Shown here: positions 1 through 64,000 of the stretch, piece after piece
How positions within the stretch are numbered: the first letter of the stretch is position 1
How the letters are laid out: every line of letters begins with the position of its first letter
DNA from: a virus
Taxonomy: Duplodnaviria > Caudoviricetes
Virus record (IMG/VR): IMGVR_UViG_3300028805_003982
Reading direction: 5' to 3' (one strand)
Length of the DNA: 64,000 nucleotides
Notes under the pieces: generated by a model
Databases searched by the model: none
Seen by the model: only the letters and a program-made list of their open reading frames with translations
What the model was told of the DNA's origin: nothing
Program-made: the position numbers and the translations under genes

Positions 1-675
1 CTTAAGTACGATACCATGAAGGCCATAAATCCTGATTATGCCTGCTGGCTCAAGATAAACGGGACCGGGCAGGAATACCCGGTTTGCGTTAACCTGGAAG
101 GCTCTTCATATTATTACTTAAATCACAGTTTTAAAAGGAAGCCCTTGGGCGCCGGTTGTCTCTTTATCGATCCGGGATCTTCGGTCGATTGCGATAATCT
201 TATAATATACGGACATCACATGAGAAACGGTACGATGTTCGGCAGCTTGGGTAAGTTCTTGAAAGAGGAATGGACCCGTGACGGCAATAACAGCCTTATC
301 GAAGTATTTACGGAGACAGAGCACCGTTATTATGAAGTTGTTTGTGTATTAACGGCAAGTGTTTATAAAATGCCTTTCAGCATTACCGGGTATACAGATC
401 TTTCTGATTATAATGATAATGTTGCGTTTGGCAACCTGCTCCGTAAGCATTCACAGATCAACATGGATTGGAAAATAGGTGACAACGGTTTTGAGCCTAA
501 TCCCAATCTGTTTACTCCGGGTGTGTATAAAGACCGGTTCTTAACACTTATTACTTGTGAATATACACATCGTAACGGCAGGGAAGTAGTCATAGCAAGG
601 GAGCTTTACAGACCGATGTGGACGGCGGAAGAAATGATGCAGTCTGCCGCGCAATCCGAGGCGATTTCTGAATAA
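1..675 (+). CDS. srtB: Class B sortase (5'-truncated by window edge)
   Basis: Frame open from base 1; INPD..W, YPV, IIYGHHM..GTMFGSL, LITC and GR catalytic His/Cys/Arg motifs. Confidence 0.9.
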   Translation, partial: LKYDTMKAINPDYACWLKINGTGQEYPVCVNLEGSSYYYLNHSFKRKPLGAGCLFIDPGSSVDCDNLIIYGHHMRNGTMFGSLGKFLKEEWTRDGNNSLIEVFTETEHRYYEVVCVLTASVYKMPFSITGYTDLSDYNDNVAFGNLLRKHSQINMDWKIGDNGFEPNPNLFTPGVYKDRFLTLITCEYTHRNGREVVIARELYRPMWTAEEMMQSAAQSEAISE

Positions 676-729
676 AGGAGCCGTGTTTTCCTAATAAAAG
701 ATAACAAGGACGAAAAATGACGTTATAAT
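674..729 (+). promoter_or_regulatory. Class A promoter motif, copy 1 (upstream of large ncRNA)
   Basis: AAAGGAGCCGTGTTTTCCTA-ataa-AAGAT-N19-GTTATAAT; same spacing as copies at 2815 and 45048; TATAAT at 724-729. Confidence 0.75.
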
Positions 730-742
730 AGTTGTACTCGAT

Positions 743-756
743 TGAACTTTGAAAAC
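743..756 (+). promoter_or_regulatory. rrn-type boxA antitermination-like element
   Basis: TGAACTTTGAAAAC resembles Firmicute rRNA-leader boxA (GTTCTTTGAAAA), lying just after the predicted start site. Confidence 0.6.
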
Positions 757-1370
757 CTAATAATCATCAGGATAGCAGTGCATACACGTTATCTCGGTGT
801 AGAGGGGCTTATCACCCTGCCGAGACGCTGCCGGATCAGAAGAGAAGCTTTTAAGGATACTTTCCAGTTTCTCAAGCGTGCTGAACGTGAGCTTAGCACC
901 TCGTCATAGCAATGGCGTTGGCAGGCGGCGGTATGTACTGTGTGATGTTGGCGTGAACTGCTGGTGGCCGATGTAATAGACGCCAGCTCGAAAGGCTGGA
1001 AGAATCCGAATGCCCTAAGGCCGGTAACCTTAGGCACCTTTCGGAAATACCAAACAAGTCGGTTTGCCGTGAGACTGCGGAAACGCAGAGTATAACATCA
1101 GCAGGCTTCGTAAGTAGCCCAAGGCAGCAAGAACTTCAGATAATGATATTACATTTGCGAAATGTGATAGGAATTTTTCTGAATGATATGGGTGAAAGCT
1201 GGGGGTATCAATCCCTTACAGGCTCGGGCGATATCAGCCTGCGCAAGAAGGACGGTGTAGCTGACCGTTTCTCAGACTTGCGTACCTGTCGGCGCGATAA
1301 ACCGTAGCACAGATAGTATGCTGAACAAAAGGCAAGCGTGTGTGTACTGTTATCCTGATGGTTGTCGGGT
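755..1370 (+). ncRNA. Large ornate structured ncRNA, most consistent with ROOL RNA
   Basis: 755-788 pairs with 1337-1370 (34 bp, one mismatch, several G-U pairs favouring the + strand); many internal helices (792-798/819-825, 943-949/1094-1100, 1035-1040/1275-1280, TGCCCTAAGG/CCTTAGGCA, CTGCG-GAAA-CGCAG) with GNRA-type loops; no credible ORF; promoter upstream and terminator downstream. Family name is from size and architecture only. Confidence 0.75.
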
Positions 1371-1476
1371 GGTATAATATACTGAAAACGAAAGACGGCC
1401 AAGGCTCTGAAAAACCAAAATAATTATGAATAGCCTTAAAGCGAATTGCGTGCACAAGGTCGTTTTAGTTGATATT

Positions 1477-1514
1477 ACAGACTCCGAAAGATCTTCTTTT
1501 GGGGTCTGTTTTTT
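1477..1514 (+). terminator. Rho-independent terminator ending the ncRNA unit
   Basis: ACAGACTCCGAAAGA-tct-TCTTTTGGGGTCTGT followed by a T-tract. Confidence 0.85.
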
Positions 1515-1555
1515 ATTTGGGGTTAATTACGGCCACGGAAAGGAAGGGGATAGGA

Positions 1556-2224
1556 GTGAGCAGCGATTTTGCGAGAATAAGAGCAGAGGTGCTTCAAGAC
1601 GTTGAGCTGAATCCGGATTATTATGAACTGTTGTCGGATCGGGCAGATATGATAGAGTTCATAGATAAGACAGATGGGATATTTGATTATCATTATGTTA
1701 TTACAGATACGGATGTAATAACCCCGGATTGGCTGAAAAGCAAGACTTTGGTTACTCCGGATGCCCGGGAGTTATTTAGAACAGATCTGTCGAACCTCTT
1801 TGAACTGGTGGATAAATACATCCCTAAAGAAGCATATCAGACATTGCAGGAATTGATATTTATCACTAATTCGGATGCGGATTATGAATATCTCTATAAT
1901 GATAGCGAACTTTATATCAGGAAATTACTGGAAGAACATGCCTTGCCGGATGAGGAACAATTGGGTTTGTCTTGGACCGCAGAAGGGGTAGTTATCATTA
2001 ATCTGGGGAAGATCGAGACTTCAGTCAAAGAGATGACAGAGGAAGGGGCTTTCGGTTCTACTCTGGAACGGGTTGTGTTGGATACCATTGCACACGAGTT
2101 CAGACATCTTCAGCAAACTAATCCGTATGTATCACAAGAGATCAAAGACACGTTCCTCGATGACATAGAGATAGATGCAGAGGTGTTTGCAAGAAATATC
2201 AACTATGGGGAGTTGGGATTATAG
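1556..2224 (+). CDS. Putative zincin-like metallopeptidase (HExxH)
   Basis: IAHEFRH followed by EIDAEVFA; GTG 1556 after a purine-rich SD (the track start at 1469 overlaps the terminator). Confidence 0.65.
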   Translation: MSSDFARIRAEVLQDVELNPDYYELLSDRADMIEFIDKTDGIFDYHYVITDTDVITPDWLKSKTLVTPDARELFRTDLSNLFELVDKYIPKEAYQTLQELIFITNSDADYEYLYNDSELYIRKLLEEHALPDEEQLGLSWTAEGVVIINLGKIETSVKEMTEEGAFGSTLERVVLDTIAHEFRHLQQTNPYVSQEIKDTFLDDIEIDAEVFARNINYGELGL

Positions 2225-2253
2225 AAACATCAAGAGAAAGCTGAGGTGTAAAT

Positions 2254-2496
2254 ATGAATCAGTTTGGACTTTATTTTATTGATACCAAGGAGTTTGTCAG
2301 CTGTGGCAGTTATGCACAGGCGTTTAAGATGTATCTGGACGTTCTATATAAGGCTATCGATGAAAGTTTCCTGTTGCCGGATAACGTGGGAATAGCGTAT
2401 TTCGTTCCTGAGCGTAACAGAATAGAACAAGTTGATATGCTTGGACGTGTGACAAGATCCGTTCTCATATCCAAGGAAGAGATCACGTTCAGTTGA
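2254..2496 (+). CDS. Hypothetical protein
   Basis: GAGGTG SD, 80 aa. Confidence 0.6.
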   Translation: MNQFGLYFIDTKEFVSCGSYAQAFKMYLDVLYKAIDESFLLPDNVGIAYFVPERNRIEQVDMLGRVTRSVLISKEEITFS

Positions 2497-2586
2497 AGGC
2501 TTTTGGCAATATGCTACAAAAACTGATTAAATGTCTTGGGATTTTTGTGCTATAATACCTACGAGAAATACTATAGGTATAACAAG

Positions 2587-2814
2587 ATGAGTCCTGAAGA
2601 TTATTTAGAGAAGTTTAGAATGCTTGCCAATCAAAAGGCTTTTATATGTCCGTCCACAGATCCGCTGTTGGCGGAGTCTTTGTGTGAAGAATGGAATGAA
2701 ACCGTTATGCAGGCAACAAAGGCGGGGCTGGCTCATAGCGAGATACGCAAGATATGGGAAGAAACGTCCTTTATAAAAGGTTCTCTTTTAGGGATTGACC
2801 GGAAATCCATGTAA
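2587..2814 (+). CDS. Small hypothetical protein, paralog of 14994-15203
   Basis: Shares WNET...K.GL....IWE...SFIK with the 14994 ORF; TATAAT at 2551-2556 upstream. Confidence 0.65.
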   Translation: MSPEDYLEKFRMLANQKAFICPSTDPLLAESLCEEWNETVMQATKAGLAHSEIRKIWEETSFIKGSLLGIDRKSM

Positions 2815-2870
2815 AAAGGTTCCGTATTTTCCTAGAGATAGACACATTATTAATTTTCTGCTGTTATATT
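2815..2870 (+). promoter_or_regulatory. Class A promoter motif, copy 2
   Basis: AAAGGTTCCGTATTTTCCTA-gaga-TAGAC-N19-GTTATATT. Confidence 0.7.
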
Positions 2871-2876
2871 ATAAAG

Positions 2877-2975
2877 TGTTACTATGCTACATGATTCCCA
2901 ACGAAGCAGATGTAGATGTAGTGGAATACTCCTTTTTAATTGATGGTCGGTGCCGGAAACGGCATCGATCTTTTT
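2877..2975 (+). ncRNA. Candidate ~100-nt small RNA with exposed anti-SD
   Basis: Hairpin (2880-2893/2910-2923), unpaired GAATACTCCTTTTT, then terminator GGTCGGTGCCG-GAAA-CGGCATCGATC-TTTTT. Confidence 0.55.
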
Positions 2976-2993
2976 ATGTTGAAGGGACAACGT

Positions 2994-3641
2994 ATGGATT
3001 GGTATGAGTTTGACAGTTTGGAAAGACAAAAAGAGTATTTTCCAGAGTTGCAGGCTGCTGTTGATTCCGAATACGGGCAGCACCTTTGCTATCCTTTAAG
3101 GGAAAATATCTATAATGCCTTTAAATTAACACCTGTTAGCAGTATCCGATGTGTGATACTTGGACAAGACCCGTATCACGGGCCGGGGCAGGCGACCGGA
3201 TTGGCTTTTTCGGTTCCGCATAGTTTCCCGTTGCCGCCGTCTCTTCGTAACATCTATAAAGAGATAGAAGCGGATACAGGTAAAAAGACGGTGAATCCTG
3301 ACGGGTGCCTTGAACCCTGGGCCTCTCAGGGTGTATTGCTCTTGAATTCATCTTTGTCGGTCAGGGCACACGAACCCGGGTCTCATGCAGATCTGGGGTG
3401 GGGGACCTATACCGATAATTTCATTAAGATGCTGGGCGCCTTGGACCAAGATATCGTCTATATGTTATGGGGTAAGTTCGCAAGGAGTAAAAAGCAGCTT
3501 ATAACAAACAAAAGGCAGTTGATCCTGGAAGCGCCTCACCCGTCTCTGTTTTCGGCAAACCGGGGATTTTTCGGATGCGGGCATTTCAGTAAATGTAATG
3601 AATATCTTGAATCAAAAGGTCAGAACAAAATAATCTGGTAA
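2994..3641 (+). CDS. ung: Uracil-DNA glycosylase family 1
   Basis: ILGQDPYH, GLAFSV, PPSLRNIYKE, WASQGVLLLN, LWG, HPS motifs; ATG 2994 after GAAGGGA. Confidence 0.95.
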   Translation: MDWYEFDSLERQKEYFPELQAAVDSEYGQHLCYPLRENIYNAFKLTPVSSIRCVILGQDPYHGPGQATGLAFSVPHSFPLPPSLRNIYKEIEADTGKKTVNPDGCLEPWASQGVLLLNSSLSVRAHEPGSHADLGWGTYTDNFIKMLGALDQDIVYMLWGKFARSKKQLITNKRQLILEAPHPSLFSANRGFFGCGHFSKCNEYLESKGQNKIIW

Positions 3642-3653
3642 AGGAGATTTTTA

Positions 3654-3845
3654 ATGTATCAGTACGAGGTCGCTAAACAAAAGGGAGGCAAGAACTATTT
3701 TTGTTATGAGGTCGGAGAGCAGCTGCCGATTAAAGGAACTTTCGGCGATAAGAAAAAAGTAATGAAGATTGCAGCCTCACTGAACGGCGTTTCGTACGCG
3801 GATTTTGTGAAAAACAGAAAAAACGGTTTTGATATAGAAAAATAA
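3654..3845 (+). CDS. Small basic hypothetical protein
   Basis: AAGGAG SD, 63 aa. Confidence 0.6.
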   Translation: MYQYEVAKQKGGKNYFCYEVGEQLPIKGTFGDKKKVMKIAASLNGVSYADFVKNRKNGFDIEK

Positions 3846-3900
3846 CGGGTGTAATACCTTTGGAGTAACCAAAAGGTATACCATTTGTAATCTAATTGTG

Positions 3901-4055
3901 ATATAAATAGTGTGTCGGGGAAGTATAAGTTAGACGAGATGTTTTGATGTAGTTTTTGGTCGTAATTGTAATTAGTGTACGCTTTGTTGTCAGATTTTGT
4001 TTTCCTTGATAATGATAAGTTACTTATAGGTTTTCCCCGGCACGTTTATTTATAT
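3901..4055. repeat. Imperfect ~30-bp inverted repeat enclosing a G/T-rich spacer
   Basis: ATATAAATAGTGTGTCGGGGAAGTATAAGT (3901-3930) pairs with ACTTATA..TTTCCCCGGCACG.TTATTTATAT (4022-4055). Confidence 0.7.
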
Positions 4056-4096
4056 AACCGCTTATGCGGGTATTAAATCTTAGTGGAGGTTAGATT

Positions 4097-5377
4097 ATGC
4101 ACAAATTCAAGAACTTTCTCGGCATACTGTGTGCTGTTGCATTGATGGCAGGCTCAGTATTCAGCGTATCTGCAGCCGAGATAGGAGAGGGCACCGCTGA
4201 GACCAATGATACGGAGATCCTGATCCCCAAGAGCATCAATGTCACAAATCCGGAGGACATTGAGGTTTGGACACCTGCGATCACGTATTCATATGAGATC
4301 AGAGGTGTTGAGAGCAGATTGGGTTCTACGGTAACTGATACGGAAGGCCGCAGGGTATCCGTAAGGCCTGGACCTGATGGCGGTGCAGTGTTGCCCACGG
4401 GCGTTGTTGAGTTTGACTCACAGAAGGTCATGGCAAACACTGCTGCCAACGAAGTTGAGGATAATCTTGTGGTTAATGTCGATCTCAGCAAGTTTGAACA
4501 GCCAGGCATTTATCGTTATGAGATCAAGGACGTAACAGACTTGGGTCTTCTCCGGGCAGCAGGTATCGAAAGAGCCGAAGATTATGATCTTATCAGATAT
4601 CTTGATGTTTATATCATCAGGGATCAGGATACGGGAAATCTTAAGGTTTCCGGCTACGCTTTGACTAACGGATATGTACTCGATCCCGAGCATACGGGGT
4701 ACCCGGTAATATCCATTGAAGCATGGGAGACCGACAAATCTTCAGGTTATGTACCACGGTCAGAGATCTTTGACGACTATACGTATGATATCGACGGCAC
4801 CGCACAGATGACCGATACGTATGATACGTATAACGTTAAGATTACTAAGCAGGTTACAGGCGATATGGGTGACACGTCTCACGAGTTCCCCTTCGTAGTT
4901 GATGTAACCGGACAGGATGAGATCAAGTACAGCCACGGTAAGTGCGCAGCAGATCAGGCAGATCCTGACATTACAGAAGATACTAATACAGATTCCATCA
5001 GCACAACGATGAAGAACACCGAGTATTACGTACTTCAGGGATTGTCCCCTCTGGCCACGGTTGCTGTTGAAGAGACCAACGACACTTATGACGGTTATAC
5101 AGTAACGGTAACTGACAAGGACGGAACTGAAGTAGTCCCCGCAACAGACGCTGTGGCCTTTAACGGCACGGTTAAAGTTGATGCCTTCCAGGTATCAGAC
5201 TACGAAACTCCGGATGTTGAGGCTTCTGCAAATGCCAAAGACGAGCTTACATACGACAATCATCTGGACAACGTATCTCCTACAGGCGTTATCCTTGCGT
5301 CAATGCCTTTCGTAGGCTTGGCAGGTGTTGGCGGCACGATGCTCGTTTTGGGCAAGAGAAAGAAAAAGGAAGACTAA
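4097..5377 (+). CDS. Backbone pilin (Spy0128/FCT-like), sortase B substrate
   Basis: Signal peptide, FEQPGIYRY motif, K/E/N isopeptide-type pattern, VSPTG + hydrophobic helix + basic tail. Confidence 0.85.
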   Translation: MHKFKNFLGILCAVALMAGSVFSVSAAEIGEGTAETNDTEILIPKSINVTNPEDIEVWTPAITYSYEIRGVESRLGSTVTDTEGRRVSVRPGPDGGAVLPTGVVEFDSQKVMANTAANEVEDNLVVNVDLSKFEQPGIYRYEIKDVTDLGLLRAAGIERAEDYDLIRYLDVYIIRDQDTGNLKVSGYALTNGYVLDPEHTGYPVISIEAWETDKSSGYVPRSEIFDDYTYDIDGTAQMTDTYDTYNVKITKQVTGDMGDTSHEFPFVVDVTGQDEIKYSHGKCAADQADPDITEDTNTDSISTTMKNTEYYVLQGLSPLATVAVEETNDTYDGYTVTVTDKDGTEVVPATDAVAFNGTVKVDAFQVSDYETPDVEASANAKDELTYDNHLDNVSPTGVILASMPFVGLAGVGGTMLVLGKRKKKED

Positions 5378-5380
5378 GTT

Positions 5381-5950
5381 ATGAGCGATGAACTTACGGG
5401 AGCTACAACTGATATGACAGAGGTTAACGCCCCCGGTAAGTGGAAGACCTTCTGGTCGTCCTGGGCAGATGAAATAAAGCGGTTAGTCCGCAATGTTTTT
5501 GTCGTCCTTGTCGGGCTCTGGATTATGTTCGGCTTTATAGTAGGAATCGGCAGGGTCGGTTCAGTCGAGATGTCCCCGACCGTGGGCTTGGGCGATATCG
5601 TAATGTATTCCAGACTCGACAAGGCACCCCGGACAAATGAGGTAATCGTTTTTGATATGGAAGCCTCCGAATGTATTGGCCGCGTAATCGCCGGACCCGG
5701 TGATAAGGTAGACATTTCCGAGCAAGGTCAGCTGTTCGTGAACGGCCATCTTGTTCAAGAGAGCAGGATCACAGATCCCACATATCCGTATCCTGAATAT
5801 GTTTCGTATCCTTTAACTGTAGCTCCTGACAACTATTTTGTTTTGGGGGATAACAGGAAGTCCGGTGTGGACAGCAGATATTACGGAACGGTTCCGAAAG
5901 ACCAGATCAAGGGAACACTTATAACACTTATCAGGCACAACAATTTTTAA
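5381..5950 (+). CDS. SipA/LepA-like signal peptidase I homolog (likely inactive pilus chaperone)
   Basis: S26 motifs GDNR..DSRYYG; catalytic Ser/Lys positions read E (VEMSPT) and G (IGRVI). Confidence 0.85.
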   Translation: MSDELTGATTDMTEVNAPGKWKTFWSSWADEIKRLVRNVFVVLVGLWIMFGFIVGIGRVGSVEMSPTVGLGDIVMYSRLDKAPRTNEVIVFDMEASECIGRVIAGPGDKVDISEQGQLFVNGHLVQESRITDPTYPYPEYVSYPLTVAPDNYFVLGDNRKSGVDSRYYGTVPKDQIKGTLITLIRHNNF

Positions 5951-5971
5951 GGTTAGAGAAAGGGAACAAAC

Positions 5972-7105
5972 ATGTCCTTAGCAGCATTTTTCAAATTGAG
6001 TAATCTTGCGACCAACGCGCTCGCTACAGTAACAGCGGTATCCGTTATCGGATTCTCCGGTTATATGGTGTACGACAACTACATGGCGCAGAATAAGGCT
6101 TATGGATATGATCTGTTATCTTATAAACCGTCTGTCGAAGAAAATACCATCTCAATGCAGGAGTTGTATGATCTGAACCCGGATATTTGCGGCTGGATCA
6201 CGATCGATGATACACATATAGATTATCCGATAGTTCATTCTGACGATGATCTGTACTATGTAAACAGAGACGCGACAGGTCAGCCTTCACTTACGGGTTC
6301 CATCTATCTGCAGGCTAAAAATGAATCGGATTTTACGGATTCTTACAATCTTTTGTATGGCCATCATGTTGACGGCGGCGCAATGTTCGGGGATCTTTCC
6401 CTGTTCCGTGACGCCGACTTCTTTAAGAAACATACTGAAGGTACTCTGATCACTTTGAATAAAGCGTATTCCATAGATATCATTGCTTGCGTCAGCACTA
6501 ATGCTTACTGTAAGTGCGTGTATGACAGGACTAAGCTTGACAAGGCTTCATACGAAGAGCTTATTGCAGACCCTGAAGTCTTTGTAATGAATCAGAATGC
6601 CCGCAGTTTGGATTCGGCAGTCAAGTATCTTGCTCTTTCAACCTGTTACGGTGTTTCGACTGACGGAAGAACCGTTGTCATCTGTAAGATCACTGAGATC
6701 CCTGTTCCGGTCGATCCGCCCAAGCCTGATCCTAAGCCTCCGAAGGTCGTTAAGACCGGTGAGACATACCAGGTAGGCTGGGGCATTATCAACGTAGCAG
6801 CAGTCTTTATGACTTTGCTTACTGCGGTTCCTTATCTTAAGTTCTTTAAGGACGATAAGAAGAAGATATACGCAAGGCTCGGTTTTGCGGCAAGCATCGT
6901 AGCTACTATATCCGCGGCACTCGTATTCTTTAGGGTGGAGGAACTGTCCGGAGCAATGATGATAACAGACAGATTTACTTTCATTTTCCTTTTGTTCTTC
7001 GGAGTTGCATTACTCGCAGAAGAACTGATAACCAAGGTTTACACAAAAAAGAACAAAAATAAAGGCATTTCCATTAAGGAGGAAAAAAGATCATGGGAAG
7101 TTTAA
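5972..7105 (+). CDS. srtB: Class B sortase with C-terminal 3-TM extension
   Basis: LYGHH, LSTC, GR; Pro-rich linker then three hydrophobic segments. Confidence 0.9.
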   Translation: MSLAAFFKLSNLATNALATVTAVSVIGFSGYMVYDNYMAQNKAYGYDLLSYKPSVEENTISMQELYDLNPDICGWITIDDTHIDYPIVHSDDDLYYVNRDATGQPSLTGSIYLQAKNESDFTDSYNLLYGHHVDGGAMFGDLSLFRDADFFKKHTEGTLITLNKAYSIDIIACVSTNAYCKCVYDRTKLDKASYEELIADPEVFVMNQNARSLDSAVKYLALSTCYGVSTDGRTVVICKITEIPVPVDPPKPDPKPPKVVKTGETYQVGWGIINVAAVFMTLLTAVPYLKFFKDDKKKIYARLGFAASIVATISAALVFFRVEELSGAMMITDRFTFIFLLFFGVALLAEELITKVYTKKNKNKGISIKEEKRSWEV

Positions 7106-8382
7106 AACTTAAGAGAGTGGCAACCCCTATTCTTGCAGCGGCCATTATGGCCAGTATGGCTTCGGTTTCATTTGCCGCAGACATTGGTGCGAACGGTATC
7201 GTTGAAACGTCGGATACGGCTATCAACATTCCTAAGTCGGTGACACTGTATAACGACGGATTTAACAAGTCCTATCTCCCGGCTATCACATTCAATTTCA
7301 CCATCGCTCCTGCGACATTGACCGAAGAGGTACACATTACTGACTCTAACGGTCATACCGTTGCAGTGCAGTCCGGTCCTGCAAATTCCATTTCCAATCC
7401 TACTGCAACCGCAGTATTTGAGGAACAGGAAGTCGTTGATACAGGTGCTACTCTTGACGAGACAGTAAGGAAGAACATGACTTGGAATGTTGATCTTACC
7501 AAGTTTACAAAGCCCGGTGTTTACCGTTATACGATCACTGACGTAACACCTATCTCTACTTTGTATGCTGCAGGCCTTGAGAGACCTTCGACATACGATA
7601 CGACAAGAGAACTTGATGTTTATATCAAGAGGGATGCTACTACAGGTAATCTCGTAGTTGGCGGATATACTCTCCACGATGACATCACCGGTGATATCAC
7701 TCCCGCAACCGAGAAGGACCCCGGCTTCGTGCCTGAGAGCTTCAACCCCGGTAACATTTCTAACGGATATGATACTTATACCACATATAACTATCAGGTT
7801 CAGAAGAACATTACCGGTGAAATGGCTGATCTGAGTCACAAGTTCCCGTTCGCAATATCTTTGAACGACGGCGGTTCCGTTGCAGGTCTTGACTATTACG
7901 GAGCAGCAGGTAACGCAACTCCTGCATACAGTAATGCAGCAACGATTAACACAACCCTTGGAAACAGTGATGTTTACCACGTTTACGCTCTTAATCCCAA
8001 GGCTTCTGTAAGTGTTGTCGAGACTAATGATACAAATGATTCATACGATCTTTATGTAACTACTGTTAATGCTTCCGGCAGTTCAACAGATGCTCAGGCT
8101 GAAGCGCTTGCCGCAGGTGCTGCATCAACAGCCAGAACAGGTAACGTATCAACATACGCTACAGCCAATTCAGCGTCCAACGTATCAGGCGAAGCTCAGG
8201 CCGATCTGCAGTCCAACGGTTTCAGAAATGACCTTCCCGGCATCATCACAACTGGCGTTGTACTGAAGTCTCTTCCTTTCGTAGCTCTTGCAGGTATCGG
8301 CGGTCTTATGTTTGCACTTTCCAGAAAGAGCAAGAAGAACAAGGTAGCAGAAGATATTCAGGGCGATTCTTCTGAGATGTAA
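7093..8382 (+). CDS. Backbone pilin (FCT-like)
   Basis: Paralog of 4097; FTKPGVYRY; IITTG sorting motif + TM + basic tail. Confidence 0.85.
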   Translation: MGSLKLKRVATPILAAAIMASMASVSFAADIGANGIVETSDTAINIPKSVTLYNDGFNKSYLPAITFNFTIAPATLTEEVHITDSNGHTVAVQSGPANSISNPTATAVFEEQEVVDTGATLDETVRKNMTWNVDLTKFTKPGVYRYTITDVTPISTLYAAGLERPSTYDTTRELDVYIKRDATTGNLVVGGYTLHDDITGDITPATEKDPGFVPESFNPGNISNGYDTYTTYNYQVQKNITGEMADLSHKFPFAISLNDGGSVAGLDYYGAAGNATPAYSNAATINTTLGNSDVYHVYALNPKASVSVVETNDTNDSYDLYVTTVNASGSSTDAQAEALAAGAASTARTGNVSTYATANSASNVSGEAQADLQSNGFRNDLPGIITTGVVLKSLPFVALAGIGGLMFALSRKSKKNKVAEDIQGDSSEM

Positions 8383-8423
8383 TTCAAAAAATAAATTAAA
8401 AAGGGGTTTAACAAGGTAACTTT

Positions 8424-8936
8424 ATGAAAGAAAAAATAATGGCGTTTTTCAAAAAATATGATGCACTTCCGCGTATATTCCTGAAACTGGCCATTTTCGC
8501 AACGCTTCTTTATATCGCATTCGGGTTCATAATAGGTGTTTCTATTATGAACTCGGACGATATGAAGCCTAATGTCAAATTAAGGGACATAGTTGTTTAT
8601 TCAAGGATAGATAAAGATTACCTGAACAGAACGGCCGTCGTGTACGAGGTTAACAATAACACGTTGGTCGGAAGAATCGTAGCTTTACCCGGCAGCCATG
8701 TGATCATTGATGAAAAAGGCAATGTTAACGTAGACGGTATTACGATCCAGGAAAGCGAAGTTTATATGAGTAAAAAGCAGGAAGGGTTCTCAACGGACGT
8801 AACATTAGGTCCTGATGAGTATTTCATTCTTGCAGACAACAGGCAGGTCGGTATCGACAGCAGATACGTAGGGCCTGTCAGTAGCAGCGCTATCAAGGGA
8901 GAAACCTTAATAATAATAAGAAGGTATGGTATATGA
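8424..8936 (+). CDS. SipA/LepA-like signal peptidase I homolog
   Basis: DDMKPN and VGRIV (D/G at the catalytic positions, as in S. pyogenes SipA), ADNR..DSRY. Confidence 0.85.
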   Translation: MKEKIMAFFKKYDALPRIFLKLAIFATLLYIAFGFIIGVSIMNSDDMKPNVKLRDIVVYSRIDKDYLNRTAVVYEVNNNTLVGRIVALPGSHVIIDEKGNVNVDGITIQESEVYMSKKQEGFSTDVTLGPDEYFILADNRQVGIDSRYVGPVSSSAIKGETLIIIRRYGI

Positions 8937-10042
8937 ACAAGGGACAGAAAGCTCTTGGTGTTACGGACAATGTTATCACAAAGATGCTTAGGATCTGTTC
9001 TGTTATCCTCTTGATAGGCTCCTGCTATATGTTCTTTGACGTTTACTTCCTCAATAAGGGGGCTTCATCTGAGGTTGTGGCAGAACGCTATAAACCTGAG
9101 ATCACCGTTTCTGATGAAGGAAAGAGGATAGTTGACATGACCGAGCTTAAACAGATCAACCCCGATATCAAGGGTTGGCTTACGATGGATGATACAGGAA
9201 TAGACTATCCGGTTCTTCAGGGCGATGACGATTATGAGTACTTAAACCGTGACATGTACGGTAATTCCTGTCTTACAGGTTCGCTGTACTTCAGGTCGAT
9301 AGATACTACCGAGAACGCAGATGCCGACTACCGTATGATCTACGGGCATCACATGGACGCGAGTTCCATGTTTGGCTGTCTCGATAAGTACATTGACGCA
9401 GAATACTTCAGCAGCCATAAGACAGGTACGCTCATAACCGATCATGGTATCTGGAATCTTGAGGCAGTTGCCGTACTTTATACGCACGCGTATAACAACA
9501 CTTTTTATTACGGCAGGTCTTTTCCATGTATCGTCAGGGGCTTGGAAACTAAGCATATTCAGACGATCAGCGGAAACCTAAGTGAAGCAGATGCTCCTAT
9601 CCTGATCTTATCGACTTGTTATGAGATCAAGCCGAACGGCAGGCTTCTTGTTGTCCTTAAGATGACGCCTGCTGAAGACGTGGTAGTTGACAGCGGTTCT
9701 GCTACTGATGAAGACATTTCGATCAAAGACCTGAGAATGGGTCAGATCCAAGAGGGGGTAAAACCTACATGGAGTGTAATGAATATTGTCTTCGTATTTA
9801 TTACAGTCCTGTGTAGTATCACGATGACTGTTGACGCTGCTTTAAGAAAACAGCTTAAGCAGGTTGACGGCGTTGTTTGGGCGTTGATCACGCCACTTTC
9901 GATAGTTTTGTTCTTTGTAGGGCAGAAATTATCTGGAAGGGGGACTTTTGTTGATAAGTATACGATTGTTTTTGCCGGAATAGCGATCGCGGCTTCCGCA
10001 CTTGCTGCGTATACTGTCAAACGGAAAGGAAAAGCGATATGA
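8933..10042 (+). CDS. srtB: Class B sortase with C-terminal 3-TM extension
   Basis: IYGHHM, LSTC, GR; C-terminal hydrophobic segments. Confidence 0.9.
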   Translation: MNKGQKALGVTDNVITKMLRICSVILLIGSCYMFFDVYFLNKGASSEVVAERYKPEITVSDEGKRIVDMTELKQINPDIKGWLTMDDTGIDYPVLQGDDDYEYLNRDMYGNSCLTGSLYFRSIDTTENADADYRMIYGHHMDASSMFGCLDKYIDAEYFSSHKTGTLITDHGIWNLEAVAVLYTHAYNNTFYYGRSFPCIVRGLETKHIQTISGNLSEADAPILILSTCYEIKPNGRLLVVLKMTPAEDVVVDSGSATDEDISIKDLRMGQIQEGVKPTWSVMNIVFVFITVLCSITMTVDAALRKQLKQVDGVVWALITPLSIVLFFVGQKLSGRGTFVDKYTIVFAGIAIAASALAAYTVKRKGKAI

Positions 10043-12447
10043 AGAAAAAGATAGTATCAAGTTTATTGGCTCTGGTAATGCTGTTGGCTTTGCCGATGAC
10101 AGTTTTTGCTGCATCTAAAAAGACCTACGGTGAAGACTTTTTCCCGGTAGATTATGCAAAAGGATATATCAGGCTGAATGCTACAGGTGTTGAGTGTATC
10201 CCCAGTTCAGCCGTTAAAGGTCCTTATACCGGTGGGTGGGGAGACAATACTTATACCTATTTCTGGGCTGATAATACATCTAAAGATTCTTCTATTTATA
10301 TAGACTTTATCAACGGTGCCTGTTACGACAGCGAACTGTTGGATGTACGTATATACCTCTGGTGTAATAATACATCAGCGGGCAGTAAAGATAACTGGTG
10401 GGCTATGACTTCAGGCGGCCTTCTGGTCCATGACCAGCCTACTAACGGCGACCAGGTTTGGGCAGACGCTAAGTATAGAACATCTATGCAGTTCCATTTT
10501 TACCGTAAAAAAGCTGACGGTACCAGTCAGGTCGGTAAATCTGCATATGAGACGTCCGTTCAGGGTGTTATGCGTTTTAACGATTTGGATGCAGGTGAAG
10601 GATACGAGATTACACATGGTTTAAAAAACATCTATGTTGCCACTCCAACAAAGGTAACTGTAGATACTACTAATAACTATGTTTACGGAACCCGTGTCAC
10701 CGCTGGTTCAGACGAGTCAGATGACCGAGACAGAGCTTGGATCACGTTTGATGCCACGCCGGATGAACCATTCACTTTAAGGTATTGGACCCGAGGGCAT
10801 TATACATCCCGTATCCACTATGTAGGGCAAACCGTAAAATATAAAATAGTGGGTAAGACTCCTTTATCTCAATCGATCAAGATATCGAGCGAGAATGTTG
10901 CCGAGTGGGGTAAATACGTTCTCCGTACGGTCGATGATGAAATAGGCAGTTCTTATTATGCGCAGCAATTCATCGGCTGGACAGAGCGTACTGCCGGCGA
11001 CCGTACTGAACTGGCTCCTGCGATGGTCATGAATCTGACTACCGGCGGCATGTCTCTTTATGGCAGTTTCACATATAATATATTCCTTTTTAACGGTGAA
11101 GGCGGAGATATATATTTTAGTGGGGAAGATATAGGAGAGGGTCTGCCTGCCGGATCTAACCATACGTATGATATTGTTCCTCACCCGGGTTATTATATTA
11201 AAAACATAAATGTTCAATACCGTGATCTTGACGGCGAGCTTCAGACAAAGGCTACGTATGGTCCTGATACTATCGCTTTAGGGGATTCTTACACTTTAAA
11301 CATTAAGGGGCTTGACCGTAATTATGAGATCAGTGCTGAATACGATACCATCGTTAATCTGAGCACTTCCGTTCTTAACGGTACGATTTCGCCGGAAGAA
11401 GGAACTCATAAGTATCCTTATGGTTCAAATGCAACGGTTACATATCAGCCCATCAGTGAAAGATATGACCTTGATAAGATCTATATCGACGGTGTTGATA
11501 CAGATTTTTCAGATATCATGTCTCAGTATATCTTTGAAAACATGACTGAAGACCATGAGATCAGGGTTGAATATCAGCCGTGGTATGAGATCACAACTGA
11601 AGTCGTTAATGGTACTATTACTGATGATGAAAGTCATATCAGGGTAGGATCTGACCGCACCGTAAGCTATGCTCCGTTGAACGACAATTTCCGTTTAACA
11701 AGCATCAAGGTTGACGGCGAATCTGTAAGTTTGGATGACTACACATCCGATTATGCCTTTAACAATATATCGGCAGACCACCACGTAGCGGTTGTTTATC
11801 AGCCATACAGAAGCGGTACTATCCATTTTATCGACACTGATAACAACGAACTTGCATCTCCTGTGGATTACGAAATGATAGGCGACCGGGCTGATTTTAA
11901 CCCTTCAGCTACTCTGACTGCATATACTAATGCTACAAACGGTATCTTAGATGACGGATATTCGTTAATATCAGATGAAGTAGCAGACAGAGATCAGGAT
12001 GAAGACGGTAACGGTTTCCTGGATTCTGCCGTAGGCAGCCATAAGGATCTGTATGTTGTTTTCGAAGGCTACAGGTACGGTGTTATTCATTACGTTGATA
12101 CGGAAGGCAATAAGCTGGCAGATGATACTACGTATTCCAATGCCGGAAACATTGATAACTTTGACGACAGCGTAACGCTTGCTGCATATACACAGAATTC
12201 GGCCAATCTGACGGCTCGTGGATATGTAGTCGTTTCTGATGACGTTGCAGACCGTAACGGTTGGTTCCTTCCCGCGATCAACAGCACTAAGGAAATGACG
12301 GTTGTATTTGAATTACAGCCGCCTGTAATGACAGGTATTCAGGACTATCCGGCGGCAGTCTTTTGTATTATGTGTCTGGCCGTATTTGGCATCGTTCTGA
12401 GTGTTTATATCAAAAAGAGCCCTGAAGAAGGCGAAACAGAAGAATAA
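10039..12447 (+). CDS. Cell-wall-anchored adhesin / ancillary pilin
   Basis: Signal peptide, repeated beta-rich modules, two IH(F/Y).DT..N.LA modules, PPVMTG + TM + charged tail. Confidence 0.75.
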   Translation: MKKKIVSSLLALVMLLALPMTVFAASKKTYGEDFFPVDYAKGYIRLNATGVECIPSSAVKGPYTGGWGDNTYTYFWADNTSKDSSIYIDFINGACYDSELLDVRIYLWCNNTSAGSKDNWWAMTSGGLLVHDQPTNGDQVWADAKYRTSMQFHFYRKKADGTSQVGKSAYETSVQGVMRFNDLDAGEGYEITHGLKNIYVATPTKVTVDTTNNYVYGTRVTAGSDESDDRDRAWITFDATPDEPFTLRYWTRGHYTSRIHYVGQTVKYKIVGKTPLSQSIKISSENVAEWGKYVLRTVDDEIGSSYYAQQFIGWTERTAGDRTELAPAMVMNLTTGGMSLYGSFTYNIFLFNGEGGDIYFSGEDIGEGLPAGSNHTYDIVPHPGYYIKNINVQYRDLDGELQTKATYGPDTIALGDSYTLNIKGLDRNYEISAEYDTIVNLSTSVLNGTISPEEGTHKYPYGSNATVTYQPISERYDLDKIYIDGVDTDFSDIMSQYIFENMTEDHEIRVEYQPWYEITTEVVNGTITDDESHIRVGSDRTVSYAPLNDNFRLTSIKVDGESVSLDDYTSDYAFNNISADHHVAVVYQPYRSGTIHFIDTDNNELASPVDYEMIGDRADFNPSATLTAYTNATNGILDDGYSLISDEVADRDQDEDGNGFLDSAVGSHKDLYVVFEGYRYGVIHYVDTEGNKLADDTTYSNAGNIDNFDDSVTLAAYTQNSANLTARGYVVVSDDVADRNGWFLPAINSTKEMTVVFELQPPVMTGIQDYPAAVFCIMCLAVFGIVLSVYIKKSPEEGETEE

Positions 12448-12463
12448 GAAACGAGGTTTTAAG

Positions 12464-15007
12464 ATGAAAAAAGCTATCAGCAAAATACTGTCGGGCGTAG
12501 CTTCGTTAAGTATAGCGTTGGTTAGTTGTCTGTCTTTCTTTTCGCACGTAGCTCTTGCGGCCGGTACAGCGCATCACGCGGATTCTTCAGCTTATGGTGC
12601 GAGCAGAACACACCGTTCAGATGAGCTGGTATATTCAACCAATTATTTTGAAGGGCGATACGCTTCTGGATATATTTCGTTGGACAGTTCTCAGGTTCAT
12701 CCGAGTTCTGCCGTATCCAGCGGTAATTCCAGATGGAGTACAAGGGCGGTTTATTACAGCACTAACTCGTCTCTCGACGATACTCATTACGTCGATTGGT
12801 ACGACAGTGCCTTTATGGACGGTGTTGCGTACGATGTCAGGATAAAGTTTGCTCAGGTAGGTTCTACGGATGACCGTTGGAGCGTTACTCCGTACGGAAG
12901 CGTAGTTGACGATCACGCCATGACCGCTACTTATCCCGGCATTAATGGCCATAACGATTACACTAATTATGATAAAACCAGCCACGGCGTAAAGATGGAG
13001 TTCCATTTTTATGAAAAGGACTATGATGGTGGGCATCACTGCGGCGATCCTGATTATGAGGTCACATTTTACGGCGTAATGAAAATGAACGACCTTGACC
13101 GTGGTGAAGGATGGAACATTGCGTCCGGGGGTGTTCAGGATGTTTATGTTACTAACACCACCTTTGTAGGACGTGCAGACGACCATAAACTTGCCAGCGT
13201 GTGCGGCACCAGAACCACTACAGCTAATGCACATTCTCAATCCAGTGGGAGTATTCCATCAGACGGAACCGACGCAGATGCCGTCTGGATAACGTTCAAA
13301 GGCGCTCCTACAGCACCTTTTGCGTTGATCTATTGGAGTAACGGACAATTTATTTCCAGCATCGGTTACAAAGGTCAGACCGTTAATTATACGGTCGTTG
13401 GCAGCCAGCCGGTCAGCACGTCCTATGACTTCGGTAAGAATGGTACGGCGTCATACAGCTTATATCAGGTAAAAGCATTCCCCGAATACCCGGGGTATGA
13501 AGGTCAGTTTACAGGCTGGAATACCAGCAGTACGTTTGACGGTACGTTATATGATCCCGCTGACATCGATCATAACATTGTCCGCGTACAGACTTCCAAT
13601 GTCTCGTTATACGGCAAGTGGGTTTATAATATCGAAACTTCAGCGGGAACGGGCGGGTCTATAACAGAAGGCGGTTTGTCTTATGCTGCAGACTCATCTC
13701 ATAGCATTACCGCTACGCCCGATGCGGGATATTATATCAAGTCTTTAAAAGTGCAATACATTGATCTGGACGGGGAAGTAGTGGATCTTGAAACACTTTC
13801 CGCCTCCGATCTGTCAGATGCAGGTTGTGCTCTCGGAGACGCGTATACCTATAACATATCTGCAATCGATCGTAACTATATCTTGAACGCCACGTTTGAA
13901 CGAATAGTCCATCTGACAACATCCGTTCTTAACGGCACCATTGATCCGGGTGAGGGTACACACGAGTATCCTAACGGAGCAGATGGAGCGGTCTCTTATG
14001 AACCGATAGGGGAGAGATATGACCTTGATAAGATCATAATAGACGGTGTTGAGCAGTCAGATCTTTCCGGTATTTCAAGCAATTATACGTTTGAACAGAT
14101 GACAGAGGATCATTCAATCCGTGTTGAATATCAACCCAGGTATGTTATTGATACTACTGTTATAAACGGTACTATTACTCCTGATGAAGAACATATCAAA
14201 GCAGGCTCTGACAGAACGATTGAATATGAACCGTTAAATGAATACTATCGCTTGGTAGGAGTCACGGTTGACGGCACTAAGGTAGATCCGGAAGTGTATG
14301 AGTCGGAATATCACTTTGCGGACATTCAGGCAGATCACGAGGTTGTGGTCGAGTATCAGCCGTACAGAACGGGTACGATCCATTTCGTCGATACTGACGG
14401 CAATGAGATTGCGGAAAACATAGAGTATGAGCATTTAGGGGATAGAACCGAGTTTGACCCGTCTACTATCCTTGGGCAATACAATTCAAGCGTTACGGAC
14501 ATCTTATCCGATGGATTTGCCAAACAATCAGATGATGTGTCAGATCGAGACACAACAGAAGACGGTAACGGTTTCCTTGACAGCGCTGTAGGAAGTCACA
14601 AGGATCTGTATGTTGTCTTTGAAGGTGCAAGATATGGCATCATCCATTATGTTGATACCGAAGGCAACCGTCTTCGTGCTGATACCACTTATTCCAACGT
14701 GGGAGATCCGGACAATTTTGATGATACGGTTACTTTAGCTTTTTATAATCAAGCTAAGAGTGATCTGATCGACGAAGGATACCTTGTCATATCTGACGAA
14801 GTGGCACAGCGGGACAGTTGGTTCTTGCCCGAAGTGGAAAGCACAAAAGAAATGACTGTTGTGTTTGAATTGCAGCCGCCTGTTATAACCGGTCTGAAGA
14901 AACATCCGGTATCGGTTCTTTGCCTGATAGATCTTGGTTTGGTGGGTTGGTTTATGACTTTGGTGCTTAGAAGAAAGCCAGAGGAACAAGAGGATGTTCA
15001 AAACTAA
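12464..15007 (+). CDS. Cell-wall-anchored adhesin, paralog of 10039
   Basis: ATG 12464 after GAGG; same module order; PPVITG + TM + RRK. Confidence 0.75.
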   Translation: MKKAISKILSGVASLSIALVSCLSFFSHVALAAGTAHHADSSAYGASRTHRSDELVYSTNYFEGRYASGYISLDSSQVHPSSAVSSGNSRWSTRAVYYSTNSSLDDTHYVDWYDSAFMDGVAYDVRIKFAQVGSTDDRWSVTPYGSVVDDHAMTATYPGINGHNDYTNYDKTSHGVKMEFHFYEKDYDGGHHCGDPDYEVTFYGVMKMNDLDRGEGWNIASGGVQDVYVTNTTFVGRADDHKLASVCGTRTTTANAHSQSSGSIPSDGTDADAVWITFKGAPTAPFALIYWSNGQFISSIGYKGQTVNYTVVGSQPVSTSYDFGKNGTASYSLYQVKAFPEYPGYEGQFTGWNTSSTFDGTLYDPADIDHNIVRVQTSNVSLYGKWVYNIETSAGTGGSITEGGLSYAADSSHSITATPDAGYYIKSLKVQYIDLDGEVVDLETLSASDLSDAGCALGDAYTYNISAIDRNYILNATFERIVHLTTSVLNGTIDPGEGTHEYPNGADGAVSYEPIGERYDLDKIIIDGVEQSDLSGISSNYTFEQMTEDHSIRVEYQPRYVIDTTVINGTITPDEEHIKAGSDRTIEYEPLNEYYRLVGVTVDGTKVDPEVYESEYHFADIQADHEVVVEYQPYRTGTIHFVDTDGNEIAENIEYEHLGDRTEFDPSTILGQYNSSVTDILSDGFAKQSDDVSDRDTTEDGNGFLDSAVGSHKDLYVVFEGARYGIIHYVDTEGNRLRADTTYSNVGDPDNFDDTVTLAFYNQAKSDLIDEGYLVISDEVAQRDSWFLPEVESTKEMTVVFELQPPVITGLKKHPVSVLCLIDLGLVGWFMTLVLRRKPEEQEDVQN

Positions 15008-15203
15008 AGGTGAAGCAGAGAGAAGGCTTGCCGACATAGCGGCGCATAAAAAGGATCTGAGTCCATATAACAGGGAAGAGGAGATCCGGGAGTTATTCGA
15101 TCTTTGGAACGAAACCATCCCTTTTGCGTTCAAAGTAGGTCTTTCTGTTATAGATCTTGACCGTATCTGGGAGAGCGTTCCCTGGTCGTTTATTAAGAAA
15201 TAG
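14994..15203 (+). CDS. Small hypothetical protein, paralog of 2587-2814
   Basis: Overlaps the adhesin stop; shared WNET/IWE/SFIK motifs. Confidence 0.65.
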   Translation: MFKTKGEAERRLADIAAHKKDLSPYNREEEIRELFDLWNETIPFAFKVGLSVIDLDRIWESVPWSFIKK

Positions 15204-15207
15204 ATAG

Positions 15208-15237
15208 GAGCTTGAGCCGTGTGCTCAAGCTCTTTTT
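15208..15237 (+). terminator. Terminator of the pilus/adhesin operon
   Basis: GAGCTTGAGC-cgtgt-GCTCAAGCTC-TTTTT. Confidence 0.85.
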
Positions 15238-15356
15238 CTGTGAAAGGGGTTTTTGTTAATAGAGATGATTCGAACCTTACAACGGGTTTATTGGCTATCC
15301 AAGATGTGATAAGTGATCTCTACATTGTTAAAGATAAATTGAAGGGGGTTAAAAGT

Positions 15357-15671
15357 ATGATAGAGCTTAAATACAATCCGCAGGAAAAAGAGCGCTGCAT
15401 AAAGGGGGCTTTTGCAAAGGCTTCGTATCAGCGGGGTGATATTGTTCGTTTTAAAGATGGGGCAGAATACAGGGAAGGAACTATTATGGTCGTTGACACC
15501 ATAGGTTTAAATGAAGCATCTTATGACATTTTTAATCTGTCTGAGCTCGTTATATATAAGCACTACGAAGAGTCGAAGGTCGATTGCCTGTTAACCAAAG
15601 CTTCTCCGGATACTATTTCACAGATGGAAAAAGCTTTGTTTGCCAATGTCGGGCCGACCAGGGAAATGTGA
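15357..15671 (+). CDS. Hypothetical protein (possible SH3/KOW-like barrel)
   Basis: YQRGDIVRF..EGTI.VVD..SYDI..YKH; ATG 15357 after AAGGGGG. Confidence 0.55.
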   Translation: MIELKYNPQEKERCIKGAFAKASYQRGDIVRFKDGAEYREGTIMVVDTIGLNEASYDIFNLSELVIYKHYEESKVDCLLTKASPDTISQMEKALFANVGPTREM

Positions 15672-15794
15672 TAAATATAGTGTATTGCAAAAAATATACA
15701 AAAATTTACAGAATTCAATACGTTTTCTGTTTTTTGATGTAATAATAAATGTAGGAAAACATTTCGTATAACATTTGAGACAAGGAGATTAGGT

Positions 15795-16886
15795 ATGATA
15801 TTGAAGAAGCACATAGCGATGGTCTTGTCGTTGGTAATGGTTTTCGGCATTGTTGTTTCCGGGTGTTCTAAGGAGACTGTTCTTTCTTTGGATACCTCAG
15901 AGACTTCGTCAGAACCTTCTCAGACAAGCGAGCAGAATGTTTTTATCCCCGAAGAAACATCTTCAACGGCATCGACTTTTGTCGATCCCGGTACAGGAGA
16001 GACCGTGGAGATCATATCTACTTTACCGGACGGAACTCCGGATGAGACGCGGCCGACAACAGCACGCGGGCAGAGCAACGGTAACAACAGTTCCGCAACC
16101 AACCCGACTAATCAACCAGCGGGCGGAACGACTGGTGCTCTTGATACTGCAAGTACACCCGGTACAACAGTAACTCCTGTTCCTACAACAGTTCCGGGAA
16201 CGACGGCAACTGTTACACCCAAGCCGACGGGTACTTCGTATGTAACGCCTACGCCATATCCTACGTCATCACCCAAGCCGACGGTAACGGTTAAGCCTAC
16301 AAATACGCCTACTCCGGCCCCTTCAGGTAACGGTACTTGGCAGGATTCAAAGGCTGATGAAATCATCAGTATCCTGAATCAGAAGAGACATGACAGGGCT
16401 GTGCGTTTGGGTACGGCAACCTGGTATGTTCCGTACCAGAAGAGCTCGTCTTTTACCAATTCAGCCAAACAGCTTGTATTAAAGGGTTTTTCGGCGAATG
16501 GTGATGACAAGTTTATCTTTAGTGGCAATGCGTCTGCATCAACAATCGCAAGCAGCATCGATCCTTATTTATCCTACACAAAGAAGATCAAGTATGTAAG
16601 TGTCGGTTTCGGTATCTATTACAATAACGGCAAGACATATGTAGTTATGATCCAGCAGGAAGGCCCTTCCGGTGAACCTTCTTCATCATACCATATCACG
16701 CCTAACAAGCCGGCAACTCCGACACCTGTACCTAAGCCTACGAACACGCCTACGCCTGTTCCTACCAACACTCCTACGCCGGCACCTACGGCTACAAATA
16801 CGCCTACACCTAAACCTACGAATACACCTACACCAAAGCCTACTGAAGCTCCGAGTGAGCAGCCAGATGACAGTGGTGACGCTTAA
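15795..16886 (+). CDS. Lipoprotein with Pro/Thr stalks and degenerate CAP/SCP-like domain
   Basis: Lipobox VSGC; PT-rich repeats; ILNQKR...VGFGIY.NGKTYVV pattern. Confidence 0.7.
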
Positions 16887-16903
16887 GATTTAAGGAGGTT
16901 ATT

Positions 16904-17845
16904 ATGAATTACAATAAGTTTTCTAAATGGGTTGTCGCTTCTTTAGCATTCCTGCTTATGTTTGGATTTTCGGCATGTGAAGCGAAGGGCGAAGACGGCA
17001 GTGCCCCGTCCATATCTGAGACGACTGCGGTTGACTCTACCGTAACCGAGACAACGGAAAGCGAATTTGTACCTGTAGATACATCCGCTACCTCTTTTGA
17101 GACGATAGAGACTGTCGAAGCCACGCTGTCCTCAGAGACTTCTCAGGATAAGAAGCCGGGTGATCCGACAAATACAACAACACAGAACAAGGACAATGGC
17201 AAGCGGGAGGATACTACAAGTAAGCCTGCTCCAACCAAGAAGCCTACGGCAACTCCTAAGCCTACAAAGAAGCCTACGGCAACTCCCAAACCTACGAATA
17301 AGCCTACTCCTAAGCCTACGAAGATTCCTAAGCCGACCAAGGCACCTACGCCAAAGCCAACCAAGGCGCCTACACCTAAGCCTACAAAGGCACCTACACC
17401 TGAACCTACAAAGAAGCCTACAGCAACCCCTACACCTAAGCCTACTCCCAAGCCGACACAGGCTCCGAGTGAAGGCAAGTGGCAGGACAGCAAGATCGAT
17501 GATGTAATCAAGAAGCTCAATCAGATCCGTATGGACTATGTGGCTCAGGACGACTCCGCTGAGTATTATGTACCGTTAAGGGCAAGCGATACTTTGTTGA
17601 AGACGGCAAAGAAAGAATGTTCTGACTACAATGATTCCGATTTTACCAAGTATAAGATAGGCGGCAACGCATCTGCTTCAAAGATTGCCGATAAATTAAA
17701 GGATCGCTTAAAGTATTGGAATGTTGATGCCAAGTGCAAGCACGTAAATCTCGGTCTTGCGATCTTATATAAAGACGGTAACACATATGTCGTTGCCGTA
17801 TACACCAAGGGTCCGTCAGGACATGGTGATTCGATAGAGCGTTGA
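16904..17845 (+). CDS. Lipoprotein with PTK repeats and degenerate CAP/SCP-like domain, paralog of 15795
   Basis: Lipobox FSAC; [16 protein letters not shown] repeats; shared G.WQDSK.D..I..LNQ.R, YVP, GNASAS.IA, G.TYVV, GPSG. Confidence 0.7.
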
Positions 17846-17873
17846 TGACCTGTCCTGTTGATGGAGAAGTGAC

Positions 17874-18773
17874 ATGTCAGATGTGATTTTGATCATTGTT
17901 AGTGTGATAGCCGTTATAGCCTCTATAACGGCTGTTATGCTGTTAATAAGATGCAGAAAGTATCTGTTCGGTAAAGAGCTTGATCCGGACGAAAAGCTTA
18001 AGCTGAAAGAAGCCGCTATGCAGGCTCGTATAGACGAGCTCGGCAAGCAATATGATACCAAATTTGCCGATCTGGACAAACGTTTTAAGACTATGGAAGA
18101 GACTGCTCAAAAGCAGTTTAATGCGAAACGGGAACAGAACGAGCAGGAATACCTGAAAAAATGCCTTGAACAACAGGCAAGCCTTACGAAGCTGCAAACA
18201 GAAAACGCTGAGAAGGTCGAGAAGATCAAAGCGGATCTGAAGTTTTATGAAGACCTGCAATCTTCTGTTGTAACTAATTATCTGGAAGCAGAGAAAAAGG
18301 CTAAGGATCGGGATTTTCACAGGATCATGCTTGAAGGTTCTGAGCAGTCTGATATAGAAGTGCTTCGTCCGGTGGCAGAGAAGATAAGTAAACCGATCAT
18401 TTTGTATAAGCTCATATATGAGATTTACTATAAGCCCAAGCTTGATACGATGTTTAAGCAGGTTCTCGGCACCTCTGAAGGGGGCGGGGGCATATACAAG
18501 ATAACCAACATCAAAGACGGGCGGGTATATATCGGAAGGGCTACGAAGTTCCTTGACCGCTGGAGGCAGCACGCTAAATGCGGCACTGGAGCAGATAACG
18601 GGGCTCAGATCAATGTCCGGTTATACGACTCTATGAAAAAAGAAGGGATAGAAAACTTTACTTTTGAGGTTCTGGACGAATGTCCGGCAGAAGAACAGCC
18701 TGCAAGAGAGAAGTATTGGATCGATTATTATCGTTCTATGGAGTATGGATACAACATTAAGAGTGGCGGCTGA
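17874..18773 (+). CDS. Membrane-anchored coiled-coil GIY-YIG nuclease
   Basis: N-terminal TM, K/E/Q-rich coiled coil, GIYKITN..YIG..RWRQH..FEVL..REKYWI..GYN. Confidence 0.85.
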   Translation: MSDVILIIVSVIAVIASITAVMLLIRCRKYLFGKELDPDEKLKLKEAAMQARIDELGKQYDTKFADLDKRFKTMEETAQKQFNAKREQNEQEYLKKCLEQQASLTKLQTENAEKVEKIKADLKFYEDLQSSVVTNYLEAEKKAKDRDFHRIMLEGSEQSDIEVLRPVAEKISKPIILYKLIYEIYYKPKLDTMFKQVLGTSEGGGGIYKITNIKDGRVYIGRATKFLDRWRQHAKCGTGADNGAQINVRLYDSMKKEGIENFTFEVLDECPAEEQPAREKYWIDYYRSMEYGYNIKSGG

Positions 18774-18881
18774 TCTTTAAACCGTATCTATTTTAATTTC
18801 CTTATATAAGTTTACACACTTTAGGATTTTCTGTGTCATAATTAAGTGTAATACCAAGAGTATAAACAGGAGGATACCAAT

Positions 18882-19214
18882 ATGACTTATATCCCGGATT
18901 GCCGTGTCGACGGCAATTATAACGAGCGTTATTTGAACGCAACAGATAAGGAATACCTCGCAGGTTTTGACGCTGCCGTTGAAGCACTGCTTAATCTTGA
19001 GGGCAATCTTGACGTATATTCTGCCGATAGTCTGGTCATGCATTATCTGGAGGAGAATCCGGAAAAGGCCAAAGAACTCTTTGCTTCTATGAAGGATTGG
19101 GCAGAAATGGAAAGAAATGAGCTTATCGTTTCGATGCTCGACAATATGGACGACGATGAATACCAAAAGATCAAAGCAGAAGTTGATAAGAATAAGAACA
19201 CAGACGGAGAATAA
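18882..19214 (+). CDS. Hypothetical acidic protein
   Basis: AGGAGG SD, 110 aa. Confidence 0.65.
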   Translation: MTYIPDCRVDGNYNERYLNATDKEYLAGFDAAVEALLNLEGNLDVYSADSLVMHYLEENPEKAKELFASMKDWAEMERNELIVSMLDNMDDDEYQKIKAEVDKNKNTDGE

Positions 19215-19223
19215 GTATAAATT

Positions 19224-19826
19224 ATGGCTAAGACAGCGGATTTTATCTATGCGTTTACAAAACTTGAGACCGCATTAAAGGAACAGTATAACCAAACTGT
19301 TTTGCAGTTTGAGACTGGTTTGCAGGAAACTGATATTGATACGGCGGAAAAGCTTAAGGTGTGCCGTATCTTGCGTAATTATGTTTCTCATCATTCGGAT
19401 AGTATAAAGTTTGTCAGTGTTTCCGATAAACAGGTCGCCTTTTTGGAAGATCTGGTGAACCGGGTTAACGGCATCCCGGCATTAAAAGACTGTTATCAGC
19501 GGCTTACTCCGATAACCCAGAACACATCCAGGGAAGACTTGATGAAGATTCTTGCCAAGAGCAAGTTTGGAATAGTTCCCGTGACGGATCTTTCCGGTTT
19601 TCCTATAGGCAGTTTAAGCTGGGAAGATGCCGTAAAGCTTTTTAATGCCTCATCAGGCAAGAGAATTGATAAAGATACTTTGTTTAAGATCGTTGGAAAA
19701 CAGAAAAATCTTTGTTTGTGTAATCGTAACTACACAGGTGAAGACATACAAAGCGGTAAGGTGATCTTTGTCGTGGACGCCGGAGGATTATATCAGGGCA
19801 TATATAAATATATTAAAAGAGGGTGA
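19224..19826 (+). CDS. Putative HEPN (RxxxxH)-CBS domain protein
   Basis: Helical N-terminus with LRNYVSH; C-terminal CBS-like IVPVTD..G.PIGSLS..D. Confidence 0.6.
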   Translation: MAKTADFIYAFTKLETALKEQYNQTVLQFETGLQETDIDTAEKLKVCRILRNYVSHHSDSIKFVSVSDKQVAFLEDLVNRVNGIPALKDCYQRLTPITQNTSREDLMKILAKSKFGIVPVTDLSGFPIGSLSWEDAVKLFNASSGKRIDKDTLFKIVGKQKNLCLCNRNYTGEDIQSGKVIFVVDAGGLYQGIYKYIKRG

Positions 19827-19834
19827 GATGCTAA

Positions 19835-20143
19835 ATGGCTAATACTGAATTTGAGTTTACTTGGAAATACGGTGATTTTGAGATACGGACAACAAGGGCG
19901 CTTAATAAAGGACATGCGCCCTATGTTGAACTTGTGAAATGGGAAGAAGGGCGTAACGGAAAGAAATCCTGCTTTACGCTTGCCTATTATCGTTGGGACG
20001 ATGAAGGCGGTGAACTTTCTTTTGTTGGGCAGCGGCCTTTTGAGGAGATCAGTGAGATCGATATATCTCCTGTCTGGAAACAGTTATGGCTTGCGTGTCA
20101 GATGTTAAAAGATTGGTGTGATAAAGAATGTCAGGAGGACTGA
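19835..20143 (+). CDS. Hypothetical protein
   Basis: 102 aa, tightly packed in the operon. Confidence 0.6.
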   Translation: MANTEFEFTWKYGDFEIRTTRALNKGHAPYVELVKWEEGRNGKKSCFTLAYYRWDDEGGELSFVGQRPFEEISEIDISPVWKQLWLACQMLKDWCDKECQED

Positions 20144-20145
20144 TG

Positions 20146-20313
20146 ATGGGTCTTTTTGGGACAGAAGAAGAGCGTATCAACAAAAAGATCTTGAAGATCG
20201 AGCATAAGAGGGCAAGGGTTGTGGCAGATCCGCTGCACAGTAAAGATGATCTGATAGCCTTTGACCTTGAATTGGAAGAATTACAGAATAAGTTAAAACA
20301 AATAAAAAGATAA
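20146..20313 (+). CDS. Small coiled-coil hypothetical protein
   Basis: AGGAGG SD before ATG 20146. Confidence 0.55.
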   Translation: MGLFGTEEERINKKILKIEHKRARVVADPLHSKDDLIAFDLELEELQNKLKQIKR

Positions 20314-20325
20314 GGAGAGTTGAGT

Positions 20326-20532
20326 ATGTCAGTAATTAAATGGGTAAACAAGTGGAGTGGCGAAACCGGCTATGTGAAGAGCATTAAGCCTAAGCAGGGT
20401 CACTTCGTAAATACTTTTGAGCAGACAGAAGCTAAAAAGTATAAAGATGAGGCGGTTTTGAACCGTGCGTTGGACGTTCTCATCGCTATCGGTGAGGGTG
20501 ATAACAACTACTTTGAGGTAGTTGAGGCTTAA
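20326..20532 (+). CDS. Small hypothetical protein
   Basis: AAGGAG SD before ATG 20326. Confidence 0.6.
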   Translation: MSVIKWVNKWSGETGYVKSIKPKQGHFVNTFEQTEAKKYKDEAVLNRALDVLIAIGEGDNNYFEVVEA

Positions 20533-20543
20533 GGAGGGCGCAT

Positions 20544-21311
20544 ATGAAACACAAGAAGATATTAGCTGTTCTTTTGGCATCATGCCTTGTTTTTAGTCTT
20601 GCAGGATGCTCGAAAACTAACGAGACAACTGTAAGCGCTCAGACAAGTATTTCCGAGAGTTCAGACACCGGCTCTGATATTACTGACATTACTGCTGTTT
20701 CTTCCGGCGAAGCTACAAGTACGACGGAAGCAGCCGGCTGGGAGTATCTGCTTGACAATATGTCGGATGAAGAGGTAGCGGATCTTGTATTTAATATGGT
20801 ATCTGGCTTTCATTTGGGAATGTCGGTTGACGATTGGTATTCCGTAGTAGGTAAGGTGCCTGCAACTGTTTCTAATGCGAATAAGTTGGAATACAAGTGT
20901 TTAGGTTACAGTATGGGGCATTGGCCTTCTAATGACTATGTAAAGACCATTGAACTTCAGTATATGAGAACAGACGACGGTACTGTTCAGGTAAGTGACT
21001 CCAATCGCAACATAGCTAAGATCGATATTAGTCTGAGATTTGTTGACGAGGCAAGAGCAAAGCATATCTATGAGCTCCTTAAAGAAAAGTTCGCTGTCGT
21101 TACAAATGAGGGGTATCACGAAGATGAAGACGAAGCAAGATACTGGCAGACATATGCTTTCAGCAATACTGAGGATCATAAGTATGATGAGGCTTGGCGT
21201 GTTAAGTGGGGAGGAAGTAATGAAGAGAGCATTCAGATGCACGCTGACGGTATGAGTGAGTATGATATTGAAGTCTGGGCCTTCCTTGAAGGTTATCCTG
21301 GATTGATGTAA
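20544..21311 (+). CDS. Lipoprotein, unknown function
   Basis: Lipobox LAGC, Ser/Thr linker. Confidence 0.75.
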   Translation: MKHKKILAVLLASCLVFSLAGCSKTNETTVSAQTSISESSDTGSDITDITAVSSGEATSTTEAAGWEYLLDNMSDEEVADLVFNMVSGFHLGMSVDDWYSVVGKVPATVSNANKLEYKCLGYSMGHWPSNDYVKTIELQYMRTDDGTVQVSDSNRNIAKIDISLRFVDEARAKHIYELLKEKFAVVTNEGYHEDEDEARYWQTYAFSNTEDHKYDEAWRVKWGGSNEESIQMHADGMSEYDIEVWAFLEGYPGLM

Positions 21312-21360
21312 CGGAACCCTTTATTTATTATAGGTAATTTATAAGAAAGGACATATAATA

Positions 21361-22137
21361 ATGAAAGCAAAGAAAATTATCGCTTTATTCTTAACTATGT
21401 GCTGTCTTGGCTCGTTGGCCGCTTGTAATAGCTCGCCTGTCGAGTCTGCAAACCTTGATCCTGATGCCTCGGTGGTAGAAACCTCAGATAATCAAGGAGA
21501 TGACCATTATTACAAATACTTTAAGGTGTTTGAGATCGTTAAAGATGGTGTAACAACAAAGGCATTTGACCTTGATAAATCCGTAGGTACACTGCAAGAG
21601 GCAAGGGAAAATGTATCTGGTGAAATCAATATCCCCGAGGGTGTTGATACAATTTGCTCATTCAAGGGTTTTACAAAAATCACAAAAGTTACCATTCCCG
21701 AAGGTGTTACAGTTCTTCCTTTTGCTTGTTTTGAGGGTTGTTCTGCTCTTACAGAGGTTAAATTAGCTGACTCCATTGAAGTTATTGAGGGAAATACTTT
21801 TAAGAGCTGTACTAATATGACTTCGGTTGTCATGCCGAAATCGCTTAAAACTCTTGGTGGAACTGCTGATTATTACAGGAGTGGAATATCAAGTATCTAT
21901 TTTCCTGCTGAAGTTCAACTTGAAAACTATATAAAGAAAAGTGATCTTGGTGTTTCTTTTACTTGTATGCCTCGAATAATGGGGAGTAGGGTAATAACCG
22001 TATATTTAGTTGAGGGTTCTTGGTTGGACGTAAACTTTAAGAGTCTATATGAGGACGAGTCTTCTGAATATGAATGGGCCGTTGACCATAATGAGGATAG
22101 AAGTGATTTACCAGAAATAGCCTATTGGAATGGCTAA
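21361..22137 (+). CDS. Lipoprotein with BspA-type leucine-rich repeats
   Basis: Lipobox LAAC; IPEGV..., FEGCSALTEVKL, FKSCTNMTSVVMP repeats. Confidence 0.8.
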   Translation: MKAKKIIALFLTMCCLGSLAACNSSPVESANLDPDASVVETSDNQGDDHYYKYFKVFEIVKDGVTTKAFDLDKSVGTLQEARENVSGEINIPEGVDTICSFKGFTKITKVTIPEGVTVLPFACFEGCSALTEVKLADSIEVIEGNTFKSCTNMTSVVMPKSLKTLGGTADYYRSGISSIYFPAEVQLENYIKKSDLGVSFTCMPRIMGSRVITVYLVEGSWLDVNFKSLYEDESSEYEWAVDHNEDRSDLPEIAYWNG

Positions 22138-22201
22138 TAGCTACCGGAGCTAGTGCCTTGCGATGCACTTAAATAATTTATAAACAGAAAGGTGTTTTAC
22201 T

Positions 22202-22915
22202 ATGAAACATAAGAAAATCTTAGCTATTCTTTTGACTTTTAGTTTGGCTGCCGGATTTACGGCGTGCACCAAGCCCGCGGCAACGAGTGATACCAGCAAT
22301 TCGGTGCCTGATATCTCTATTTCAGAATCGGAGCCAACGTCATTTGAAACAGAAGAAACAGAAGATATGGCATTTTCAGAGTTCTATAGTCTTGAAAATA
22401 TGTCAGCTTCTGAGATCAAGGGTGTACTTGAGAAATATTATACTGAGATAATCCCTGCCGAGGGACAGTCTTCTGATGAATTCAGGAAGAGTCTTCCGGT
22501 GATCCCCGAGAGGATCGTTAACGGATCTCCCGAAACTAATTGCTTTGCATCTTACAGGGGGCTTGATACCGAAGGACATAGCAGGGTCTTGGTTATCAGC
22601 TGGGAAGGTTTCATTGAAGGAGAAAATGATGTTTTTGCTCCGGCTGATGTTCATGACCCCAAGACGAAGTTTGATATGGTAATTCAGGGAAAAGATTTGG
22701 CGTTAGAACTGTTGGATCTTTATCGCCAGGAGATTAACTCTATCGGTTTTGAGCAGGTTACCGATCAGAACCAGGGTAATATCTGGTCTCTTAGCGGTGC
22801 TTCCGATTTTGTTGACCAGCGTGCGACTAAATCTATTTCGGTATTGATTGGTCCGGCTACTACAGAAGGCGATGACTTTTGGACAGTTACGGTTAAGCAT
22901 TCTTACGTAAAGTAA
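22202..22915 (+). CDS. Lipoprotein, probable divergent paralog of 20544
   Basis: Identical MKHKKILA start, lipobox FTAC, YSLENMS vs YLLDNMS. Confidence 0.7.
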   Translation: MKHKKILAILLTFSLAAGFTACTKPAATSDTSNSVPDISISESEPTSFETEETEDMAFSEFYSLENMSASEIKGVLEKYYTEIIPAEGQSSDEFRKSLPVIPERIVNGSPETNCFASYRGLDTEGHSRVLVISWEGFIEGENDVFAPADVHDPKTKFDMVIQGKDLALELLDLYRQEINSIGFEQVTDQNQGNIWSLSGASDFVDQRATKSISVLIGPATTEGDDFWTVTVKHSYVK

Positions 22916-23017
22916 ACCGGATAACGACATGGGGGAAAATGCATGAATTATAAGGCAGGAGCACCTAAAACATAAACATATTTTATCATCGGTATAAGGG
23001 GGAGCCGAACACGGGGG

Positions 23018-25507
23018 TTGGTGTTAGTGAAAAAGAGAAATTGTTTGGCTGCGTTGTTGATAACGTTTATTGTTATAAGTCATCTGTCGCCCTGCTTGGT
23101 CTTGGGCGATGGTGAAACCACGCTTCCCGAGACCCAAGAACAGTCTGAGATCCAAGAGGGGGCTGAGGTTGATGCAGAAGTTTCTGAACAACCGGGGGTT
23201 GAAAATGATTCAACTGATCCGGTTAACGAAGATAAAGAGACTGTTGCAGAAGCTGCCGGTTCAGAAGAGGCTGAAGAGATTTCCGAGCAGGCAGAAGAAT
23301 CCGCAAATGATGGGTCTTCCGATGGGTTTGAGTCTACTCAAACAGACGCCCCCGAGGAGCAAAAACCCGTTTTAAGGGGGTCTGTAAGGAGCGCTGCGTT
23401 GGAGATAACCTACGTTAATGGGAAATACGTTTATGACGGGGCAGAACACGACACGTTCCCTGTCAGCGGCGATTATATACTGGGTTCTGATGTTCCCGTA
23501 TACAGTCAGATATCCGTAGGAGATGCAAATGGCAGTGTTTTGAGCATAGATCTGAACGGATATGATCTCATAGACAGGTCCGGTACTAATAAGCCTTTCT
23601 TTTCGGTCCAGCAAAATGATGTTCTTAACGTTACCGGAACATCAGGCAAGATACGATCTGAACAAACGGCGCATCATACGGCGGTCTATCTTAATAACGG
23701 CGGTACATTCAATTTTAGCGGCGGAAGTTTGGAAGACTTTGTATCAGATACTTACGGCGGCGGGGTTGATGTTGAACATGCTAATGATGTGTTCAGGATG
23801 ACAGGTACTGCTTCGATAAAGAATTGTGGTACGACATATGCATCAGGCGGTGGCGGTATAAATGTCCTTCGCGGAAAGTTTTATATGACTGATAATGCTT
23901 CGGTCACGGAATGCTATACCTCTTTTTCTTCGGGCGGGGAGAAGAAGGGCAATGGGGCAGGTATTCAGGTCGGCACTAACGGCTCCTTCTATCTGTCCGG
24001 TAATGCCGTGATCGCCAATAACCACGGTACCGGGTATCACGGCGCCGGCGTTGACCTGTGGAGTTCCGGCATTATGTATCTTTCAGGGTCACCCACGATC
24101 GTTAATAACATGAACGGCAAGAATCAGCCTGTTAACCTTTATGCAGGTTCCGTTGTTAGGATAAACGGTGTTTTAACGGGCACTCCTGATTCTATCGGTG
24201 TCTCCGTTCAAAGCAATCCTGTTTTTACGACCGGACTTAAAGAGCATAATCCTGATGCGGACATCGCGGATCTGATCGGTATTTTTGACTCTGACAGATA
24301 TTATTGGGAAGACCTTCCCAGACATCTTGAGTATTCCATCATTGACCAAGATGGGTTGGAAGCGAAGCAGTCGCCTACCATAATGGTTCATTTTATGACT
24401 AACATAGATGATCCGGAGGCCGAGTATAAAAATCAGTACATCGTTCCCGGCGGGTATGCCACAAATCCGGGCAATCCGTCAAGGACGGGGTATAACTTTA
24501 AGGGCTGGTATACAACTGCAGCAGGTACCGGCAGCGCCTGGTCTTTTAATAACAACAACGTGCCGGTTGATCACGATCTGTATCTGTATGCTAAATGGGA
24601 AAAGAAAACCTATAATATGACAGTTGTCGTTACGGAGAATGAGTATTCCGACAAAATTACTACTTCCGGCAATACCACAGTAGCATATGGAGAAGACTGG
24701 ACATTTACGGCAGAAACCGAAGAAGGCTACTATATAAGTGCCGTCAAGATCGATTCAACCGTTCAACCCATTGAGGGTCAGCCTGCCGAGTATGAGACGA
24801 CGATAGGCCCGATATCTTCTGCAAGGACGGTTACGGTTACGGTCGGGCGCGAGGAAGTGACCCTTACTCTTGCCGCGTTAGATAATACGCATCAATCGGC
24901 ATGGTCTTGTGATACTCCTGAAACAACCGTGTTTTATGGAGAATCAGCTGAGCTTGAAGGAACTTTTGCCGACGGATATTACGTAAAATCGATCACCGTT
25001 GAAGGGGTGGCATTACCGGCAGAACAGTATTCGATCGAGAAAAATGCCGTCAGAGTGTCCTATATGGAGCTTATGACAGATATCGATGTAGTAGTTGAGC
25101 TTGAAAAGTATTTGAAAATAGACGTAGTAAAAGACGGCTCAGCAGGATATTCGGATGAGACTCTGGATCTATATCTGGCTGAAGCAGGGGCTTCCCAGAC
25201 GGTCGTATTAAAGTCTGCTGACGGGTATTTCATAGACGAAGTGGAAGTAGACGGGGTTTTAAGATCCGATGTGGGCGATCAGACAGGTTCATACACCGTG
25301 TCTTTTGAGAATATCAGTTCGGATCACACCATCAGATATACAGTGACCCGGCCGGCGGTTATGATTCCGGAGCCTACGGGATTTTCGGACAATTCATCTT
25401 GGTTATCTTTAACAGTTGCTATATACGCGTCTCTTTTAGCAGGATTAGTAACTTTTAAGATCATAAATAAAAATGATACTTTGGAGGAAAAAGAGTATGA
25501 AAACTAA
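23018..25507 (+). CDS. Sortase-anchored surface protein (beta-helix-like region + InlB B-repeat)
   Basis: Signal peptide (start may be GTG 23027), acidic linker, GGG-type repeats, PSRTGYNFKGWY..LYAKW, PEPTG + TM. Confidence 0.75.
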   Translation: MVLVKKRNCLAALLITFIVISHLSPCLVLGDGETTLPETQEQSEIQEGAEVDAEVSEQPGVENDSTDPVNEDKETVAEAAGSEEAEEISEQAEESANDGSSDGFESTQTDAPEEQKPVLRGSVRSAALEITYVNGKYVYDGAEHDTFPVSGDYILGSDVPVYSQISVGDANGSVLSIDLNGYDLIDRSGTNKPFFSVQQNDVLNVTGTSGKIRSEQTAHHTAVYLNNGGTFNFSGGSLEDFVSDTYGGGVDVEHANDVFRMTGTASIKNCGTTYASGGGGINVLRGKFYMTDNASVTECYTSFSSGGEKKGNGAGIQVGTNGSFYLSGNAVIANNHGTGYHGAGVDLWSSGIMYLSGSPTIVNNMNGKNQPVNLYAGSVVRINGVLTGTPDSIGVSVQSNPVFTTGLKEHNPDADIADLIGIFDSDRYYWEDLPRHLEYSIIDQDGLEAKQSPTIMVHFMTNIDDPEAEYKNQYIVPGGYATNPGNPSRTGYNFKGWYTTAAGTGSAWSFNNNNVPVDHDLYLYAKWEKKTYNMTVVVTENEYSDKITTSGNTTVAYGEDWTFTAETEEGYYISAVKIDSTVQPIEGQPAEYETTIGPISSARTVTVTVGREEVTLTLAALDNTHQSAWSCDTPETTVFYGESAELEGTFADGYYVKSITVEGVALPAEQYSIEKNAVRVSYMELMTDIDVVVELEKYLKIDVVKDGSAGYSDETLDLYLAEAGASQTVVLKSADGYFIDEVEVDGVLRSDVGDQTGSYTVSFENISSDHTIRYTVTRPAVMIPEPTGFSDNSSWLSLTVAIYASLLAGLVTFKIINKNDTLEEKEYEN

Positions 25508-26084
25508 AACAAACAGAAAGATCGCGGCAGCTTGTATGCTGCTTGCCATGGGCTTGACAGTGGTAGCAGCCAAGAGCCCCGTTGCAGGGCTTCATCCTAT
25601 TTCAGCTATCGCTAACACGGGTGAAGACATTACAGGAAGGATCGTTATCGAAGAAGGTGTTGATGAGAAGGGCGTTATTGGCATGAATGCGGGTGGCTTG
25701 GATTCAACATATAAGAACGATGATTTCGTGGTTGTTGACACATTTGATTGTTATTATGTTGACGCTGACGGCAATAAAACTGCCCTTCCTTATGACCATG
25801 TAACTATACAGGCATCTTATCAATCCGATGAGAATGACGCCGTTATTGTTCTTCATTATGCCGACGGTAAGTGGCAGGCAGTAGGTGAGGCCATCTCTAC
25901 TTCGGTAGTTGAGTTCAACGTCGAGAGCCTTTCTCCTTTTGCGATCGCGAAGAAGTCTGCACATTCTTCAGCACAGACCGGAGATTTTGCTTCAGTAGCT
26001 GTTCTTGGCGGTTCTGCAATTTGTGCTTTCGGCGGTGTGGTAGCTCTTCAGAATGCACGTAAGAGCAGGGAAGACGAGGCCTGA
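25497..26084 (+). CDS. Small sortase-anchored surface protein
   Basis: GGAGG SD, signal peptide, VLHY.DGKW...SLSPFAI, SAQTG + TM + RKSR. Confidence 0.7.
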   Translation: MKTKTNRKIAAACMLLAMGLTVVAAKSPVAGLHPISAIANTGEDITGRIVIEEGVDEKGVIGMNAGGLDSTYKNDDFVVVDTFDCYYVDADGNKTALPYDHVTIQASYQSDENDAVIVLHYADGKWQAVGEAISTSVVEFNVESLSPFAIAKKSAHSSAQTGDFASVAVLGGSAICAFGGVVALQNARKSREDEA

Positions 26085-26119
26085 CCGTTTACGGGGATTA
26101 TAGAATTCAGTACGTTGAT

Positions 26120-26275
26120 ATGAAACATTTTTTAGCCGCCATGTGTATGTTTTCCGGTTTTATTTTATGGCCCGTTGCGTTTGCTTTGATTAAGAAAGCA
26201 TCCGGAAAGGTCATTACGTGTTTGGTGCTGTCAGGGTTGTTTTTAATGATGTTAGGAGGAGTTTTGTTCATTTAA
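26120..26275 (+). CDS. Possible 51-aa two-TM membrane peptide (below ORF-track cutoff)
   Basis: MKHFLAAMCMFSGFILWPVAFALIKKASGKVITCLVLSGLFLMMLGGVLFI; no clear SD. Confidence 0.35.
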   Translation: MKHFLAAMCMFSGFILWPVAFALIKKASGKVITCLVLSGLFLMMLGGVLFI

Positions 26276-26321
26276 TACAATGCTGTTGCATTATTAAGTT
26301 TCGGGTATTAGGGGGTATGTA

Positions 26322-26885
26322 ATGTCTACTTACTATGATTTTTATCTGGCCAGAAAGAACGCTGAAGGTAAATATGTTCTTGCCGGGAACTATGTTTTTG
26401 ACGGAGAGAAATACGTTCTTACCTCTCTGTTTTCCCGTTCTGGCGGGTTTATGAGCGGCTTTAATGATATTGGTTTTTGGCAGTTGTCTGCCGATCAGCT
26501 GGGGACCGCGGAACAGGAAAAGTTTGTGCACTCTTATGGGGAGGGGCATTCATATTGTACTGCACAGGTTCTTAAGCTTTCTGAACTGGAAGCTGTCGCC
26601 GAGCTGGATAACCGCGGCTTAAGACTTGGATATGTGTTAAAGTCGAAACTTAAGATGATTCATGACCTTGATTATAAGCTGGAATGTTGGGATGTTGAGT
26701 TAAAAACATCTGATGAAGTAGCGGAGATGTCCGAGAAAGAGCGTGCGAAATACGCAAGAACAGCTTTTGTAGAGACCGATTCACGCGGATACATAGCTGA
26801 TTGTATAGTAAAGGCGTGCGGCACTTTAACCTATGAGTATTATGGGAATATTGATGATTTTTATATTATCTGCGAGATCCATTGA
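26322..26885 (+). CDS. Hypothetical protein
   Basis: AGGGGG SD, 187 aa. Confidence 0.65.
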   Translation: MSTYYDFYLARKNAEGKYVLAGNYVFDGEKYVLTSLFSRSGGFMSGFNDIGFWQLSADQLGTAEQEKFVHSYGEGHSYCTAQVLKLSELEAVAELDNRGLRLGYVLKSKLKMIHDLDYKLECWDVELKTSDEVAEMSEKERAKYARTAFVETDSRGYIADCIVKACGTLTYEYYGNIDDFYIICEIH

Positions 26886-26899
26886 GCCGAAATTCTGCT

Positions 26900-26934
26900 A
26901 AGACTGTTCTATTTTAAGGCTTTCCCGTCATACT
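26900..26934 (+). promoter_or_regulatory. Class B promoter motif, copy 1
   Basis: AAGAC-tgt-TCTA-N15-GTCATACT. Confidence 0.5.
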
Positions 26935-26967
26935 GTAGATATATTGAGAAAGGACGGGCTGATTTTT

Positions 26968-27183
26968 ATGTGGGAACTGTTTCTTAAACGCGATAACAGC
27001 ATTTTGTGTTTTGGTCTGTTTTCGACCGAACATTTAGACGAAGCCAAGCAACTGCTGGAGGCAGCTTATCCTGACGGGTATGTCTACGTACAAGAGAAAG
27101 AATATGATGTTCTTAATTTCTATGCAGACGGCATAAAGCATACCGTTGATTTTAACGATCCTGAACGGGATGTATCGCTATAA
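26968..27183 (+). CDS. Hypothetical protein
   Basis: ATG 26968 downstream of AAAGGA. Confidence 0.5.
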   Translation: MWELFLKRDNSILCFGLFSTEHLDEAKQLLEAAYPDGYVYVQEKEYDVLNFYADGIKHTVDFNDPERDVSL

Positions 27184-27193
27184 GGAGGATAAC

Positions 27194-27382
27194 ATGGCTA
27201 AGTATCGGGTTTGGGCAAAAATGACTTCATATAGTTTTTTGGATGTTGAAGCAGAAAGTGAACAGGAAGCTCTTGAAATAGCAGAAGATGCAGACGGTGG
27301 CGAGTTTATCACTACCGAAGACGGCGATTGGGAGCTATTGCCGGATGTTAAGCCTTTGGATAATGACGGGCCGGAGCTTTGA
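27194..27382 (+). CDS. Small acidic protein (DpnD/PcfM-like)
   Basis: AAGGAGG SD; MAKYRV...VEAESEQEALEIA pattern. Confidence 0.55.
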   Translation: MAKYRVWAKMTSYSFLDVEAESEQEALEIAEDADGGEFITTEDGDWELLPDVKPLDNDGPEL

Positions 27383-27402
27383 TCGGCAGTAAGGAGACTG
27401 TT

Positions 27403-27729
27403 ATGGATACTGTAAAAATCGACGGGCATAAATGCGTTATTGAAAAAGAGTGGGATGATTATTCCGATGGTAGTTTTTATAACTACCTTGTAGGCAAGGC
27501 GGTTGATCGTGACGGCGGCGAATTTTATTACGCATCATGTTTCTACAAAATGAGTAGGCCTGAATATTGGATGTCCGGAAAATATAAAAATACCTTTGAG
27601 TATGATCACAACCCCGAAAAGGTTGAGGTTGAGCGTGATATGGGAGATTTTATTGCAGAAAAGGTTTTAAACGAGCATGAGGCAGAATTCGGTGCTGACG
27701 GGCGTTTGGCTCAGGAGAGAGGACTTTGA
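27403..27729 (+). CDS. Hypothetical protein
   Basis: AAGGAG SD before ATG 27403. Confidence 0.6.
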   Translation: MDTVKIDGHKCVIEKEWDDYSDGSFYNYLVGKAVDRDGGEFYYASCFYKMSRPEYWMSGKYKNTFEYDHNPEKVEVERDMGDFIAEKVLNEHEAEFGADGRLAQERGL

Positions 27730-28337
27730 TGGATCGAAATGATTTTGTTTTTGACGATATGTGGGTTAATGATGACCTAGGCACCATAACCTTTTATTAT
27801 TCGACTTCACTTGAGACGCTAAAAAGTTTAACGGATGCACACGACACCGAACTTTTATATGGGGCCGATTCAGCAACGTTATCAATTGAATGTCCAAACC
27901 CGTGCAAACAGCCGGTTGTCGAATATGCTTCCGTTATGATATCTCCGTGCGTAAAAGGTTCCGATGTTGATTGGGCTGATGTTGATTTCCCGGATTCCGA
28001 TCTTTTGGAGCAGCTTATTGTTGTCGGGTTTAACGTTAAAGGTTATGACGAGTGGGATAAGGATTATCAGCAGTTTATTTTGGAGAAATTTTTCGGAGAA
28101 TGTGTCCGATATTGGGAAAGAACCTTAAAAACAGATGCGGATCTTGATGTTATGCCTTTTCTTAAAGCAATGAAAGAGATCCCTTTAAAATACCCGTATG
28201 CACCTGACGGCAAAGATTTTGACCCCGATATAAGACAAACCTTTGTTAAATGCCGATATATGGATTGTTACGGCAGAGATTGGGAAGATAAATATAATCA
28301 TGATTTTCCCGGAGAAAACAGCCGTTCTATAAATTAA
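27726..28337 (+). CDS. Hypothetical acidic protein
   Basis: Translationally coupled to the upstream ORF. Confidence 0.6.
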   Translation: MMDRNDFVFDDMWVNDDLGTITFYYSTSLETLKSLTDAHDTELLYGADSATLSIECPNPCKQPVVEYASVMISPCVKGSDVDWADVDFPDSDLLEQLIVVGFNVKGYDEWDKDYQQFILEKFFGECVRYWERTLKTDADLDVMPFLKAMKEIPLKYPYAPDGKDFDPDIRQTFVKCRYMDCYGRDWEDKYNHDFPGENSRSIN

Positions 28338-28354
28338 AAGAAAGCGAGATATTT

Positions 28355-28951
28355 ATGACACCCGAACAGATCGAAACTAACAAACAGACTTTTATTCAGC
28401 TTCTCTCACAGGTGCAAAGACCAGGTATTGACAGGCTGATAAACTGGCTTTGCAGCAATGACTTTTTTACGGCACCTGCATCTACCAAATACCATCTTAA
28501 CGAGGAGGGCGGTCTTTGCCTCCATTCTCTTAATGTGTATAAACTCTTATCTATGAAAGTGCAGTCGGGGTTGGTTCAGCTTTCTCCGGAAACCGTGATC
28601 ATAACAGCGTTGTGCCACGACATCTGTAAAGCCAATTTTTATGTAACCGAACAGCGTTGGCGTAAAGACGAGAACAATAAGTGGGAATCGTATGAGACCT
28701 GGGCGGTGGATGAGAAGATGCCCATAGGGCACGGCGAAAAGAGCTGCTATATTCTGCAGAGCTTTACCTGGATCAGCCCGGAAGAGTATGCAATGATCCG
28801 TTTCCACATGGGAAAGGAAGCTGACGGATATAACGATTATTTTACCAAGGCTGCTTCTAAGTATCCCGGAGTTGCGGCGATCCATGCGGCTGATATGGAG
28901 TCTGCTTTTATATTTGAAGCGCCTGAAGTTGATGACGGGCACAGTTTATGA
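28355..28951 (+). CDS. HD-domain phosphohydrolase (phage/MGE type)
   Basis: FFTAPASTKYH, GGLCLHSLNV, ALCHDICK, GHGEKS, IRFHMG, HAAD. Confidence 0.9.
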   Translation: MTPEQIETNKQTFIQLLSQVQRPGIDRLINWLCSNDFFTAPASTKYHLNEEGGLCLHSLNVYKLLSMKVQSGLVQLSPETVIITALCHDICKANFYVTEQRWRKDENNKWESYETWAVDEKMPIGHGEKSCYILQSFTWISPEEYAMIRFHMGKEADGYNDYFTKAASKYPGVAAIHAADMESAFIFEAPEVDDGHSL

Positions 28952-28962
28952 GAGGCGATACC

Positions 28963-29121
28963 ATGACAGAGGAGATAAAGAAGACCGGTTCGGTAAATAT
29001 AGACAGTCCTAAAGAGGCTGATGAGTTTCTTCGCAGTACAAAGGAAGAAGCGGTACTTCGTGTGTTTATCGATCTTGACGTGTTATTTCACAACGATTCA
29101 GGGTTATTGTCTGATGAATAG
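28963..29121 (+). CDS. Small hypothetical protein (52 aa, below ORF-track cutoff)
   Basis: GAGG SD; fills the gap between flanking ORFs. Confidence 0.45.
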   Translation: MTEEIKKTGSVNIDSPKEADEFLRSTKEEAVLRVFIDLDVLFHNDSGLLSDE

Positions 29122-29132
29122 GGGAGGAGAGT

Positions 29133-29786
29133 ATGCTGAAATATGATGTGAATTTCGGAAGCTTTTTGGTTGCGGATCAGGAGAGGTTGTCAAAGAAAGA
29201 TCCTGCAACGTATAGGGATGCCTTGGTTACGGCATATTTTAATCTTTATGACCAGTTGAGCATGGTAGGCCTTAACGGACTGACTTCGGAGGTTTTGAGT
29301 TCAGATAAGATGAAGGATCTTGTTGACGTGGATATGTTCTGGTTTATCGGCCTTGATGAGCAGGGACATATCATAAAGGATAATCCGCCCGTATACGCGG
29401 CTAAGCTCAGATTGTATGAGCCGTGGATGGAAAGTATCCAGAGAAGCGAGATAGCGTTTGCCAATAAACAGGCGATCGAAGGCGCTGTTAAAAGCCTCGC
29501 AGATGACGGCAGCGCGTCTTCCGTTATAGTCTGCTACGGCAGCTTTGATTTTGATATCGGACATGCGCCGAAGAACGCAGAAGAAAAGGAATGGCAGTCC
29601 ATGATAGACGATGCCAGGTCAGAGAACATCAAAGCAATGAACGGCATATATGACACCTTGCATAACTACGGCTTGGGTATGTATGACTTTGTTACCGGTT
29701 TTACTCCGGAAAACCAGTTCAGTTACAGGGAACACGGCGTTGCTGAGTTTGATGATTTAGGATGCGCCGAATCAGTATCACTTTAA
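29133..29786 (+). CDS. Hypothetical protein
   Basis: GGAGGAG SD, 217 aa. Confidence 0.65.
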   Translation: MLKYDVNFGSFLVADQERLSKKDPATYRDALVTAYFNLYDQLSMVGLNGLTSEVLSSDKMKDLVDVDMFWFIGLDEQGHIIKDNPPVYAAKLRLYEPWMESIQRSEIAFANKQAIEGAVKSLADDGSASSVIVCYGSFDFDIGHAPKNAEEKEWQSMIDDARSENIKAMNGIYDTLHNYGLGMYDFVTGFTPENQFSYREHGVAEFDDLGCAESVSL

Positions 29787-29801
29787 GTTTTGAAGAAACA
29801 C

Positions 29802-29832
29802 AGGCGTCGGGAAACCGGCGCCTTATTATTTT
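29802..29832 (+). terminator. Rho-independent terminator
   Basis: AGGCGTCGG-GAAA-CCGGCGCCT then T-rich run. Confidence 0.75.
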
Positions 29833-29930
29833 GTGTTGATTTATATTAAAAAGTATTGCATTTTACCGCATTTTTCCTAAAACGCAGTTATACTAATGGT
29901 ATAACCAAATAAATGAAAGGAGCGCTCTAC

Positions 29931-30227
29931 ATGGCACGAAGCAAAGTGAAAATATCTGAAGCGCGGAGTTTCCGTATCCGAAAAGACCTTTGTGACAGGC
30001 TTGATGATTATTCGGATGTCAGTATGATCCCTAAAACAGCCTTGGTCGAAAAGGCTCTGGAAGAATATCTCGATAAAGTAGCCCCGGTAGAAGAGGGTTA
30101 TGAGAACTCTTATGTCAGCCCGATCGTTGCAGAACAGGAGCATTATCAGGCACCGGCAGCAATAAGGCGTCCCGCAAGTGTTTCTACGGGAAATCTGCAG
30201 GCGTTAATGAACAATTCACAGCATTAG
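29931..30227 (+). CDS. Ribbon-helix-helix DNA-binding protein
   Basis: RSFRIRKDLCDRLDDYS...IPKTALVEKALEEYL; AAAGGAG SD. Confidence 0.8.
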   Translation: MARSKVKISEARSFRIRKDLCDRLDDYSDVSMIPKTALVEKALEEYLDKVAPVEEGYENSYVSPIVAEQEHYQAPAAIRRPASVSTGNLQALMNNSQH

Positions 30228-30249
30228 TATTTCTTATTATTTGTTTAAT

Positions 30250-30285
30250 AAGGGGGTTTCGGGTTAATCGGGACCTCTTTTGTTT
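30250..30285 (+). terminator. Probable terminator
   Basis: AAGGGGGTTTCG...CGGGACCTCTT then TTGTTT. Confidence 0.55.
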
Positions 30286-30371
30286 CTTAAAGACATTTTA
30301 TGTGTTATAATATGTAGGTAAACTGTGGGGATACCTATGAGTAAAGCAGGTTTTCGAACGGAAAGGAAATT

Positions 30372-31424
30372 ATGAAGTTAGTACACTCTTTTCTTGCAAG
30401 CGCCCTTGCACTTATGTTTGTCGGTTCATATCTTTATCCCGTTTCAGCCGATCAGATCGATTCGGCTTTTAGTCAGTCGGTAAAGATCGTTAACGACAGT
30501 TCTCAAAGTGCAGAGTTTAATAAAACATATTCTTACTCCCTTGAGGCAGTAACCGATCCTGAAAAGCTTGATATCATCGAGCAGGGAGGGATGCCGGTAT
30601 CTGCCGGTGTAGAGGGAGCTCTTTCATTGATCGAGTCAGAGGTTTCTTTTTCGTTTTCCGTAGATGCCGGTGTTGGCGAATACTCGGAAACAAAAGAGAT
30701 ACCTTTTGCTATTGATATGGATCTGTTTACAAACCCCGGCGTGTATCGTTATGAATTGTCATGTGATACGACCGGGGATGTCGCTGTCTTGGACGCTTAC
30801 ATCCTCAGAGAAGAAGGCTCTCTTACCCTGGGCGGTTGTGTTTTCTATGAGGACGGCGTTAAGGTTAACGGCTTTATTGATGAATATGTCGTAGAAGAAG
30901 GGGAGACAACCCTTTATAACGCCATTTTCAGATTCATTGATACTGAGGGGAATAAGATAGCTGATGACATAGTCTTAACATCGACCGTGATCGACGATCC
31001 TTCTATCAAGTCGGACAGACCTGTTAAAGCAGCAAGTCTTCCCGGAAGAACGCTCGGTGTGGCAAACCGTTTTAACAGCGGGCTGGTCATACTTTATACA
31101 ATGTCTTATGATCAGTTGACTTCTGCATTGGAAGAATATGAGATCGTTAAAAAGAGTCTCCTCAGCGACGGTTATAAGCTGATATCAGATGATGTGGCAT
31201 CTCACCCCGAAGGAGAATCGTGGTTTGCAGATGATCCTGCTCAAACAAATATCTACTATATTACTTTTGAAAAGAGTAATCCGTCTCCGATCAATCCTAA
31301 AACAGGAGACCCCATTCCGGTTTTTACTTACTATGCGATAGGATTCACGACAGTAGGAGCTGCCTTGTTTCTCATCATAGTAATTAAGAATAAAAAAGAA
31401 AATAATTCCAAGGAGGAAAATTAA
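30372..31424 (+). CDS. Ancillary/basal pilin-like protein
   Basis: Signal peptide, FTNPGVYRY pilin domain, FIDTEGNKIADD module, NPKTG + TM + basic tail. Confidence 0.75.
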   Translation: MKLVHSFLASALALMFVGSYLYPVSADQIDSAFSQSVKIVNDSSQSAEFNKTYSYSLEAVTDPEKLDIIEQGGMPVSAGVEGALSLIESEVSFSFSVDAGVGEYSETKEIPFAIDMDLFTNPGVYRYELSCDTTGDVAVLDAYILREEGSLTLGGCVFYEDGVKVNGFIDEYVVEEGETTLYNAIFRFIDTEGNKIADDIVLTSTVIDDPSIKSDRPVKAASLPGRTLGVANRFNSGLVILYTMSYDQLTSALEEYEIVKKSLLSDGYKLISDDVASHPEGESWFADDPAQTNIYYITFEKSNPSPINPKTGDPIPVFTYYAIGFTTVGAALFLIIVIKNKKENNSKEEN

Positions 31425-31427
31425 AGC

Positions 31428-32756
31428 ATGAAGAAAACAAGACAGAGAATTGCGAAGACGCTTATTGCTTGTATGATGGCCGGAACGCTTGCCGTACCTG
31501 CTTTCGCGGCTGAAGTGCCTTCAACCGGTGTTATTGAAACAGATGACACCACGGTCTCCATTTCAAAGGCTTTCCTTGTCCTGAATGACGGCTACACCAA
31601 GTCGTACAGCCCTGACATCACTTTTACTTTCAGTGCTGCACCGGCTAACGTTGCCGCAGGTACAACGATCACGGACGAGAATGACAACACGATCACTGTT
31701 CAGGCAGGTGTTGCAGGAGGCCTTTCGTCCACATCTTCTCTTGATCTCGCATCACAAGAGGTTGTTGAGACAGACGCGGGTGCTACAGCCCTTTCAGAGG
31801 TTGTAAAAGGCACTTTTGATTTTGAGGTCGATCTGACCCAGTTTACACAGCCCGGCGTTTACCGTTATCAGATTACTGATACTACTCCTACGGCAAACCT
31901 TTATAACGCAGGTATTGTAAGACCCGATTCTTATGACACTACAAGAGAGCTTGATGTGTATATCGAGCGTGATGCAACTTCAGGTAACCTTGAAGTTAAG
32001 GGCTATGTTCTTTTGGATGAAACTCCCGGCACTATCGTTCCCGGTACACCTAAGGTTCCCGGCTATGAGATCGGCGGTGACCTTGAGAAGAAAGAGTGGT
32101 CTGAGCAGAATCCCGGCCCCGGCGGAGAGACTTCTGGCGTAGGCTACGAGGTTCTCGGCGACGATACTATGGACTCTTATACAACGTATAACATGTCTGT
32201 AGAAAAGATCGTTACAGGTAATATGGGTGATACGGATCACCAGTTCCCGTTCGCAGTTTCTTTCGAGAACAGCAACGATAACGCAACAGTACCTGCAAAT
32301 TACTATACTCAGCTGGGCAGTGTGATCGCTTCCGAGTCTTCTGATGAGGCTTCTACAGCATTGAAGCATGAGGACGTTTTCCATATCTACGGACTTAATC
32401 CTTTTGCGGTTGCAACCGTAACCGAGACTAACGATACAGCTAACGCTTATACTGTTACGTCTTCTGACGGATCTATCTCAGGCGTAGTTACCAACGCTGG
32501 CGCTGACGCAGAGACTGATCCTCTTGCAATCTCAACTTACGATACTGTCAACAGCGCTACTGATGTTTCCAATGAGGCAGATGCAGGTGATGATAATGAC
32601 CTTACCGTTACCAACAACCTTGGTATCGATACACCTACAGGCGTGCTCCTGAAGGCAGCTCCTTTTGTAGCTATCATCGGTGCTTTTGGTGCAGCTCTTG
32701 CAATCTCAAAGGCTAAGTTCGGTAAGAAGAAGACAGCTTCTGATATCGAGGAGTAA
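31428..32756 (+). CDS. Backbone pilin (FCT-like)
   Basis: Paralog of 7093 (YDTTRELDVYI.RDAT); DTPTG sorting motif. Confidence 0.85.
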   Translation: MKKTRQRIAKTLIACMMAGTLAVPAFAAEVPSTGVIETDDTTVSISKAFLVLNDGYTKSYSPDITFTFSAAPANVAAGTTITDENDNTITVQAGVAGGLSSTSSLDLASQEVVETDAGATALSEVVKGTFDFEVDLTQFTQPGVYRYQITDTTPTANLYNAGIVRPDSYDTTRELDVYIERDATSGNLEVKGYVLLDETPGTIVPGTPKVPGYEIGGDLEKKEWSEQNPGPGGETSGVGYEVLGDDTMDSYTTYNMSVEKIVTGNMGDTDHQFPFAVSFENSNDNATVPANYYTQLGSVIASESSDEASTALKHEDVFHIYGLNPFAVATVTETNDTANAYTVTSSDGSISGVVTNAGADAETDPLAISTYDTVNSATDVSNEADAGDDNDLTVTNNLGIDTPTGVLLKAAPFVAIIGAFGAALAISKAKFGKKKTASDIEE

Positions 32757-32760
32757 TTGA

Positions 32761-33276
32761 GTGGAAGAAAAAGGCGGATTTAAGACCAAGAAGTTCAAGA
32801 TAAACGGGCTCGTTGAGTTTGGAATAAAATTAGCGGCCTTCTTGTTAGCTCTCTTTATTACTTTCGTCTTTGTCATCGGTGTGGTGTCCGCGAGATCGGA
32901 TTCGATGTCTCCTAATATCAAATTTCGCGACACTGTTGTTTATTCCAGGATGAATCATGAGTATTTTTTAAATGATTCTGTTGTTTATAAATATAATGAT
33001 GAAATCTATATAGCAAGAATAGCGGGTACCCCCGGTGATCACATAAAAATAGACGCGCACGGGAACCTATACAGGAACGAACATCTTGTATATGACACTC
33101 ATGTGTATATCGGTTCTACTGTTTCCCCTGAATGCGACGTTACTCTGCCGGAAGGCGAATACTTTGTATTGGCCGACAATAGAGAAACAGTCGATGACAG
33201 CAGAACACAGGGTACGGTTTCCGAAAAGGACATTAAAGGATCTGTACTCTTCATATTAAGAAGGTTCGAAGTATGA
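32761..33276 (+). CDS. SipA/LepA-like signal peptidase I homolog
   Basis: SDSMSPN keeps Ser but the catalytic Lys reads A (IARIA); ADNR..DSR. Confidence 0.85.
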   Translation: MEEKGGFKTKKFKINGLVEFGIKLAAFLLALFITFVFVIGVVSARSDSMSPNIKFRDTVVYSRMNHEYFLNDSVVYKYNDEIYIARIAGTPGDHIKIDAHGNLYRNEHLVYDTHVYIGSTVSPECDVTLPEGEYFVLADNRETVDDSRTQGTVSEKDIKGSVLFILRRFEV

Positions 33277-33983
33277 AGACGGCAACCAAGGTTCTGGAAA
33301 CCATCATCGAGATAGTATGCTTTTGTGCCATCTCGTGCGCGATCTATTTTCTTCTTGAAAACTATAGGATCGAACGTCAGGCAGAAAATTATGCTTCAGA
33401 GTATAAGGAACTGCTTACGGAAGATGAAAACGGAAGAATGTCTTTGGAGGAGCTTCAAAAGCTCAATCCTGACGCAGCCGCATGGATCGAGATATACGAT
33501 ACTACTCTGGATTATCCGATCATGAAGGGGAGACCGGAGTATACATATCTTAATCGCGATTTCCTGGGGAATAACTGTATAACCGGGTCACTTTATATCC
33601 GTAACATAGATGACCGATATTTTACGGATGAATATGAGATCGTGTACGGACATCATATGGCAAACGGGGGGATGCTCGGTTGCCTTGACTATTTTGCCGA
33701 TCCTGCTTACTTACAAGCACATAATAAAGGTCAACTTATAACTGAAAAAGAAACTTACGATGTCGAAGTGTTGACTCTGATAATTACGGATTCATACAAC
33801 GACACTTTATATACAAATAACGAGCGCGAGTATTTCTATAAGGCTATGGAAAATGCTACGGTGCTCACGGGGAGCCTGCCGGAAAGGGATAAAGAAGGCA
33901 CTTTGCTTTTGTTTTCCACCTGTTCGGCTTCCGGAAATACAGATAGGACAATATTGATAACGCGACTTACGAAGCAGATGTAA
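33273..33983 (+). CDS. srtB: Class B sortase
   Basis: VYGHHM, FSTC, DR. Confidence 0.9.
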   Translation: MKTATKVLETIIEIVCFCAISCAIYFLLENYRIERQAENYASEYKELLTEDENGRMSLEELQKLNPDAAAWIEIYDTTLDYPIMKGRPEYTYLNRDFLGNNCITGSLYIRNIDDRYFTDEYEIVYGHHMANGGMLGCLDYFADPAYLQAHNKGQLITEKETYDVEVLTLIITDSYNDTLYTNNEREYFYKAMENATVLTGSLPERDKEGTLLLFSTCSASGNTDRTILITRLTKQM

Positions 33984-33995
33984 GGAGACAGTAAA

Positions 33996-36900
33996 ATGAG
34001 AACCTCAGTACTTAAAAAAGCAGCAGTATTTATGATACCTATGATGTTATTTAACTTTTTAGGTACCAGTGTTGGACTTGCTTATGAGACATTTGACGGG
34101 GAAGAGCCGACAGAAATAGTCGAACCTCAAAACGCAGGATCTGAAGAACAGGTTCCGGCAGAACCTCAAGAAGCTATGAGCAAACAGGACAAAGTTACTG
34201 CTGAGCCTGAAAAAGATCCTGTTGATAATGAAGCGGACAAAACTGATCCGGCAACGGATTCTCCTAAAACAGACCCAGCTTCTGATAATACAACAGAGCC
34301 GGCTGCCGATACTGGCACGCCTTCTGAAAATGCGGATAACCCGACTGATGAACCTACCGAGGTGTCTTCAGAAGCTCCCGCAGCAACCGAGGAATCTTCA
34401 GCCGTTACAGGAGAACCCGAAGAGACGCCGAGAAAGGCTCCTTTGAGAGGCGCGTCCACTATAGCAACTGCGGGTGTTGACGCTTATGCTATTCTTTACG
34501 ATGACGGTGAGCTCGTATTCCAGAAGGGCAATGAGCCTGAAGAGGGAAGAACAGCAGCTGAGATCTGGGAAGTTAATCCTTCTGAGGATATAGCAAGCGA
34601 TGAGTATGTCGGTTGGCATGACAATGATGATGTTCAGGTTATTACCTTTAAGGATAAACTTGAAGGCGTTACCAGTCTGCGAGAGTTTTTCTATTCACTT
34701 GACAATCTGACAGCTTTTAATAATCTTTCTTATTTAGACACGTCCGCGGTTACTGCGTTTAATAGTGTTTTTTATAGTCTGCCTTTAGTTACTGAGATAG
34801 ATCTTACCGGTTGGGACACTTCGTCCGGCGAAACCTTTTCCAATATGATCACTTCTTGTGGCAGCATTACCAGTTTGGATCTGTCGATGCTTGATATTTC
34901 AAACGCTTCTGCTATTAGTACGTTGGTTCTTGCTTGTTCACAATTAAAGACAATTAATTGTGATGGCTGGGATCTCCGTTCGGTTCCATCTCTGTCTGCG
35001 GCCAGCGGTATATTTCAAAGCATGTCTCTTGATTCTATTTCGATGCGGAATTGGACCAATGTTCCTGACGGATCACACATCTTCGGCAGGGGGTGGGGTG
35101 CCGCCAAGTCTCTGGATGTAACAGGCTGGCAGTTCCGTTCCAACGCAACAAGAATGGAAGGCTTTTTCTGCAGTTCTGCGATCCAGGAAATCGTAGGACT
35201 TGATACTTGGGACGTTTCCAATTTTACATATATGGGCGCGGCCTTCCAGGGGTGCGGAGCTTCTGATCTGAGTGGTATCACAAACTGGGATACAGGCAAT
35301 GTAACTGATACGAACAATATGTTCAATGATTGCAGCAATCTGACATCTCTTGATCTGTCCGGTTGGGATACACATAGTCTTGCCACAATGTCATCTATGT
35401 TTTACAACAACTCTAATCTTACATCTCTTGATTTAAGTAATTGGGATTTAAGAAGTCTTGATCCGTCCAGATACCCTACCGGGGGTGCTTTAAGCATACC
35501 TTCATTAAAAACACTTACTTGTAAGAATTGGAGTCATGTTCCCGGAATGAACTCTATGTGGTTTGGCAGAGGCATGAGTTTAGGCGGTGCCTCTCTTGAC
35601 TATATTGATGTTACAGGCTGGGACCTGTCGGGAACAACAAGCATTGAGACGCTCTTTGCCAATATGAACGTTAAGGAAATAAGAGGGCTTGGCACTTGGA
35701 CCAATACGTCCGGCATTACTAACGTTAATCAGGCTTTTGCTTATATTAACAGTTTGTCTTCACTTGATCTTTCAGGCCTTGACCTCAGTGGTGTTACTGA
35801 TGCGAGCCAGTTGTTCAATACTTCATCTGCATTGGTTAGCATCGATCTCGGTTCTAATGATTTTGCCAACAATACTAATTTTAATGGCATGTTTACTGAA
35901 TGCTCAAAGCTGCAGACTTTAGATCTCAGTAATGTTGATTTTTTATCAGCTACGGATACGGACGGTATGTTCCTGGGTACAACGGCACTTAAAACAATTA
36001 CTTTACCCGCTTCTTATAAGCTGGTTGGTTCTGGATCTGAGTTGGACGCCGGGCTTACCGATTCTTGGGGTAATATTAATACCAAGGTTTGCTATGATGC
36101 GGCAGATCTTACAAAAAACTTTACGTCCGACATGGCAGGGACTTATGAAAAGATAATCCAGACGGTAAATCTCCATTATAGCGGCGGCAGCAGTTCTGCC
36201 TTTGTAGATGCTATTTACCTTTCTGAAAATACACGTTTCGGGGATCTTCCTGAGACTGTAACAAGAGGAACCGATGAGTTCTTAGGCTGGTATAATGATG
36301 ACGGTTCTGTTAAATATACAAACTCTTCAAGATCTTTTCCTTCTGATCTTTATGCTGTATATGGTCATGAGCCTGATGTTGCAACAGCAGGCGTTGATGC
36401 ATATGCGATCCTTTACTCAGATAACACCTTTGTCATCCAGAAGGGTAATACACCTGATGAGCAGCATGGCACCGTTACCAGTATCTGGGAGATTCCTGTT
36501 TCCGGTGGATTCCCCGCATGGTATAACTACGTTTCCAATGTAACTAAGGTTGAGGTTAAGGACAGACTGGTTGAAAGAACGGCACTTACAGCTTTTTTTG
36601 CAAACTTTAATTCTTGTACGGTATTTGAAAACCTTGATTACATAGATCTGTCTAAAGTCACAACTGTTGACAGGATGTTTATGAATAACAGGGCTGTTTC
36701 TTCTTATGAAGGAACGGGTATCGAGAATTGGGATATATCAAACGTCGGTAATTTTGAATATCTGTTTAACAGTAATAATCTTGTAACCACAATGCCAGAT
36801 CTTTCTAACTGGGTCTTTAAGGCAAATGCCAGAGTTTCTAACATGCTTCCTTCCGGTCTTGTTTCAGTAGGGGGCCTTGGCAACTGTGACATTTCTAATC

Positions 36901-39900
36901 TTACTTCTTTGGCCAACATGTTCTCAAATCTTTCTTCGTTGACTGATATAAACAGCCTGGCTAATTGGGATGTCAGCAACATTACCAGTATGCAGGGAAT
37001 TTTCCAGAACTGTTCATCTCTTGTAGATCTTGCGCCTCTTAGTAATTGGAACACTTCTCGTGTTACAGCCTTAAATGATGCCTTTAACGGGTGTTCGTCC
37101 TTGACAAATCTTGACGGTTTGGCCAATTGGGACTTAAGTCAGGTTACTACTCTTCGTCAGGCGTTTTACTGTAACACCTCACTTACCGATATAAGCGGGT
37201 TAAACAACAAAAACTGTACGGCTCTTACCGATATGCGTAGTATGTTTTATCAGGATGCGGCCATTGACAGTGTTTTCTCTGGTCTAAATGCTCCGGCTTT
37301 GACTACTATGGACTACGCATTCTATCAGTGTACTGGGCTTAAGCAGGTTAACGGCATGTCTGACTGGAATGTTCCGTCACTCTCTTCGTTTGATTCGTGT
37401 TTTTCAGGAGATACGGCTTTAACAAGTATAGAAGGTCTTTCAGGTCTTTCTGAAGCACCTTTTACCGAACTGAATAACGCATTTAACGGCTGTAGTGCCT
37501 TAACATCGCTGAACGGTCTTGAAGACTGGAATGTTACCGGAGTCGGCAATAATGCCGACAGCTATTTCAATAGGTTCGGAGCGATCTTTGCAGGTTGTTC
37601 AAGTATCACAGACGTAGACGCTTTGGCTGATTGGGACGTTTCGCATAATACCTTGTTTAGATATATGTTCGATTCCTGTAATAATCTTGCGGATCTGTCA
37701 GGTCTTTCCGGCTGGGATACGTCAAGTGCCAAGTCGTTTAATAATATGTTTTTCAGAGATTCTGCGATTACCGATCTTTCTCCGATAGCACACTGGAATA
37801 CGGCAAGCGTTACAGACATGTCCGAAATGTTTGGCGGTTATAACGGCGATGCAGTAATTTCCGAGTTGGATTTCAGTAATTGGGATTTCAGCAGCGTAAC
37901 CAATGTCAACAATATGTTGTCGAATGTTAAAGATGAATCCGTCCGCATCGTAAAGCTTCCTGCTACATTTAAGAGCGGCAATACAGGTCTTACGGGTTCT
38001 TTCATACATGTAGAAACAGGGGAGACCGCACAGATCGGTACAGTAATGAGCTCTTTCACAGCCGATAGGGCCGGTACATACTATAAGTTAGAAGATCTGC
38101 ATTTTTATGCTATGGGCGGTGTATCATCTGTTGCTACAGCTAAAGTTTCTCCTTTAGGCTTTGCTACATTAAACGAGCTTCCTACGGCAACCCGAAATGG
38201 TTACAGATTCCTTGGTTGGTACACTGATCCCGTTGCAGGAGAACTCTTTACTGAGTATCCGACAGGTGAGTATCTGACAGCTCTGTATGCTCATTGGGAG
38301 GCTGATGGCACTTATACTTTAATCTTGAATCCTAACAGAACCGGGTTAGAAGCAGTTTCTGTTGAGCTTGCAAAAGACGAACTGTATAGTTTAGACCCTA
38401 CGATTTTTGGAGAAGTAGAAGGATATTCGGTTGTTAACTGGGCTACCAGAGCATCCGGTAAAGGAACTGTTTACAGGGCAAGTCAGTCTGTTATGAACCT
38501 TTGCGACGATCCGGGTGATACTATTACTTTGTATGCACAGTGGGCAAGCAATACGACCTTTACCATTACAGCACACTATATTAATGCCATTACGGGAGAG
38601 GAATTAAAAACTGCTGACTATCAGATGGTTAGTGGCGGTTGTTTCTTAGACCTTGATCCAAGCATCGGATATTATGATGAGCAGGTAGAAAACTATACAA
38701 CATATTTTTGGAGCAAACGTGCTGATATCTATTCTGATGCTCAGACAACATATCCGGCACAGTATCTTTCTTATTATTACGGCGGCGAAGATAGTAATGA
38801 GTATCAGTTGATCCACATGTATAACACTAAGTTCTATACAGATACAACTGATATCTATGCGTATTGTGTACCTCCTCTTCAGGCAAGATTCTGGTTTGCG
38901 AATTGCGCTGCCGATGTTCTTCCCGCAGAGGCTCTTACTTTTGAACTCGACGGTCATACATACGGCAATGGCGAGTATGTTGATATTCAGAAATTTGTTG
39001 TTGATAGTTATGACAGGCATGATACTTTCTCAACATCTTTCTCTGTCAGAGTTGGCAGCAAGTTCCAAATGTATTCGCCCAATAACCTTCTGAACAACTC
39101 TTCGTTGTTTAACAATAATCAATATATCAGTTATTGTGATTATACGATGTGGGCAACTCCTGATGTTCTTGATAGTGAAGGCAGGATCAAATCTTCAGGG
39201 TCAGACGGTTCTGCTAATTACGGCAATTATTGGGGTTATAAGGAGATATATGATGATCAGGGTAGCTACTTAGGATATGAGTATGAACATGATTACCGTC
39301 CTTGGTACGGCGATTCTATCGACGTTTATTGTGTACCTAACATAAGGATTTTCGTTAATTATCAAAATGATAACGAGCCTTACTATCATTTTGACGGAAT
39401 TGATGCAAATACGTATTACAGTCTTTATAGTTCTTCCGGAACTCTTTATGACATCCATAATTTTGCCTTACCCTATATCTCTACACCGTCTGCACCCGAG
39501 GGTAAGATCTTTAAAGGATGGTTCACAGAGCCTGTCGGCGGCACAGAGCTTCATGAGGGCGATCTGGTTGACCTTCTAGAGTTGCGCATCTTCTACGCTC
39601 AGTGGGATGATGATCCGACATATGATCCTGATATCACTCCTACTCCGACGCCGACACCGGCGGGGCCGTTCTATCCTAATGGTTCAGATCCTAAGCAGTT
39701 TATAACGATTACTTACGATCCTCAGGACGGTCAAGTGGCGGACGGAAGCGTAAGACGGGGAGAGCCTATTACGCGTGTCATCAGTTTGGGTTCTATTCCT
39801 GCTAATTTACAGGCTTATAGCAATCAGCCTAATCATTATTTTGACGGTTGGTACTCCAATCCTGACGGAACAGGCTATAAGATACCTTACGTTACTTATC

Positions 39901-42900
39901 AGGGATATGGTCCCAAGGAAGATACCACTTTCTATGCGCATTACATTCCTGAAAACATTGTTAATTTCAATTTGAATGGCGGTGACTCTTTTGTAAGAGC
40001 TGCGGTAGGTAAAGGTGTTTCCTTTAATAGCAATACCGGTGTCGCAAGTATTCCGGCCGGGTATTCTTTCGGAGAATTGCCTATTGCGCATAGAAATTAT
40101 TATTCGTTTGACGGATGGTTTACAGAGCCTGACGGCGGTGAACAATATACAGGTAATGTGCCTGTTGCTGAAAATGCAACATATTTTGCACATTGGACAG
40201 CACTTGACACTGCTACAACAGCCGGCAATGTTACTTTAAATGCCTCTGCATACTGGACATCCAACAGTTCAGACTTCAGATATTTAAATACCAGCGAGAC
40301 CGGTGCCGCTTTCGTTAGCTTTGAGATCATAGGCAATAACGTTACCATTCCTTCACAGGGAGTGGTTATAGATTTTGAGTATGACAATGCTCTAGTAGAT
40401 TCATTAGATGCAAACTTTGCAACTTATCCGAATACTACAACATCACAGCCGTATTTCTCAAAATTAGATGCAAACCGTTTGACTAATAATAATGCTTTTA
40501 CCGGAAGTGTCGGCTGCAGAGCTACGGTCAACTTTAATGGCAGTAGCTGGTCCGGGGTCGAGGATATTGATATCAGGATAACGGTAGACACCAATCTTGA
40601 CGGCATCTATGAAATAGATGAAACTTTAACCTTGCAGGCTTGCGGGCACTACGCAAACAGCAATGACACAACCCTTGAGTACGGTCATGGCCGTGTTTAC
40701 AGGTCTTTCTATACCTGGCAGGATGCGTGGGGCTCAAAGCCCTCTGATGCTGATGATTACTTCTATGTTGTATGGCAGTATGACGCTGATTTTAACAGAG
40801 GTAGCAGGGATAGCAAGGCAGACCTTACAACAATGCCCAATGAGCAAGGCGAGTTTATAACTTACGGTTATTTATCCGGCAGCACTCCTTATTACAGTGT
40901 TTTCTCTGATTCTGCTCCTGCCGGAAACTCTGATTATAATAACGCGTATAAGGGTCTTATTCTTTATCGTTATCCTAAAACAATGATCGATGAGGAATCA
41001 GGCAGATGCATAGTTCGAAATCAGGCCCGCTTGTATTATAACGGTGTAGACATGGTCATAAATGCCGATCCTTATACCTTCCGTTGGGATATCCAGGGCA
41101 GGGATGAGGCTAATTTCATTATGGGTGTAGCTTCATCTTACAATCGTGTGCAGGAAACCCAGGAGTCCTTCCTTGGTGGTGATACCATATCTTTAGACTG
41201 GTCTGTAACGACGCAGAATGTTAACGATTGGCGCAGCAAGACTTTAGAGATCGATCTTAACGGCGATGGCAATATCTCTGATGACGAGAAAACTACAACA
41301 AGCTGGTTCTTGAAGAAAGATATTACAATCAATCAGGGCCCTGATGACGTTTTCTACAATTCGGGCGCTCCGGATGATTATTATGTAACTAACCCGGCAA
41401 CAGGTCTTGTACCTCTTACTGAAGATGACTATTCTATCACACAGGTAAGAATCGCAAGAGCTTATATCTGTAAGTCTGAATCCGGCATAGATGCCGATGT
41501 TGCCTGGACTACCAGAGAACAGGTCAACAGACAGGTTCCTTATGAGCTTTGGATAAGAAGAGCGGCCGACAGCCAGTTACTCTTATTTAAAGAATCTACC
41601 ATCAATACCTATACAGGCGGTTCTCCTTCCGAAACGATAGAGCTGCCTGAGGGCACGGTAGAGTATGAGTTCAGGTTCTCCACTTCAGATTATTACTGGT
41701 CGTTCACTTTAGTTCCTACGATCAAGCTTAATCTGAACAATCATACCAGGGCATTGTTTAACAACGATGCTATCCAGAACGCTTCTTCGTGTGTCAGAAT
41801 GAGCGCGGATCTCACCGTTAATACAACCGACCCGCAGGACATTGATGCTGATCTGCCCGTTGTAAACATTGACTGGCATGATGGTATGTCCGGTACTGTT
41901 TTGGACGACATCTATGAACTTACGCCTACTATTCGCGGCGATCTGACTCTTGCAACGGGTCTTGTGTCATCCGATAAGAATGAAGATGCTGATAATGGCG
42001 GAATAGTTACTAATTATTTTACCATCCAGGGTCACAACAGTTCTACCGAATATAATGATAAGAGAGCCATAGATACCGGTAAGTTCTATGTACTGCTCCC
42101 TGCACACGTAACTTTCCAGCGTGTATACAGCTTCGAAGGTAAGAACGAAAACTGCGGTGTCTGGAGCTATATCGAAGATGATCTGAAGTATATCAGTCCT
42201 TCGCACTACACGATAGAACACATTGATAACTGGGAAGGCACCGGCCGTACGATGTACATCATATCGTTTGATTGCACCGGGGAGCGCTTCGCTTATTACA
42301 ATGTTGGTATAGAGACTACAAGGACTTATGACGACTGTACCAGATACGGATCTTCAGGCCTTGTATCCTGGGCTTTTGTTAATACAACCGAGCCTGTAAA
42401 TTACGTATCTTATTACAACACTTCTGATACGGTTCCTAATGCAGAAAAGGATCTGTATACACAGGAGCTTGGTATCTACAATCATAAGATCCTTGGCTGC
42501 ACTACTTTGAGCTTCAGGACTGCAACAACAGATGTTTCCACTGGGCTTACTTCGAGTATTTTGAATAATGCCGGAAAGTCCAATCCCAGTGGAGAGACAT
42601 TGTTGTTCCCGGGTGAAGATTTCAGTGTCGATATTACTTATGGACAGTCCGTGAATGATACAACAGATCATTTAGTCCTTAAGAATAAATTAGACGGTAA
42701 CAGCACTTTTAACAGTATCTATGTGCCTACTTTGGCGGGTAAAGACGATACCGGAGCTTCAGCTTCCGCGTCTGGCGTAGTCTGGTATTCGGTAGCTGAA
42801 AATCCTGACTTTGATAACATTGATACAGAACATGGCTGGACACAGGATGCTCCTGTAGGGGAGACCGTATACGGTATTGTGATCGACTATACAACAGCAG

Positions 42901-43661
42901 ATAACGGAAGGCCCTTCTCTTATAACGGCAATAAGTTCTTTAATGTTACATTATATGGGACAGCAAAGGATCTGCCCGTTGATACTACGGTTCTTAATCA
43001 GGCAACGCTTGAAAGAAGGACGTTTGAGAATGATGTTCTCATATCCGAGAGTGATCCTTTGACATCTAATGTCTCTGCAAAGATCGCACATCCGGTCATT
43101 ACTGTTGGTAAATACTCTAATCCTTCTTCCGGTACTGTCGATAATCCGGCAACTGTCGAGTATGAACAGGATCTTGTTTATACGGTCTATGTTGCTAACT
43201 ATAATAACAATAAGGATCTGTATAACATCCATCTGTCCGACGTTCTTCCTGAAGGCCTTTCTTACAACAGATCAGACATAACATTATCAGACGGTACGAA
43301 GTTGTCAGAGAGCACTAATATCGAGTCGTACGATACAAGTAATGGCTTGGACGTAGTTATTAAGTGTCTCCCTGCGGAAACAAGCATGAGTTTCAAAATC
43401 CCTTGTATGGTCAATTCTAAGGTAGACCAGCTCAGGATTGAAAATACTGCTTATGTATTGGGTTATTCAAACGTGGTATTTGATGATAACGAGAAGCCAT
43501 CATCTGAGACAACATATCATATCGTGTCTGCACCTATGCCTGAGCCTACCGGATACTCAGACGGCGGTGCCGGAATCATCACAATCATACTTGTAACTGC
43601 AGTCCTTTGCATCGGTGTCAGCCTCTTTAGGCGTAAAAAACCTGAAGAGGAAAGGAGCTAG
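33996..43661 (+). CDS. Giant (3221 aa) sortase-anchored LRR adhesin
   Basis: Signal peptide, two arrays of ~25-aa WD.S.VT...MF..C..L..LD (DUF285/BspA-like) repeats, InlB B-repeats (F.GWY/FT..YA.W), DUF11-like C-terminal domain, PEPTG + TM + RRKK. Confidence 0.85.
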   Translation: MRTSVLKKAAVFMIPMMLFNFLGTSVGLAYETFDGEEPTEIVEPQNAGSEEQVPAEPQEAMSKQDKVTAEPEKDPVDNEADKTDPATDSPKTDPASDNTTEPAADTGTPSENADNPTDEPTEVSSEAPAATEESSAVTGEPEETPRKAPLRGASTIATAGVDAYAILYDDGELVFQKGNEPEEGRTAAEIWEVNPSEDIASDEYVGWHDNDDVQVITFKDKLEGVTSLREFFYSLDNLTAFNNLSYLDTSAVTAFNSVFYSLPLVTEIDLTGWDTSSGETFSNMITSCGSITSLDLSMLDISNASAISTLVLACSQLKTINCDGWDLRSVPSLSAASGIFQSMSLDSISMRNWTNVPDGSHIFGRGWGAAKSLDVTGWQFRSNATRMEGFFCSSAIQEIVGLDTWDVSNFTYMGAAFQGCGASDLSGITNWDTGNVTDTNNMFNDCSNLTSLDLSGWDTHSLATMSSMFYNNSNLTSLDLSNWDLRSLDPSRYPTGGALSIPSLKTLTCKNWSHVPGMNSMWFGRGMSLGGASLDYIDVTGWDLSGTTSIETLFANMNVKEIRGLGTWTNTSGITNVNQAFAYINSLSSLDLSGLDLSGVTDASQLFNTSSALVSIDLGSNDFANNTNFNGMFTECSKLQTLDLSNVDFLSATDTDGMFLGTTALKTITLPASYKLVGSGSELDAGLTDSWGNINTKVCYDAADLTKNFTSDMAGTYEKIIQTVNLHYSGGSSSAFVDAIYLSENTRFGDLPETVTRGTDEFLGWYNDDGSVKYTNSSRSFPSDLYAVYGHEPDVATAGVDAYAILYSDNTFVIQKGNTPDEQHGTVTSIWEIPVSGGFPAWYNYVSNVTKVEVKDRLVERTALTAFFANFNSCTVFENLDYIDLSKVTTVDRMFMNNRAVSSYEGTGIENWDISNVGNFEYLFNSNNLVTTMPDLSNWVFKANARVSNMLPSGLVSVGGLGNCDISNLTSLANMFSNLSSLTDINSLANWDVSNITSMQGIFQNCSSLVDLAPLSNWNTSRVTALNDAFNGCSSLTNLDGLANWDLSQVTTLRQAFYCNTSLTDISGLNNKNCTALTDMRSMFYQDAAIDSVFSGLNAPALTTMDYAFYQCTGLKQVNGMSDWNVPSLSSFDSCFSGDTALTSIEGLSGLSEAPFTELNNAFNGCSALTSLNGLEDWNVTGVGNNADSYFNRFGAIFAGCSSITDVDALADWDVSHNTLFRYMFDSCNNLADLSGLSGWDTSSAKSFNNMFFRDSAITDLSPIAHWNTASVTDMSEMFGGYNGDAVISELDFSNWDFSSVTNVNNMLSNVKDESVRIVKLPATFKSGNTGLTGSFIHVETGETAQIGTVMSSFTADRAGTYYKLEDLHFYAMGGVSSVATAKVSPLGFATLNELPTATRNGYRFLGWYTDPVAGELFTEYPTGEYLTALYAHWEADGTYTLILNPNRTGLEAVSVELAKDELYSLDPTIFGEVEGYSVVNWATRASGKGTVYRASQSVMNLCDDPGDTITLYAQWASNTTFTITAHYINAITGEELKTADYQMVSGGCFLDLDPSIGYYDEQVENYTTYFWSKRADIYSDAQTTYPAQYLSYYYGGEDSNEYQLIHMYNTKFYTDTTDIYAYCVPPLQARFWFANCAADVLPAEALTFELDGHTYGNGEYVDIQKFVVDSYDRHDTFSTSFSVRVGSKFQMYSPNNLLNNSSLFNNNQYISYCDYTMWATPDVLDSEGRIKSSGSDGSANYGNYWGYKEIYDDQGSYLGYEYEHDYRPWYGDSIDVYCVPNIRIFVNYQNDNEPYYHFDGIDANTYYSLYSSSGTLYDIHNFALPYISTPSAPEGKIFKGWFTEPVGGTELHEGDLVDLLELRIFYAQWDDDPTYDPDITPTPTPTPAGPFYPNGSDPKQFITITYDPQDGQVADGSVRRGEPITRVISLGSIPANLQAYSNQPNHYFDGWYSNPDGTGYKIPYVTYQGYGPKEDTTFYAHYIPENIVNFNLNGGDSFVRAAVGKGVSFNSNTGVASIPAGYSFGELPIAHRNYYSFDGWFTEPDGGEQYTGNVPVAENATYFAHWTALDTATTAGNVTLNASAYWTSNSSDFRYLNTSETGAAFVSFEIIGNNVTIPSQGVVIDFEYDNALVDSLDANFATYPNTTTSQPYFSKLDANRLTNNNAFTGSVGCRATVNFNGSSWSGVEDIDIRITVDTNLDGIYEIDETLTLQACGHYANSNDTTLEYGHGRVYRSFYTWQDAWGSKPSDADDYFYVVWQYDADFNRGSRDSKADLTTMPNEQGEFITYGYLSGSTPYYSVFSDSAPAGNSDYNNAYKGLILYRYPKTMIDEESGRCIVRNQARLYYNGVDMVINADPYTFRWDIQGRDEANFIMGVASSYNRVQETQESFLGGDTISLDWSVTTQNVNDWRSKTLEIDLNGDGNISDDEKTTTSWFLKKDITINQGPDDVFYNSGAPDDYYVTNPATGLVPLTEDDYSITQVRIARAYICKSESGIDADVAWTTREQVNRQVPYELWIRRAADSQLLLFKESTINTYTGGSPSETIELPEGTVEYEFRFSTSDYYWSFTLVPTIKLNLNNHTRALFNNDAIQNASSCVRMSADLTVNTTDPQDIDADLPVVNIDWHDGMSGTVLDDIYELTPTIRGDLTLATGLVSSDKNEDADNGGIVTNYFTIQGHNSSTEYNDKRAIDTGKFYVLLPAHVTFQRVYSFEGKNENCGVWSYIEDDLKYISPSHYTIEHIDNWEGTGRTMYIISFDCTGERFAYYNVGIETTRTYDDCTRYGSSGLVSWAFVNTTEPVNYVSYYNTSDTVPNAEKDLYTQELGIYNHKILGCTTLSFRTATTDVSTGLTSSILNNAGKSNPSGETLLFPGEDFSVDITYGQSVNDTTDHLVLKNKLDGNSTFNSIYVPTLAGKDDTGASASASGVVWYSVAENPDFDNIDTEHGWTQDAPVGETVYGIVIDYTTADNGRPFSYNGNKFFNVTLYGTAKDLPVDTTVLNQATLERRTFENDVLISESDPLTSNVSAKIAHPVITVGKYSNPSSGTVDNPATVEYEQDLVYTVYVANYNNNKDLYNIHLSDVLPEGLSYNRSDITLSDGTKLSESTNIESYDTSNGLDVVIKCLPAETSMSFKIPCMVNSKVDQLRIENTAYVLGYSNVVFDDNEKPSSETTYHIVSAPMPEPTGYSDGGAGIITIILVTAVLCIGVSLFRRKKPEEERS

Positions 43662-43687
43662 GTCTGCGTTTACGATATTTCCTTTCT

Positions 43688-43724
43688 GGGCGGGCGGGTT
43701 CTTCGGGATCTGCCCGTTTCTTTT
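43688..43724 (+). terminator. Terminator after the giant adhesin
   Basis: GGCGGGCGGGTTC-TTCG-GGATCTGCCCGTT then T-tract. Confidence 0.8.
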
Positions 43725-43733
43725 GACTATTGA

Positions 43734-43768
43734 AAGACGGGTCTAAAACACACCAGCCCCGTTATACC
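43734..43768 (+). promoter_or_regulatory. Class B promoter motif, copy 2
   Basis: AAGAC-ggg-TCTA-N15-GTTATACC. Confidence 0.5.
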
Positions 43769-43813
43769 TTATGGCATAAGGATTTTATTTGTAACAGAAA
43801 GGGAAGCTTTGTT

Positions 43814-45010
43814 ATGATGGAAGATTTTAATATAATGGAGTATCTCGACAAAACTGGTGTTGCATATAAGGAAAAGGGGTACGATCGCGTAGTTTTGGAA
43901 GCGCACGATTCATTAACGATAACCCCGTCCCGTAATCTGTTTAATTGGTTTTCCAGGGGCATCGGAGGATACGGTGTTTGGGATTTTATCAGACTCGTTG
44001 AATATGAAGGACAAAACGTCAGCAAAAGAGATATTATGCAGCGTCTTATTGATGTGTTTGGCGAGGACAGGTGCGGTGTTACTGATTGGGATGAGGGGGA
44101 TCGCAAGAGGCCGAAGCCCGTATTGCATGAGGCTAAATATCAGGTACAGTCGCAGCCTCAGAATACCATAGAATTTGCTTTGCCGGAGAAAAACAGGAGC
44201 GTTGACCTGATCCGTAAATATCTTTGTGAAGAAAGAGGCATTTCTGAAAAGGTGTTTAACGAATTTGTTTCAAGGGGCCTGTTATATGAATCAAACATCA
44301 AGATAACCAAGAATCGTGACGGCACGGACAGGTCGAAGCCTTTTTATGCCCATAATGCCGTATTTGTCAGAATAGACCCCAGGGACGGGAACATCAAGGC
44401 GGCAACTGTTAAAGGTTCTTATGTGGACCCGACTACCCATAAAAGATATAGTAGGGATGTGCCCGGATCTAATAAGTTTGACTGTCTATTCTATTTTCAG
44501 GGCAAAAATGTTAAAGAGCCCGATCACGTTATTCTCTTTGAGGCCGAGATAGATCTTATGAGCTACTTGTCACTTCAGGAAGAAAAAGGCGTCAGCATGG
44601 ATAATTTTGTATGTGTTTCTTTAGGCGGCATCAGCGCTGATATGACGATCCGTGCTAGTCTTCAGCACCTTTTTGACCGGTTCCCGACAATAAAAAAGGT
44701 AATGATATCTTTTGATAATGATTACGACAAAGAATTAATGGGCAAAATAAATGTCGGCAGGGAAGCAATGGTGTCTTTACACCAGAATCTGATACAGGCA
44801 GGGAAAAAGCCCGGATGGATCTTTGTTAGGGACGGGGACGACGGAACTCGTTGTAAGGATTGGAATGACTGTCTTCTGGAATACCGCAAGGGGAATTGGA
44901 CTTTTCTTGGTCAGGGCAAGAAACAGGACAATGAGCCGGATGGCAATGGCAAGACAACCGATCCTAAAAAAGATACTCCTGATGACGATGCAGGACCCGG
45001 GGGTCAATAA
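43814..45010 (+). CDS. Toprim/DUF3991-type primase-like protein of conjugative elements
   Basis: HDSL..FNWFSRGIGG, YLCEERGIS, NAVFV, FEAEIDLMSY, SLGG, FDND, KDWND. Confidence 0.85.
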   Translation: MMEDFNIMEYLDKTGVAYKEKGYDRVVLEAHDSLTITPSRNLFNWFSRGIGGYGVWDFIRLVEYEGQNVSKRDIMQRLIDVFGEDRCGVTDWDEGDRKRPKPVLHEAKYQVQSQPQNTIEFALPEKNRSVDLIRKYLCEERGISEKVFNEFVSRGLLYESNIKITKNRDGTDRSKPFYAHNAVFVRIDPRDGNIKAATVKGSYVDPTTHKRYSRDVPGSNKFDCLFYFQGKNVKEPDHVILFEAEIDLMSYLSLQEEKGVSMDNFVCVSLGGISADMTIRASLQHLFDRFPTIKKVMISFDNDYDKELMGKINVGREAMVSLHQNLIQAGKKPGWIFVRDGDDGTRCKDWNDCLLEYRKGNWTFLGQGKKQDNEPDGNGKTTDPKKDTPDDDAGPGGQ

Positions 45011-45047
45011 CCGCGCGATATTCATTACTTTTTGTGAAAGTTTTGTA

Positions 45048-45103
45048 AAAGGTGCCGAGTTTTCCTAACAAAAGACGCGTTTTTTCTAAACCGCCGTTAC
45101 AAT
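45048..45103 (+). promoter_or_regulatory. Class A promoter motif, copy 3
   Basis: AAAGGTGCCGAGTTTTCCTA-acaa-AAGAC-N19-GTTACAAT. Confidence 0.7.
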
Positions 45104-45109
45104 ATAAAA

Positions 45110-45212
45110 TAGGATGAGTACATTTGATATGTACCAAACGAATATGACCGCGATATGCGGTAGTTAAGTCTCCGGGTTTCTTTGGGCAGCACCTCTCCGG
45201 AGACTTCTTTTT
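45110..45212 (+). ncRNA. Candidate ~100-nt small RNA or attenuator leader
   Basis: Hairpins GTACAT-ttgat-ATGTAC and ACCGC-gatat-GCGGT, terminator AAGTCTCCGG...CCGGAGACTT-CTTTTT. Confidence 0.55.
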
Positions 45213-45276
45213 ACGTTTATTATCGACTTTTTATAGAACTTGAAAGAAAGGAGGAGCGCTTAGGCGTGTTGTTTGT

Positions 45277-45654
45277 ATGATGGAAACAAATACTAAAGAG
45301 ACTATTGCCGACCAGGATGCCGAGGCTTATGTTGATGATCTTAACAGCAAGATCAGACAGCTTCAGGAAAAGCTCGAACGATATGAGTTTATTGCTTCTT
45401 CAAAAAATACATTAATGGGCAATAATCTTGAGTGGGTTATAAAAGACGGAATTCCCGGATTGCTGCAGGACGATCTCATTCCCGGCGATGAAAAGACTTT
45501 GATCGAACAGGATAAGGAGATTATCGAGAAATACAAGGCGAATTTCGGGCTTGATAATTCGTCTTTTTCTGTTCTGATGGAGCTGCAGTCCAAGGAAGTA
45601 CTGCGGCTTATTTGTGTTTGCGCGGATATATCCACGCATTTGATCGAAAAATGA
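45277..45654 (+). CDS. Hypothetical coiled-coil protein
   Basis: 125 aa; start overlaps the stop of a 4-codon uORF. Confidence 0.6.
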   Translation: MMETNTKETIADQDAEAYVDDLNSKIRQLQEKLERYEFIASSKNTLMGNNLEWVIKDGIPGLLQDDLIPGDEKTLIEQDKEIIEKYKANFGLDNSSFSVLMELQSKEVLRLICVCADISTHLIEK

Positions 45655-45678
45655 TTTGGAAAGGGGTTTATAACCGAT

Positions 45679-46473
45679 ATGAAAAATGTTTTAGCAAAAA
45701 CTGGAGCTATTGCTCTTACGGGCGTAATGCTGATGACTGGTGCAGTCGGGTGTAAAAGACGTGATGCATTTAATTCGCAGCCGTCTGAATCTTCCGTGAA
45801 CGGCGCAGCCGAGAGTGCTGATATAAGGGCTTGGTGCGAAAAGACCGGAACAACTTATATGAATAGTGTCATTCAGATGGACTTCACTGGTATTTCAAGT
45901 GTTGTTGATTATACCAAAAACTCTACTGCGGAATTGCAGTTTTATGAGTATTCTGATTCAGTTATGCAGAACGGCTGGTCATATGACTTTTATTCAAGTA
46001 TTTTGCATGAAGCTACCTATGTAACAACGGGCTTTAATTATGATCCCGAGACAGCTGTCGCGCATCTGGATTACAGGATCAGCGTTCCCGATTATTCGGC
46101 AACTTCGGCTGACGGGGCGATCAAATATACGTTGGGTGTTGATTTTAATTATGATGCAACCGCCCAGACTGCGTTTGTTTCAGATCCTGCAACAGCTATT
46201 AACAATTTCTATAAAGTAGCTGAGCGTGATTATGTCAACTACATCTTAGAAAAAGCTGATCTTGCTTTCCTGACACCTACTCCGACACCCGCAGGCGGAA
46301 GAGCTCCGACCCCTGTACCTACAGACGATCCCGGTGTTCAGCCTACAGATGAAGCGGGCAATCCCGTAGAGACTTCTGCTACATCCGGTTCTAATTCGGG
46401 AAGCAGCGGTAATACTAATGGTACCATTCCCGAAGGCGAGTCTTTTGGGGACGGAGAAACTGATGTGAATTAA
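45679..46473 (+). CDS. Lipoprotein with Pro/Thr/Ser-rich tail
   Basis: Lipobox AVGC. Confidence 0.7.
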   Translation: MKNVLAKTGAIALTGVMLMTGAVGCKRRDAFNSQPSESSVNGAAESADIRAWCEKTGTTYMNSVIQMDFTGISSVVDYTKNSTAELQFYEYSDSVMQNGWSYDFYSSILHEATYVTTGFNYDPETAVAHLDYRISVPDYSATSADGAIKYTLGVDFNYDATAQTAFVSDPATAINNFYKVAERDYVNYILEKADLAFLTPTPTPAGGRAPTPVPTDDPGVQPTDEAGNPVETSATSGSNSGSSGNTNGTIPEGESFGDGETDVN

Positions 46474-46490
46474 ATCGGAGGGGCAGATCA

Positions 46491-47579
46491 ATGCCTAATT
46501 TAAGAGATAAAGAACATGAAGCGTCATTTAAGAGAATGCCGGACGGAACCATTAAAGTGCGGGATGTAAAAGATATCAATCTTTTTACACTCCGTAAGTT
46601 TGAGGAATCCCATCCCATCGAGCATGTCGAAGGCGGGCGCGTGGCATTAAGCCAGATCAAAGAGGTTGTTAAGTATTTCATAGACCGCGATTCAGACGGT
46701 TATTACAATCTTAACGCAGCCTTTGCGTTTGCCCTGGATCAGCCTCTGTTGATGAAGTCCTTTTATATGACGGGATTAAGCAAGCTGGAACCAGTTTCCT
46801 ATGCCTACGGAGTCAAGGGGGATAACACCTATTTTGGCGTTTCAGTTCCTCCGAAGTTCTATGTTTCGTCCGCAAGGCCGTACAGTATGCAGGAAATAAC
46901 AGGGCTTGATGACCTTGCTCCGGTAGGCGTCGATGTTTGGGAAAAGGAGAAAAACAGGGTTGATCCTGAAATGTGCCAGGTTATAGAATCTTTCTATTCT
47001 GACATGCTGGAGAAGTTTGAAAAGCCCCGCATCTTCTTTGATATGGACGGCACTTTGGTCCGTTGGGAAAACGATTGGAGCATGGGTCCTTTCGGAGTTA
47101 AAGCTTGGAAACAGCCCGGATTTTTTGAAAGCTGCGCACCTCATAGGGCAATGGTATCCCTTTGTAATGCACTTGTTGAAGATGAAAGATATCAGGTCTT
47201 TGTTCTGACGGCAACTAACAAGGTTCCTCATGCCGTCGATGAGAAGATCAGATGGTGTAAGAAATACATCCCCGGTCTTTATTCAGATCATGTGCTTTGT
47301 GTTGAAGACGGAGTTATGAAAGGTGCGGCCATAAGACCGGATACTAAGACAATGGTGTTTGACGACTACCATAAGTCTTTACAGGGTATCAAGAATGCAT
47401 ATACCAAGGAATCCGGCGAAGCTGTGCTGGTTCAAGTTATCAACAATCTTACTATTCCCTCAGATCCCGTAGTCAGTCCTATAACATGCAGTACGGACAG
47501 AGGACTGAAGATATCGGACATTGACAGGCTGTTGAAGGTGGATAATTCTTTCGGAGGTGGCGGATATGGGTCTCTTTAA
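46491..47579 (+). CDS. HAD-family 5'(3')-deoxyribonucleotidase-like protein with N-terminal extension
   Basis: IFFDMDGTLV, PGFF, VLTA, EKIRW, VFDD. Confidence 0.8.
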   Translation: MPNLRDKEHEASFKRMPDGTIKVRDVKDINLFTLRKFEESHPIEHVEGGRVALSQIKEVVKYFIDRDSDGYYNLNAAFAFALDQPLLMKSFYMTGLSKLEPVSYAYGVKGDNTYFGVSVPPKFYVSSARPYSMQEITGLDDLAPVGVDVWEKEKNRVDPEMCQVIESFYSDMLEKFEKPRIFFDMDGTLVRWENDWSMGPFGVKAWKQPGFFESCAPHRAMVSLCNALVEDERYQVFVLTATNKVPHAVDEKIRWCKKYIPGLYSDHVLCVEDGVMKGAAIRPDTKTMVFDDYHKSLQGIKNAYTKESGEAVLVQVINNLTIPSDPVVSPITCSTDRGLKISDIDRLLKVDNSFGGGGYGSL

Positions 47580-48090
47580 GAAACTTATAAAAAAGAATCG
47601 GCCTGCCGAACCGAAAGAAACTGCTAATGATGAAGCAATCAAGGAGACCTCTACAGAAACTGCTGCGGAGGTTTTTCCTTCTGAGGATACGTCTGAAGCA
47701 GCTAAAGCACTGTTTGCTATTCAGCAGGGTGGAAAGGGCAGAAGGCTTGAGGTCGGTATTGAAGAAGTTATTACCCCGATGGTCTTTGAGGATGAAGAAG
47801 AAACTCCGGAGCTCTACAATCCGATAGAGGAATTTTCATTAGACCCCGAGAGTAACACTTATATGGCGAAAAAGAGCTCATCTAAGGAAACTCTTGCAGA
47901 AGATAAGTCTCAGTTTGATTGGGAAAAGAATCAGGGTTTGTTGGACTTAAACAATCTGGTTGATGCAAAGGCAGAAGACATACCAGATTCGGATGGAGAT
48001 GCAGGTTCTGATACTGATGCTGATTATGATGAAGATGATGACGATTCGGAGGGTTCTTCTTATTCTGACGGGGACCCTGATTTTGATTAA
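47566..48090 (+). CDS. Highly acidic hypothetical protein
   Basis: GGAGG SD; D/E-rich C-terminus. Confidence 0.6.
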   Translation: MGLFKKLIKKNRPAEPKETANDEAIKETSTETAAEVFPSEDTSEAAKALFAIQQGGKGRRLEVGIEEVITPMVFEDEEETPELYNPIEEFSLDPESNTYMAKKSSSKETLAEDKSQFDWEKNQGLLDLNNLVDAKAEDIPDSDGDAGSDTDADYDEDDDDSEGSSYSDGDPDFD

Positions 48091-48106
48091 TGGAGTATTG
48101 ATGTAA

Positions 48107-49090
48107 ATGGCTACCAGTAAACTTTGGGCAGTACACAACAACGTGAGTTCAACGCTTTCGTATGTTGAAGATAAAGAGAAGACACAGGCTTCTCTATCTG
48201 AACTTGTCCCAAATGTTACTGATGGCATCAAGTGCGAGGGTGGAAGGCTTTTAGCAGGTATTAACTGCGATCCTGCGACGGCCGTCGAGGAGATGAACCG
48301 GATCAAAGAAAAGTTCGGTAAGACTGACGGAGTAACTGCATATCACGGGTATATCAGTTTCGGACCGAAAGACGGCTTATCTCCTGTTGATGTGCTGGAG
48401 GTATCACGTCAGATTGCTAAAGAAATGTGGGGTGACCGCTTTCAGGTGCTCTTAGGCGTTCATACCAACACCGGAACGCTGCATTGTCATTTTGTCGTTA
48501 ACTCCGTTTCGTTTGTTGACGGAATGAAAGCCGCGGATAATGAACACAATTATTACTATATGAGAAATGTGGTAGACAGGATCTGCAAAGAAAATAATCT
48601 GTCCATTGTGGAACCGTATTCAAAGCCGAATATCCCGGACGGGGACGTTGCGTACGCAATAGCTTTGGCTTTGTCGGAAGGAGCGGGGGACGTAGAAAAG
48701 ACCGCTGTTGAATTAGCCAAGTTCGGTATCAAAGTAGTTGGCGAGGATAAAGTCAGAGCGCCTAACGGGAAAACGTATTATACGACGTCGTTTGACGATT
48801 CATTTCATGTAGAACGTCCGGAAACCAAACCTGCCATCAATTCGATCGGCGTTGGGGAAACACCTGTCTTGGATCTCAGTAATATGGGTAAGCCTATGGC
48901 AGAAGAGGATAAACAGATCAAGCCTGTCGGCGGCAAGACCGCAAGCACCAATGTTTCCGGCAGTAAGCATGATATCGCTCACGGTAGGGATCTGGGTAGT
49001 GAAGAGGTTCAGCCTTCCGTCTCTGAATCCGAGCCGGGCATTACGGACGACGCTTCGGACGATCTTTTAAAGTCTGGGCTGAATCCGTAA
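48107..49090 (+). CDS. MOBP-type relaxase (short)
   Basis: MATSKLW..., SYVEDKEKT (catalytic Tyr), AYHGYISF, HTNTGTLHCHFVVNSV (HUH). Confidence 0.9.
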   Translation: MATSKLWAVHNNVSSTLSYVEDKEKTQASLSELVPNVTDGIKCEGGRLLAGINCDPATAVEEMNRIKEKFGKTDGVTAYHGYISFGPKDGLSPVDVLEVSRQIAKEMWGDRFQVLLGVHTNTGTLHCHFVVNSVSFVDGMKAADNEHNYYYMRNVVDRICKENNLSIVEPYSKPNIPDGDVAYAIALALSEGAGDVEKTAVELAKFGIKVVGEDKVRAPNGKTYYTTSFDDSFHVERPETKPAINSIGVGETPVLDLSNMGKPMAEEDKQIKPVGGKTASTNVSGSKHDIAHGRDLGSEEVQPSVSESEPGITDDASDDLLKSGLNP

Positions 49091-49139
49091 GATCGTGTTA
49101 TAGATAATAGTTAATAACAGTGTAAGTGAGGAATATAAG

Positions 49140-49607
49140 ATGGCAAAGAAACATGCTCCGGATTGTCCGTGTTGCGGAAATGGTCTGGTCTATTCCTATG
49201 ATGGGGGGCCGGTATTGTCTAAGGATTGTGTTATCACATGCAATACATGTCACACGGAATATAAACTATCTAAACTTGAGGTTATAGCTTTGGATGATTA
49301 TATGTCCAAGGGTTTAGAAGCAAAAGCGGTTAATGTTTTGTTACACAAGGACCAGTTGGACCAGTTTTTTACAACTGTTCCTCATCTGCCGGTCGATCCG
49401 GTTGTCAGGCAGGAAGAGCCCAAAAACCTTTCAAGTGGTGAATCGGAGGATTCTTTGAACGATCCGTTTAGTTGGGATAATACTACCAAGCGCAATGCTC
49501 AATGGGCATTTGGTGCGGCTAATCCGGATTCGGTATGTAGTTTAGATGGTTCTTTAAATCCGTTTTATACACCGCCCGGAACAAATAATGATGATCATGT
49601 TTTATAA
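49140..49607 (+). CDS. Zinc-ribbon protein
   Basis: CPCC...CNTC. Confidence 0.6.
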   Translation: MAKKHAPDCPCCGNGLVYSYDGGPVLSKDCVITCNTCHTEYKLSKLEVIALDDYMSKGLEAKAVNVLLHKDQLDQFFTTVPHLPVDPVVRQEEPKNLSSGESEDSLNDPFSWDNTTKRNAQWAFGAANPDSVCSLDGSLNPFYTPPGTNNDDHVL

Positions 49608-49620
49608 AGGAGATTAGGCT

Positions 49621-51747
49621 ATGGCTATTGAAGATGCTGCTAAGAGTGTTTTGTCTAAGGGTAAAAACATATTATCGAATGCTAAAGAAAATGCCGGTGA
49701 ACTGGTTGAAAAAAGTGCCGGAGTACTCAGAGATAGTGAATCGGACGATAATCGCGTACAGCAAATGTCAAGGGCTTTAATAGACGGAACAATGTCTGCC
49801 TTTGGGAATGGTGGTGCCGGTACTCCTTTGGACGACATGGAAAGGTCTTTAACTCATGCCGCTCAGGGTGCGGCTAATATGAGTATTGCTGTTGCAACAA
49901 TGGGTATGCAGCAGTCTAAAGCGCTGGTTTCCAGAACCGTTTCTTACGGACCTGCTATTTTTGGACTTTTGGGGTTAGGGTCATTGCGGTATTTAGCCCG
50001 TAAAAATAATGATCAAGTGGTAACGTATAATATACGTCAGTATACTTCAAGCGGCAATATCTATGAAAAGGCGTTTGATACAATCAAAACAGCCGGGTTT
50101 GATATCGTTGCCGAAAACGGCGCTTTGAGGGTTGATCGTGTTAAGCTCGATCGCAATCTGATGGGGATGTCCGGCGCTGACGTAATGAACTGGCGAGGCG
50201 TTGCAATAGATTATAATACGATGCAGGACGCTTCGGGGCAGTTGGGTTTTATGAGTGCCTCAGTAGCGGCTTTAGACCATTATGCGGATTCGTTAAAGGA
50301 TTCGTTAAATGTATTACCTGAAGACAAATATAAGAGTTTTAAGGAGAATTTTGACCCTAATGCGATAGGGACTATTGAAGATTATAAGAAAGAACTTGCC
50401 GGTGTGTTTGAACAGTGGGACAAAAGAACCGCGGCTGCTAACATTCAGGCATTACAGGATGCTGAAAACAGGGCGGTAATTAGCATTCGCGGTCCTGTCA
50501 TGGACATGGGTTATGAAAAAAATGTTACCATAGGTGATTTTGTTCATCTGCAGGATAAATTGGATGTTGAACGAGCTTCCATTGTTAAGGATTTTGGAGA
50601 CAGACTTCAGATGTCCGGAGCCTTTTCTCCTGAGCAGATCACAGAACTTACAGACGGTCTGGACGGTAAGCTCAAAAGTGCACAGAGCTTATTTGCAAAA
50701 CAGTGCGATCCTGATCAGGATGGCACCGGGCCTCTTTTTGAGTTTGCTAATCCTGCTATTGATTATTCGCATGAACAGTTTGTTGAGGATGTATCTCCTT
50801 TGCTGGAGAATTTAAGTGATTCCTGGAAGAAATCTCTTAATGAATCCGTTGGGAAGGCGCAGGTTATTGAAAATGAGCATATTGCTCAGATCGATCCTAA
50901 AAACGCAGCTCAGGAATACTTATCTTCTGTTGAAGAGAAATTAAAAGACGCTCTGCCGGTTTCAGAACATCCTTCATTGTGGAAAAACGGGGAGTTTAAA
51001 AACCCGGTACAGTCAGAGGTCTTGTTGTCTGAGGCAGACGGACAGAAGAGTTGTCACGTAGAGTTCTACTTGGACGGGATTACAAATAAAGATCTTAAGG
51101 ATAAGATCAGCAAGGTTCTTGCTGAAAAGGAAGTGGATGCACATAGATTTGATCGTTCTTTGCGTATGGCAGATGGTGGATGCAGCGGTGATCTGATGAA
51201 GCATATCAAGCATGAATTCCAGCAGGATATGAACAAATATAATTATGAAAACGGTGTTAAAGTTCCTTATAGTCTGAAGTTTGGAACAGGACCGCAGGGT
51301 GGTGAGATCCGTGTTAAGAGTTTGAGCAAAGAATCCGCAGAAGCTCTTGCTTTTGCAGGAAGCCGCGGCTTGCTGGCAGAAAAGGATAAAGCATTTACTT
51401 CGTTGCTCATGCCTGAAAAGGAATTCAGAGAAGCCTGCGCTGACAGGCATTTAACGGTATTTAGCGCGAAACTGCCCGAAAGGGTTCATCCTAATTGGCG
51501 TATGGATGACGCGGAAAGTACCCCGTACGATACGAATGTGGCACAGTTTATGAGGGACCAGATCGGCAGCGATCCTAGTGCCAGACGCGGTCAGATATCG
51601 TTTGCCATTGAAGGCGATACGATTTTCTTTACCGATAATGGAAAGCCTTTTGTAAACGATGCGATCGAATTGGCTCAGTTTGGCGGACGCGTTGCCAAAG
51701 CTCCGAGACTTATTCAGAACGGTGTAGAAGGAGGTCATGGATTATAA
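49621..51747 (+). CDS. Large hypothetical protein in the transfer region
   Basis: 708 aa, AAGGAG SD, one hydrophobic segment. Confidence 0.65.
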   Translation: MAIEDAAKSVLSKGKNILSNAKENAGELVEKSAGVLRDSESDDNRVQQMSRALIDGTMSAFGNGGAGTPLDDMERSLTHAAQGAANMSIAVATMGMQQSKALVSRTVSYGPAIFGLLGLGSLRYLARKNNDQVVTYNIRQYTSSGNIYEKAFDTIKTAGFDIVAENGALRVDRVKLDRNLMGMSGADVMNWRGVAIDYNTMQDASGQLGFMSASVAALDHYADSLKDSLNVLPEDKYKSFKENFDPNAIGTIEDYKKELAGVFEQWDKRTAAANIQALQDAENRAVISIRGPVMDMGYEKNVTIGDFVHLQDKLDVERASIVKDFGDRLQMSGAFSPEQITELTDGLDGKLKSAQSLFAKQCDPDQDGTGPLFEFANPAIDYSHEQFVEDVSPLLENLSDSWKKSLNESVGKAQVIENEHIAQIDPKNAAQEYLSSVEEKLKDALPVSEHPSLWKNGEFKNPVQSEVLLSEADGQKSCHVEFYLDGITNKDLKDKISKVLAEKEVDAHRFDRSLRMADGGCSGDLMKHIKHEFQQDMNKYNYENGVKVPYSLKFGTGPQGGEIRVKSLSKESAEALAFAGSRGLLAEKDKAFTSLLMPEKEFREACADRHLTVFSAKLPERVHPNWRMDDAESTPYDTNVAQFMRDQIGSDPSARRGQISFAIEGDTIFFTDNGKPFVNDAIELAQFGGRVAKAPRLIQNGVEGGHGL

Positions 51748-52592
51748 TGGATCAGAATGAAAAAACAACATGTGCTCAGGGTACTATCTTAAACTGCATC
51801 GGTCTTCAGGTAGAAGGCGGGGTAACGGCCGTTACCTATACATACAAGCTTTTTAAGAGCTATATAGAAATGCAGAAGAATACAGGTACTCTTTGTAAAA
51901 AGAGCATCAATGAAGAGCCTCTTGCCGTAAAGGGCAGACATACGGACTTGCTTTGCATCCTGGTCGATTCGGAAAGCGAGCTGAGTCTTACATCTACTTT
52001 AAACGGCTTTGGTATCGACTTTAACGTGGCTACGTCAAGGGATGTGCCTTACACACTGTATGTGGTGTCTGAGCCTGTTGCGACTGAAAGAGCTATTCAG
52101 AGCACCGGCGCAAAGATCGTATCGTACTGCTATCTGTCTGTTAAGGATATCGGGCTTCCGGACAGGCCGGAGGTTGATTCAGAGAGTGAGTACGTGGGAA
52201 TCGTGCGTGGGGTGGGGGTAGACGGCTATTTTGATCCGGACATATACTGGAAAGAGATGGCGGATATCGGGTCACGAGTAGCTGAATGGTATGTTAAAGC
52301 AACTCCGGAGCAGAGAGAAGGTCTGAGAGCTGAAACAAAATCATTAGACGATTTGGCTAAGGAAGCTCGGGAGTATGTGACTGCTATAGAAAACGGGCTT
52401 ACACCTCCTTCTCAGTTGGCGCAGGAACCCATAGACCCGGATGCTGATCAGGAATATGGTGTTACAGCGGGGGCCGGTGTTTTGGGAGAAAAAATACTGA
52501 TCGCGGTTCAACAGGAAGTGGGTAATATAGGCAATACATTAACAAATTACGATGACACAATAGATCTTTCTGAGCGAGCGCTTGGTATGTAA
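51747..52592 (+). CDS. Hypothetical protein (possibly PcfB/DUF3801-like)
   Basis: Directly upstream of VirD4; FGIDFNV weakly resembles PcfB YGVDF.V. Confidence 0.45.
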   Translation: MDQNEKTTCAQGTILNCIGLQVEGGVTAVTYTYKLFKSYIEMQKNTGTLCKKSINEEPLAVKGRHTDLLCILVDSESELSLTSTLNGFGIDFNVATSRDVPYTLYVVSEPVATERAIQSTGAKIVSYCYLSVKDIGLPDRPEVDSESEYVGIVRGVGVDGYFDPDIYWKEMADIGSRVAEWYVKATPEQREGLRAETKSLDDLAKEAREYVTAIENGLTPPSQLAQEPIDPDADQEYGVTAGAGVLGEKILIAVQQEVGNIGNTLTNYDDTIDLSERALGM

Positions 52593-52666
52593 TGCGTTTT
52601 AATGGAAATTGAAATGAACTGTTTTTCGGACGGTTCATTTTATTTTTACGAAAGGAGTGATGCATA

Positions 52667-54565
52667 TTGTTTGAAAAATTGCGTGGCAAACCCAAGGAAA
52701 CGGTTGATGTGGCTAATGGCGAAGAAAAACGTGTAAAAACTATTCGCTTTTTTATTTGTACTGCGGTAGTAGTCTTCGTTATCGGTTTTTTGATTGGCGG
52801 CTCTGTCGCCACGGGGACTCCGTTTATCGATGCTTTAACCTCATGGCAGTTCGACTGGGATTTGCTTAATCTATCAACTTTATGGGAACGCTTTAAAATA
52901 GCTTTAATAGTAACTACTATATACGCCATATTTCCTCTGACATATCTTGGCAATCAAGGTAATTTCCGTTTCGGTGAAGAGTATGGCCAGGCTAAGTGGG
53001 CTAACCCTAAAAAGCTTCAGAAGACATATACCAATCTCGAAGATCCGATATACAATAAGCTGTTAACGTCGCATGTGCAGATCAGCTATGATAACGAGAA
53101 GGCGGCAAGAAACGCCAATACGATTGTTATCGGAGGTTCCGGTGCCGGTAAGACGTTCCGTTATGCTATCCCGAACCTTTTGCAGGGCGCTACATCCTTT
53201 GTGGATATTGACCCGAAGGGCGAGCATTTGGCTAAAGCGGGGAACCGTTTGATAAAGCTGGGATATGATGTAAAGGTATTAAATCTGATCACGATCAAAG
53301 AGAGTGACGGTTATAATCCGTTCCATTATATCCGCCCTGAAGAAGCCGATCAGGATATTGAGCGATTGGTTGACATCATCTTCGAAGCCAGTACCGGCGG
53401 CCGAAATAAGAGCCAGGACCCGTTCTGGGACGACTCCGCAAAAAACGTTATACTCGCCTTGATGTATTACGTTTATTACGAGCTGCCACCGGCGAAAAGA
53501 CATTTCGGATCTGTTATGGAGCTTAAATCCAAAACGATGCTTTCAGGTTCCGGTCAGGGTATGTGTGAACTTGACAGCATTATGGATAAGGTGGATGCAG
53601 ACTATAAAGCACAGGGCAAGACCAGTATAGCTGTTAAGTATTGGAATGATTATAAAGGTAACGACATCAAGGTCAAAAGAGATATCCTGGCCGTTGTTAC
53701 ATCCAAGCTGTTGAAGTTTAATAACCCCGAACTTGTTAATATGACAAGGTTCGATGATATGGACTTTGACTCTTTGGGTAAACGTAAAAGGGTGCTTTTT
53801 ATCGTTATTTCCGATACGGACAAGTCGATGAACTTCATTATTTCAATGATGTACATGCAGCTGTTCCAGAGACTGTTTTCTGTAGCGGATACTGAATATG
53901 AAAACGGTTTGCCTGTTCACGTTCATGTTCTCATGGATGAGTTTGCCAATATAAAGCTTCCTGATGATTTTGAGCAGTATCTGTCAACTATGCGTTCAAG
54001 AAACGTTTCTGCAAGCATCATCTTACAGAATCTTGCTCAGATCAAGAATCTGTACGAGAAGTCTTGGGAGAGTATCGTAGGTAACTGCGATACGCTGCTT
54101 TATCTTGGCGGTAACGAGTTTGGTACGGGTGAGTACATATCAAAAATGCTTGGTAAGTATACTCTTGATACAAAGAATTATTCGAACCCTACCAGTGTTT
54201 TGGGCGGTGGTGGAAGCTCTTCGGAAACTAAGAGCCAGATCGCCCGTGAATTGTTATCCCCGGATGAGATACGTAAGATGGACAACAAAAACTGCATTCT
54301 TCTTATAAGAGGTGAAGACCCAGTACTTGACAACAAGATCAATATCTTGAATATGCCGATCAAGAAATACTCGGCGTATGACAAGATTGAAGGCAAGTAT
54401 TATAAGAGGGAGGTCAAGCCGATGTTTTCGCTTACCAAAGAGGAAAGAGAGCGGCTGGACCCTACGCAGTTTGATTATGCACAGGCTAACCGGTTGGATG
54501 TTTCATCTTTCAAGTTTATAAGTAACTCTGAAATATCCACCTTGGTCAGATCAATTCCGGCTTAA
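52667..54565 (+). CDS. virD4: Type IV coupling protein VirD4/TraG
   Basis: Two TMs, EYGQAKW, GGSGAGKT, DPKGE, YNPF, DPFWD, MDEFAN, LQNLAQ. Confidence 0.95.
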   Translation: MFEKLRGKPKETVDVANGEEKRVKTIRFFICTAVVVFVIGFLIGGSVATGTPFIDALTSWQFDWDLLNLSTLWERFKIALIVTTIYAIFPLTYLGNQGNFRFGEEYGQAKWANPKKLQKTYTNLEDPIYNKLLTSHVQISYDNEKAARNANTIVIGGSGAGKTFRYAIPNLLQGATSFVDIDPKGEHLAKAGNRLIKLGYDVKVLNLITIKESDGYNPFHYIRPEEADQDIERLVDIIFEASTGGRNKSQDPFWDDSAKNVILALMYYVYYELPPAKRHFGSVMELKSKTMLSGSGQGMCELDSIMDKVDADYKAQGKTSIAVKYWNDYKGNDIKVKRDILAVVTSKLLKFNNPELVNMTRFDDMDFDSLGKRKRVLFIVISDTDKSMNFIISMMYMQLFQRLFSVADTEYENGLPVHVHVLMDEFANIKLPDDFEQYLSTMRSRNVSASIILQNLAQIKNLYEKSWESIVGNCDTLLYLGGNEFGTGEYISKMLGKYTLDTKNYSNPTSVLGGGGSSSETKSQIARELLSPDEIRKMDNKNCILLIRGEDPVLDNKINILNMPIKKYSAYDKIEGKYYKREVKPMFSLTKEERERLDPTQFDYAQANRLDVSSFKFISNSEISTLVRSIPA

Positions 54566-54592
54566 AACATTGAAGCCAACACAGCTTTGTTT

Positions 54593-54626
54593 GCAGACCC
54601 CGTTATCGCAGGCGGGGTCTGTATTT
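54593..54626 (+). terminator. Probable terminator after virD4
   Basis: GCAGACCCCGTT...GGCGGGGTCTGT-ATTT. Confidence 0.65.
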
Positions 54627-54641
54627 ATACATTTGTTTGTG

Positions 54642-54676
54642 AAGATGATCCTATTTTCACAACAGCCTGTGATACT
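54642..54676 (+). promoter_or_regulatory. Class B promoter motif, copy 3
   Basis: AAGAT-gat-CCTA-N15-GTGATACT. Confidence 0.5.
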
Positions 54677-54749
54677 TAATCGGTAGAAGTATTTTCCAGA
54701 AAGGAAAAGAAAAATAACAAAATACATAATAAGTAAAGGAGATTATGTT

Positions 54750-55166
54750 ATGTTTATCAGTGCTATTACAAGTGTTTTTGGTACCGCAGTCGCAAAGCTT
54801 GGCGGTGCTGCAACGATTGCTTTGGTCAGTGAAGCAATGCAGAACCCTATTGTTCACGCAGGGCAGGCTTTAACAGCCCTTCCCGGACGTATGATGTTAG
54901 CTTTATCCGGCGGAGGTGTTAGTGAGAGTACCGTTACAGGGCCTATGGCTAAACTCATTAATTTGATCATGTGGGTATTCCAGGGGTTAGGATTTATTCT
55001 TATCGCATTTGGTGTATTTAATTTTGTATCCAACATGGATGGTCACGACAACTCACAGAAGATCAGAGCAGCTCTTACAGTCGGTGGCGGCATTCTCTTA
55101 GCTTCAGTAACAGGTATTATTAAATATCTTGGCATTGCGGGTTCTGATTCTTATCTCGGTGGTTAA
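54750..55166 (+). CDS. VirB2/Maff2-like T4SS small membrane protein
   Basis: Two TMs around HDNSQKIRA..GGG; lies between VirD4 and VirB6-like genes. Confidence 0.7.
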   Translation: MFISAITSVFGTAVAKLGGAATIALVSEAMQNPIVHAGQALTALPGRMMLALSGGGVSESTVTGPMAKLINLIMWVFQGLGFILIAFGVFNFVSNMDGHDNSQKIRAALTVGGGILLASVTGIIKYLGIAGSDSYLGG

Positions 55167-55172
55167 TGCAAA

Positions 55173-55214
55173 CACCCGCAAACCCACATAATTTGGATTT
55201 GCGGGTGCTCTTTT
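55173..55214 (+). terminator. Terminator-like hairpin
   Basis: CACCCGCAAA...TTTGCGGGTG-CTCTTTT. Confidence 0.65.
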
Positions 55215-55240
55215 ATTATTGTGAAAGGAGGATTTAAAAC

Positions 55241-56443
55241 GTGTTTAGTGCTATACTGGAATTGATTTTAATCGCTTTAGATAAAATTCTTTCTAATATC
55301 GCTAACCCTTTGTTGGAAATTGCTAATGACATAGGCAATAATGTGTGGCATGGCATCAGTAACATCTTTACGAAAAACTATTTTACTGCAGATTATGAAG
55401 CTTTTAAGTCTCTTACGCTCATCGCATACACATTGGTTATTGTCATATGTATTTACGGATTCTTAGTTGAAAATCTGGATTTCCATACATATGATGGGTG
55501 GGACCGCGTTATTAGGTTCTTTCTTAGATTAGTTATTGTGTCTATCCTTATGACGTCCTGCATGTCTATTTTCCAGAGTGCCAATGAGGCTTTGACAAAT
55601 ACTAATAAATTAATTCTCAACTATTATAATAATACTTGGTTGCAAGACATGCCGGTTTCCGCTGCGGAAAACATCCCTTCAGAGGGTCACTTTTCCGGAA
55701 TACCTTATCCGTATTGGCCCGGAGAAACGATCAGCGAACTGGATTTTACAGATGATATCGAATGGAATTTAGGTGAGTTAGTATTAAACAGTACCGGCTC
55801 GGTACCTGCTATAATAGCGGATTTGGTTAATATGGCGACCGAGGACCGAACAGCTTTGCCGTTAGATCCGGATGCGTCCCAGGTTGGTATACCAAATGAT
55901 CTGGCTCGTGTTATAGCAGATAATACGTGGAGCAAGTATCTTGTTGGAGGCTTTTTTAATATCAGCGATTTTATACTAGTCCTTTGGGCTGTAGTAACAC
56001 ATTTGATCGCCATGATAGCCTGTTGTGCACTGGTATTTTTGATCATTAAAAAGACTTTTAAAATAGGAATTAATTTGATAATACCTTCTATAGAGTTTTT
56101 TGTATTGAGTGCTGCTTTTCCTATAGGATTATCGTTCTTTGCAAGTCATTCTACACAGCATGTCGGTCAAGGATATATAAGGTGGCTTGCTAAAACAGGG
56201 CTGCAATTGGGCGTTAAGGGGGCCCTGTTAAGTGCTGTGTTATGGGTCGCACGTATATTTAGAACCAATGGAATACTCAATCCTCGTTTTTTGTTATCAA
56301 GTAGAGTACAAGGCTACCTGAATCAATTGACGTGCGGTTACGGTAACGTAATTATTGCTTTGGCAGGATCTCTTATTCTTATTTTCATCGCAGATATGGT
56401 GATTGAAAAAGGCGAGCATTTCATGAGTAAAATCTGGGGTTAA
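55241..56443 (+). CDS. VirB6-like polytopic T4SS membrane protein
   Basis: Multiple TMs, IEF..L....PI.LSFF....T..VG..YI pattern, gene order. Confidence 0.75.
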   Translation: MFSAILELILIALDKILSNIANPLLEIANDIGNNVWHGISNIFTKNYFTADYEAFKSLTLIAYTLVIVICIYGFLVENLDFHTYDGWDRVIRFFLRLVIVSILMTSCMSIFQSANEALTNTNKLILNYYNNTWLQDMPVSAAENIPSEGHFSGIPYPYWPGETISELDFTDDIEWNLGELVLNSTGSVPAIIADLVNMATEDRTALPLDPDASQVGIPNDLARVIADNTWSKYLVGGFFNISDFILVLWAVVTHLIAMIACCALVFLIIKKTFKIGINLIIPSIEFFVLSAAFPIGLSFFASHSTQHVGQGYIRWLAKTGLQLGVKGALLSAVLWVARIFRTNGILNPRFLLSSRVQGYLNQLTCGYGNVIIALAGSLILIFIADMVIEKGEHFMSKIWG

Positions 56444-56456
56444 GGAAGGTGATAGC

Positions 56457-56915
56457 ATGACCGTAAAAGTTAACAAAGAAATCACTAATTATAAAGAAAA
56501 CTTTTTTAACGGCTTGACCAAAAGAGCAACTATCACATTGGTGATCATAGCGGTTTGTATGTTAGCCGGGTTTTATGTTAATTCGGTATATGTCGGCGGT
56601 GAATACTTTCAGTATTTTATGATGGTCGTCGCTACCATAACTGCTTTTGTGGGATTCTACTACAAGGACGGTATCTGGGGCGGAACATATCTGTTCCTGC
56701 TTTACAGACAGATCAGGCTTAAGCAACCGCTTAATTGCGCCGACCGTTATTCCAAGGTGCGTGCCAGACGCCTTTTGGATAACAAACGCGGCAAGCCCAC
56801 TATCAAGCGCGTTGAGATACCCCAGGAGCTTTTAGAAGAAGCTATGCGGGCTACAAGTAAAGATCTTGGGGCCGATAATAATGAAACAGGTCAAAAGGCA
56901 GTTTCAGGGGTTTAA
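56457..56915 (+). CDS. prgI: PrgI family protein (VirB3-like)
   Basis: VKVNKEITNYKENFFNGLTKR, two TMs, GFYYKDG. Confidence 0.85.
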   Translation: MTVKVNKEITNYKENFFNGLTKRATITLVIIAVCMLAGFYVNSVYVGGEYFQYFMMVVATITAFVGFYYKDGIWGGTYLFLLYRQIRLKQPLNCADRYSKVRARRLLDNKRGKPTIKRVEIPQELLEEAMRATSKDLGADNNETGQKAVSGV

Positions 56916-57066
56916 AAATTGACAATCTTCTTTTGTAATAGCAGATACGGTTGCTGATAAGCACGGCGATGCCCGGTTGCTGTCGGCAACTGTATTGCTT
57001 TTTGTAGAAAACGTACGGCATTAAAAGTCGCGAAAATAAATATCTTTTATAGAAAGGGAATATGTT

Positions 57067-59988
57067 ATGGCTTTAGGTAAGAAATTGAAGGCAACAAGGT
57101 TTTTAAAGATTCCTTCTAAGGTCGCTGATACTATCGCAGTGTCGCAGGTCGATACTGATACCGGTATCTTTTATCACGGTGACGGGATCTATACGCAGCA
57201 GTATTATTTTGACGACGTTAACTTTGAGACCTTGTCAGAAGACGATAAGTATCTGGTTTTTGAAAAGTACAGCGCATTGATCAATTCTTTTGCTAACGGC
57301 GGCGAGTTTAAGATCACCCTTAATAACAGGAAGATCGATGCAAATCTTTTCGGGCAGAATTGTTTCCTTGCCATGCAGGATGACGGTTTTGATAATCTCA
57401 GAAACGAGATGAATTCAAACATACACAACAAATTGGCTAAGTCTGACGGCTTGGACACTCAGCTTATTCTGACTCTTCGTGTTTATGCAGACAGTTGGGC
57501 GGATGCTGAAGAACAGCTGCATCGTATGGCGATCGTTGCTGAGATGCGTCTTAAAGAGATCGGTTCTTCTCTTACTGAGCTGAAGTGTAATGAAAGGCTC
57601 AGATTGCTCTATTCGTTCTATCACAGGGGAGAAGAGTGGTTCTTTGATTCCGGCATCCTGATCAATGATAAGACCGGAAAGCCTGTCATAGACAAGAAGA
57701 CAGGCAGCCCTAAGAGGGTCGGCGGGTTTGATCTTACGAGAGAAAAGATCCTCGGTAATGATGTTACTACGGTTCTTGCGCCTACAAACATAAAGGTTGA
57801 GGCGTCGCAGATCATCATGCAGAACGGCAAGGAAGACAACGTCAAATATGCCAGGGTGTTGTATGTTAAGGATTACGGTACTTTTATAAGCGATAACGCT
57901 CTCTACGTTACGCTTGGCGTACCTACTGCATCTTGCATGAGTATAGATGTCGGCATTGTTAACCCGGCTGAAGCAGTCAAAGTCGTTGAAGGCAAACTGG
58001 ATATTATCGAGAACAAGATTACTAAATGGCAGTTCTCACAGAACAAGTCTATGAACTTTTCTGCTACTATCCCGTACCGTTTTGATAACCAGCGTCAGGA
58101 AGTAAGGCAGTTTCTTGCAGATCTCAATGAGCGTGACCAGATGATGTGTGAGACTTGTATCACCATATTTATCATGGAAGACACTTTGGAAGACCTGGAT
58201 AGGGATACTAAGCTTATCATCGACAACGCCAGCCGTGCGGGAATAGAGCTTGCGGTTCCCAAGAATCAGCAGCTTGAAGGCTTTAATACCGCTATTCCTC
58301 TCGGTGTCTATCAGATCGCGCATAAGCGTACTCTGACTACTGAGTGTCTTGCCATGCAGATGCCTTTCAGAACACAGAACATCATGCACGAAAACGGCGT
58401 TTATTACGGTGTTAATCCGCTTTCCAAGAAGATCATTACGGTTAACAGGGCGAAGCTCGTATCAGGTAACGCGTTTATCCTTGGTACAACAGGTTCCGGT
58501 AAGTCTGTTACGGCTAAATTGGAGATCCTTTCCACGGCGCTTCGTGGTGAGATGGATATCATCATAGTTGACCCTGAGCGTGAGTATGGCGCGTTGGTCA
58601 AACAGCTTGGCGGCGAGATCATTCAGATGAGCTCTACCGGAGACGTTCACATCAATGCTATGGAATGTCAGGCAGGATACGGGGATTCAGACAGTGGACT
58701 TAACCCTATAGCGGCTAAATCAGAGTTCATAACGCATTTGATCACCAAGATCAACGGCGTGCCTTTGAGAGCTGACGAGAAGTCGCTTATCGACAGAGCC
58801 GTCAGACGTGTCTTGGGCCCGTATGTCAGATCCAAGGGCAACGGCAAGGTTAAAGTCCCTACGCTTGTTGACCTGAAGGCAGAACTCGAATCCTACAAAG
58901 AGGAGGCCGCACATGACGTAGCGATCGCCCTTGAGCGTTTTACCACGGGTTCATTGGACATTTTTGCTCAGGAAAGTAACGTAGATATTCACAGCCGTAT
59001 CGTCTGCTACGATTTTTACGAGCTTGGTACTGAGTTAAAGCCTTTGGCAATGCTTGTAACGCTCGATAATATCCAGAGCAGGATCGCAAAGAACAGGGCA
59101 GAGGGAAGACATACCGCCGTTTATATTGATGAGATCTATCTCATGTTCCAGGATCAGGGCTCGGAAGAATATCTGATGAACCTCTGGAAGCGTGTAAGAA
59201 AGTACGGTGCCTACATGGTCGGTATTACTCAGAACATCGGAGACCTTCTTGTGTCTAACGGTGCAAGGGATATGCTGTCGAACAGTAACTTCCTTATTCT
59301 CTTAACACAGGCGCCGGGAGATCGTGTAGCTTTGGCAAAGCTTCTGAACATTTCCGATAAACAGATGCCTTATATCATCAGCGGCAATCACGGTGAAGGT
59401 CTTATCAAGGTCGGCGGAGCCATGATCCCGTTTGAGAACAAGCTTGATACTGACGGCGAGATCTATAAGATGGTTACGACAAATCTTGATGACCTTAACA
59501 GGATAAAGGCAGAACGCGAGGCACAGATGGAAGCGGCAGCCAACGAAGAGTCTTCTATAGACCCTTATGTAGACGAGACATTTAATTATGTTTCGAACGT
59601 TGATGCGGTAGATCCTGCCGATGACGAAGTTTCTGCCGAGAGCGGGAACGAAGACGTGGATATTGAGGTTCCTGAAGAGACAGTTGAAGAAACATCCGTG
59701 TCAAACGATATCAAGGAAGACACATCCGATACAAATGTGGTTGATGTTGATGCAATTGAGGCTGAATGTGCAAAAGCTGATGAAGATGCGGGTCTTGTAC
59801 CGGCCCAGGAGTCAAGTGCTGTTGCGGTAAAGGCTGAAGCCGACACGGAGGACAAGGCCAAAGACAGCGCTGAAATAAAAGAAACAGGTAATACTATTAA
59901 TGATGAAGCTCCTTTCAAATCCGAGGCGTCGGAAGATGCCGAAGAGCCGGATGAGTGGGATGAATATTATAAGTATTACAACGATTGA
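57067..59988 (+). CDS. virB4: VirB4-like conjugative ATPase with acidic tail
   Basis: YYGVN, GTTGSGKS, VDPEREY, HINAM, YIDEIY, RKYGA..GITQN. Confidence 0.95.
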   Translation: MALGKKLKATRFLKIPSKVADTIAVSQVDTDTGIFYHGDGIYTQQYYFDDVNFETLSEDDKYLVFEKYSALINSFANGGEFKITLNNRKIDANLFGQNCFLAMQDDGFDNLRNEMNSNIHNKLAKSDGLDTQLILTLRVYADSWADAEEQLHRMAIVAEMRLKEIGSSLTELKCNERLRLLYSFYHRGEEWFFDSGILINDKTGKPVIDKKTGSPKRVGGFDLTREKILGNDVTTVLAPTNIKVEASQIIMQNGKEDNVKYARVLYVKDYGTFISDNALYVTLGVPTASCMSIDVGIVNPAEAVKVVEGKLDIIENKITKWQFSQNKSMNFSATIPYRFDNQRQEVRQFLADLNERDQMMCETCITIFIMEDTLEDLDRDTKLIIDNASRAGIELAVPKNQQLEGFNTAIPLGVYQIAHKRTLTTECLAMQMPFRTQNIMHENGVYYGVNPLSKKIITVNRAKLVSGNAFILGTTGSGKSVTAKLEILSTALRGEMDIIIVDPEREYGALVKQLGGEIIQMSSTGDVHINAMECQAGYGDSDSGLNPIAAKSEFITHLITKINGVPLRADEKSLIDRAVRRVLGPYVRSKGNGKVKVPTLVDLKAELESYKEEAAHDVAIALERFTTGSLDIFAQESNVDIHSRIVCYDFYELGTELKPLAMLVTLDNIQSRIAKNRAEGRHTAVYIDEIYLMFQDQGSEEYLMNLWKRVRKYGAYMVGITQNIGDLLVSNGARDMLSNSNFLILLTQAPGDRVALAKLLNISDKQMPYIISGNHGEGLIKVGGAMIPFENKLDTDGEIYKMVTTNLDDLNRIKAEREAQMEAAANEESSIDPYVDETFNYVSNVDAVDPADDEVSAESGNEDVDIEVPEETVEETSVSNDIKEDTSDTNVVDVDAIEAECAKADEDAGLVPAQESSAVAVKAEADTEDKAKDSAEIKETGNTINDEAPFKSEASEDAEEPDEWDEYYKYYND

Positions 59989-60013
59989 GTAACTTATTGC
60001 AGGGGGAAAGATT

Positions 60014-62482
60014 ATGTCTGAACAGGATGTAAACGGAATGCATAATGAGAGAACGGAAGATTTTCTTACTGAGCTGATTCCGCCCGAAGAAAGTAATATG
60101 ACGACCCCTGTTTTATTGTCGGATGGGGCGGAGAAAGATAATAGTTCGGAGGTCAACCCTGATGACCTTTACGAAGGCGTCAGGGCTCCGAAATTGCTTG
60201 AAACACCTGCCGAAGAACCGGTATCGAAGGCGGACAATGATGCTGAGGTAAGCGAATCTTTTAAGGGGCCTCTTTTTAAAGAGGAGGATCTGGTCGAAGC
60301 CGTTGACGAGATCAAATCCCCGGTTTTGTCGAATTCGGTAAAACAAGAAACGGAGTTTAAAGAGCCCGTTTTAAAGGAACCGGATCTGCAGGATCTGTCA
60401 GACCCTTTAGCATATTCAGCTAGGGAAAAGGCTTTGGCGAGCAGACAGCTTGAGGATTCGCAAAAAAGCCATCGACCGGTATTGGTGAGTGATGATGATG
60501 CTTTATTGTCTTTGGAAGAAACCATGTCTGTTGACTCCAAAAAGGAGAAGCACAACAAAAAGCACTCTTCTGTGGAAAACCCTGAAGACGGCGGTGTTAA
60601 GGCTCCTTTGTGGCAAGGCAATGACGATGATTTTATTTCTGAGTATGCGGACATAGGGGCAGACAAACAGGCTCCCGTTAAAAAAACGCCGGTGAAAAAA
60701 GAAGATGCAAGTAATATGCTTGCCGGTACTCATGTCGGACTGCTTGATTCCGGCAGCGGCAGTGCGGGTCCCGGAGAAACTAACCCCTTAGGTAAAATAG
60801 AGGAAGGTGCGAAAAAGGCAACCGAAACAGCTAAACAGGTGGGAAGAAAGTCGTCGGTTAAAAGCAGACTTCAGAACAAAAAAGGTGTACGCGCCGATTG
60901 GACTAATGTTGCGGGTGCTGTCAAAAAAAGTCAGGACGACATGTGGAAAGGCATGGATTCTTTAGAAGATGTAGCTTCTAAAGGTCTTGATGGCTTTAAG
61001 GGGGCTTTAGGTTCTCCTAATGATTTAAAAGCCAATGACGGAAATGTTGATTATGACTTTAATGATAAAGACTTCAACAAAGTTGAAGGTCTTGGAAAAT
61101 CCGGTGCTAATACCGGTTATGCTAAAGGACGGGAAGGGCTTAAGTCGGCGGCAGGCGCTCCGGTGAACGGTGCTGATAGAGTAGGTCATTTATATAATCG
61201 CAAGAAGCAGATCGAGCGTCTGATCGCCAAAAGAAAAGAAAAACTGGCAGTTAAGGATCGTTTACAAAAACAAGCTGTAGAAGCACAAAAAACAGCCGCA
61301 ACTGCAAGTCGGGTGAGGAAAGCTAACGCTGTGGTTAAAACAGGTCAGCAAGCGGCTAATGCGGCAACTCAGACAGGAATAAAAGGCGCACAGATCGGTG
61401 CGAAGGCATCAAAAGAGGTGGCAAAACATACTACTCGCGCTGCCGTAAAAACTACTGAAGCGGCCGCTAAAACGACAGTTAAAACGGTTGAAACATCCGC
61501 TAAGGCTTCTGCTGCGGCCGGTAAAACGGCGGCGTCAATCGCTAAGGCGGCATCAGGTCCTTGGGGCTGGTTATTGTTGCTTATTGAAATAGTTTTGGTC
61601 TTTTTGTTTTTCGTACTTATTATTGTCATGCTTTTATTCTTTATTGTGTCTTTAGAACAGCCCGCTTCCGGCATTGATGAAGAAGGGTTAGCCACCTCGC
61701 AGCAACGTGTTGAGTTTCAGCAACATTTGTTTACAATGTTAAAAGTTTATCATGATAAGGGAAAAAATGTTTTAGGCTGGTCGTATTATAATGCCGCTTT
61801 GGCAGCAGCTGAATTTGATCCGTCGGTGTTAAACAATATATCGGCCACCGCAAAAGCCGCGTATGGTGATGATACTTGGGGAAAAAATCTTTTTAGTCAA
61901 GGTTCTGCAGGTCGTACTAGTATAGGAAACATTTCTACTTCTTGGTGTGCTCATTGGGCTACTTACGCATATCAAAGCGGCGGCTGGGACTACGATGTTA
62001 ATTCAGCAAATAGAACCGCTTTTAACAGAGAACGCGATTATACTTATAACAACCTTTTTGTTCTTCCCAGTAATGGATGTACTTATGAATTAAAATGGTT
62101 TATCAGTAAACAACGTGCTGCTGCTTGGGGCGGATTGATAAGTCGTAGTGCATCGTATACTGATTTTTCATATTTTCCGACTGTTGGAGACTATGTTTTT
62201 AAGGTATATTTCCCAGACGGACATGCAGGCGATTGGGATTATGTGAAGCCTTTTACACTTAATAATCAGGTTTGGTATAAGTCTGGTCATGCCGAAATCG
62301 TATTATCAGTAGATTATAATAAGCATTGTTTTTATACAGTATGCGGAAATGGTTCTCAAAATACGGTTTGTATTAGAAAGTATGTCGTGGGCGGTTCAAG
62401 TCCTAACCACATTCCTTACATTGAAGCTTTTGGCCGTGTCTTCTCAAGACCCGCCGAAGCATATCCTGCAGCTCCGACATAA
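60014..62482 (+). CDS. Conjugation-associated cell wall hydrolase (CHAP-like, VirB1 analog)
   Basis: Acidic N-terminus, Ala/Lys/Thr-rich region, TM, WCAHWA (Cys)...GHAEIV...YTVCGN. Confidence 0.75.
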   Translation: MSEQDVNGMHNERTEDFLTELIPPEESNMTTPVLLSDGAEKDNSSEVNPDDLYEGVRAPKLLETPAEEPVSKADNDAEVSESFKGPLFKEEDLVEAVDEIKSPVLSNSVKQETEFKEPVLKEPDLQDLSDPLAYSAREKALASRQLEDSQKSHRPVLVSDDDALLSLEETMSVDSKKEKHNKKHSSVENPEDGGVKAPLWQGNDDDFISEYADIGADKQAPVKKTPVKKEDASNMLAGTHVGLLDSGSGSAGPGETNPLGKIEEGAKKATETAKQVGRKSSVKSRLQNKKGVRADWTNVAGAVKKSQDDMWKGMDSLEDVASKGLDGFKGALGSPNDLKANDGNVDYDFNDKDFNKVEGLGKSGANTGYAKGREGLKSAAGAPVNGADRVGHLYNRKKQIERLIAKRKEKLAVKDRLQKQAVEAQKTAATASRVRKANAVVKTGQQAANAATQTGIKGAQIGAKASKEVAKHTTRAAVKTTEAAAKTTVKTVETSAKASAAAGKTAASIAKAASGPWGWLLLLIEIVLVFLFFVLIIVMLLFFIVSLEQPASGIDEEGLATSQQRVEFQQHLFTMLKVYHDKGKNVLGWSYYNAALAAAEFDPSVLNNISATAKAAYGDDTWGKNLFSQGSAGRTSIGNISTSWCAHWATYAYQSGGWDYDVNSANRTAFNRERDYTYNNLFVLPSNGCTYELKWFISKQRAAAWGGLISRSASYTDFSYFPTVGDYVFKVYFPDGHAGDWDYVKPFTLNNQVWYKSGHAEIVLSVDYNKHCFYTVCGNGSQNTVCIRKYVVGGSSPNHIPYIEAFGRVFSRPAEAYPAAPT

Positions 62483-62507
62483 ACAGACAATTATATAACT
62501 CTTCTTT

Positions 62508-62534
62508 ACAGGGCTCCGGCAGGGGCCCTGTTTT
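62508..62534 (+). terminator. Terminator
   Basis: ACAGGGCTCC-ggca-GGGGCCCTGT-TTT. Confidence 0.8.
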
Positions 62535-62639
62535 GTCATTTTCGGGAGGATATAAGGATCTGTTTTTGTCATTTTCAGCCTGATTGTACAATTTATAGTA
62601 CTGACCGAAAAAATATCACCAAACGGCGGTTTTAGGGGC

Positions 62640-62666
62640 TCTATTTTGAAATGCGTCTGTTATAAT
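62640..62666 (+). promoter_or_regulatory. Class B promoter motif, partial copy 4
   Basis: TCTA-N15-GTTATAAT (lacks the AAGAY box). Confidence 0.5.
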
Positions 62667-62807
62667 ACTCGTAGGAAAACCAATAGGAAATCAAAGAAGA
62701 TAACTATTCGGCTACCTACAACAACTTTTGTGAATCCGGTTACGACTACAAACCCTCATTTACAAAAACCAAAATCATTATTATTTATTTTAAGGAGAAG
62801 AATCATT

Positions 62808-63836
62808 ATGAGTAAGACTTATTCAGACACAGACGGTATGAAGTTTTCATTGAATGACGTTATTTGCATCAGTTCCAACATCAAGAAGCAGGGAGAATGG
62901 CAGGGTAAGGCAACGGGATACAAGCTCGGTTTGGTAGTCACCGACGCACAGTACGACGAGCTCATGAATTCAGCTCGCCAGGTAGCCATCAACAACAGGG
63001 ATAAGGCGATCTTGGATGACTCTAAGTTTGCGTATGCGGCAGAAGTCAGGAGCCAGTTCTGCAGGAACGACGCCGGTAAGGTGATCAGCCCTTCAAGACT
63101 TCTTGGCGGCAAGCCTGCAATGAAGGCCGATAAGGTTACCTTCGATGACGGCAAGATGCTCATTACGATCAAGCTGCCTTCCAAGAACGTTAATATCAAC
63201 TATAACGGCATGATCATACCGACACAGCAGCTTTCGACAGGATTCCACCTCGGTACTGTTGATCCCAACACCGGCAAGTGGGTTAATGTCAGGGATATCT
63301 CAACATATCTTACCGACAGAGAGCTTGCAGGTCACCGTGTTAATATCAACGGTTGGGTTAACTTCTTCGCAGGCAATGAATCTATCAACGCCGGTATTTC
63401 GGTCAAGGCATTTAATGTGGTCGATCTCGGTTCCGTAGGCAACTACATCAATCCCGAAGACGACTTCGAGGCTTATTTTAACAGCTTCGCCAACAATACA
63501 CCTGCACCTACTCTGGCACAGCAGGCAGCAACGGCTCCGGCGGCTTTCCAGCCTGTTCAGAACCCTGCTCCTCAGCAGGTTCCCCAGCCCGCTCCTCAGA
63601 TGCCTCAGCAGCCTCAGCAGCCTCAGATGCCTCAGATGCCTCAGCAGGGCGTTCCCATGCAGAATGTTCAGCAGTCTCCGCTTCCGTTTACGTTTGACGG
63701 ACAGGCTGCTCCTCAGCAGGTTCCCCAGCCCGCTCCTTCACAGGCTCCCGCAGGATATCCCCAGCAGGGTGTTCCCATGCAGAATGTTCAGCAGAACTTT
63801 CAGGGCGGCTATCCCGGAGGTCCTTACGAACTCTGA
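62808..63836 (+). CDS. Probable phage-type (T7 gp2.5-like) ssDNA-binding protein with Gln/Pro tail
   Basis: TAAGGAG SD; beta-rich core ending GISVKAFNVVDLG..EDDF; long Q/P/A low-complexity tail. Confidence 0.5.
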   Translation: MSKTYSDTDGMKFSLNDVICISSNIKKQGEWQGKATGYKLGLVVTDAQYDELMNSARQVAINNRDKAILDDSKFAYAAEVRSQFCRNDAGKVISPSRLLGGKPAMKADKVTFDDGKMLITIKLPSKNVNINYNGMIIPTQQLSTGFHLGTVDPNTGKWVNVRDISTYLTDRELAGHRVNINGWVNFFAGNESINAGISVKAFNVVDLGSVGNYINPEDDFEAYFNSFANNTPAPTLAQQAATAPAAFQPVQNPAPQQVPQPAPQMPQQPQQPQMPQMPQQGVPMQNVQQSPLPFTFDGQAAPQQVPQPAPSQAPAGYPQQGVPMQNVQQNFQGGYPGGPYEL

Positions 63837-63873
63837 TCTGTCATAATATACGATCTTATACGATAATCTCTTG

Positions 63874-63907
63874 TCGCCCCGGTTGTAGTCGCCGGGGCGA
63901 TTTTTTT
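63874..63907 (+). terminator. Rho-independent terminator (intron target site)
   Basis: TCGCCCCGGT-tgtagtc-GCCGGGGCGA-TTTTTTT. Confidence 0.9.
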
Positions 63908-63908
63908 A

Positions 63909-64000
63909 GTATGACGGGCATGTCCCGAACCTCAGGTGAAAGTCCTGAGGGGCGTAGTTGCCGACGAACCTTAAAGCGACTTGCAAGGTTTGTATCGTGA
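63909..64000 (+). mobile_element. Group II intron (class IIC), 5' end, truncated by window
   Basis: Begins GTATG (GUGYG-like), then GGGCATGTCCC, CTCAG-GTGAAAGTC-CTGAG, GTAGTTGCC typical of IIC domain I; inserted just after a terminator U-tract. Confidence 0.8.

Follow-up and report, generated by a model that had tools for sequence, protein, structure and literature searches.

A 56-bp motif stands in front of the large non-coding RNA ROOL and of operons for surface and transfer proteins; tentatively, it is judged to be probably a promoter module common to the units of a surface-and-transfer regulon, which would head terminator-gated operons and whose upstream box would be the operator of a regulator encoded by the element. 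The window, that is the whole stretch of DNA analysed (64 kb), belongs to a conjugative element and has all its genes on the plus strand; the element is uncultured, about 235 kb in size and Gram-positive (Clostridia-like). Sequence comparison supports the motif as a genuine, constrained and promoter-like module, the box is most likely bound by a dedicated DNA-binding regulator of the element, and ROOL is best read as co-regulated with adhesion and transfer functions.

An earlier note on this DNA had described three gap-free copies of the motif, all of which match its degenerate pattern exactly (Table 1); they lie on the plus strand, and no further match to the 56-bp pattern occurs on either strand of the 64-kb window. 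The 20-nt core AAAGG-NN-CCG-NN-TTTTCCTA is likewise present in three exact copies, and a search with up to three mismatches adds two matches, both within coding sequence (37286 on the plus strand and 40006-40025 on the minus strand), the shuffle expectation at this threshold being 0.71 matches. A fourth copy is located at L013:69-124, upstream of the gene of a 2083-aa adhesin, and is confirmed in L013, a variant about 98% identical to the window element; the copy count is at least four, three in the 64-kb window and one in L013. Across the four copies 27 of the 56 columns of the box are invariant, versus 3 of 40 upstream and 3 of 54 downstream; pairs of copies have an identity of 0.55-0.80 within the box, as against 0.22-0.40 in the flanking DNA. 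Within the motif, the 19-nt spacer has diverged as much as the flanks, so the similarity of the boxes is due to position-specific constraint and not to recent duplication. Between the window and L013 each box shows one substitution, in each case at a degenerate position (684, 2853). When GTDB species genomes, JGI metagenomes and IMG/VR were scanned for the exact box, the matches were chance ones only, mostly in coding sequence, and none has a fitting -10 at the correct spacing; the box is therefore private to the element lineage and not a general ROOL promoter. Neither megablast of window positions 1-20000 nor blastn of 600-1560 gave a match against plasmids and phages.

Table 1. Coordinates of the features in the window, with predicted promoters, RNAs and genes.
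Feature	Position	Strand	Details
Predicted box promoter, copy 1	674..729	+	box 674-702; -10 TATAAT 724-729; predicted start ~736
ROOL RNA	769..1353	+	RF03087; 241.4 bits, gathering score 99.1; model positions 1-574 of 574
Structured tail and strong intrinsic terminator	1372..1519	+	stem 1477-1509, then T-run
HExxH-motif gene	1556-2224	+	next after the ROOL terminator; no recognisable promoter between
Predicted box promoter, copy 2	2815..2870	+	extended -10 TGT-TATATT, hexamer 2865-2870; predicted start ~2877
Leader / short terminated RNA (sRNA2)	2877..2980	+	5' hairpin and terminator 2945-2970 (11 bp, GAAA loop, T5)
Uracil-DNA glycosylase gene ung	2994..3641	+	first gene behind copy 2
Partial box CCG-N3-TTTTCCTA, one extra base	29866..29879	+	8 nt upstream of GTTATACT
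Second promoter class, TCTA-N17-TATACC, G at -14	43742..43772	+	before DUF3991/Toprim gene
Predicted box promoter, copy 3	45048..45103	+	-10 TACAAT 45098-45103; predicted start ~45110
Transfer-operon leader (sRNA3)	45110..45212	+	two small hairpins, terminator 45166-45206 (fold)
Transfer operon behind copy 3	45277..62482	+	relaxase 48107, T4CP 52667, PrgI 56457, VirB4 57067

The four copies would be active promoters, with predicted starts about 7 nt past the -10. All of them have a -10 hexamer near TATAAT (TATAAT, TATATT, TACAAT and TATAGT), with G at -14 and T at -13 ahead of it, and three of the four lack the sigma-A -35 hexamer at 16-18 bp from the -10. A usable -35 at 17 bp (ATAACA, 701-706, 10 of 12 matches) is present in copy 1 alone, a fair one with which its promoter may be constitutive; in the other copies a distance of 20 bp separates the -10 from the closest TTGACA-like hexamer, and the remark of the earlier note that a TAGACA/AAGACG-type hexamer stands at this distance in place of a standard -35 was right, with the exception of copy 1. 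The proposed module joins a -10 of the host sigma-A type (G at -14, T at -13, TAYAWT) to the 29-bp upstream box, at about -62 to -34, which would stand in for the -35 element. Another promoter class, TCTA-N17, is found before the DUF3991/Toprim gene, with a second member at 62640, indicating that ordinary protein genes of the element are served by a different type of promoter, in which the -10 context is retained.

Behind every copy come, in this order, a leader, a strong terminator and a co-directional operon. Each copy would start a transcript of which the first 65-110 nt, or the ROOL unit of about 780 nt in the case of copy 1, would end in a strong intrinsic terminator; with such a terminator soon after each start, the default products are expected to be short terminated RNAs, and the operons to need read-through or antitermination. 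The terminators thus probably gate the expression of promoterless operons which, behind the different copies, would encode a giant adhesin with a sortase, the HExxH protein with small genes, ung with pili, and the relaxase and T4SS. The ORF-free terminated segments of the earlier note are borne out by the three terminators and the ROOL score given in Table 1. Its statement that no full copy precedes a protein gene holds literally within the window and is misleading, since promoterless protein genes begin 24-70 nt past each terminator. In L013 the adhesin ATG is found about 45 nt past a second leader terminator, with no recognisable promoter.

The ROOL match starts 40 nt past copy 1, and ROOL stands, as had been proposed, as one target of the box motif; in L013 ROOL scores 238.7 bits. 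The closing helix runs from ~755 to ~1370, which puts the beginning of the ROOL structure about 20 nt past the predicted start. In 101 sampled genomes of one class a search for ROOL found none. Behind copy 2, the ATG of ung is 24 nt past the terminator stem, a distance that leaves no room for an ung promoter; this start codon is confirmed by a 215-aa homologue (P0122), and a cluster of sortase, pilin and signal-peptidase genes comes after ung.

The first gene behind copy 3 (45277-45654) encodes a 125-aa protein of a three-member family, whose relatives are present in only three lineages among 1.8 billion representatives, which limits the comparative power. No consensus promoter was found between the terminator at 45206 and this gene, and the genes that follow are spaced by 13-50 nt. 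The transfer operon contains internal terminators at 52610-52642 and 56974-56992, which leave no space for a promoter, and hairpin/T-run sequences in the gaps at ~54596 and ~55178; the stem of the terminator at 52610-52642, present at the same place in the relative L010, ends 25 nt ahead of the T4CP start codon. The terminator loop of the copy 3 leader contains GCACCTC, conserved in the leaders of the relatives; the same 7-mer at 896 in ROOL was considered as a link to this leader and rejected, as its frequency is that of chance. Leader peptides of 19 codons in sRNA2 and 17 codons in sRNA3 were also rejected, their ORFs having no ribosome-binding sites and no conservation in relatives. The minimum free energy folds of the leaders are simple hairpins plus the terminator; an alternative antiterminator structure was not found, and when the leaders are folded only as far as the terminator loop, no upstream segment competes for pairing with the 5' arm. 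Countertranscript attenuation of the pCF10 prgQ/Anti-Q type relies on an antisense promoter and terminator in the leader; a consensus scan, which is weak evidence, gave no minus-strand promoter reading into 2877-2980 or 45110-45280.

In the two distant relatives, L010 and L011/L012, the first transfer gene is 42% and 36% identical, respectively, and the DUF3991 gene 48%. Their order is a terminator, a GTTATAGT or GTTATGCT -10, a leader with its terminator, an RBS and the transfer operon; the upstream box has diverged, though the promoter-leader-terminator layout is kept. When the relatives are anchored on the -10, TGCC[G/A] is found in the same register, and TTGCAC occupies the position of TTTCCT in this element. 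Divergence of the box in the same register is the pattern expected of an operator that co-evolves with its regulator.

Fifty proteins of the window were scanned at E <= 0.01, and ten small unknown proteins, including those of two operon-first genes (1556-2224 and 45277-45654), were rescanned at E <= 5. With Pfam and NCBIfam, among the window proteins scanned, no sigma factor, HTH activator, ConAn1 or Q-family/antiterminator match was obtained, and the only regulator candidates are two weak ribbon-helix-helix (RHH) proteins. The earlier proposal of an element-encoded activator or sigma factor is upheld in that the box most plausibly binds a dedicated factor; no such gene was found among the window proteins. 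The partial box at 29866-29879 sits in the promoter of an RHH gene (29913-30227), whose product is therefore a weak candidate for a protein that binds the box and regulates its own gene.

Other explanations of the motif concern what reads the box. It could be an UP-element-like or intrinsically bent booster of -35-less host sigma-A promoters, with no dedicated factor and with the copies acting as strong constitutive promoters: the -10 context (G at -14, GTTATA) is common to other promoter types of the element, the box is at the alpha-CTD binding location and extended -10 promoters work without a -35. This is considered unlikely, given that the invariant G/C blocks of the box (AAAGG, CCG, TCC) are unlike A/T-rich UP elements, that its replacement in the relatives in the same register would not be expected if a conserved host subunit read the site, and that other promoters of the window manage without it. 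Less credit is due to an alternative sigma factor of the element reading the module, with the box as a -35-type determinant; the lack of a standard -35 and the resemblance of TTCCTA to the xxTCTA '-35' of the second promoter class speak for it, but TTCCTA and the AGAC hexamer are 30 and 20 bp from the -10, beyond the reach of region 4 of known sigma-70-family factors, the -10 is a textbook sigma-A hexamer and the window has no sigma gene. Doubtful too is the proposal that the box is the DNA site at which a processive, Q-like antiterminator encoded by the element is loaded; constitutive promoters would make short terminated RNAs until the factor loads, after which the polymerase would pass both the leader terminators and the internal ones. 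The part common to the four units is promoter-adjacent DNA and the leader RNAs differ, a pattern that fits antitermination by a DNA-recruited factor and speaks against the RNA-based kind (put, EAR, conAn2, canT); an early terminator is present in every unit and internal terminators in the transfer operon. Against this, the window proteins include no match to Q or an antiterminator family, no consistent -10-like pause element (TAnnnT) is found in the early transcript of all copies, and the position from -62 to -34 is equally typical of ordinary activators. In a broader form, held to be just as doubtful, the box would be the loading site of a DNA-recruited antiterminator or activator that switches the four units, ROOL among them, from short RNAs to adhesin, pili and T4SS; if true, ROOL would gain its first defined regulator and a physiological context, mating or new-host entry.

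The earlier note had instead proposed a regulon of non-coding RNAs only, in which two small RNAs are induced together with ROOL and may be its partners or cargo or may co-regulate translation. On this reading the short RNAs would be free-standing and act in trans, and the downstream genes would be transcribed independently. Strong terminators end all four units, so that short RNAs are probably the main products; sRNA2 (0 differences in 110 nt) and ROOL (1 in 585 nt) are more conserved with respect to L013 than the neighbouring coding sequence (0.8-3.9% different), and the predicted folding of both small RNAs is better than that of shuffled sequences (z -3.0 and -2.2). This reading is nevertheless improbable. 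The small RNAs are 5' leaders of co-directional operons (ung/pili, transfer, adhesin/sortase): ung follows its terminator too closely, the adhesin and transfer genes have no recognisable promoters, and the relatives keep the transfer leader in cis, yet no ROOL was found in 48 kb of their DNA. The idea of partners or cargo is not supported either; the leaders share no RNA motif, in sequence or structure, beyond the first ~9 nt, the predicted duplexes with ROOL are equalled or bettered by 89 and 83 of 100 shuffles, duplex energies between the small RNAs are no better than those of shuffles, and Rfam at relaxed thresholds gave no credible family for either small RNA.

If the box is the operator of a shared promoter module, as preferred here, it offers a short DNA bait with which to look for the regulator, and it gives a concrete, testable link between conjugation and the expression of ROOL, a large cage-forming RNA. 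A caution also follows: promoter-plus-terminator 'small RNAs' of mobile elements need to be checked for promoterless downstream genes before they are labelled as free-standing sRNAs.

At phage lambda PR', the target of Q, a promoter-adjacent DNA element is combined with an early terminator, and the 6S RNA is the default product of a long operon. The units described here have the same two parts, as an analogy only; they differ in that neither a Q homologue nor a sigma-dependent pause signal was found and in that the box is upstream of -34 and not between -35 and -10.

The ROOL family has been described (RF03087; PMC5737381), and in Lactobacillus salivarius an abundant, megaplasmid-encoded ROOL has a roughly mapped promoter and a neighbouring, co-expressed HTH gene (PMC5643018); neither of these papers describes a ROOL regulon or regulator (PMC5737381, PMC5643018). 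The RNA of this element resembles known ROOL in being full-length (model positions 1-574), in residing on a large extrachromosomal or mobile element and in having its own promoter and terminator, but its promoter box is common to adhesin, pilus and transfer operons and no tRNA or phage genes are adjacent.

Terminator-gated arrangements have been described for Gram-positive conjugation operons (PMC8191782, PMC8955417, PMC11658703, PMC13401043). In pLS20, the conjugation operon has the promoter Pc with Rco operators, a 456-nt leader, a zipper-type attenuator and processive antitermination by conAn (PMC8191782, PMC13401043, PMC8955417). Both systems would have a regulated promoter, and both show a terminator-bearing leader, a very long co-directional conjugation operon with internal terminators and a Gram-positive host; here, in contrast, one promoter box stands at the head of not one but at least four separate units, the leaders are short, at 65-110 nt, and their folding gives no zipper-type alternative structure (cATT, PMC13401043), the scanned window proteins include no ConAn1 match (PF17362, pXO2-34), and no conAn2-like gap of 260-600 nt follows the first gene, the only large non-coding RNA being ROOL, in a different unit. 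As in Tn916 (PMC11658703), the conjugation genes would be gated by terminators, with read-through depending on a function of the element; canT of Tn916 is a single cis-acting RNA antiterminator (PMC11658703), whereas the four leaders of this element share DNA upstream of the start. The theme of the terminator-gated conjugation operon known from pLS20 and Tn916 would thus be extended to a multi-operon regulon, whose units have promoter DNA, and not leader RNA, in common.

The 56-bp degenerate promoter pattern reported in the earlier note is present in the window at 674, 2815 and 45048, always on the + strand and nowhere else in this stretch. Its 20-nt core occurs in three exact copies, and the tolerance of up to three mismatches adds two matches, both within coding sequence, with 0.71 expected from shuffles. 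The description of the -35 region is also confirmed, a TTGACA-like hexamer being located 20 bp from the -10 in the copies other than copy 1, which is the only one with a hexamer at 17-bp spacing (ATAACA). A fourth copy was found in L013 (69-124), a variant of the element (~98% identity) reached via its ung protein and also carrying copies 1 and 2; it is placed ~325 nt upstream of the gene for a 2083-aa TQ-domain adhesin. In the alignment of the four copies 27 of the 56 motif columns are invariant versus 3/40 upstream and 3/54 downstream, while the 19-nt spacer within the motif is no more similar among copies than the flanks; this combination indicates that the copies are old and that specific positions have been kept by selection. 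The box is the 29-bp upstream part of the motif, with the AAAGG and CCG blocks. When L013 is compared with the window, copies 1 and 2 of the motif show one substitution each (684 and 2853), both at degenerate positions. The motif observation itself is solid.

Every box copy is followed by the same layout: first ROOL (copy 1) or a short structured RNA, next a terminator, and then a co-directional operon. Since this operon follows each terminator closely, the "small RNAs" are also 5' leaders of protein operons; the regulon proposed in the earlier note is thus retained as regards the motif and the membership of ROOL, and not as regards its restriction to non-coding RNAs. Behind copy 2, the ATG of ung (2994), a start confirmed by a 215-aa homologue, lies 24 nt past the terminator stem, which leaves the gene no room for a promoter of its own, so that its transcription would have to come from the box promoter by read-through; the leader itself (sRNA2) has 0/110 differences between the window and L013. 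Behind the fourth copy comes a hairpin-terminator, followed by an 18-codon ORF and another terminator, with the adhesin ATG ~45 nt further on; the ORF (L013 239-295) has a strong RBS and may encode a leader peptide. Copy 3 stands at the head of the whole transfer operon, and no promoter-like site was listed by the consensus scan between 45206 and 45277, where the best candidate by eye is a weak TTTACG-N16-TATAGA (8/12), under the scan threshold. Further intrinsic terminators are located inside this operon (52610-52642, ~54596-54625, ~55178-55205, and 56974-56992), the first of which ends 25 nt ahead of the coupling-protein start codon and leaves no room for a promoter.

Coordinates of terminators, promoters and transfer genes (window positions unless stated)
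Feature	Sequence	Position	Strand	Remark
Terminator behind ROOL		1477-1509	+	strong, intrinsic
Terminator behind copy 2		2945-2970	+	strong, intrinsic
Terminator behind copy 3		45166-45206	+	strong, intrinsic
Extended -10	TGTGCTATAAT	2546-2556		
Extended -10	TGTGTTATAAT	near 30300		
TCTA-N17 class promoters		43742-43772 and 62640-62670; L010 ~9190; L011 ~4190		
MobA-type relaxase		48107	+	
Coupling protein		52667	+	
PrgI		56457	+	
VirB4		57067	+	

The ROOL assignment is borne out by a full-length Rfam match at 769-1353 (241 bits, gathering score 99), and the closing helix of the RNA starts ~20 nt past the predicted start site. ROOL differs at 1/585 positions between the window and L013, versus 0.8-3.9% in the neighbouring genes. 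Its terminator is followed by a gene at 1556 with no recognisable promoter in between; the product of this gene (1556-2224) is 222 aa long, contains an HExxH motif (HEFRH, codons from 2093) and gives only weak metallopeptidase-like matches (TIGR04549, E 0.0025; PmbA_TldD_3rd, E 0.016). The 39-nt 5' leader of ROOL contains TTGAACTTTGAAAACC at 742-757, which resembles the boxA of Firmicute rRNA; two substitutions distinguish the L013 leader, one inside this stretch (748) and one at its edge (758), so that it does not appear strongly constrained. An extended -10-like TGGTATAAT at 1368-1379, on the 3' edge of the closing helix and separated from the terminator by ~100 nt of structured sequence, may mark an internal start or merely belong to the helix. 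In Lactobacillus salivarius, ROOL is carried by a megaplasmid under a strong promoter, only roughly mapped (PMC5643018), and no regulon link for this RNA is described there or in PMC5737381.

All credible genes of the window are on the + strand and define a Gram-positive conjugative element, with three clusters of sortase/pilin/signal-peptidase genes, a 3221-aa surface protein, and a DUF3991/Toprim protein. In L013 the 63-aa gene is separated from the pilus cluster by an insertion (10843-13793) that the window lacks, with an IS1595-type transposase, a BrnT/BrnA toxin-antitoxin pair, DUF6037, and an HTH protein. Ordinary protein genes of the window use other promoters, one type being extended -10 sites; a second class is characterized by xxTCTA, a spacing of exactly 17 bp, a TAnnnT/C hexamer, and G at -14. 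When the exact box was sought in 185,579 species genomes, JGI metagenomes, and IMG/VR, chance matches alone were obtained, mostly within coding sequence and never accompanied by a matching -10; the box is not a promoter of ROOL in general.

Among 1.8 billion representatives, the family of the 125-aa protein encoded first in the transfer operon comprises only three lineages, the other two being L010 (on a 128-kb contig; 128,850 bp) and L011/L012, whose first transfer proteins are 42% and 36% identical and whose DUF3991/Toprim proteins are 48% identical to those of the window. Both relatives share the order giant protein, DUF3991/Toprim gene, terminator, promoter, leader with terminator, RBS, and transfer genes, and the TCTA-N17 promoter ahead of the DUF3991/Toprim gene (43742 in the window) is kept in all three lineages. 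Directly after the giant surface-protein gene all three also keep a ATATTTCCTTTCT block with a strong terminator behind it (window 43676-43719; L010 ~9110-9165; L011 ~4080-4130). The presence of a terminator-bearing leader ahead of the transfer operon in all three lineages makes it a conserved family trait, and the internal terminator directly before the coupling-protein gene is also found in L010 (19305-19330). The stems of the leader terminators differ and the loop keeps GCACCTC ([A/T]GCACCTC at window 45186-45195, L010 11277, L011 5728), which matches the anti-Shine-Dalgarno core CACCUC. When the relatives are anchored on the -10 (GTTATAGT, GTTATGCT), TGCC[G/A] falls in register with the CCG block of the window, and TTTCCT is replaced by TTGCAC; such lineage-by-lineage variation would be expected for an operator co-evolving with its own regulator.

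The module may therefore be described, tentatively, as a host sigma-A -10 joined to an operator (~-62 to -34) that would bind a factor encoded by the element, with at least four copies that would bring ROOL and the adhesin, pilus, ung, and transfer operons under common control. Because a strong terminator comes early in each unit, the short RNAs would be the default product and operon expression would need read-through. What the units have in common is promoter DNA and not leader RNA: no common leader sequence extends past about nine nucleotides after the -10, and the leaders show neither an Rfam match nor an alternative antiterminator fold. This favours control via a DNA-bound factor and argues against RNA-based antitermination of the conAn2, canT, put, or EAR kind. 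Such a factor might activate or repress in the ordinary way; a promoter-loaded antiterminator of the Q type, as in lambda, is less likely. The window encodes no sigma factor, HTH activator, ConAn1 (PF17362), or Q-type protein, and the only hint of a regulator, a weak one, is a partial box (CCG-N3-TTTTCCTA) 8 nt ahead of the -10 of the ribbon-helix-helix gene at 29913-30227. Another ribbon-helix-helix protein is encoded at 3654-3845.

The suggestion that the small RNAs are partners of ROOL is not sustained, as leader-ROOL pairing is no better than for shuffled sequences, and the reading as an ncRNA-only regulon with such partners gives way for the most part to that of a terminator-gated surface/transfer regulon including ROOL, whose main interest is the link that it would make between ROOL and conjugation. 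Gram-positive conjugation operons under terminator-gated control are known (PMC8191782, PMC8955417, PMC11658703, PMC13401043) and share with the control proposed here the pattern of regulated promoter and leader terminator; in contrast to them, here the pattern spans several units and includes ROOL.

What the first reader, a model, noticed from the sequence alone, without database searches (positions are those of the whole stretch)
743..1370. ROOL-like giant structured RNA with rRNA-style boxA on a conjugative element
Seen: a 34-bp terminal helix closing ~615 nt, many internal helices with GNRA-type loops, G-U pairs fixing the + strand, and a boxA-like TGAACTTTGAAAAC overlapping the 5' arm. 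Established: ROOL RNAs are ~600-nt ornate RNAs of unknown function from rumen and Firmicute sequences, often near phage or tRNA genes. Inference: it is transcribed with Nus antitermination like rRNA, and the long stem could be an RNase III substrate. Here it sits among pilus and T4SS genes, with no tRNA visible in the window.
Basis: partly seen in the sequence, partly recalled or inferred. Interest (0 to 1): 0.85.

Follow-up and report, generated by a model that had tools for sequence, protein, structure and literature searches.

The report
ROOL cage RNA with rRNA-type boxA
The stretch is a genuine gene for ROOL, a known large folded RNA that builds protein-free cages and whose job is unknown; it begins with the same short signal that ribosomal RNA operons use to recruit transcription helpers, and that signal also heads ROOL genes in other lineages, which the papers I searched do not mention.

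Summary
Window 769-1353 (+) is a full-length ROOL RNA (Rfam RF03087, 241 bits against a cut-off of 99, E 1e-53). With its extended terminal helix it spans 755-1370. It keeps 77 of 90 consensus base pairs, 33 of them through compensatory changes. It looks like a stand-alone unit: promoter-like site 701-729, leader, ROOL, terminator 1477-1509. It lies on a 235-kb element with relaxase, VirD4, VirB4, PrgI and sortase-pilus genes. There is no tRNA in the 64 kb.

ROOL on plasmid-like elements is not new: I confirmed ROOL on pMP118 and on a 244-kb T4SS-bearing contig, and this scan noted one on a conjugative gut plasmid (e1-5760382).

The 34-bp helix is ordinary for ROOL. "Many GNRA loops" is overstated: there are 2-3.

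The boxA claim held up better than expected:
- The 15-mer at 742-756 is identical to the leader boxA of five rRNA operons in a Clostridia genome.
- Exact rRNA-operon boxA 12-mers occur 15 times in 4.2 Mb of fetched DNA, and 10 of those sit at the 5' edge of a ROOL.
- No paper found links boxA to ROOL.

Nus-factor function is inferred, not shown. The RNase III idea is untested.

The parts
701..729 (+). Sigma-70-type promoter-like site (ATAACA, 17 nt, TATAAT). It predicts a start near 735-737.
   Evidence: 10 of 12 matches, and the only + strand promoter-like site in 400-1800. Prediction only; no transcript data.
742..756 (+). rRNA-operon-type boxA, TTGAACTTTGAAAAC, in the 5' leader and abutting the 5' arm of P1.
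   Evidence: Identical 15-mer lies 94 nt upstream of 16S in five rrn operons of genome G144. 11 of 12 match to the NusB-binding B. subtilis boxA AUGAUCUUUGAAA (PMC13753749). Unpaired in the fold. Recurs at ROOL 5' edges.
755..788 (+). 5' arm of terminal helix P1, extended beyond the Rfam model.
   Evidence: 34 positions, 27 WC + 6 GU + 1 mismatch with 1337-1370.
769..1353 (+). ROOL RNA core as matched by the Rfam covariance model (positions 1-574 of 574).
   Evidence: 241.4 bits, gathering 99.1, E 1.1e-53, not truncated; 77 of 90 consensus pairs kept, 33 by compensatory change.
1122..1176 (+). Variable 'linker' segment of ROOL, poorly conserved in the family.
   Evidence: alignment (low-conservation loop, about model positions 345-395). 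alignment shows length variation here. Kretsch et al. describe this linker as disordered and inside the cage.
1177..1198 (+). Family signature TTCTGAATGATATGGGTGAAAG. Its UCUGA can pair with UCAGA at 1272-1276.
   Evidence: The pairing is my own reading of the sequence. It corresponds to the pseudoknot proposed between the linker flank and J17/18. Both sides are invariant, so covariation cannot test it.
1337..1370 (+). 3' arm of terminal helix P1.
1371..1476 (+). 3' trailer between P1 and the terminator. No significant structure. Starts with an extended -10-like TGGTATAAT (1370-1378).
   Evidence: MFE -17.6, z -0.73; no Rfam family. The -10 is read.
1477..1519 (+). Intrinsic terminator: 15-bp stem, 3-nt loop, T run.
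   Evidence: the segment containing it has z -3.1.

Best explanation
SHOWN. Window 755-1370 (+) is a divergent but complete member of the ROOL RNA family. The 15-mer at 742-756 is identical to an rRNA-operon leader boxA of a Clostridia genome.

INFERRED from sequence. It is made as its own untranslated transcript, from a promoter at 701-729 to an intrinsic terminator at 1477-1509.

INFERRED by homology. The RNA folds into the family architecture, closed by a 34-bp P1 helix. Like the solved ROOLs, it assembles into an RNA-only cage (hexamer or octamer). What the cage does is not known for any ROOL.

INFERRED mechanism. The first about 20 nt of the transcript carry the boxA, placed directly against the 5' arm of P1. 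I propose that NusB-S10 bind this boxA on the nascent RNA and convert RNA polymerase into an rRNA-type antitermination/chaperone complex. This would (i) protect the 0.6-kb untranslated RNA from premature, Rho-type termination, and (ii) keep the 5' arm tethered near the RNA exit until the 3' arm emerges about 550 nt later, helping P1 close. That is the model proposed for the 16S leader-trailer helix.

The result would be rRNA-like output of a cage RNA that serves the mobile element.
For: ROOL identity:
- 241 bits, full length.
- no competing family.
- 90 consensus pairs, 74 with compensatory changes among 13 ROOLs. The window keeps 77 of them, 33 compensatory.
- strand-specific fold.

Transcription unit.

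boxA:
- the exact 15-mer is the 16S leader boxA in five operons of G144, one of them directly behind a tRNA array.
- natural rrn boxA variants in Clostridia.
- B. subtilis AUGAUCUUUGAAA binds NusB.
- the critical C of the consensus is present here.
- 4 of 21 other ROOL lineages have a <=1-mismatch boxA in the 82 nt before P2, against 0.12% of 10,687 control windows (P 1.3e-8). None on the antisense strand or inside the core.
- 0 of 17,847 control windows hold an exact match.
- 10 of the 15 exact rrn-boxA 12-mers in 4.16 Mb sit at a ROOL 5' edge.

Tethering model: PMC4807359.

Cage assembly of ROOLs and rRNA-level abundance.
Against: - No transcript, protein-binding or mutational data exist for this locus.
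- No close relative of this particular ROOL was found, so conservation of its own leader cannot be checked.
- Most ROOL lineages lack the motif at the 5' edge: 16 of 22 clusters, pMP118, and the large gut-phage group.
- In several lineages the motif is itself the 5' strand of P1, so it would be base-paired in the mature RNA.
- No boxB-like hairpin precedes it here.
- Rho matters less in many Gram-positive bacteria.
- L131 and L164 may share the motif by descent.
Confidence: 0.7

Rival explanations
1. The RNA is a ROOL, but the boxA-like words at ROOL 5' edges are not Nus-factor sites. They would be a processing or 5'-end maturation determinant that releases ROOL from tRNA or leader precursors. 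Alternatively they are sequence inherited when ROOL cassettes recombined with host rRNA/tRNA operons.
For: In L194, L235, L013 and L073 the motif follows a tRNA 3' end within a few nt, where a cleavage signal would sit. In G144 one rrn operon has the same tRNA-boxA junction, a possible donor arrangement. In L131, L164, L229, L009 and L068 the motif is paired inside P1.
Against: The motif spectrum at ROOL edges tracks the spectrum of genuine rrn boxA variants letter for letter. The window and L009 have it just downstream of a promoter-like -10, with no tRNA directly upstream. It is absent from tRNA-tRNA spacers of the same arrays (controls).
Confidence: 0.2
2. The promoter-boxA-ROOL unit is mainly a processive antitermination leader for the long co-directional gene array downstream. 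boxA-modified polymerase would read through the terminator at 1477-1509 into the pilus and transfer genes.
For: All large ORFs in the 64 kb are on the + strand, with monotonic GC skew. Conjugation operons often need processive antitermination (general knowledge). The rrn antitermination complex can interfere with intrinsic termination.
Against: The same boxA-ROOL junction occurs in phage tRNA arrays with unrelated downstream genes. The terminator is strong: 15-bp stem plus T run. rrn operons themselves end at intrinsic terminators (general knowledge).
Confidence: 0.07
3. The region is not an RNA gene but a DNA element of the conjugative element (oriT, single-strand initiation site or replication origin), or the boxA match is chance.
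For: Long inverted repeats occur in oriT and ssi sites. One consensus scan of the window alone was not significant.
Against: Full-length covariance-model match. G-U pairs that work on one strand only. Compensatory changes. The relaxase gene lies 47 kb away.
Confidence: 0.02

Closest known systems
ROOL RNA family (Rfam RF03087; Weinberg et al. 2017, PMC5737381; cryo-EM cages: env-120 and E. faecalis octamers, L. salivarius hexamer, PMC12286853 and PMC12990946)
   Same: Full-length model match. Same helices with compensatory changes. Same invariant blocks (AAUAGACGC, GUAUAACA, AAGUAGCCCAA, UUCUGAAUG, GGGUGAAAG, CUCAGACUU). Long P1. Size about 0.6 kb.
   Different: Much lower score than phage ROOLs (241 against 330-400 bits). 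50% G+C against about 32%. No blastn-level similarity to any ROOL fetched. No tRNA neighbours. Own promoter-like site and terminator, on a T4SS element.
The abundant lncRNA of Ligilactobacillus salivarius megaplasmid pMP118 (Cousin et al. 2017, PMC5643018), which is a ROOL
   Same: ROOL on a large plasmid rather than a phage. I confirmed the ROOL hit at 178263-178805 of NC_007930. It is followed by a small co-oriented gene. It is reported to be as abundant as 16S rRNA and very stable.
   Different: pMP118 ROOL scores 130 bits and has no boxA-like word in the 520 nt upstream that I scanned, which includes the ~220-nt intergenic gap. Its promoter was mapped 225-450 nt upstream. The plasmid is typed mobilizable, whereas the window carries a full T4SS.
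rRNA operon leader and spacer: boxA plus leader-trailer (RNase III) helix, read by the Nus-factor antitermination complex (PMC4807359, PMC10250234, PMC13753749)
   Same: Same boxA word. Same layout: promoter or tRNA, then boxA, then the upstream arm of a long-range helix enclosing a large, untranslated, highly structured RNA, ended by an intrinsic terminator.
   Different: The enclosed RNA is ROOL, not rRNA. No boxB-like hairpin or boxC was identified. Binding of NusB-S10 and any effect on transcription are untested.
GOLLD RNA (large ornate cage-forming RNA of phages and tRNA arrays)
   Same: Large, ornate, mobile-element-borne, forms RNA-only cages, function unknown.
   Different: No Rfam match other than ROOL anywhere in the window. 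GOLLD has a different fold and size.

Membership tests
ROOL RNA (RF03087) | Covariance-model score above the curated gathering threshold over the whole model | tested here: met
   241.4 bits against 99.1, model 1-574 of 574, E 1.1e-53, not truncated.
ROOL RNA (RF03087) | Consensus helices maintained, with compensatory substitutions | tested here: met
   13-sequence alignment, 90 consensus pairs, 74 with double-sided changes. The window forms 77 of 90, and 33 differ on both sides from the commonest pair.
ROOL RNA (RF03087) | Size about 580 nt with a long terminal helix P1 | tested here: met
   585 nt model span, 616 nt with P1. P1 of about 30-40 bp is seen in 14 other ROOLs.
ROOL RNA (RF03087) | Pseudoknots and tertiary contacts of the family | tested here: inconclusive
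   The UCUGA (1179-1183) / UCAGA (1272-1276) complementarity is retained, but both sides are invariant, so there is no covariation test. The palindromic AGCU loop at 1259-1262 is shared with only some ROOLs. Figures of the solved structures were not available.
ROOL RNA (RF03087) | Assembly into an RNA-only homo-oligomeric cage | not testable with these tools
   Known for env-120, E. faecalis and L. salivarius ROOLs. Needs native gel, SEC or cryo-EM for this sequence.
ROOL RNA (RF03087) | Usual setting: phage or prophage, beside tRNA genes (typical, not defining) | tested here: not met
   0 tRNAs in 64 kb. The element carries relaxase, VirD4, VirB4 and PrgI. Precedents outside phages: pMP118 and the 244-kb T4SS contig G498.
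rRNA-operon-type boxA (NusB-S10 site) | Sequence identical or near-identical to boxA of rRNA operons of related bacteria, including the critical C | tested here: met
   TTGAACTTTGAAAAC equals the 16S leader boxA in 5 operons of Clostridia genome G144. 11 of 12 match to B. subtilis boxA. 14 of 16 match to the G101 spacer boxA. The C at consensus position 4 is present.
rRNA-operon-type boxA (NusB-S10 site) | Lies in the nascent transcript, single-stranded, just upstream of the 5' arm of a long-range helix | tested here: met
   13 nt downstream of the predicted -10. Unpaired in the folds. Overlaps P1 by 2 nt. The start site is predicted, not mapped.
rRNA-operon-type boxA (NusB-S10 site) | Kept at the same place in homologous genes | tested here: met
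   Exact rrn-boxA 12-mers at the ROOL 5' edge in 5 of 22 lineages, plus L068 and L229. <=1 mismatch: P 1.3e-8. Not universal: absent from 16 of 22 clusters and from pMP118.
rRNA-operon-type boxA (NusB-S10 site) | Accompanying boxB-like hairpin and boxC | tested here: not met
   The leader 730-790 has no stable hairpin (z +0.78). boxC was not searched for lack of a Firmicute consensus.
rRNA-operon-type boxA (NusB-S10 site) | Binds NusB-S10 and changes termination or folding | not testable with these tools
   Needs EMSA or NMR, ChIP, and boxA-mutant reporters.
GOLLD, OLE and other catalogued large RNAs | Match to the family's Rfam model | tested here: not met
   no hit other than ROOL at gathering score, and nothing credible at E<=10 in 600-1600.

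The most novel reading that the evidence does not exclude
A sizeable fraction of ROOL RNAs, including this one, are built like miniature rRNA operons. An rRNA-type boxA at the 5' edge of the terminal helix would recruit the host Nus-factor antitermination/chaperone complex, giving rRNA-like output and assisted closure of the long-range helix. Mobile elements would thus tap the host's ribosomal RNA synthesis machinery to make an RNA cage. This would be the first biogenesis signal assigned to ROOL, and a non-ribosomal, non-coding client of boxA in Gram-positive bacteria.
Probability: 0.5. Interest if true: 0.72.

Novelty: new member of a known kind. Interest (0 to 1): 0.6.

Why it matters
ROOL is one of the largest bacterial RNAs without a known function. 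Its cage structures were solved in 2025, but nothing is known about how cells make it or why it can reach rRNA-like levels.

This window adds a divergent, G+C-richer, tRNA-free, promoter-driven ROOL on a Gram-positive conjugative element.

It also led to a family-level observation that I did not find in the papers searched. Genuine rRNA-operon boxA words sit at the 5' edge of ROOL in several lineages, in phages and in this conjugative element.

This gives a concrete, cheap experimental handle: NusB-S10 binding, boxA point mutants, and rho or nusB backgrounds. It would extend boxA-dependent transcription in Firmicutes, itself only recently given biochemical support, to a non-ribosomal structured RNA.

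Tried and rejected
- blastn (distant mode) of 700-1520 against PLSDB plasmids and INPHARED phages: no match.
- Exact subtype pattern in metagenome contigs: none.
- The general ROOL signature gave 51 metagenome, 27 viral and 9 genome loci, but none resembles the window beyond the signature. A close relative for leader conservation was therefore not obtained.
- The downstream 222-aa ORF has no homologue but itself, no Pfam family, and only uninformative Atlas neighbours. Its contig could not be fetched.
- Five Oscillospirales-type megaplasmids with the closest VirD4 (37-45% identity) carry no ROOL.
- ROOL was found in 2 of 101 genomes of one Clostridia order, too rare for sampling to help.
- My first boxA scan found nothing because the scanned interval stopped short of the shorter ROOLs' 5' ends. 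This was corrected.
- A degenerate boxA pattern is too loose genome-wide (62 hits in G101), so exact rrn-derived words were used instead.
- A palindromic kissing-loop test at 1256-1262 was inconclusive.
- The 3' trailer 1371-1476 is not significantly folded and matches no family, so a 'second module' is not supported by folding.
- Five freshwater viral loci with the ROOL signature are chance matches inside a 414-aa ORF.
- The idea that the 34-bp helix is exceptional is rejected.

Full report
WHAT IS THERE

An Rfam scan of the whole 64-kb window gives one hit above threshold. It is ROOL (RF03087) at 769-1353 on the + strand: 241.4 bits against a gathering score of 99.1, E 1.1e-53, covering model positions 1-574 without truncation. 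A permissive scan of 600-1600 adds nothing credible.

The terminal helix extends beyond the model. Arms 755-788 and 1337-1370 give 34 positions with 548 nt between them. They form 27 Watson-Crick pairs, 6 G-U pairs and one mismatch.

The + strand folds to -240.5 kcal/mol (z -6.4), the - strand to -186 (z -2.5). The minimum-energy fold has two GNRA tetraloops on the + strand and none on the - strand.

INDEPENDENT STRUCTURAL SUPPORT

I aligned the window's RNA with 12 other ROOLs confirmed by Rfam, including pMP118. RNAalifold predicts 90 consensus pairs, and 74 of them have compensatory double changes.

The window forms 77 of the 90 pairs. In 33 of them both nucleotides differ from the commonest pair of the other sequences.

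The window's ROOL is an outlier in sequence:
- It is 50% G+C, against about 32% for the phage copies.
- blastn aligns only the 20-40 nt around the family signature.
- It scores 241 bits, where phage ROOLs score 330-400.

TRANSCRIPTION UNIT (PREDICTED)

- The only + strand promoter-like site is ATAACA-17-TATAAT at 701-729.
- A strong intrinsic terminator lies at 1477-1509, followed by a T run.
- The 106-nt trailer between P1 and the terminator is not significantly folded (z -0.73).

SURROUNDINGS

All large ORFs are on the + strand. Pfam finds:
- sortases, DUF7601 pilin-like proteins and S26 signal peptidases in three modules;
- large LRR/DUF285 adhesins;
- a UDG-family protein;
- DUF3991-Toprim;
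- a MobA/VirD2 relaxase (48107-49090);
- VirD4 (52667-54565, 204 bits);
- PrgI (56457-56915);
- a VirB4-like ATPase (57067-59988).

There is no tRNA or tmRNA. The window comes from a 234,910-bp ENA metagenome contig. No whole genome is held for it. The closest VirD4 relatives in PLSDB (37-45% identity) are on Monoglobus, Subdoligranulum and Vescimonas megaplasmids. The host is therefore probably an Oscillospirales-like member of the Clostridia (inference).

IS THE CONTEXT NEW?

Not really.
- The abundant L. salivarius lncRNA is a ROOL on megaplasmid pMP118 (PMC5643018). I confirmed a ROOL hit at 178263-178805 of NC_007930.
- A 244-kb circular contig filed as viral in IMG/VR (G498) carries a tRNA array with ROOL. 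It also has several VirD4-like ORFs and a VirB4-like ORF 31% identical to the window's.
- The long P1 is also ordinary. Fourteen other ROOLs have about 30-40 bp terminal helices running past the Rfam model.

THE boxA QUESTION

Taken alone, TGAACTTTGAAAAC is a two-mismatch match to a consensus I remembered, and that is not significant window-wide. Three lines of data changed the picture.

First line: real boxA sequences.
- The B. subtilis rrn leader boxA that binds NusB is AUGAUCUUUGAAA (PMC13753749). The window matches 11 of its last 12 letters.
- In a Clostridia genome with five rrn operons (G101), the leader has TTGCACCTTGCAAAT after a small hairpin, and the spacer has TTGCACCTTGAAAAC.
- I searched 401 Clostridia genomes for the window's exact 15-mer, TTGAACTTTGAAAAC. 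This found a complete genome (G144) with six copies. Five of them lie 94 nt upstream of a 16S gene in the sense orientation.
- In those five operons the otherwise different upstream regions converge exactly at this word. One of them follows a tRNA array.
- The window's motif is therefore, letter for letter, a natural rrn leader boxA.
- Sampling more rrn operons gave these natural variants: TGGTCTTTGAAA, TGAACCTTGAAA, TGTACCTTGAAA, TGTACCTTGACA, TGTACTTTGAAA.

Second line: recurrence.
- I collected ROOLs with several family-signature patterns. I identified them by Rfam or by co-occurrence of family blocks, and clustered them into 22 lineages at 80% identity.
- In the 82 nt ending at helix P2, four of the 21 lineages other than the window have a word within one mismatch of three rrn boxA references.
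- Only 0.12% of 10,687 control windows from the same loci do (binomial P 1.3e-8).
- There are no such matches on the antisense strand or inside the ROOL core.
- Using nine exact rrn-derived 12-mers, 5 of 22 lineages match, against 0 of 17,847 control windows.
- Of the 15 exact occurrences in 4.16 Mb of fetched non-rRNA DNA (both strands), 10 sit at a ROOL 5' edge:
  - the window, L131, L164 and L229 (TGAACTTTGAAA);
  - L194, L154 and L167 (TGATCTTTGAAA, the B. subtilis word, directly behind a tRNA CCA end);
  - L235 and L240 (TGTACCTTGAAA);
  - L068 (TGTACCTTGACA).
- These contigs are phage-like rather than conjugative.

Third line: placement.
- The motif tracks the 5' end of P1, not a fixed distance from the core. 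It starts 21 to 49 nt before P2.
- In some lineages it is itself the 5' strand of P1.
- In the window it is unpaired and overlaps P1 by 2 nt.

LIMITS

- Most lineages lack the motif, including pMP118 and the large human-gut phage group.
- L131 and L164 may share it by descent.
- No close relative of the window's own ROOL was found.
- There is no boxB-like hairpin in the leader.
- Nothing here measures transcription or protein binding.

MECHANISM I COMMIT TO

Shown: ROOL identity, and identity of the leader word to an rrn boxA.

Inferred: the RNA is transcribed from its own promoter. NusB-S10 load on boxA and give an rRNA-type elongation complex. That complex resists premature termination on the untranslated RNA. 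It also keeps the 5' arm near the exit channel until the 3' arm appears. [quoted passage not shown]

The finished RNA would assemble into a cage, as solved ROOLs do. What the cage does for the element remains unknown for the whole family. RNase III cleavage of P1 is possible for a 34-bp duplex, but I could not test it.

LITERATURE

- No paper in the searchable library contains both 'boxA' and 'ROOL'.
- The discovery paper and the Nature structure paper mention neither boxA nor Nus factors.
- The library is incomplete, so this is absence in what was searched.
- The scan's notes include a boxA-headed large RNA on an L. salivarius phage-plasmid (e1-5753936). I did not check it.

VERDICT

- The RNA is a new, divergent member of a known family, in a setting with precedents.
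- The added value is the boxA link. It is solid as a sequence pattern across lineages, and its function remains to be tested.

Noticed in passing
window 1370-1378 and 1371-1476: An extended -10-like TGGTATAAT lies directly after the 3' arm of P1, ahead of a 106-nt trailer and the terminator. The trailer has no significant fold (z -0.73) and no Rfam match. A separate small RNA or a leader for the gene at 1556 is possible but unsupported.
   Followed up: partly
window 1556-2224: The ORF just downstream of the ROOL terminator (222 aa from GTG 1556, with a good RBS) has no Pfam family and no homologue but itself among 5.8 billion clustered proteins. pMP118 also has a small co-oriented gene (an HTH regulator) right after its ROOL.
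   Followed up: partly
window 4097-10042 and 31428-33983: Three repeated modules of DUF7601 pilin-like protein, S26 signal peptidase and sortase, next to large MucBP/LRR/Listeria-Bacteroides-repeat adhesins. One adhesin is a 3221-aa DUF285 protein (33996-43661). This is an unusually rich sortase-pilus load for a transfer element.
   Followed up: no
window 2940-3641 and 17874-18773: A UDG-superfamily protein and a GIY-YIG nuclease-domain protein are encoded among the pilus genes of the element.
   Followed up: no
L265 (G144:C1:2840488-2840502): The sixth copy of the rrn boxA 15-mer in genome G144 is not at an rRNA gene. It lies about 45 nt upstream of an RBS and ATG of a protein-coding ORF. This is a candidate boxA-controlled mRNA in a Clostridia genome.
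   Followed up: no
L023 / L038 (IMG/VR record G498, 244,052 bp, terminal repeats): This record is filed as a virus but has five matches to the VirD4 family (best 181 bits; two lie in one 821-aa ORF) and a VirB4-like ORF. It is therefore probably a conjugative megaplasmid. It carries a tRNA array with a ROOL (332 bits).
   Followed up: partly
L131 (IMG/VR record G493, 180,778 bp, terminal repeats): A complete large phage-like genome with 9 tRNA hits, a tmRNA (L131 3098-3399) and a ROOL (L131 4082-4706). The ROOL's P1 5' strand is the boxA word TGAACTTTGAAA.
   Followed up: partly
L019 2152-2224; L014 3430-3480: RAGATH-18 RNA and 6A RNA hits lie near ROOL in phage contigs.
   Followed up: no
L004, L007, L011, L018, L021: The 21-nt ROOL signature TTCTGAATGAATGGGTGAAAG occurs in five freshwater viral contigs inside a conserved 414-aa ORF. 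No Rfam hit at E<=0.01, so this is a chance match, not a ROOL.
   Followed up: yes
L013, L030, L088, L194, L235: In tRNA-linked ROOLs the neighbouring tRNA abuts P1 within a few nucleotides on one or both sides. There, ROOL ends are probably set by tRNA processing enzymes, unlike the promoter-driven copy in the window.
   Followed up: partly
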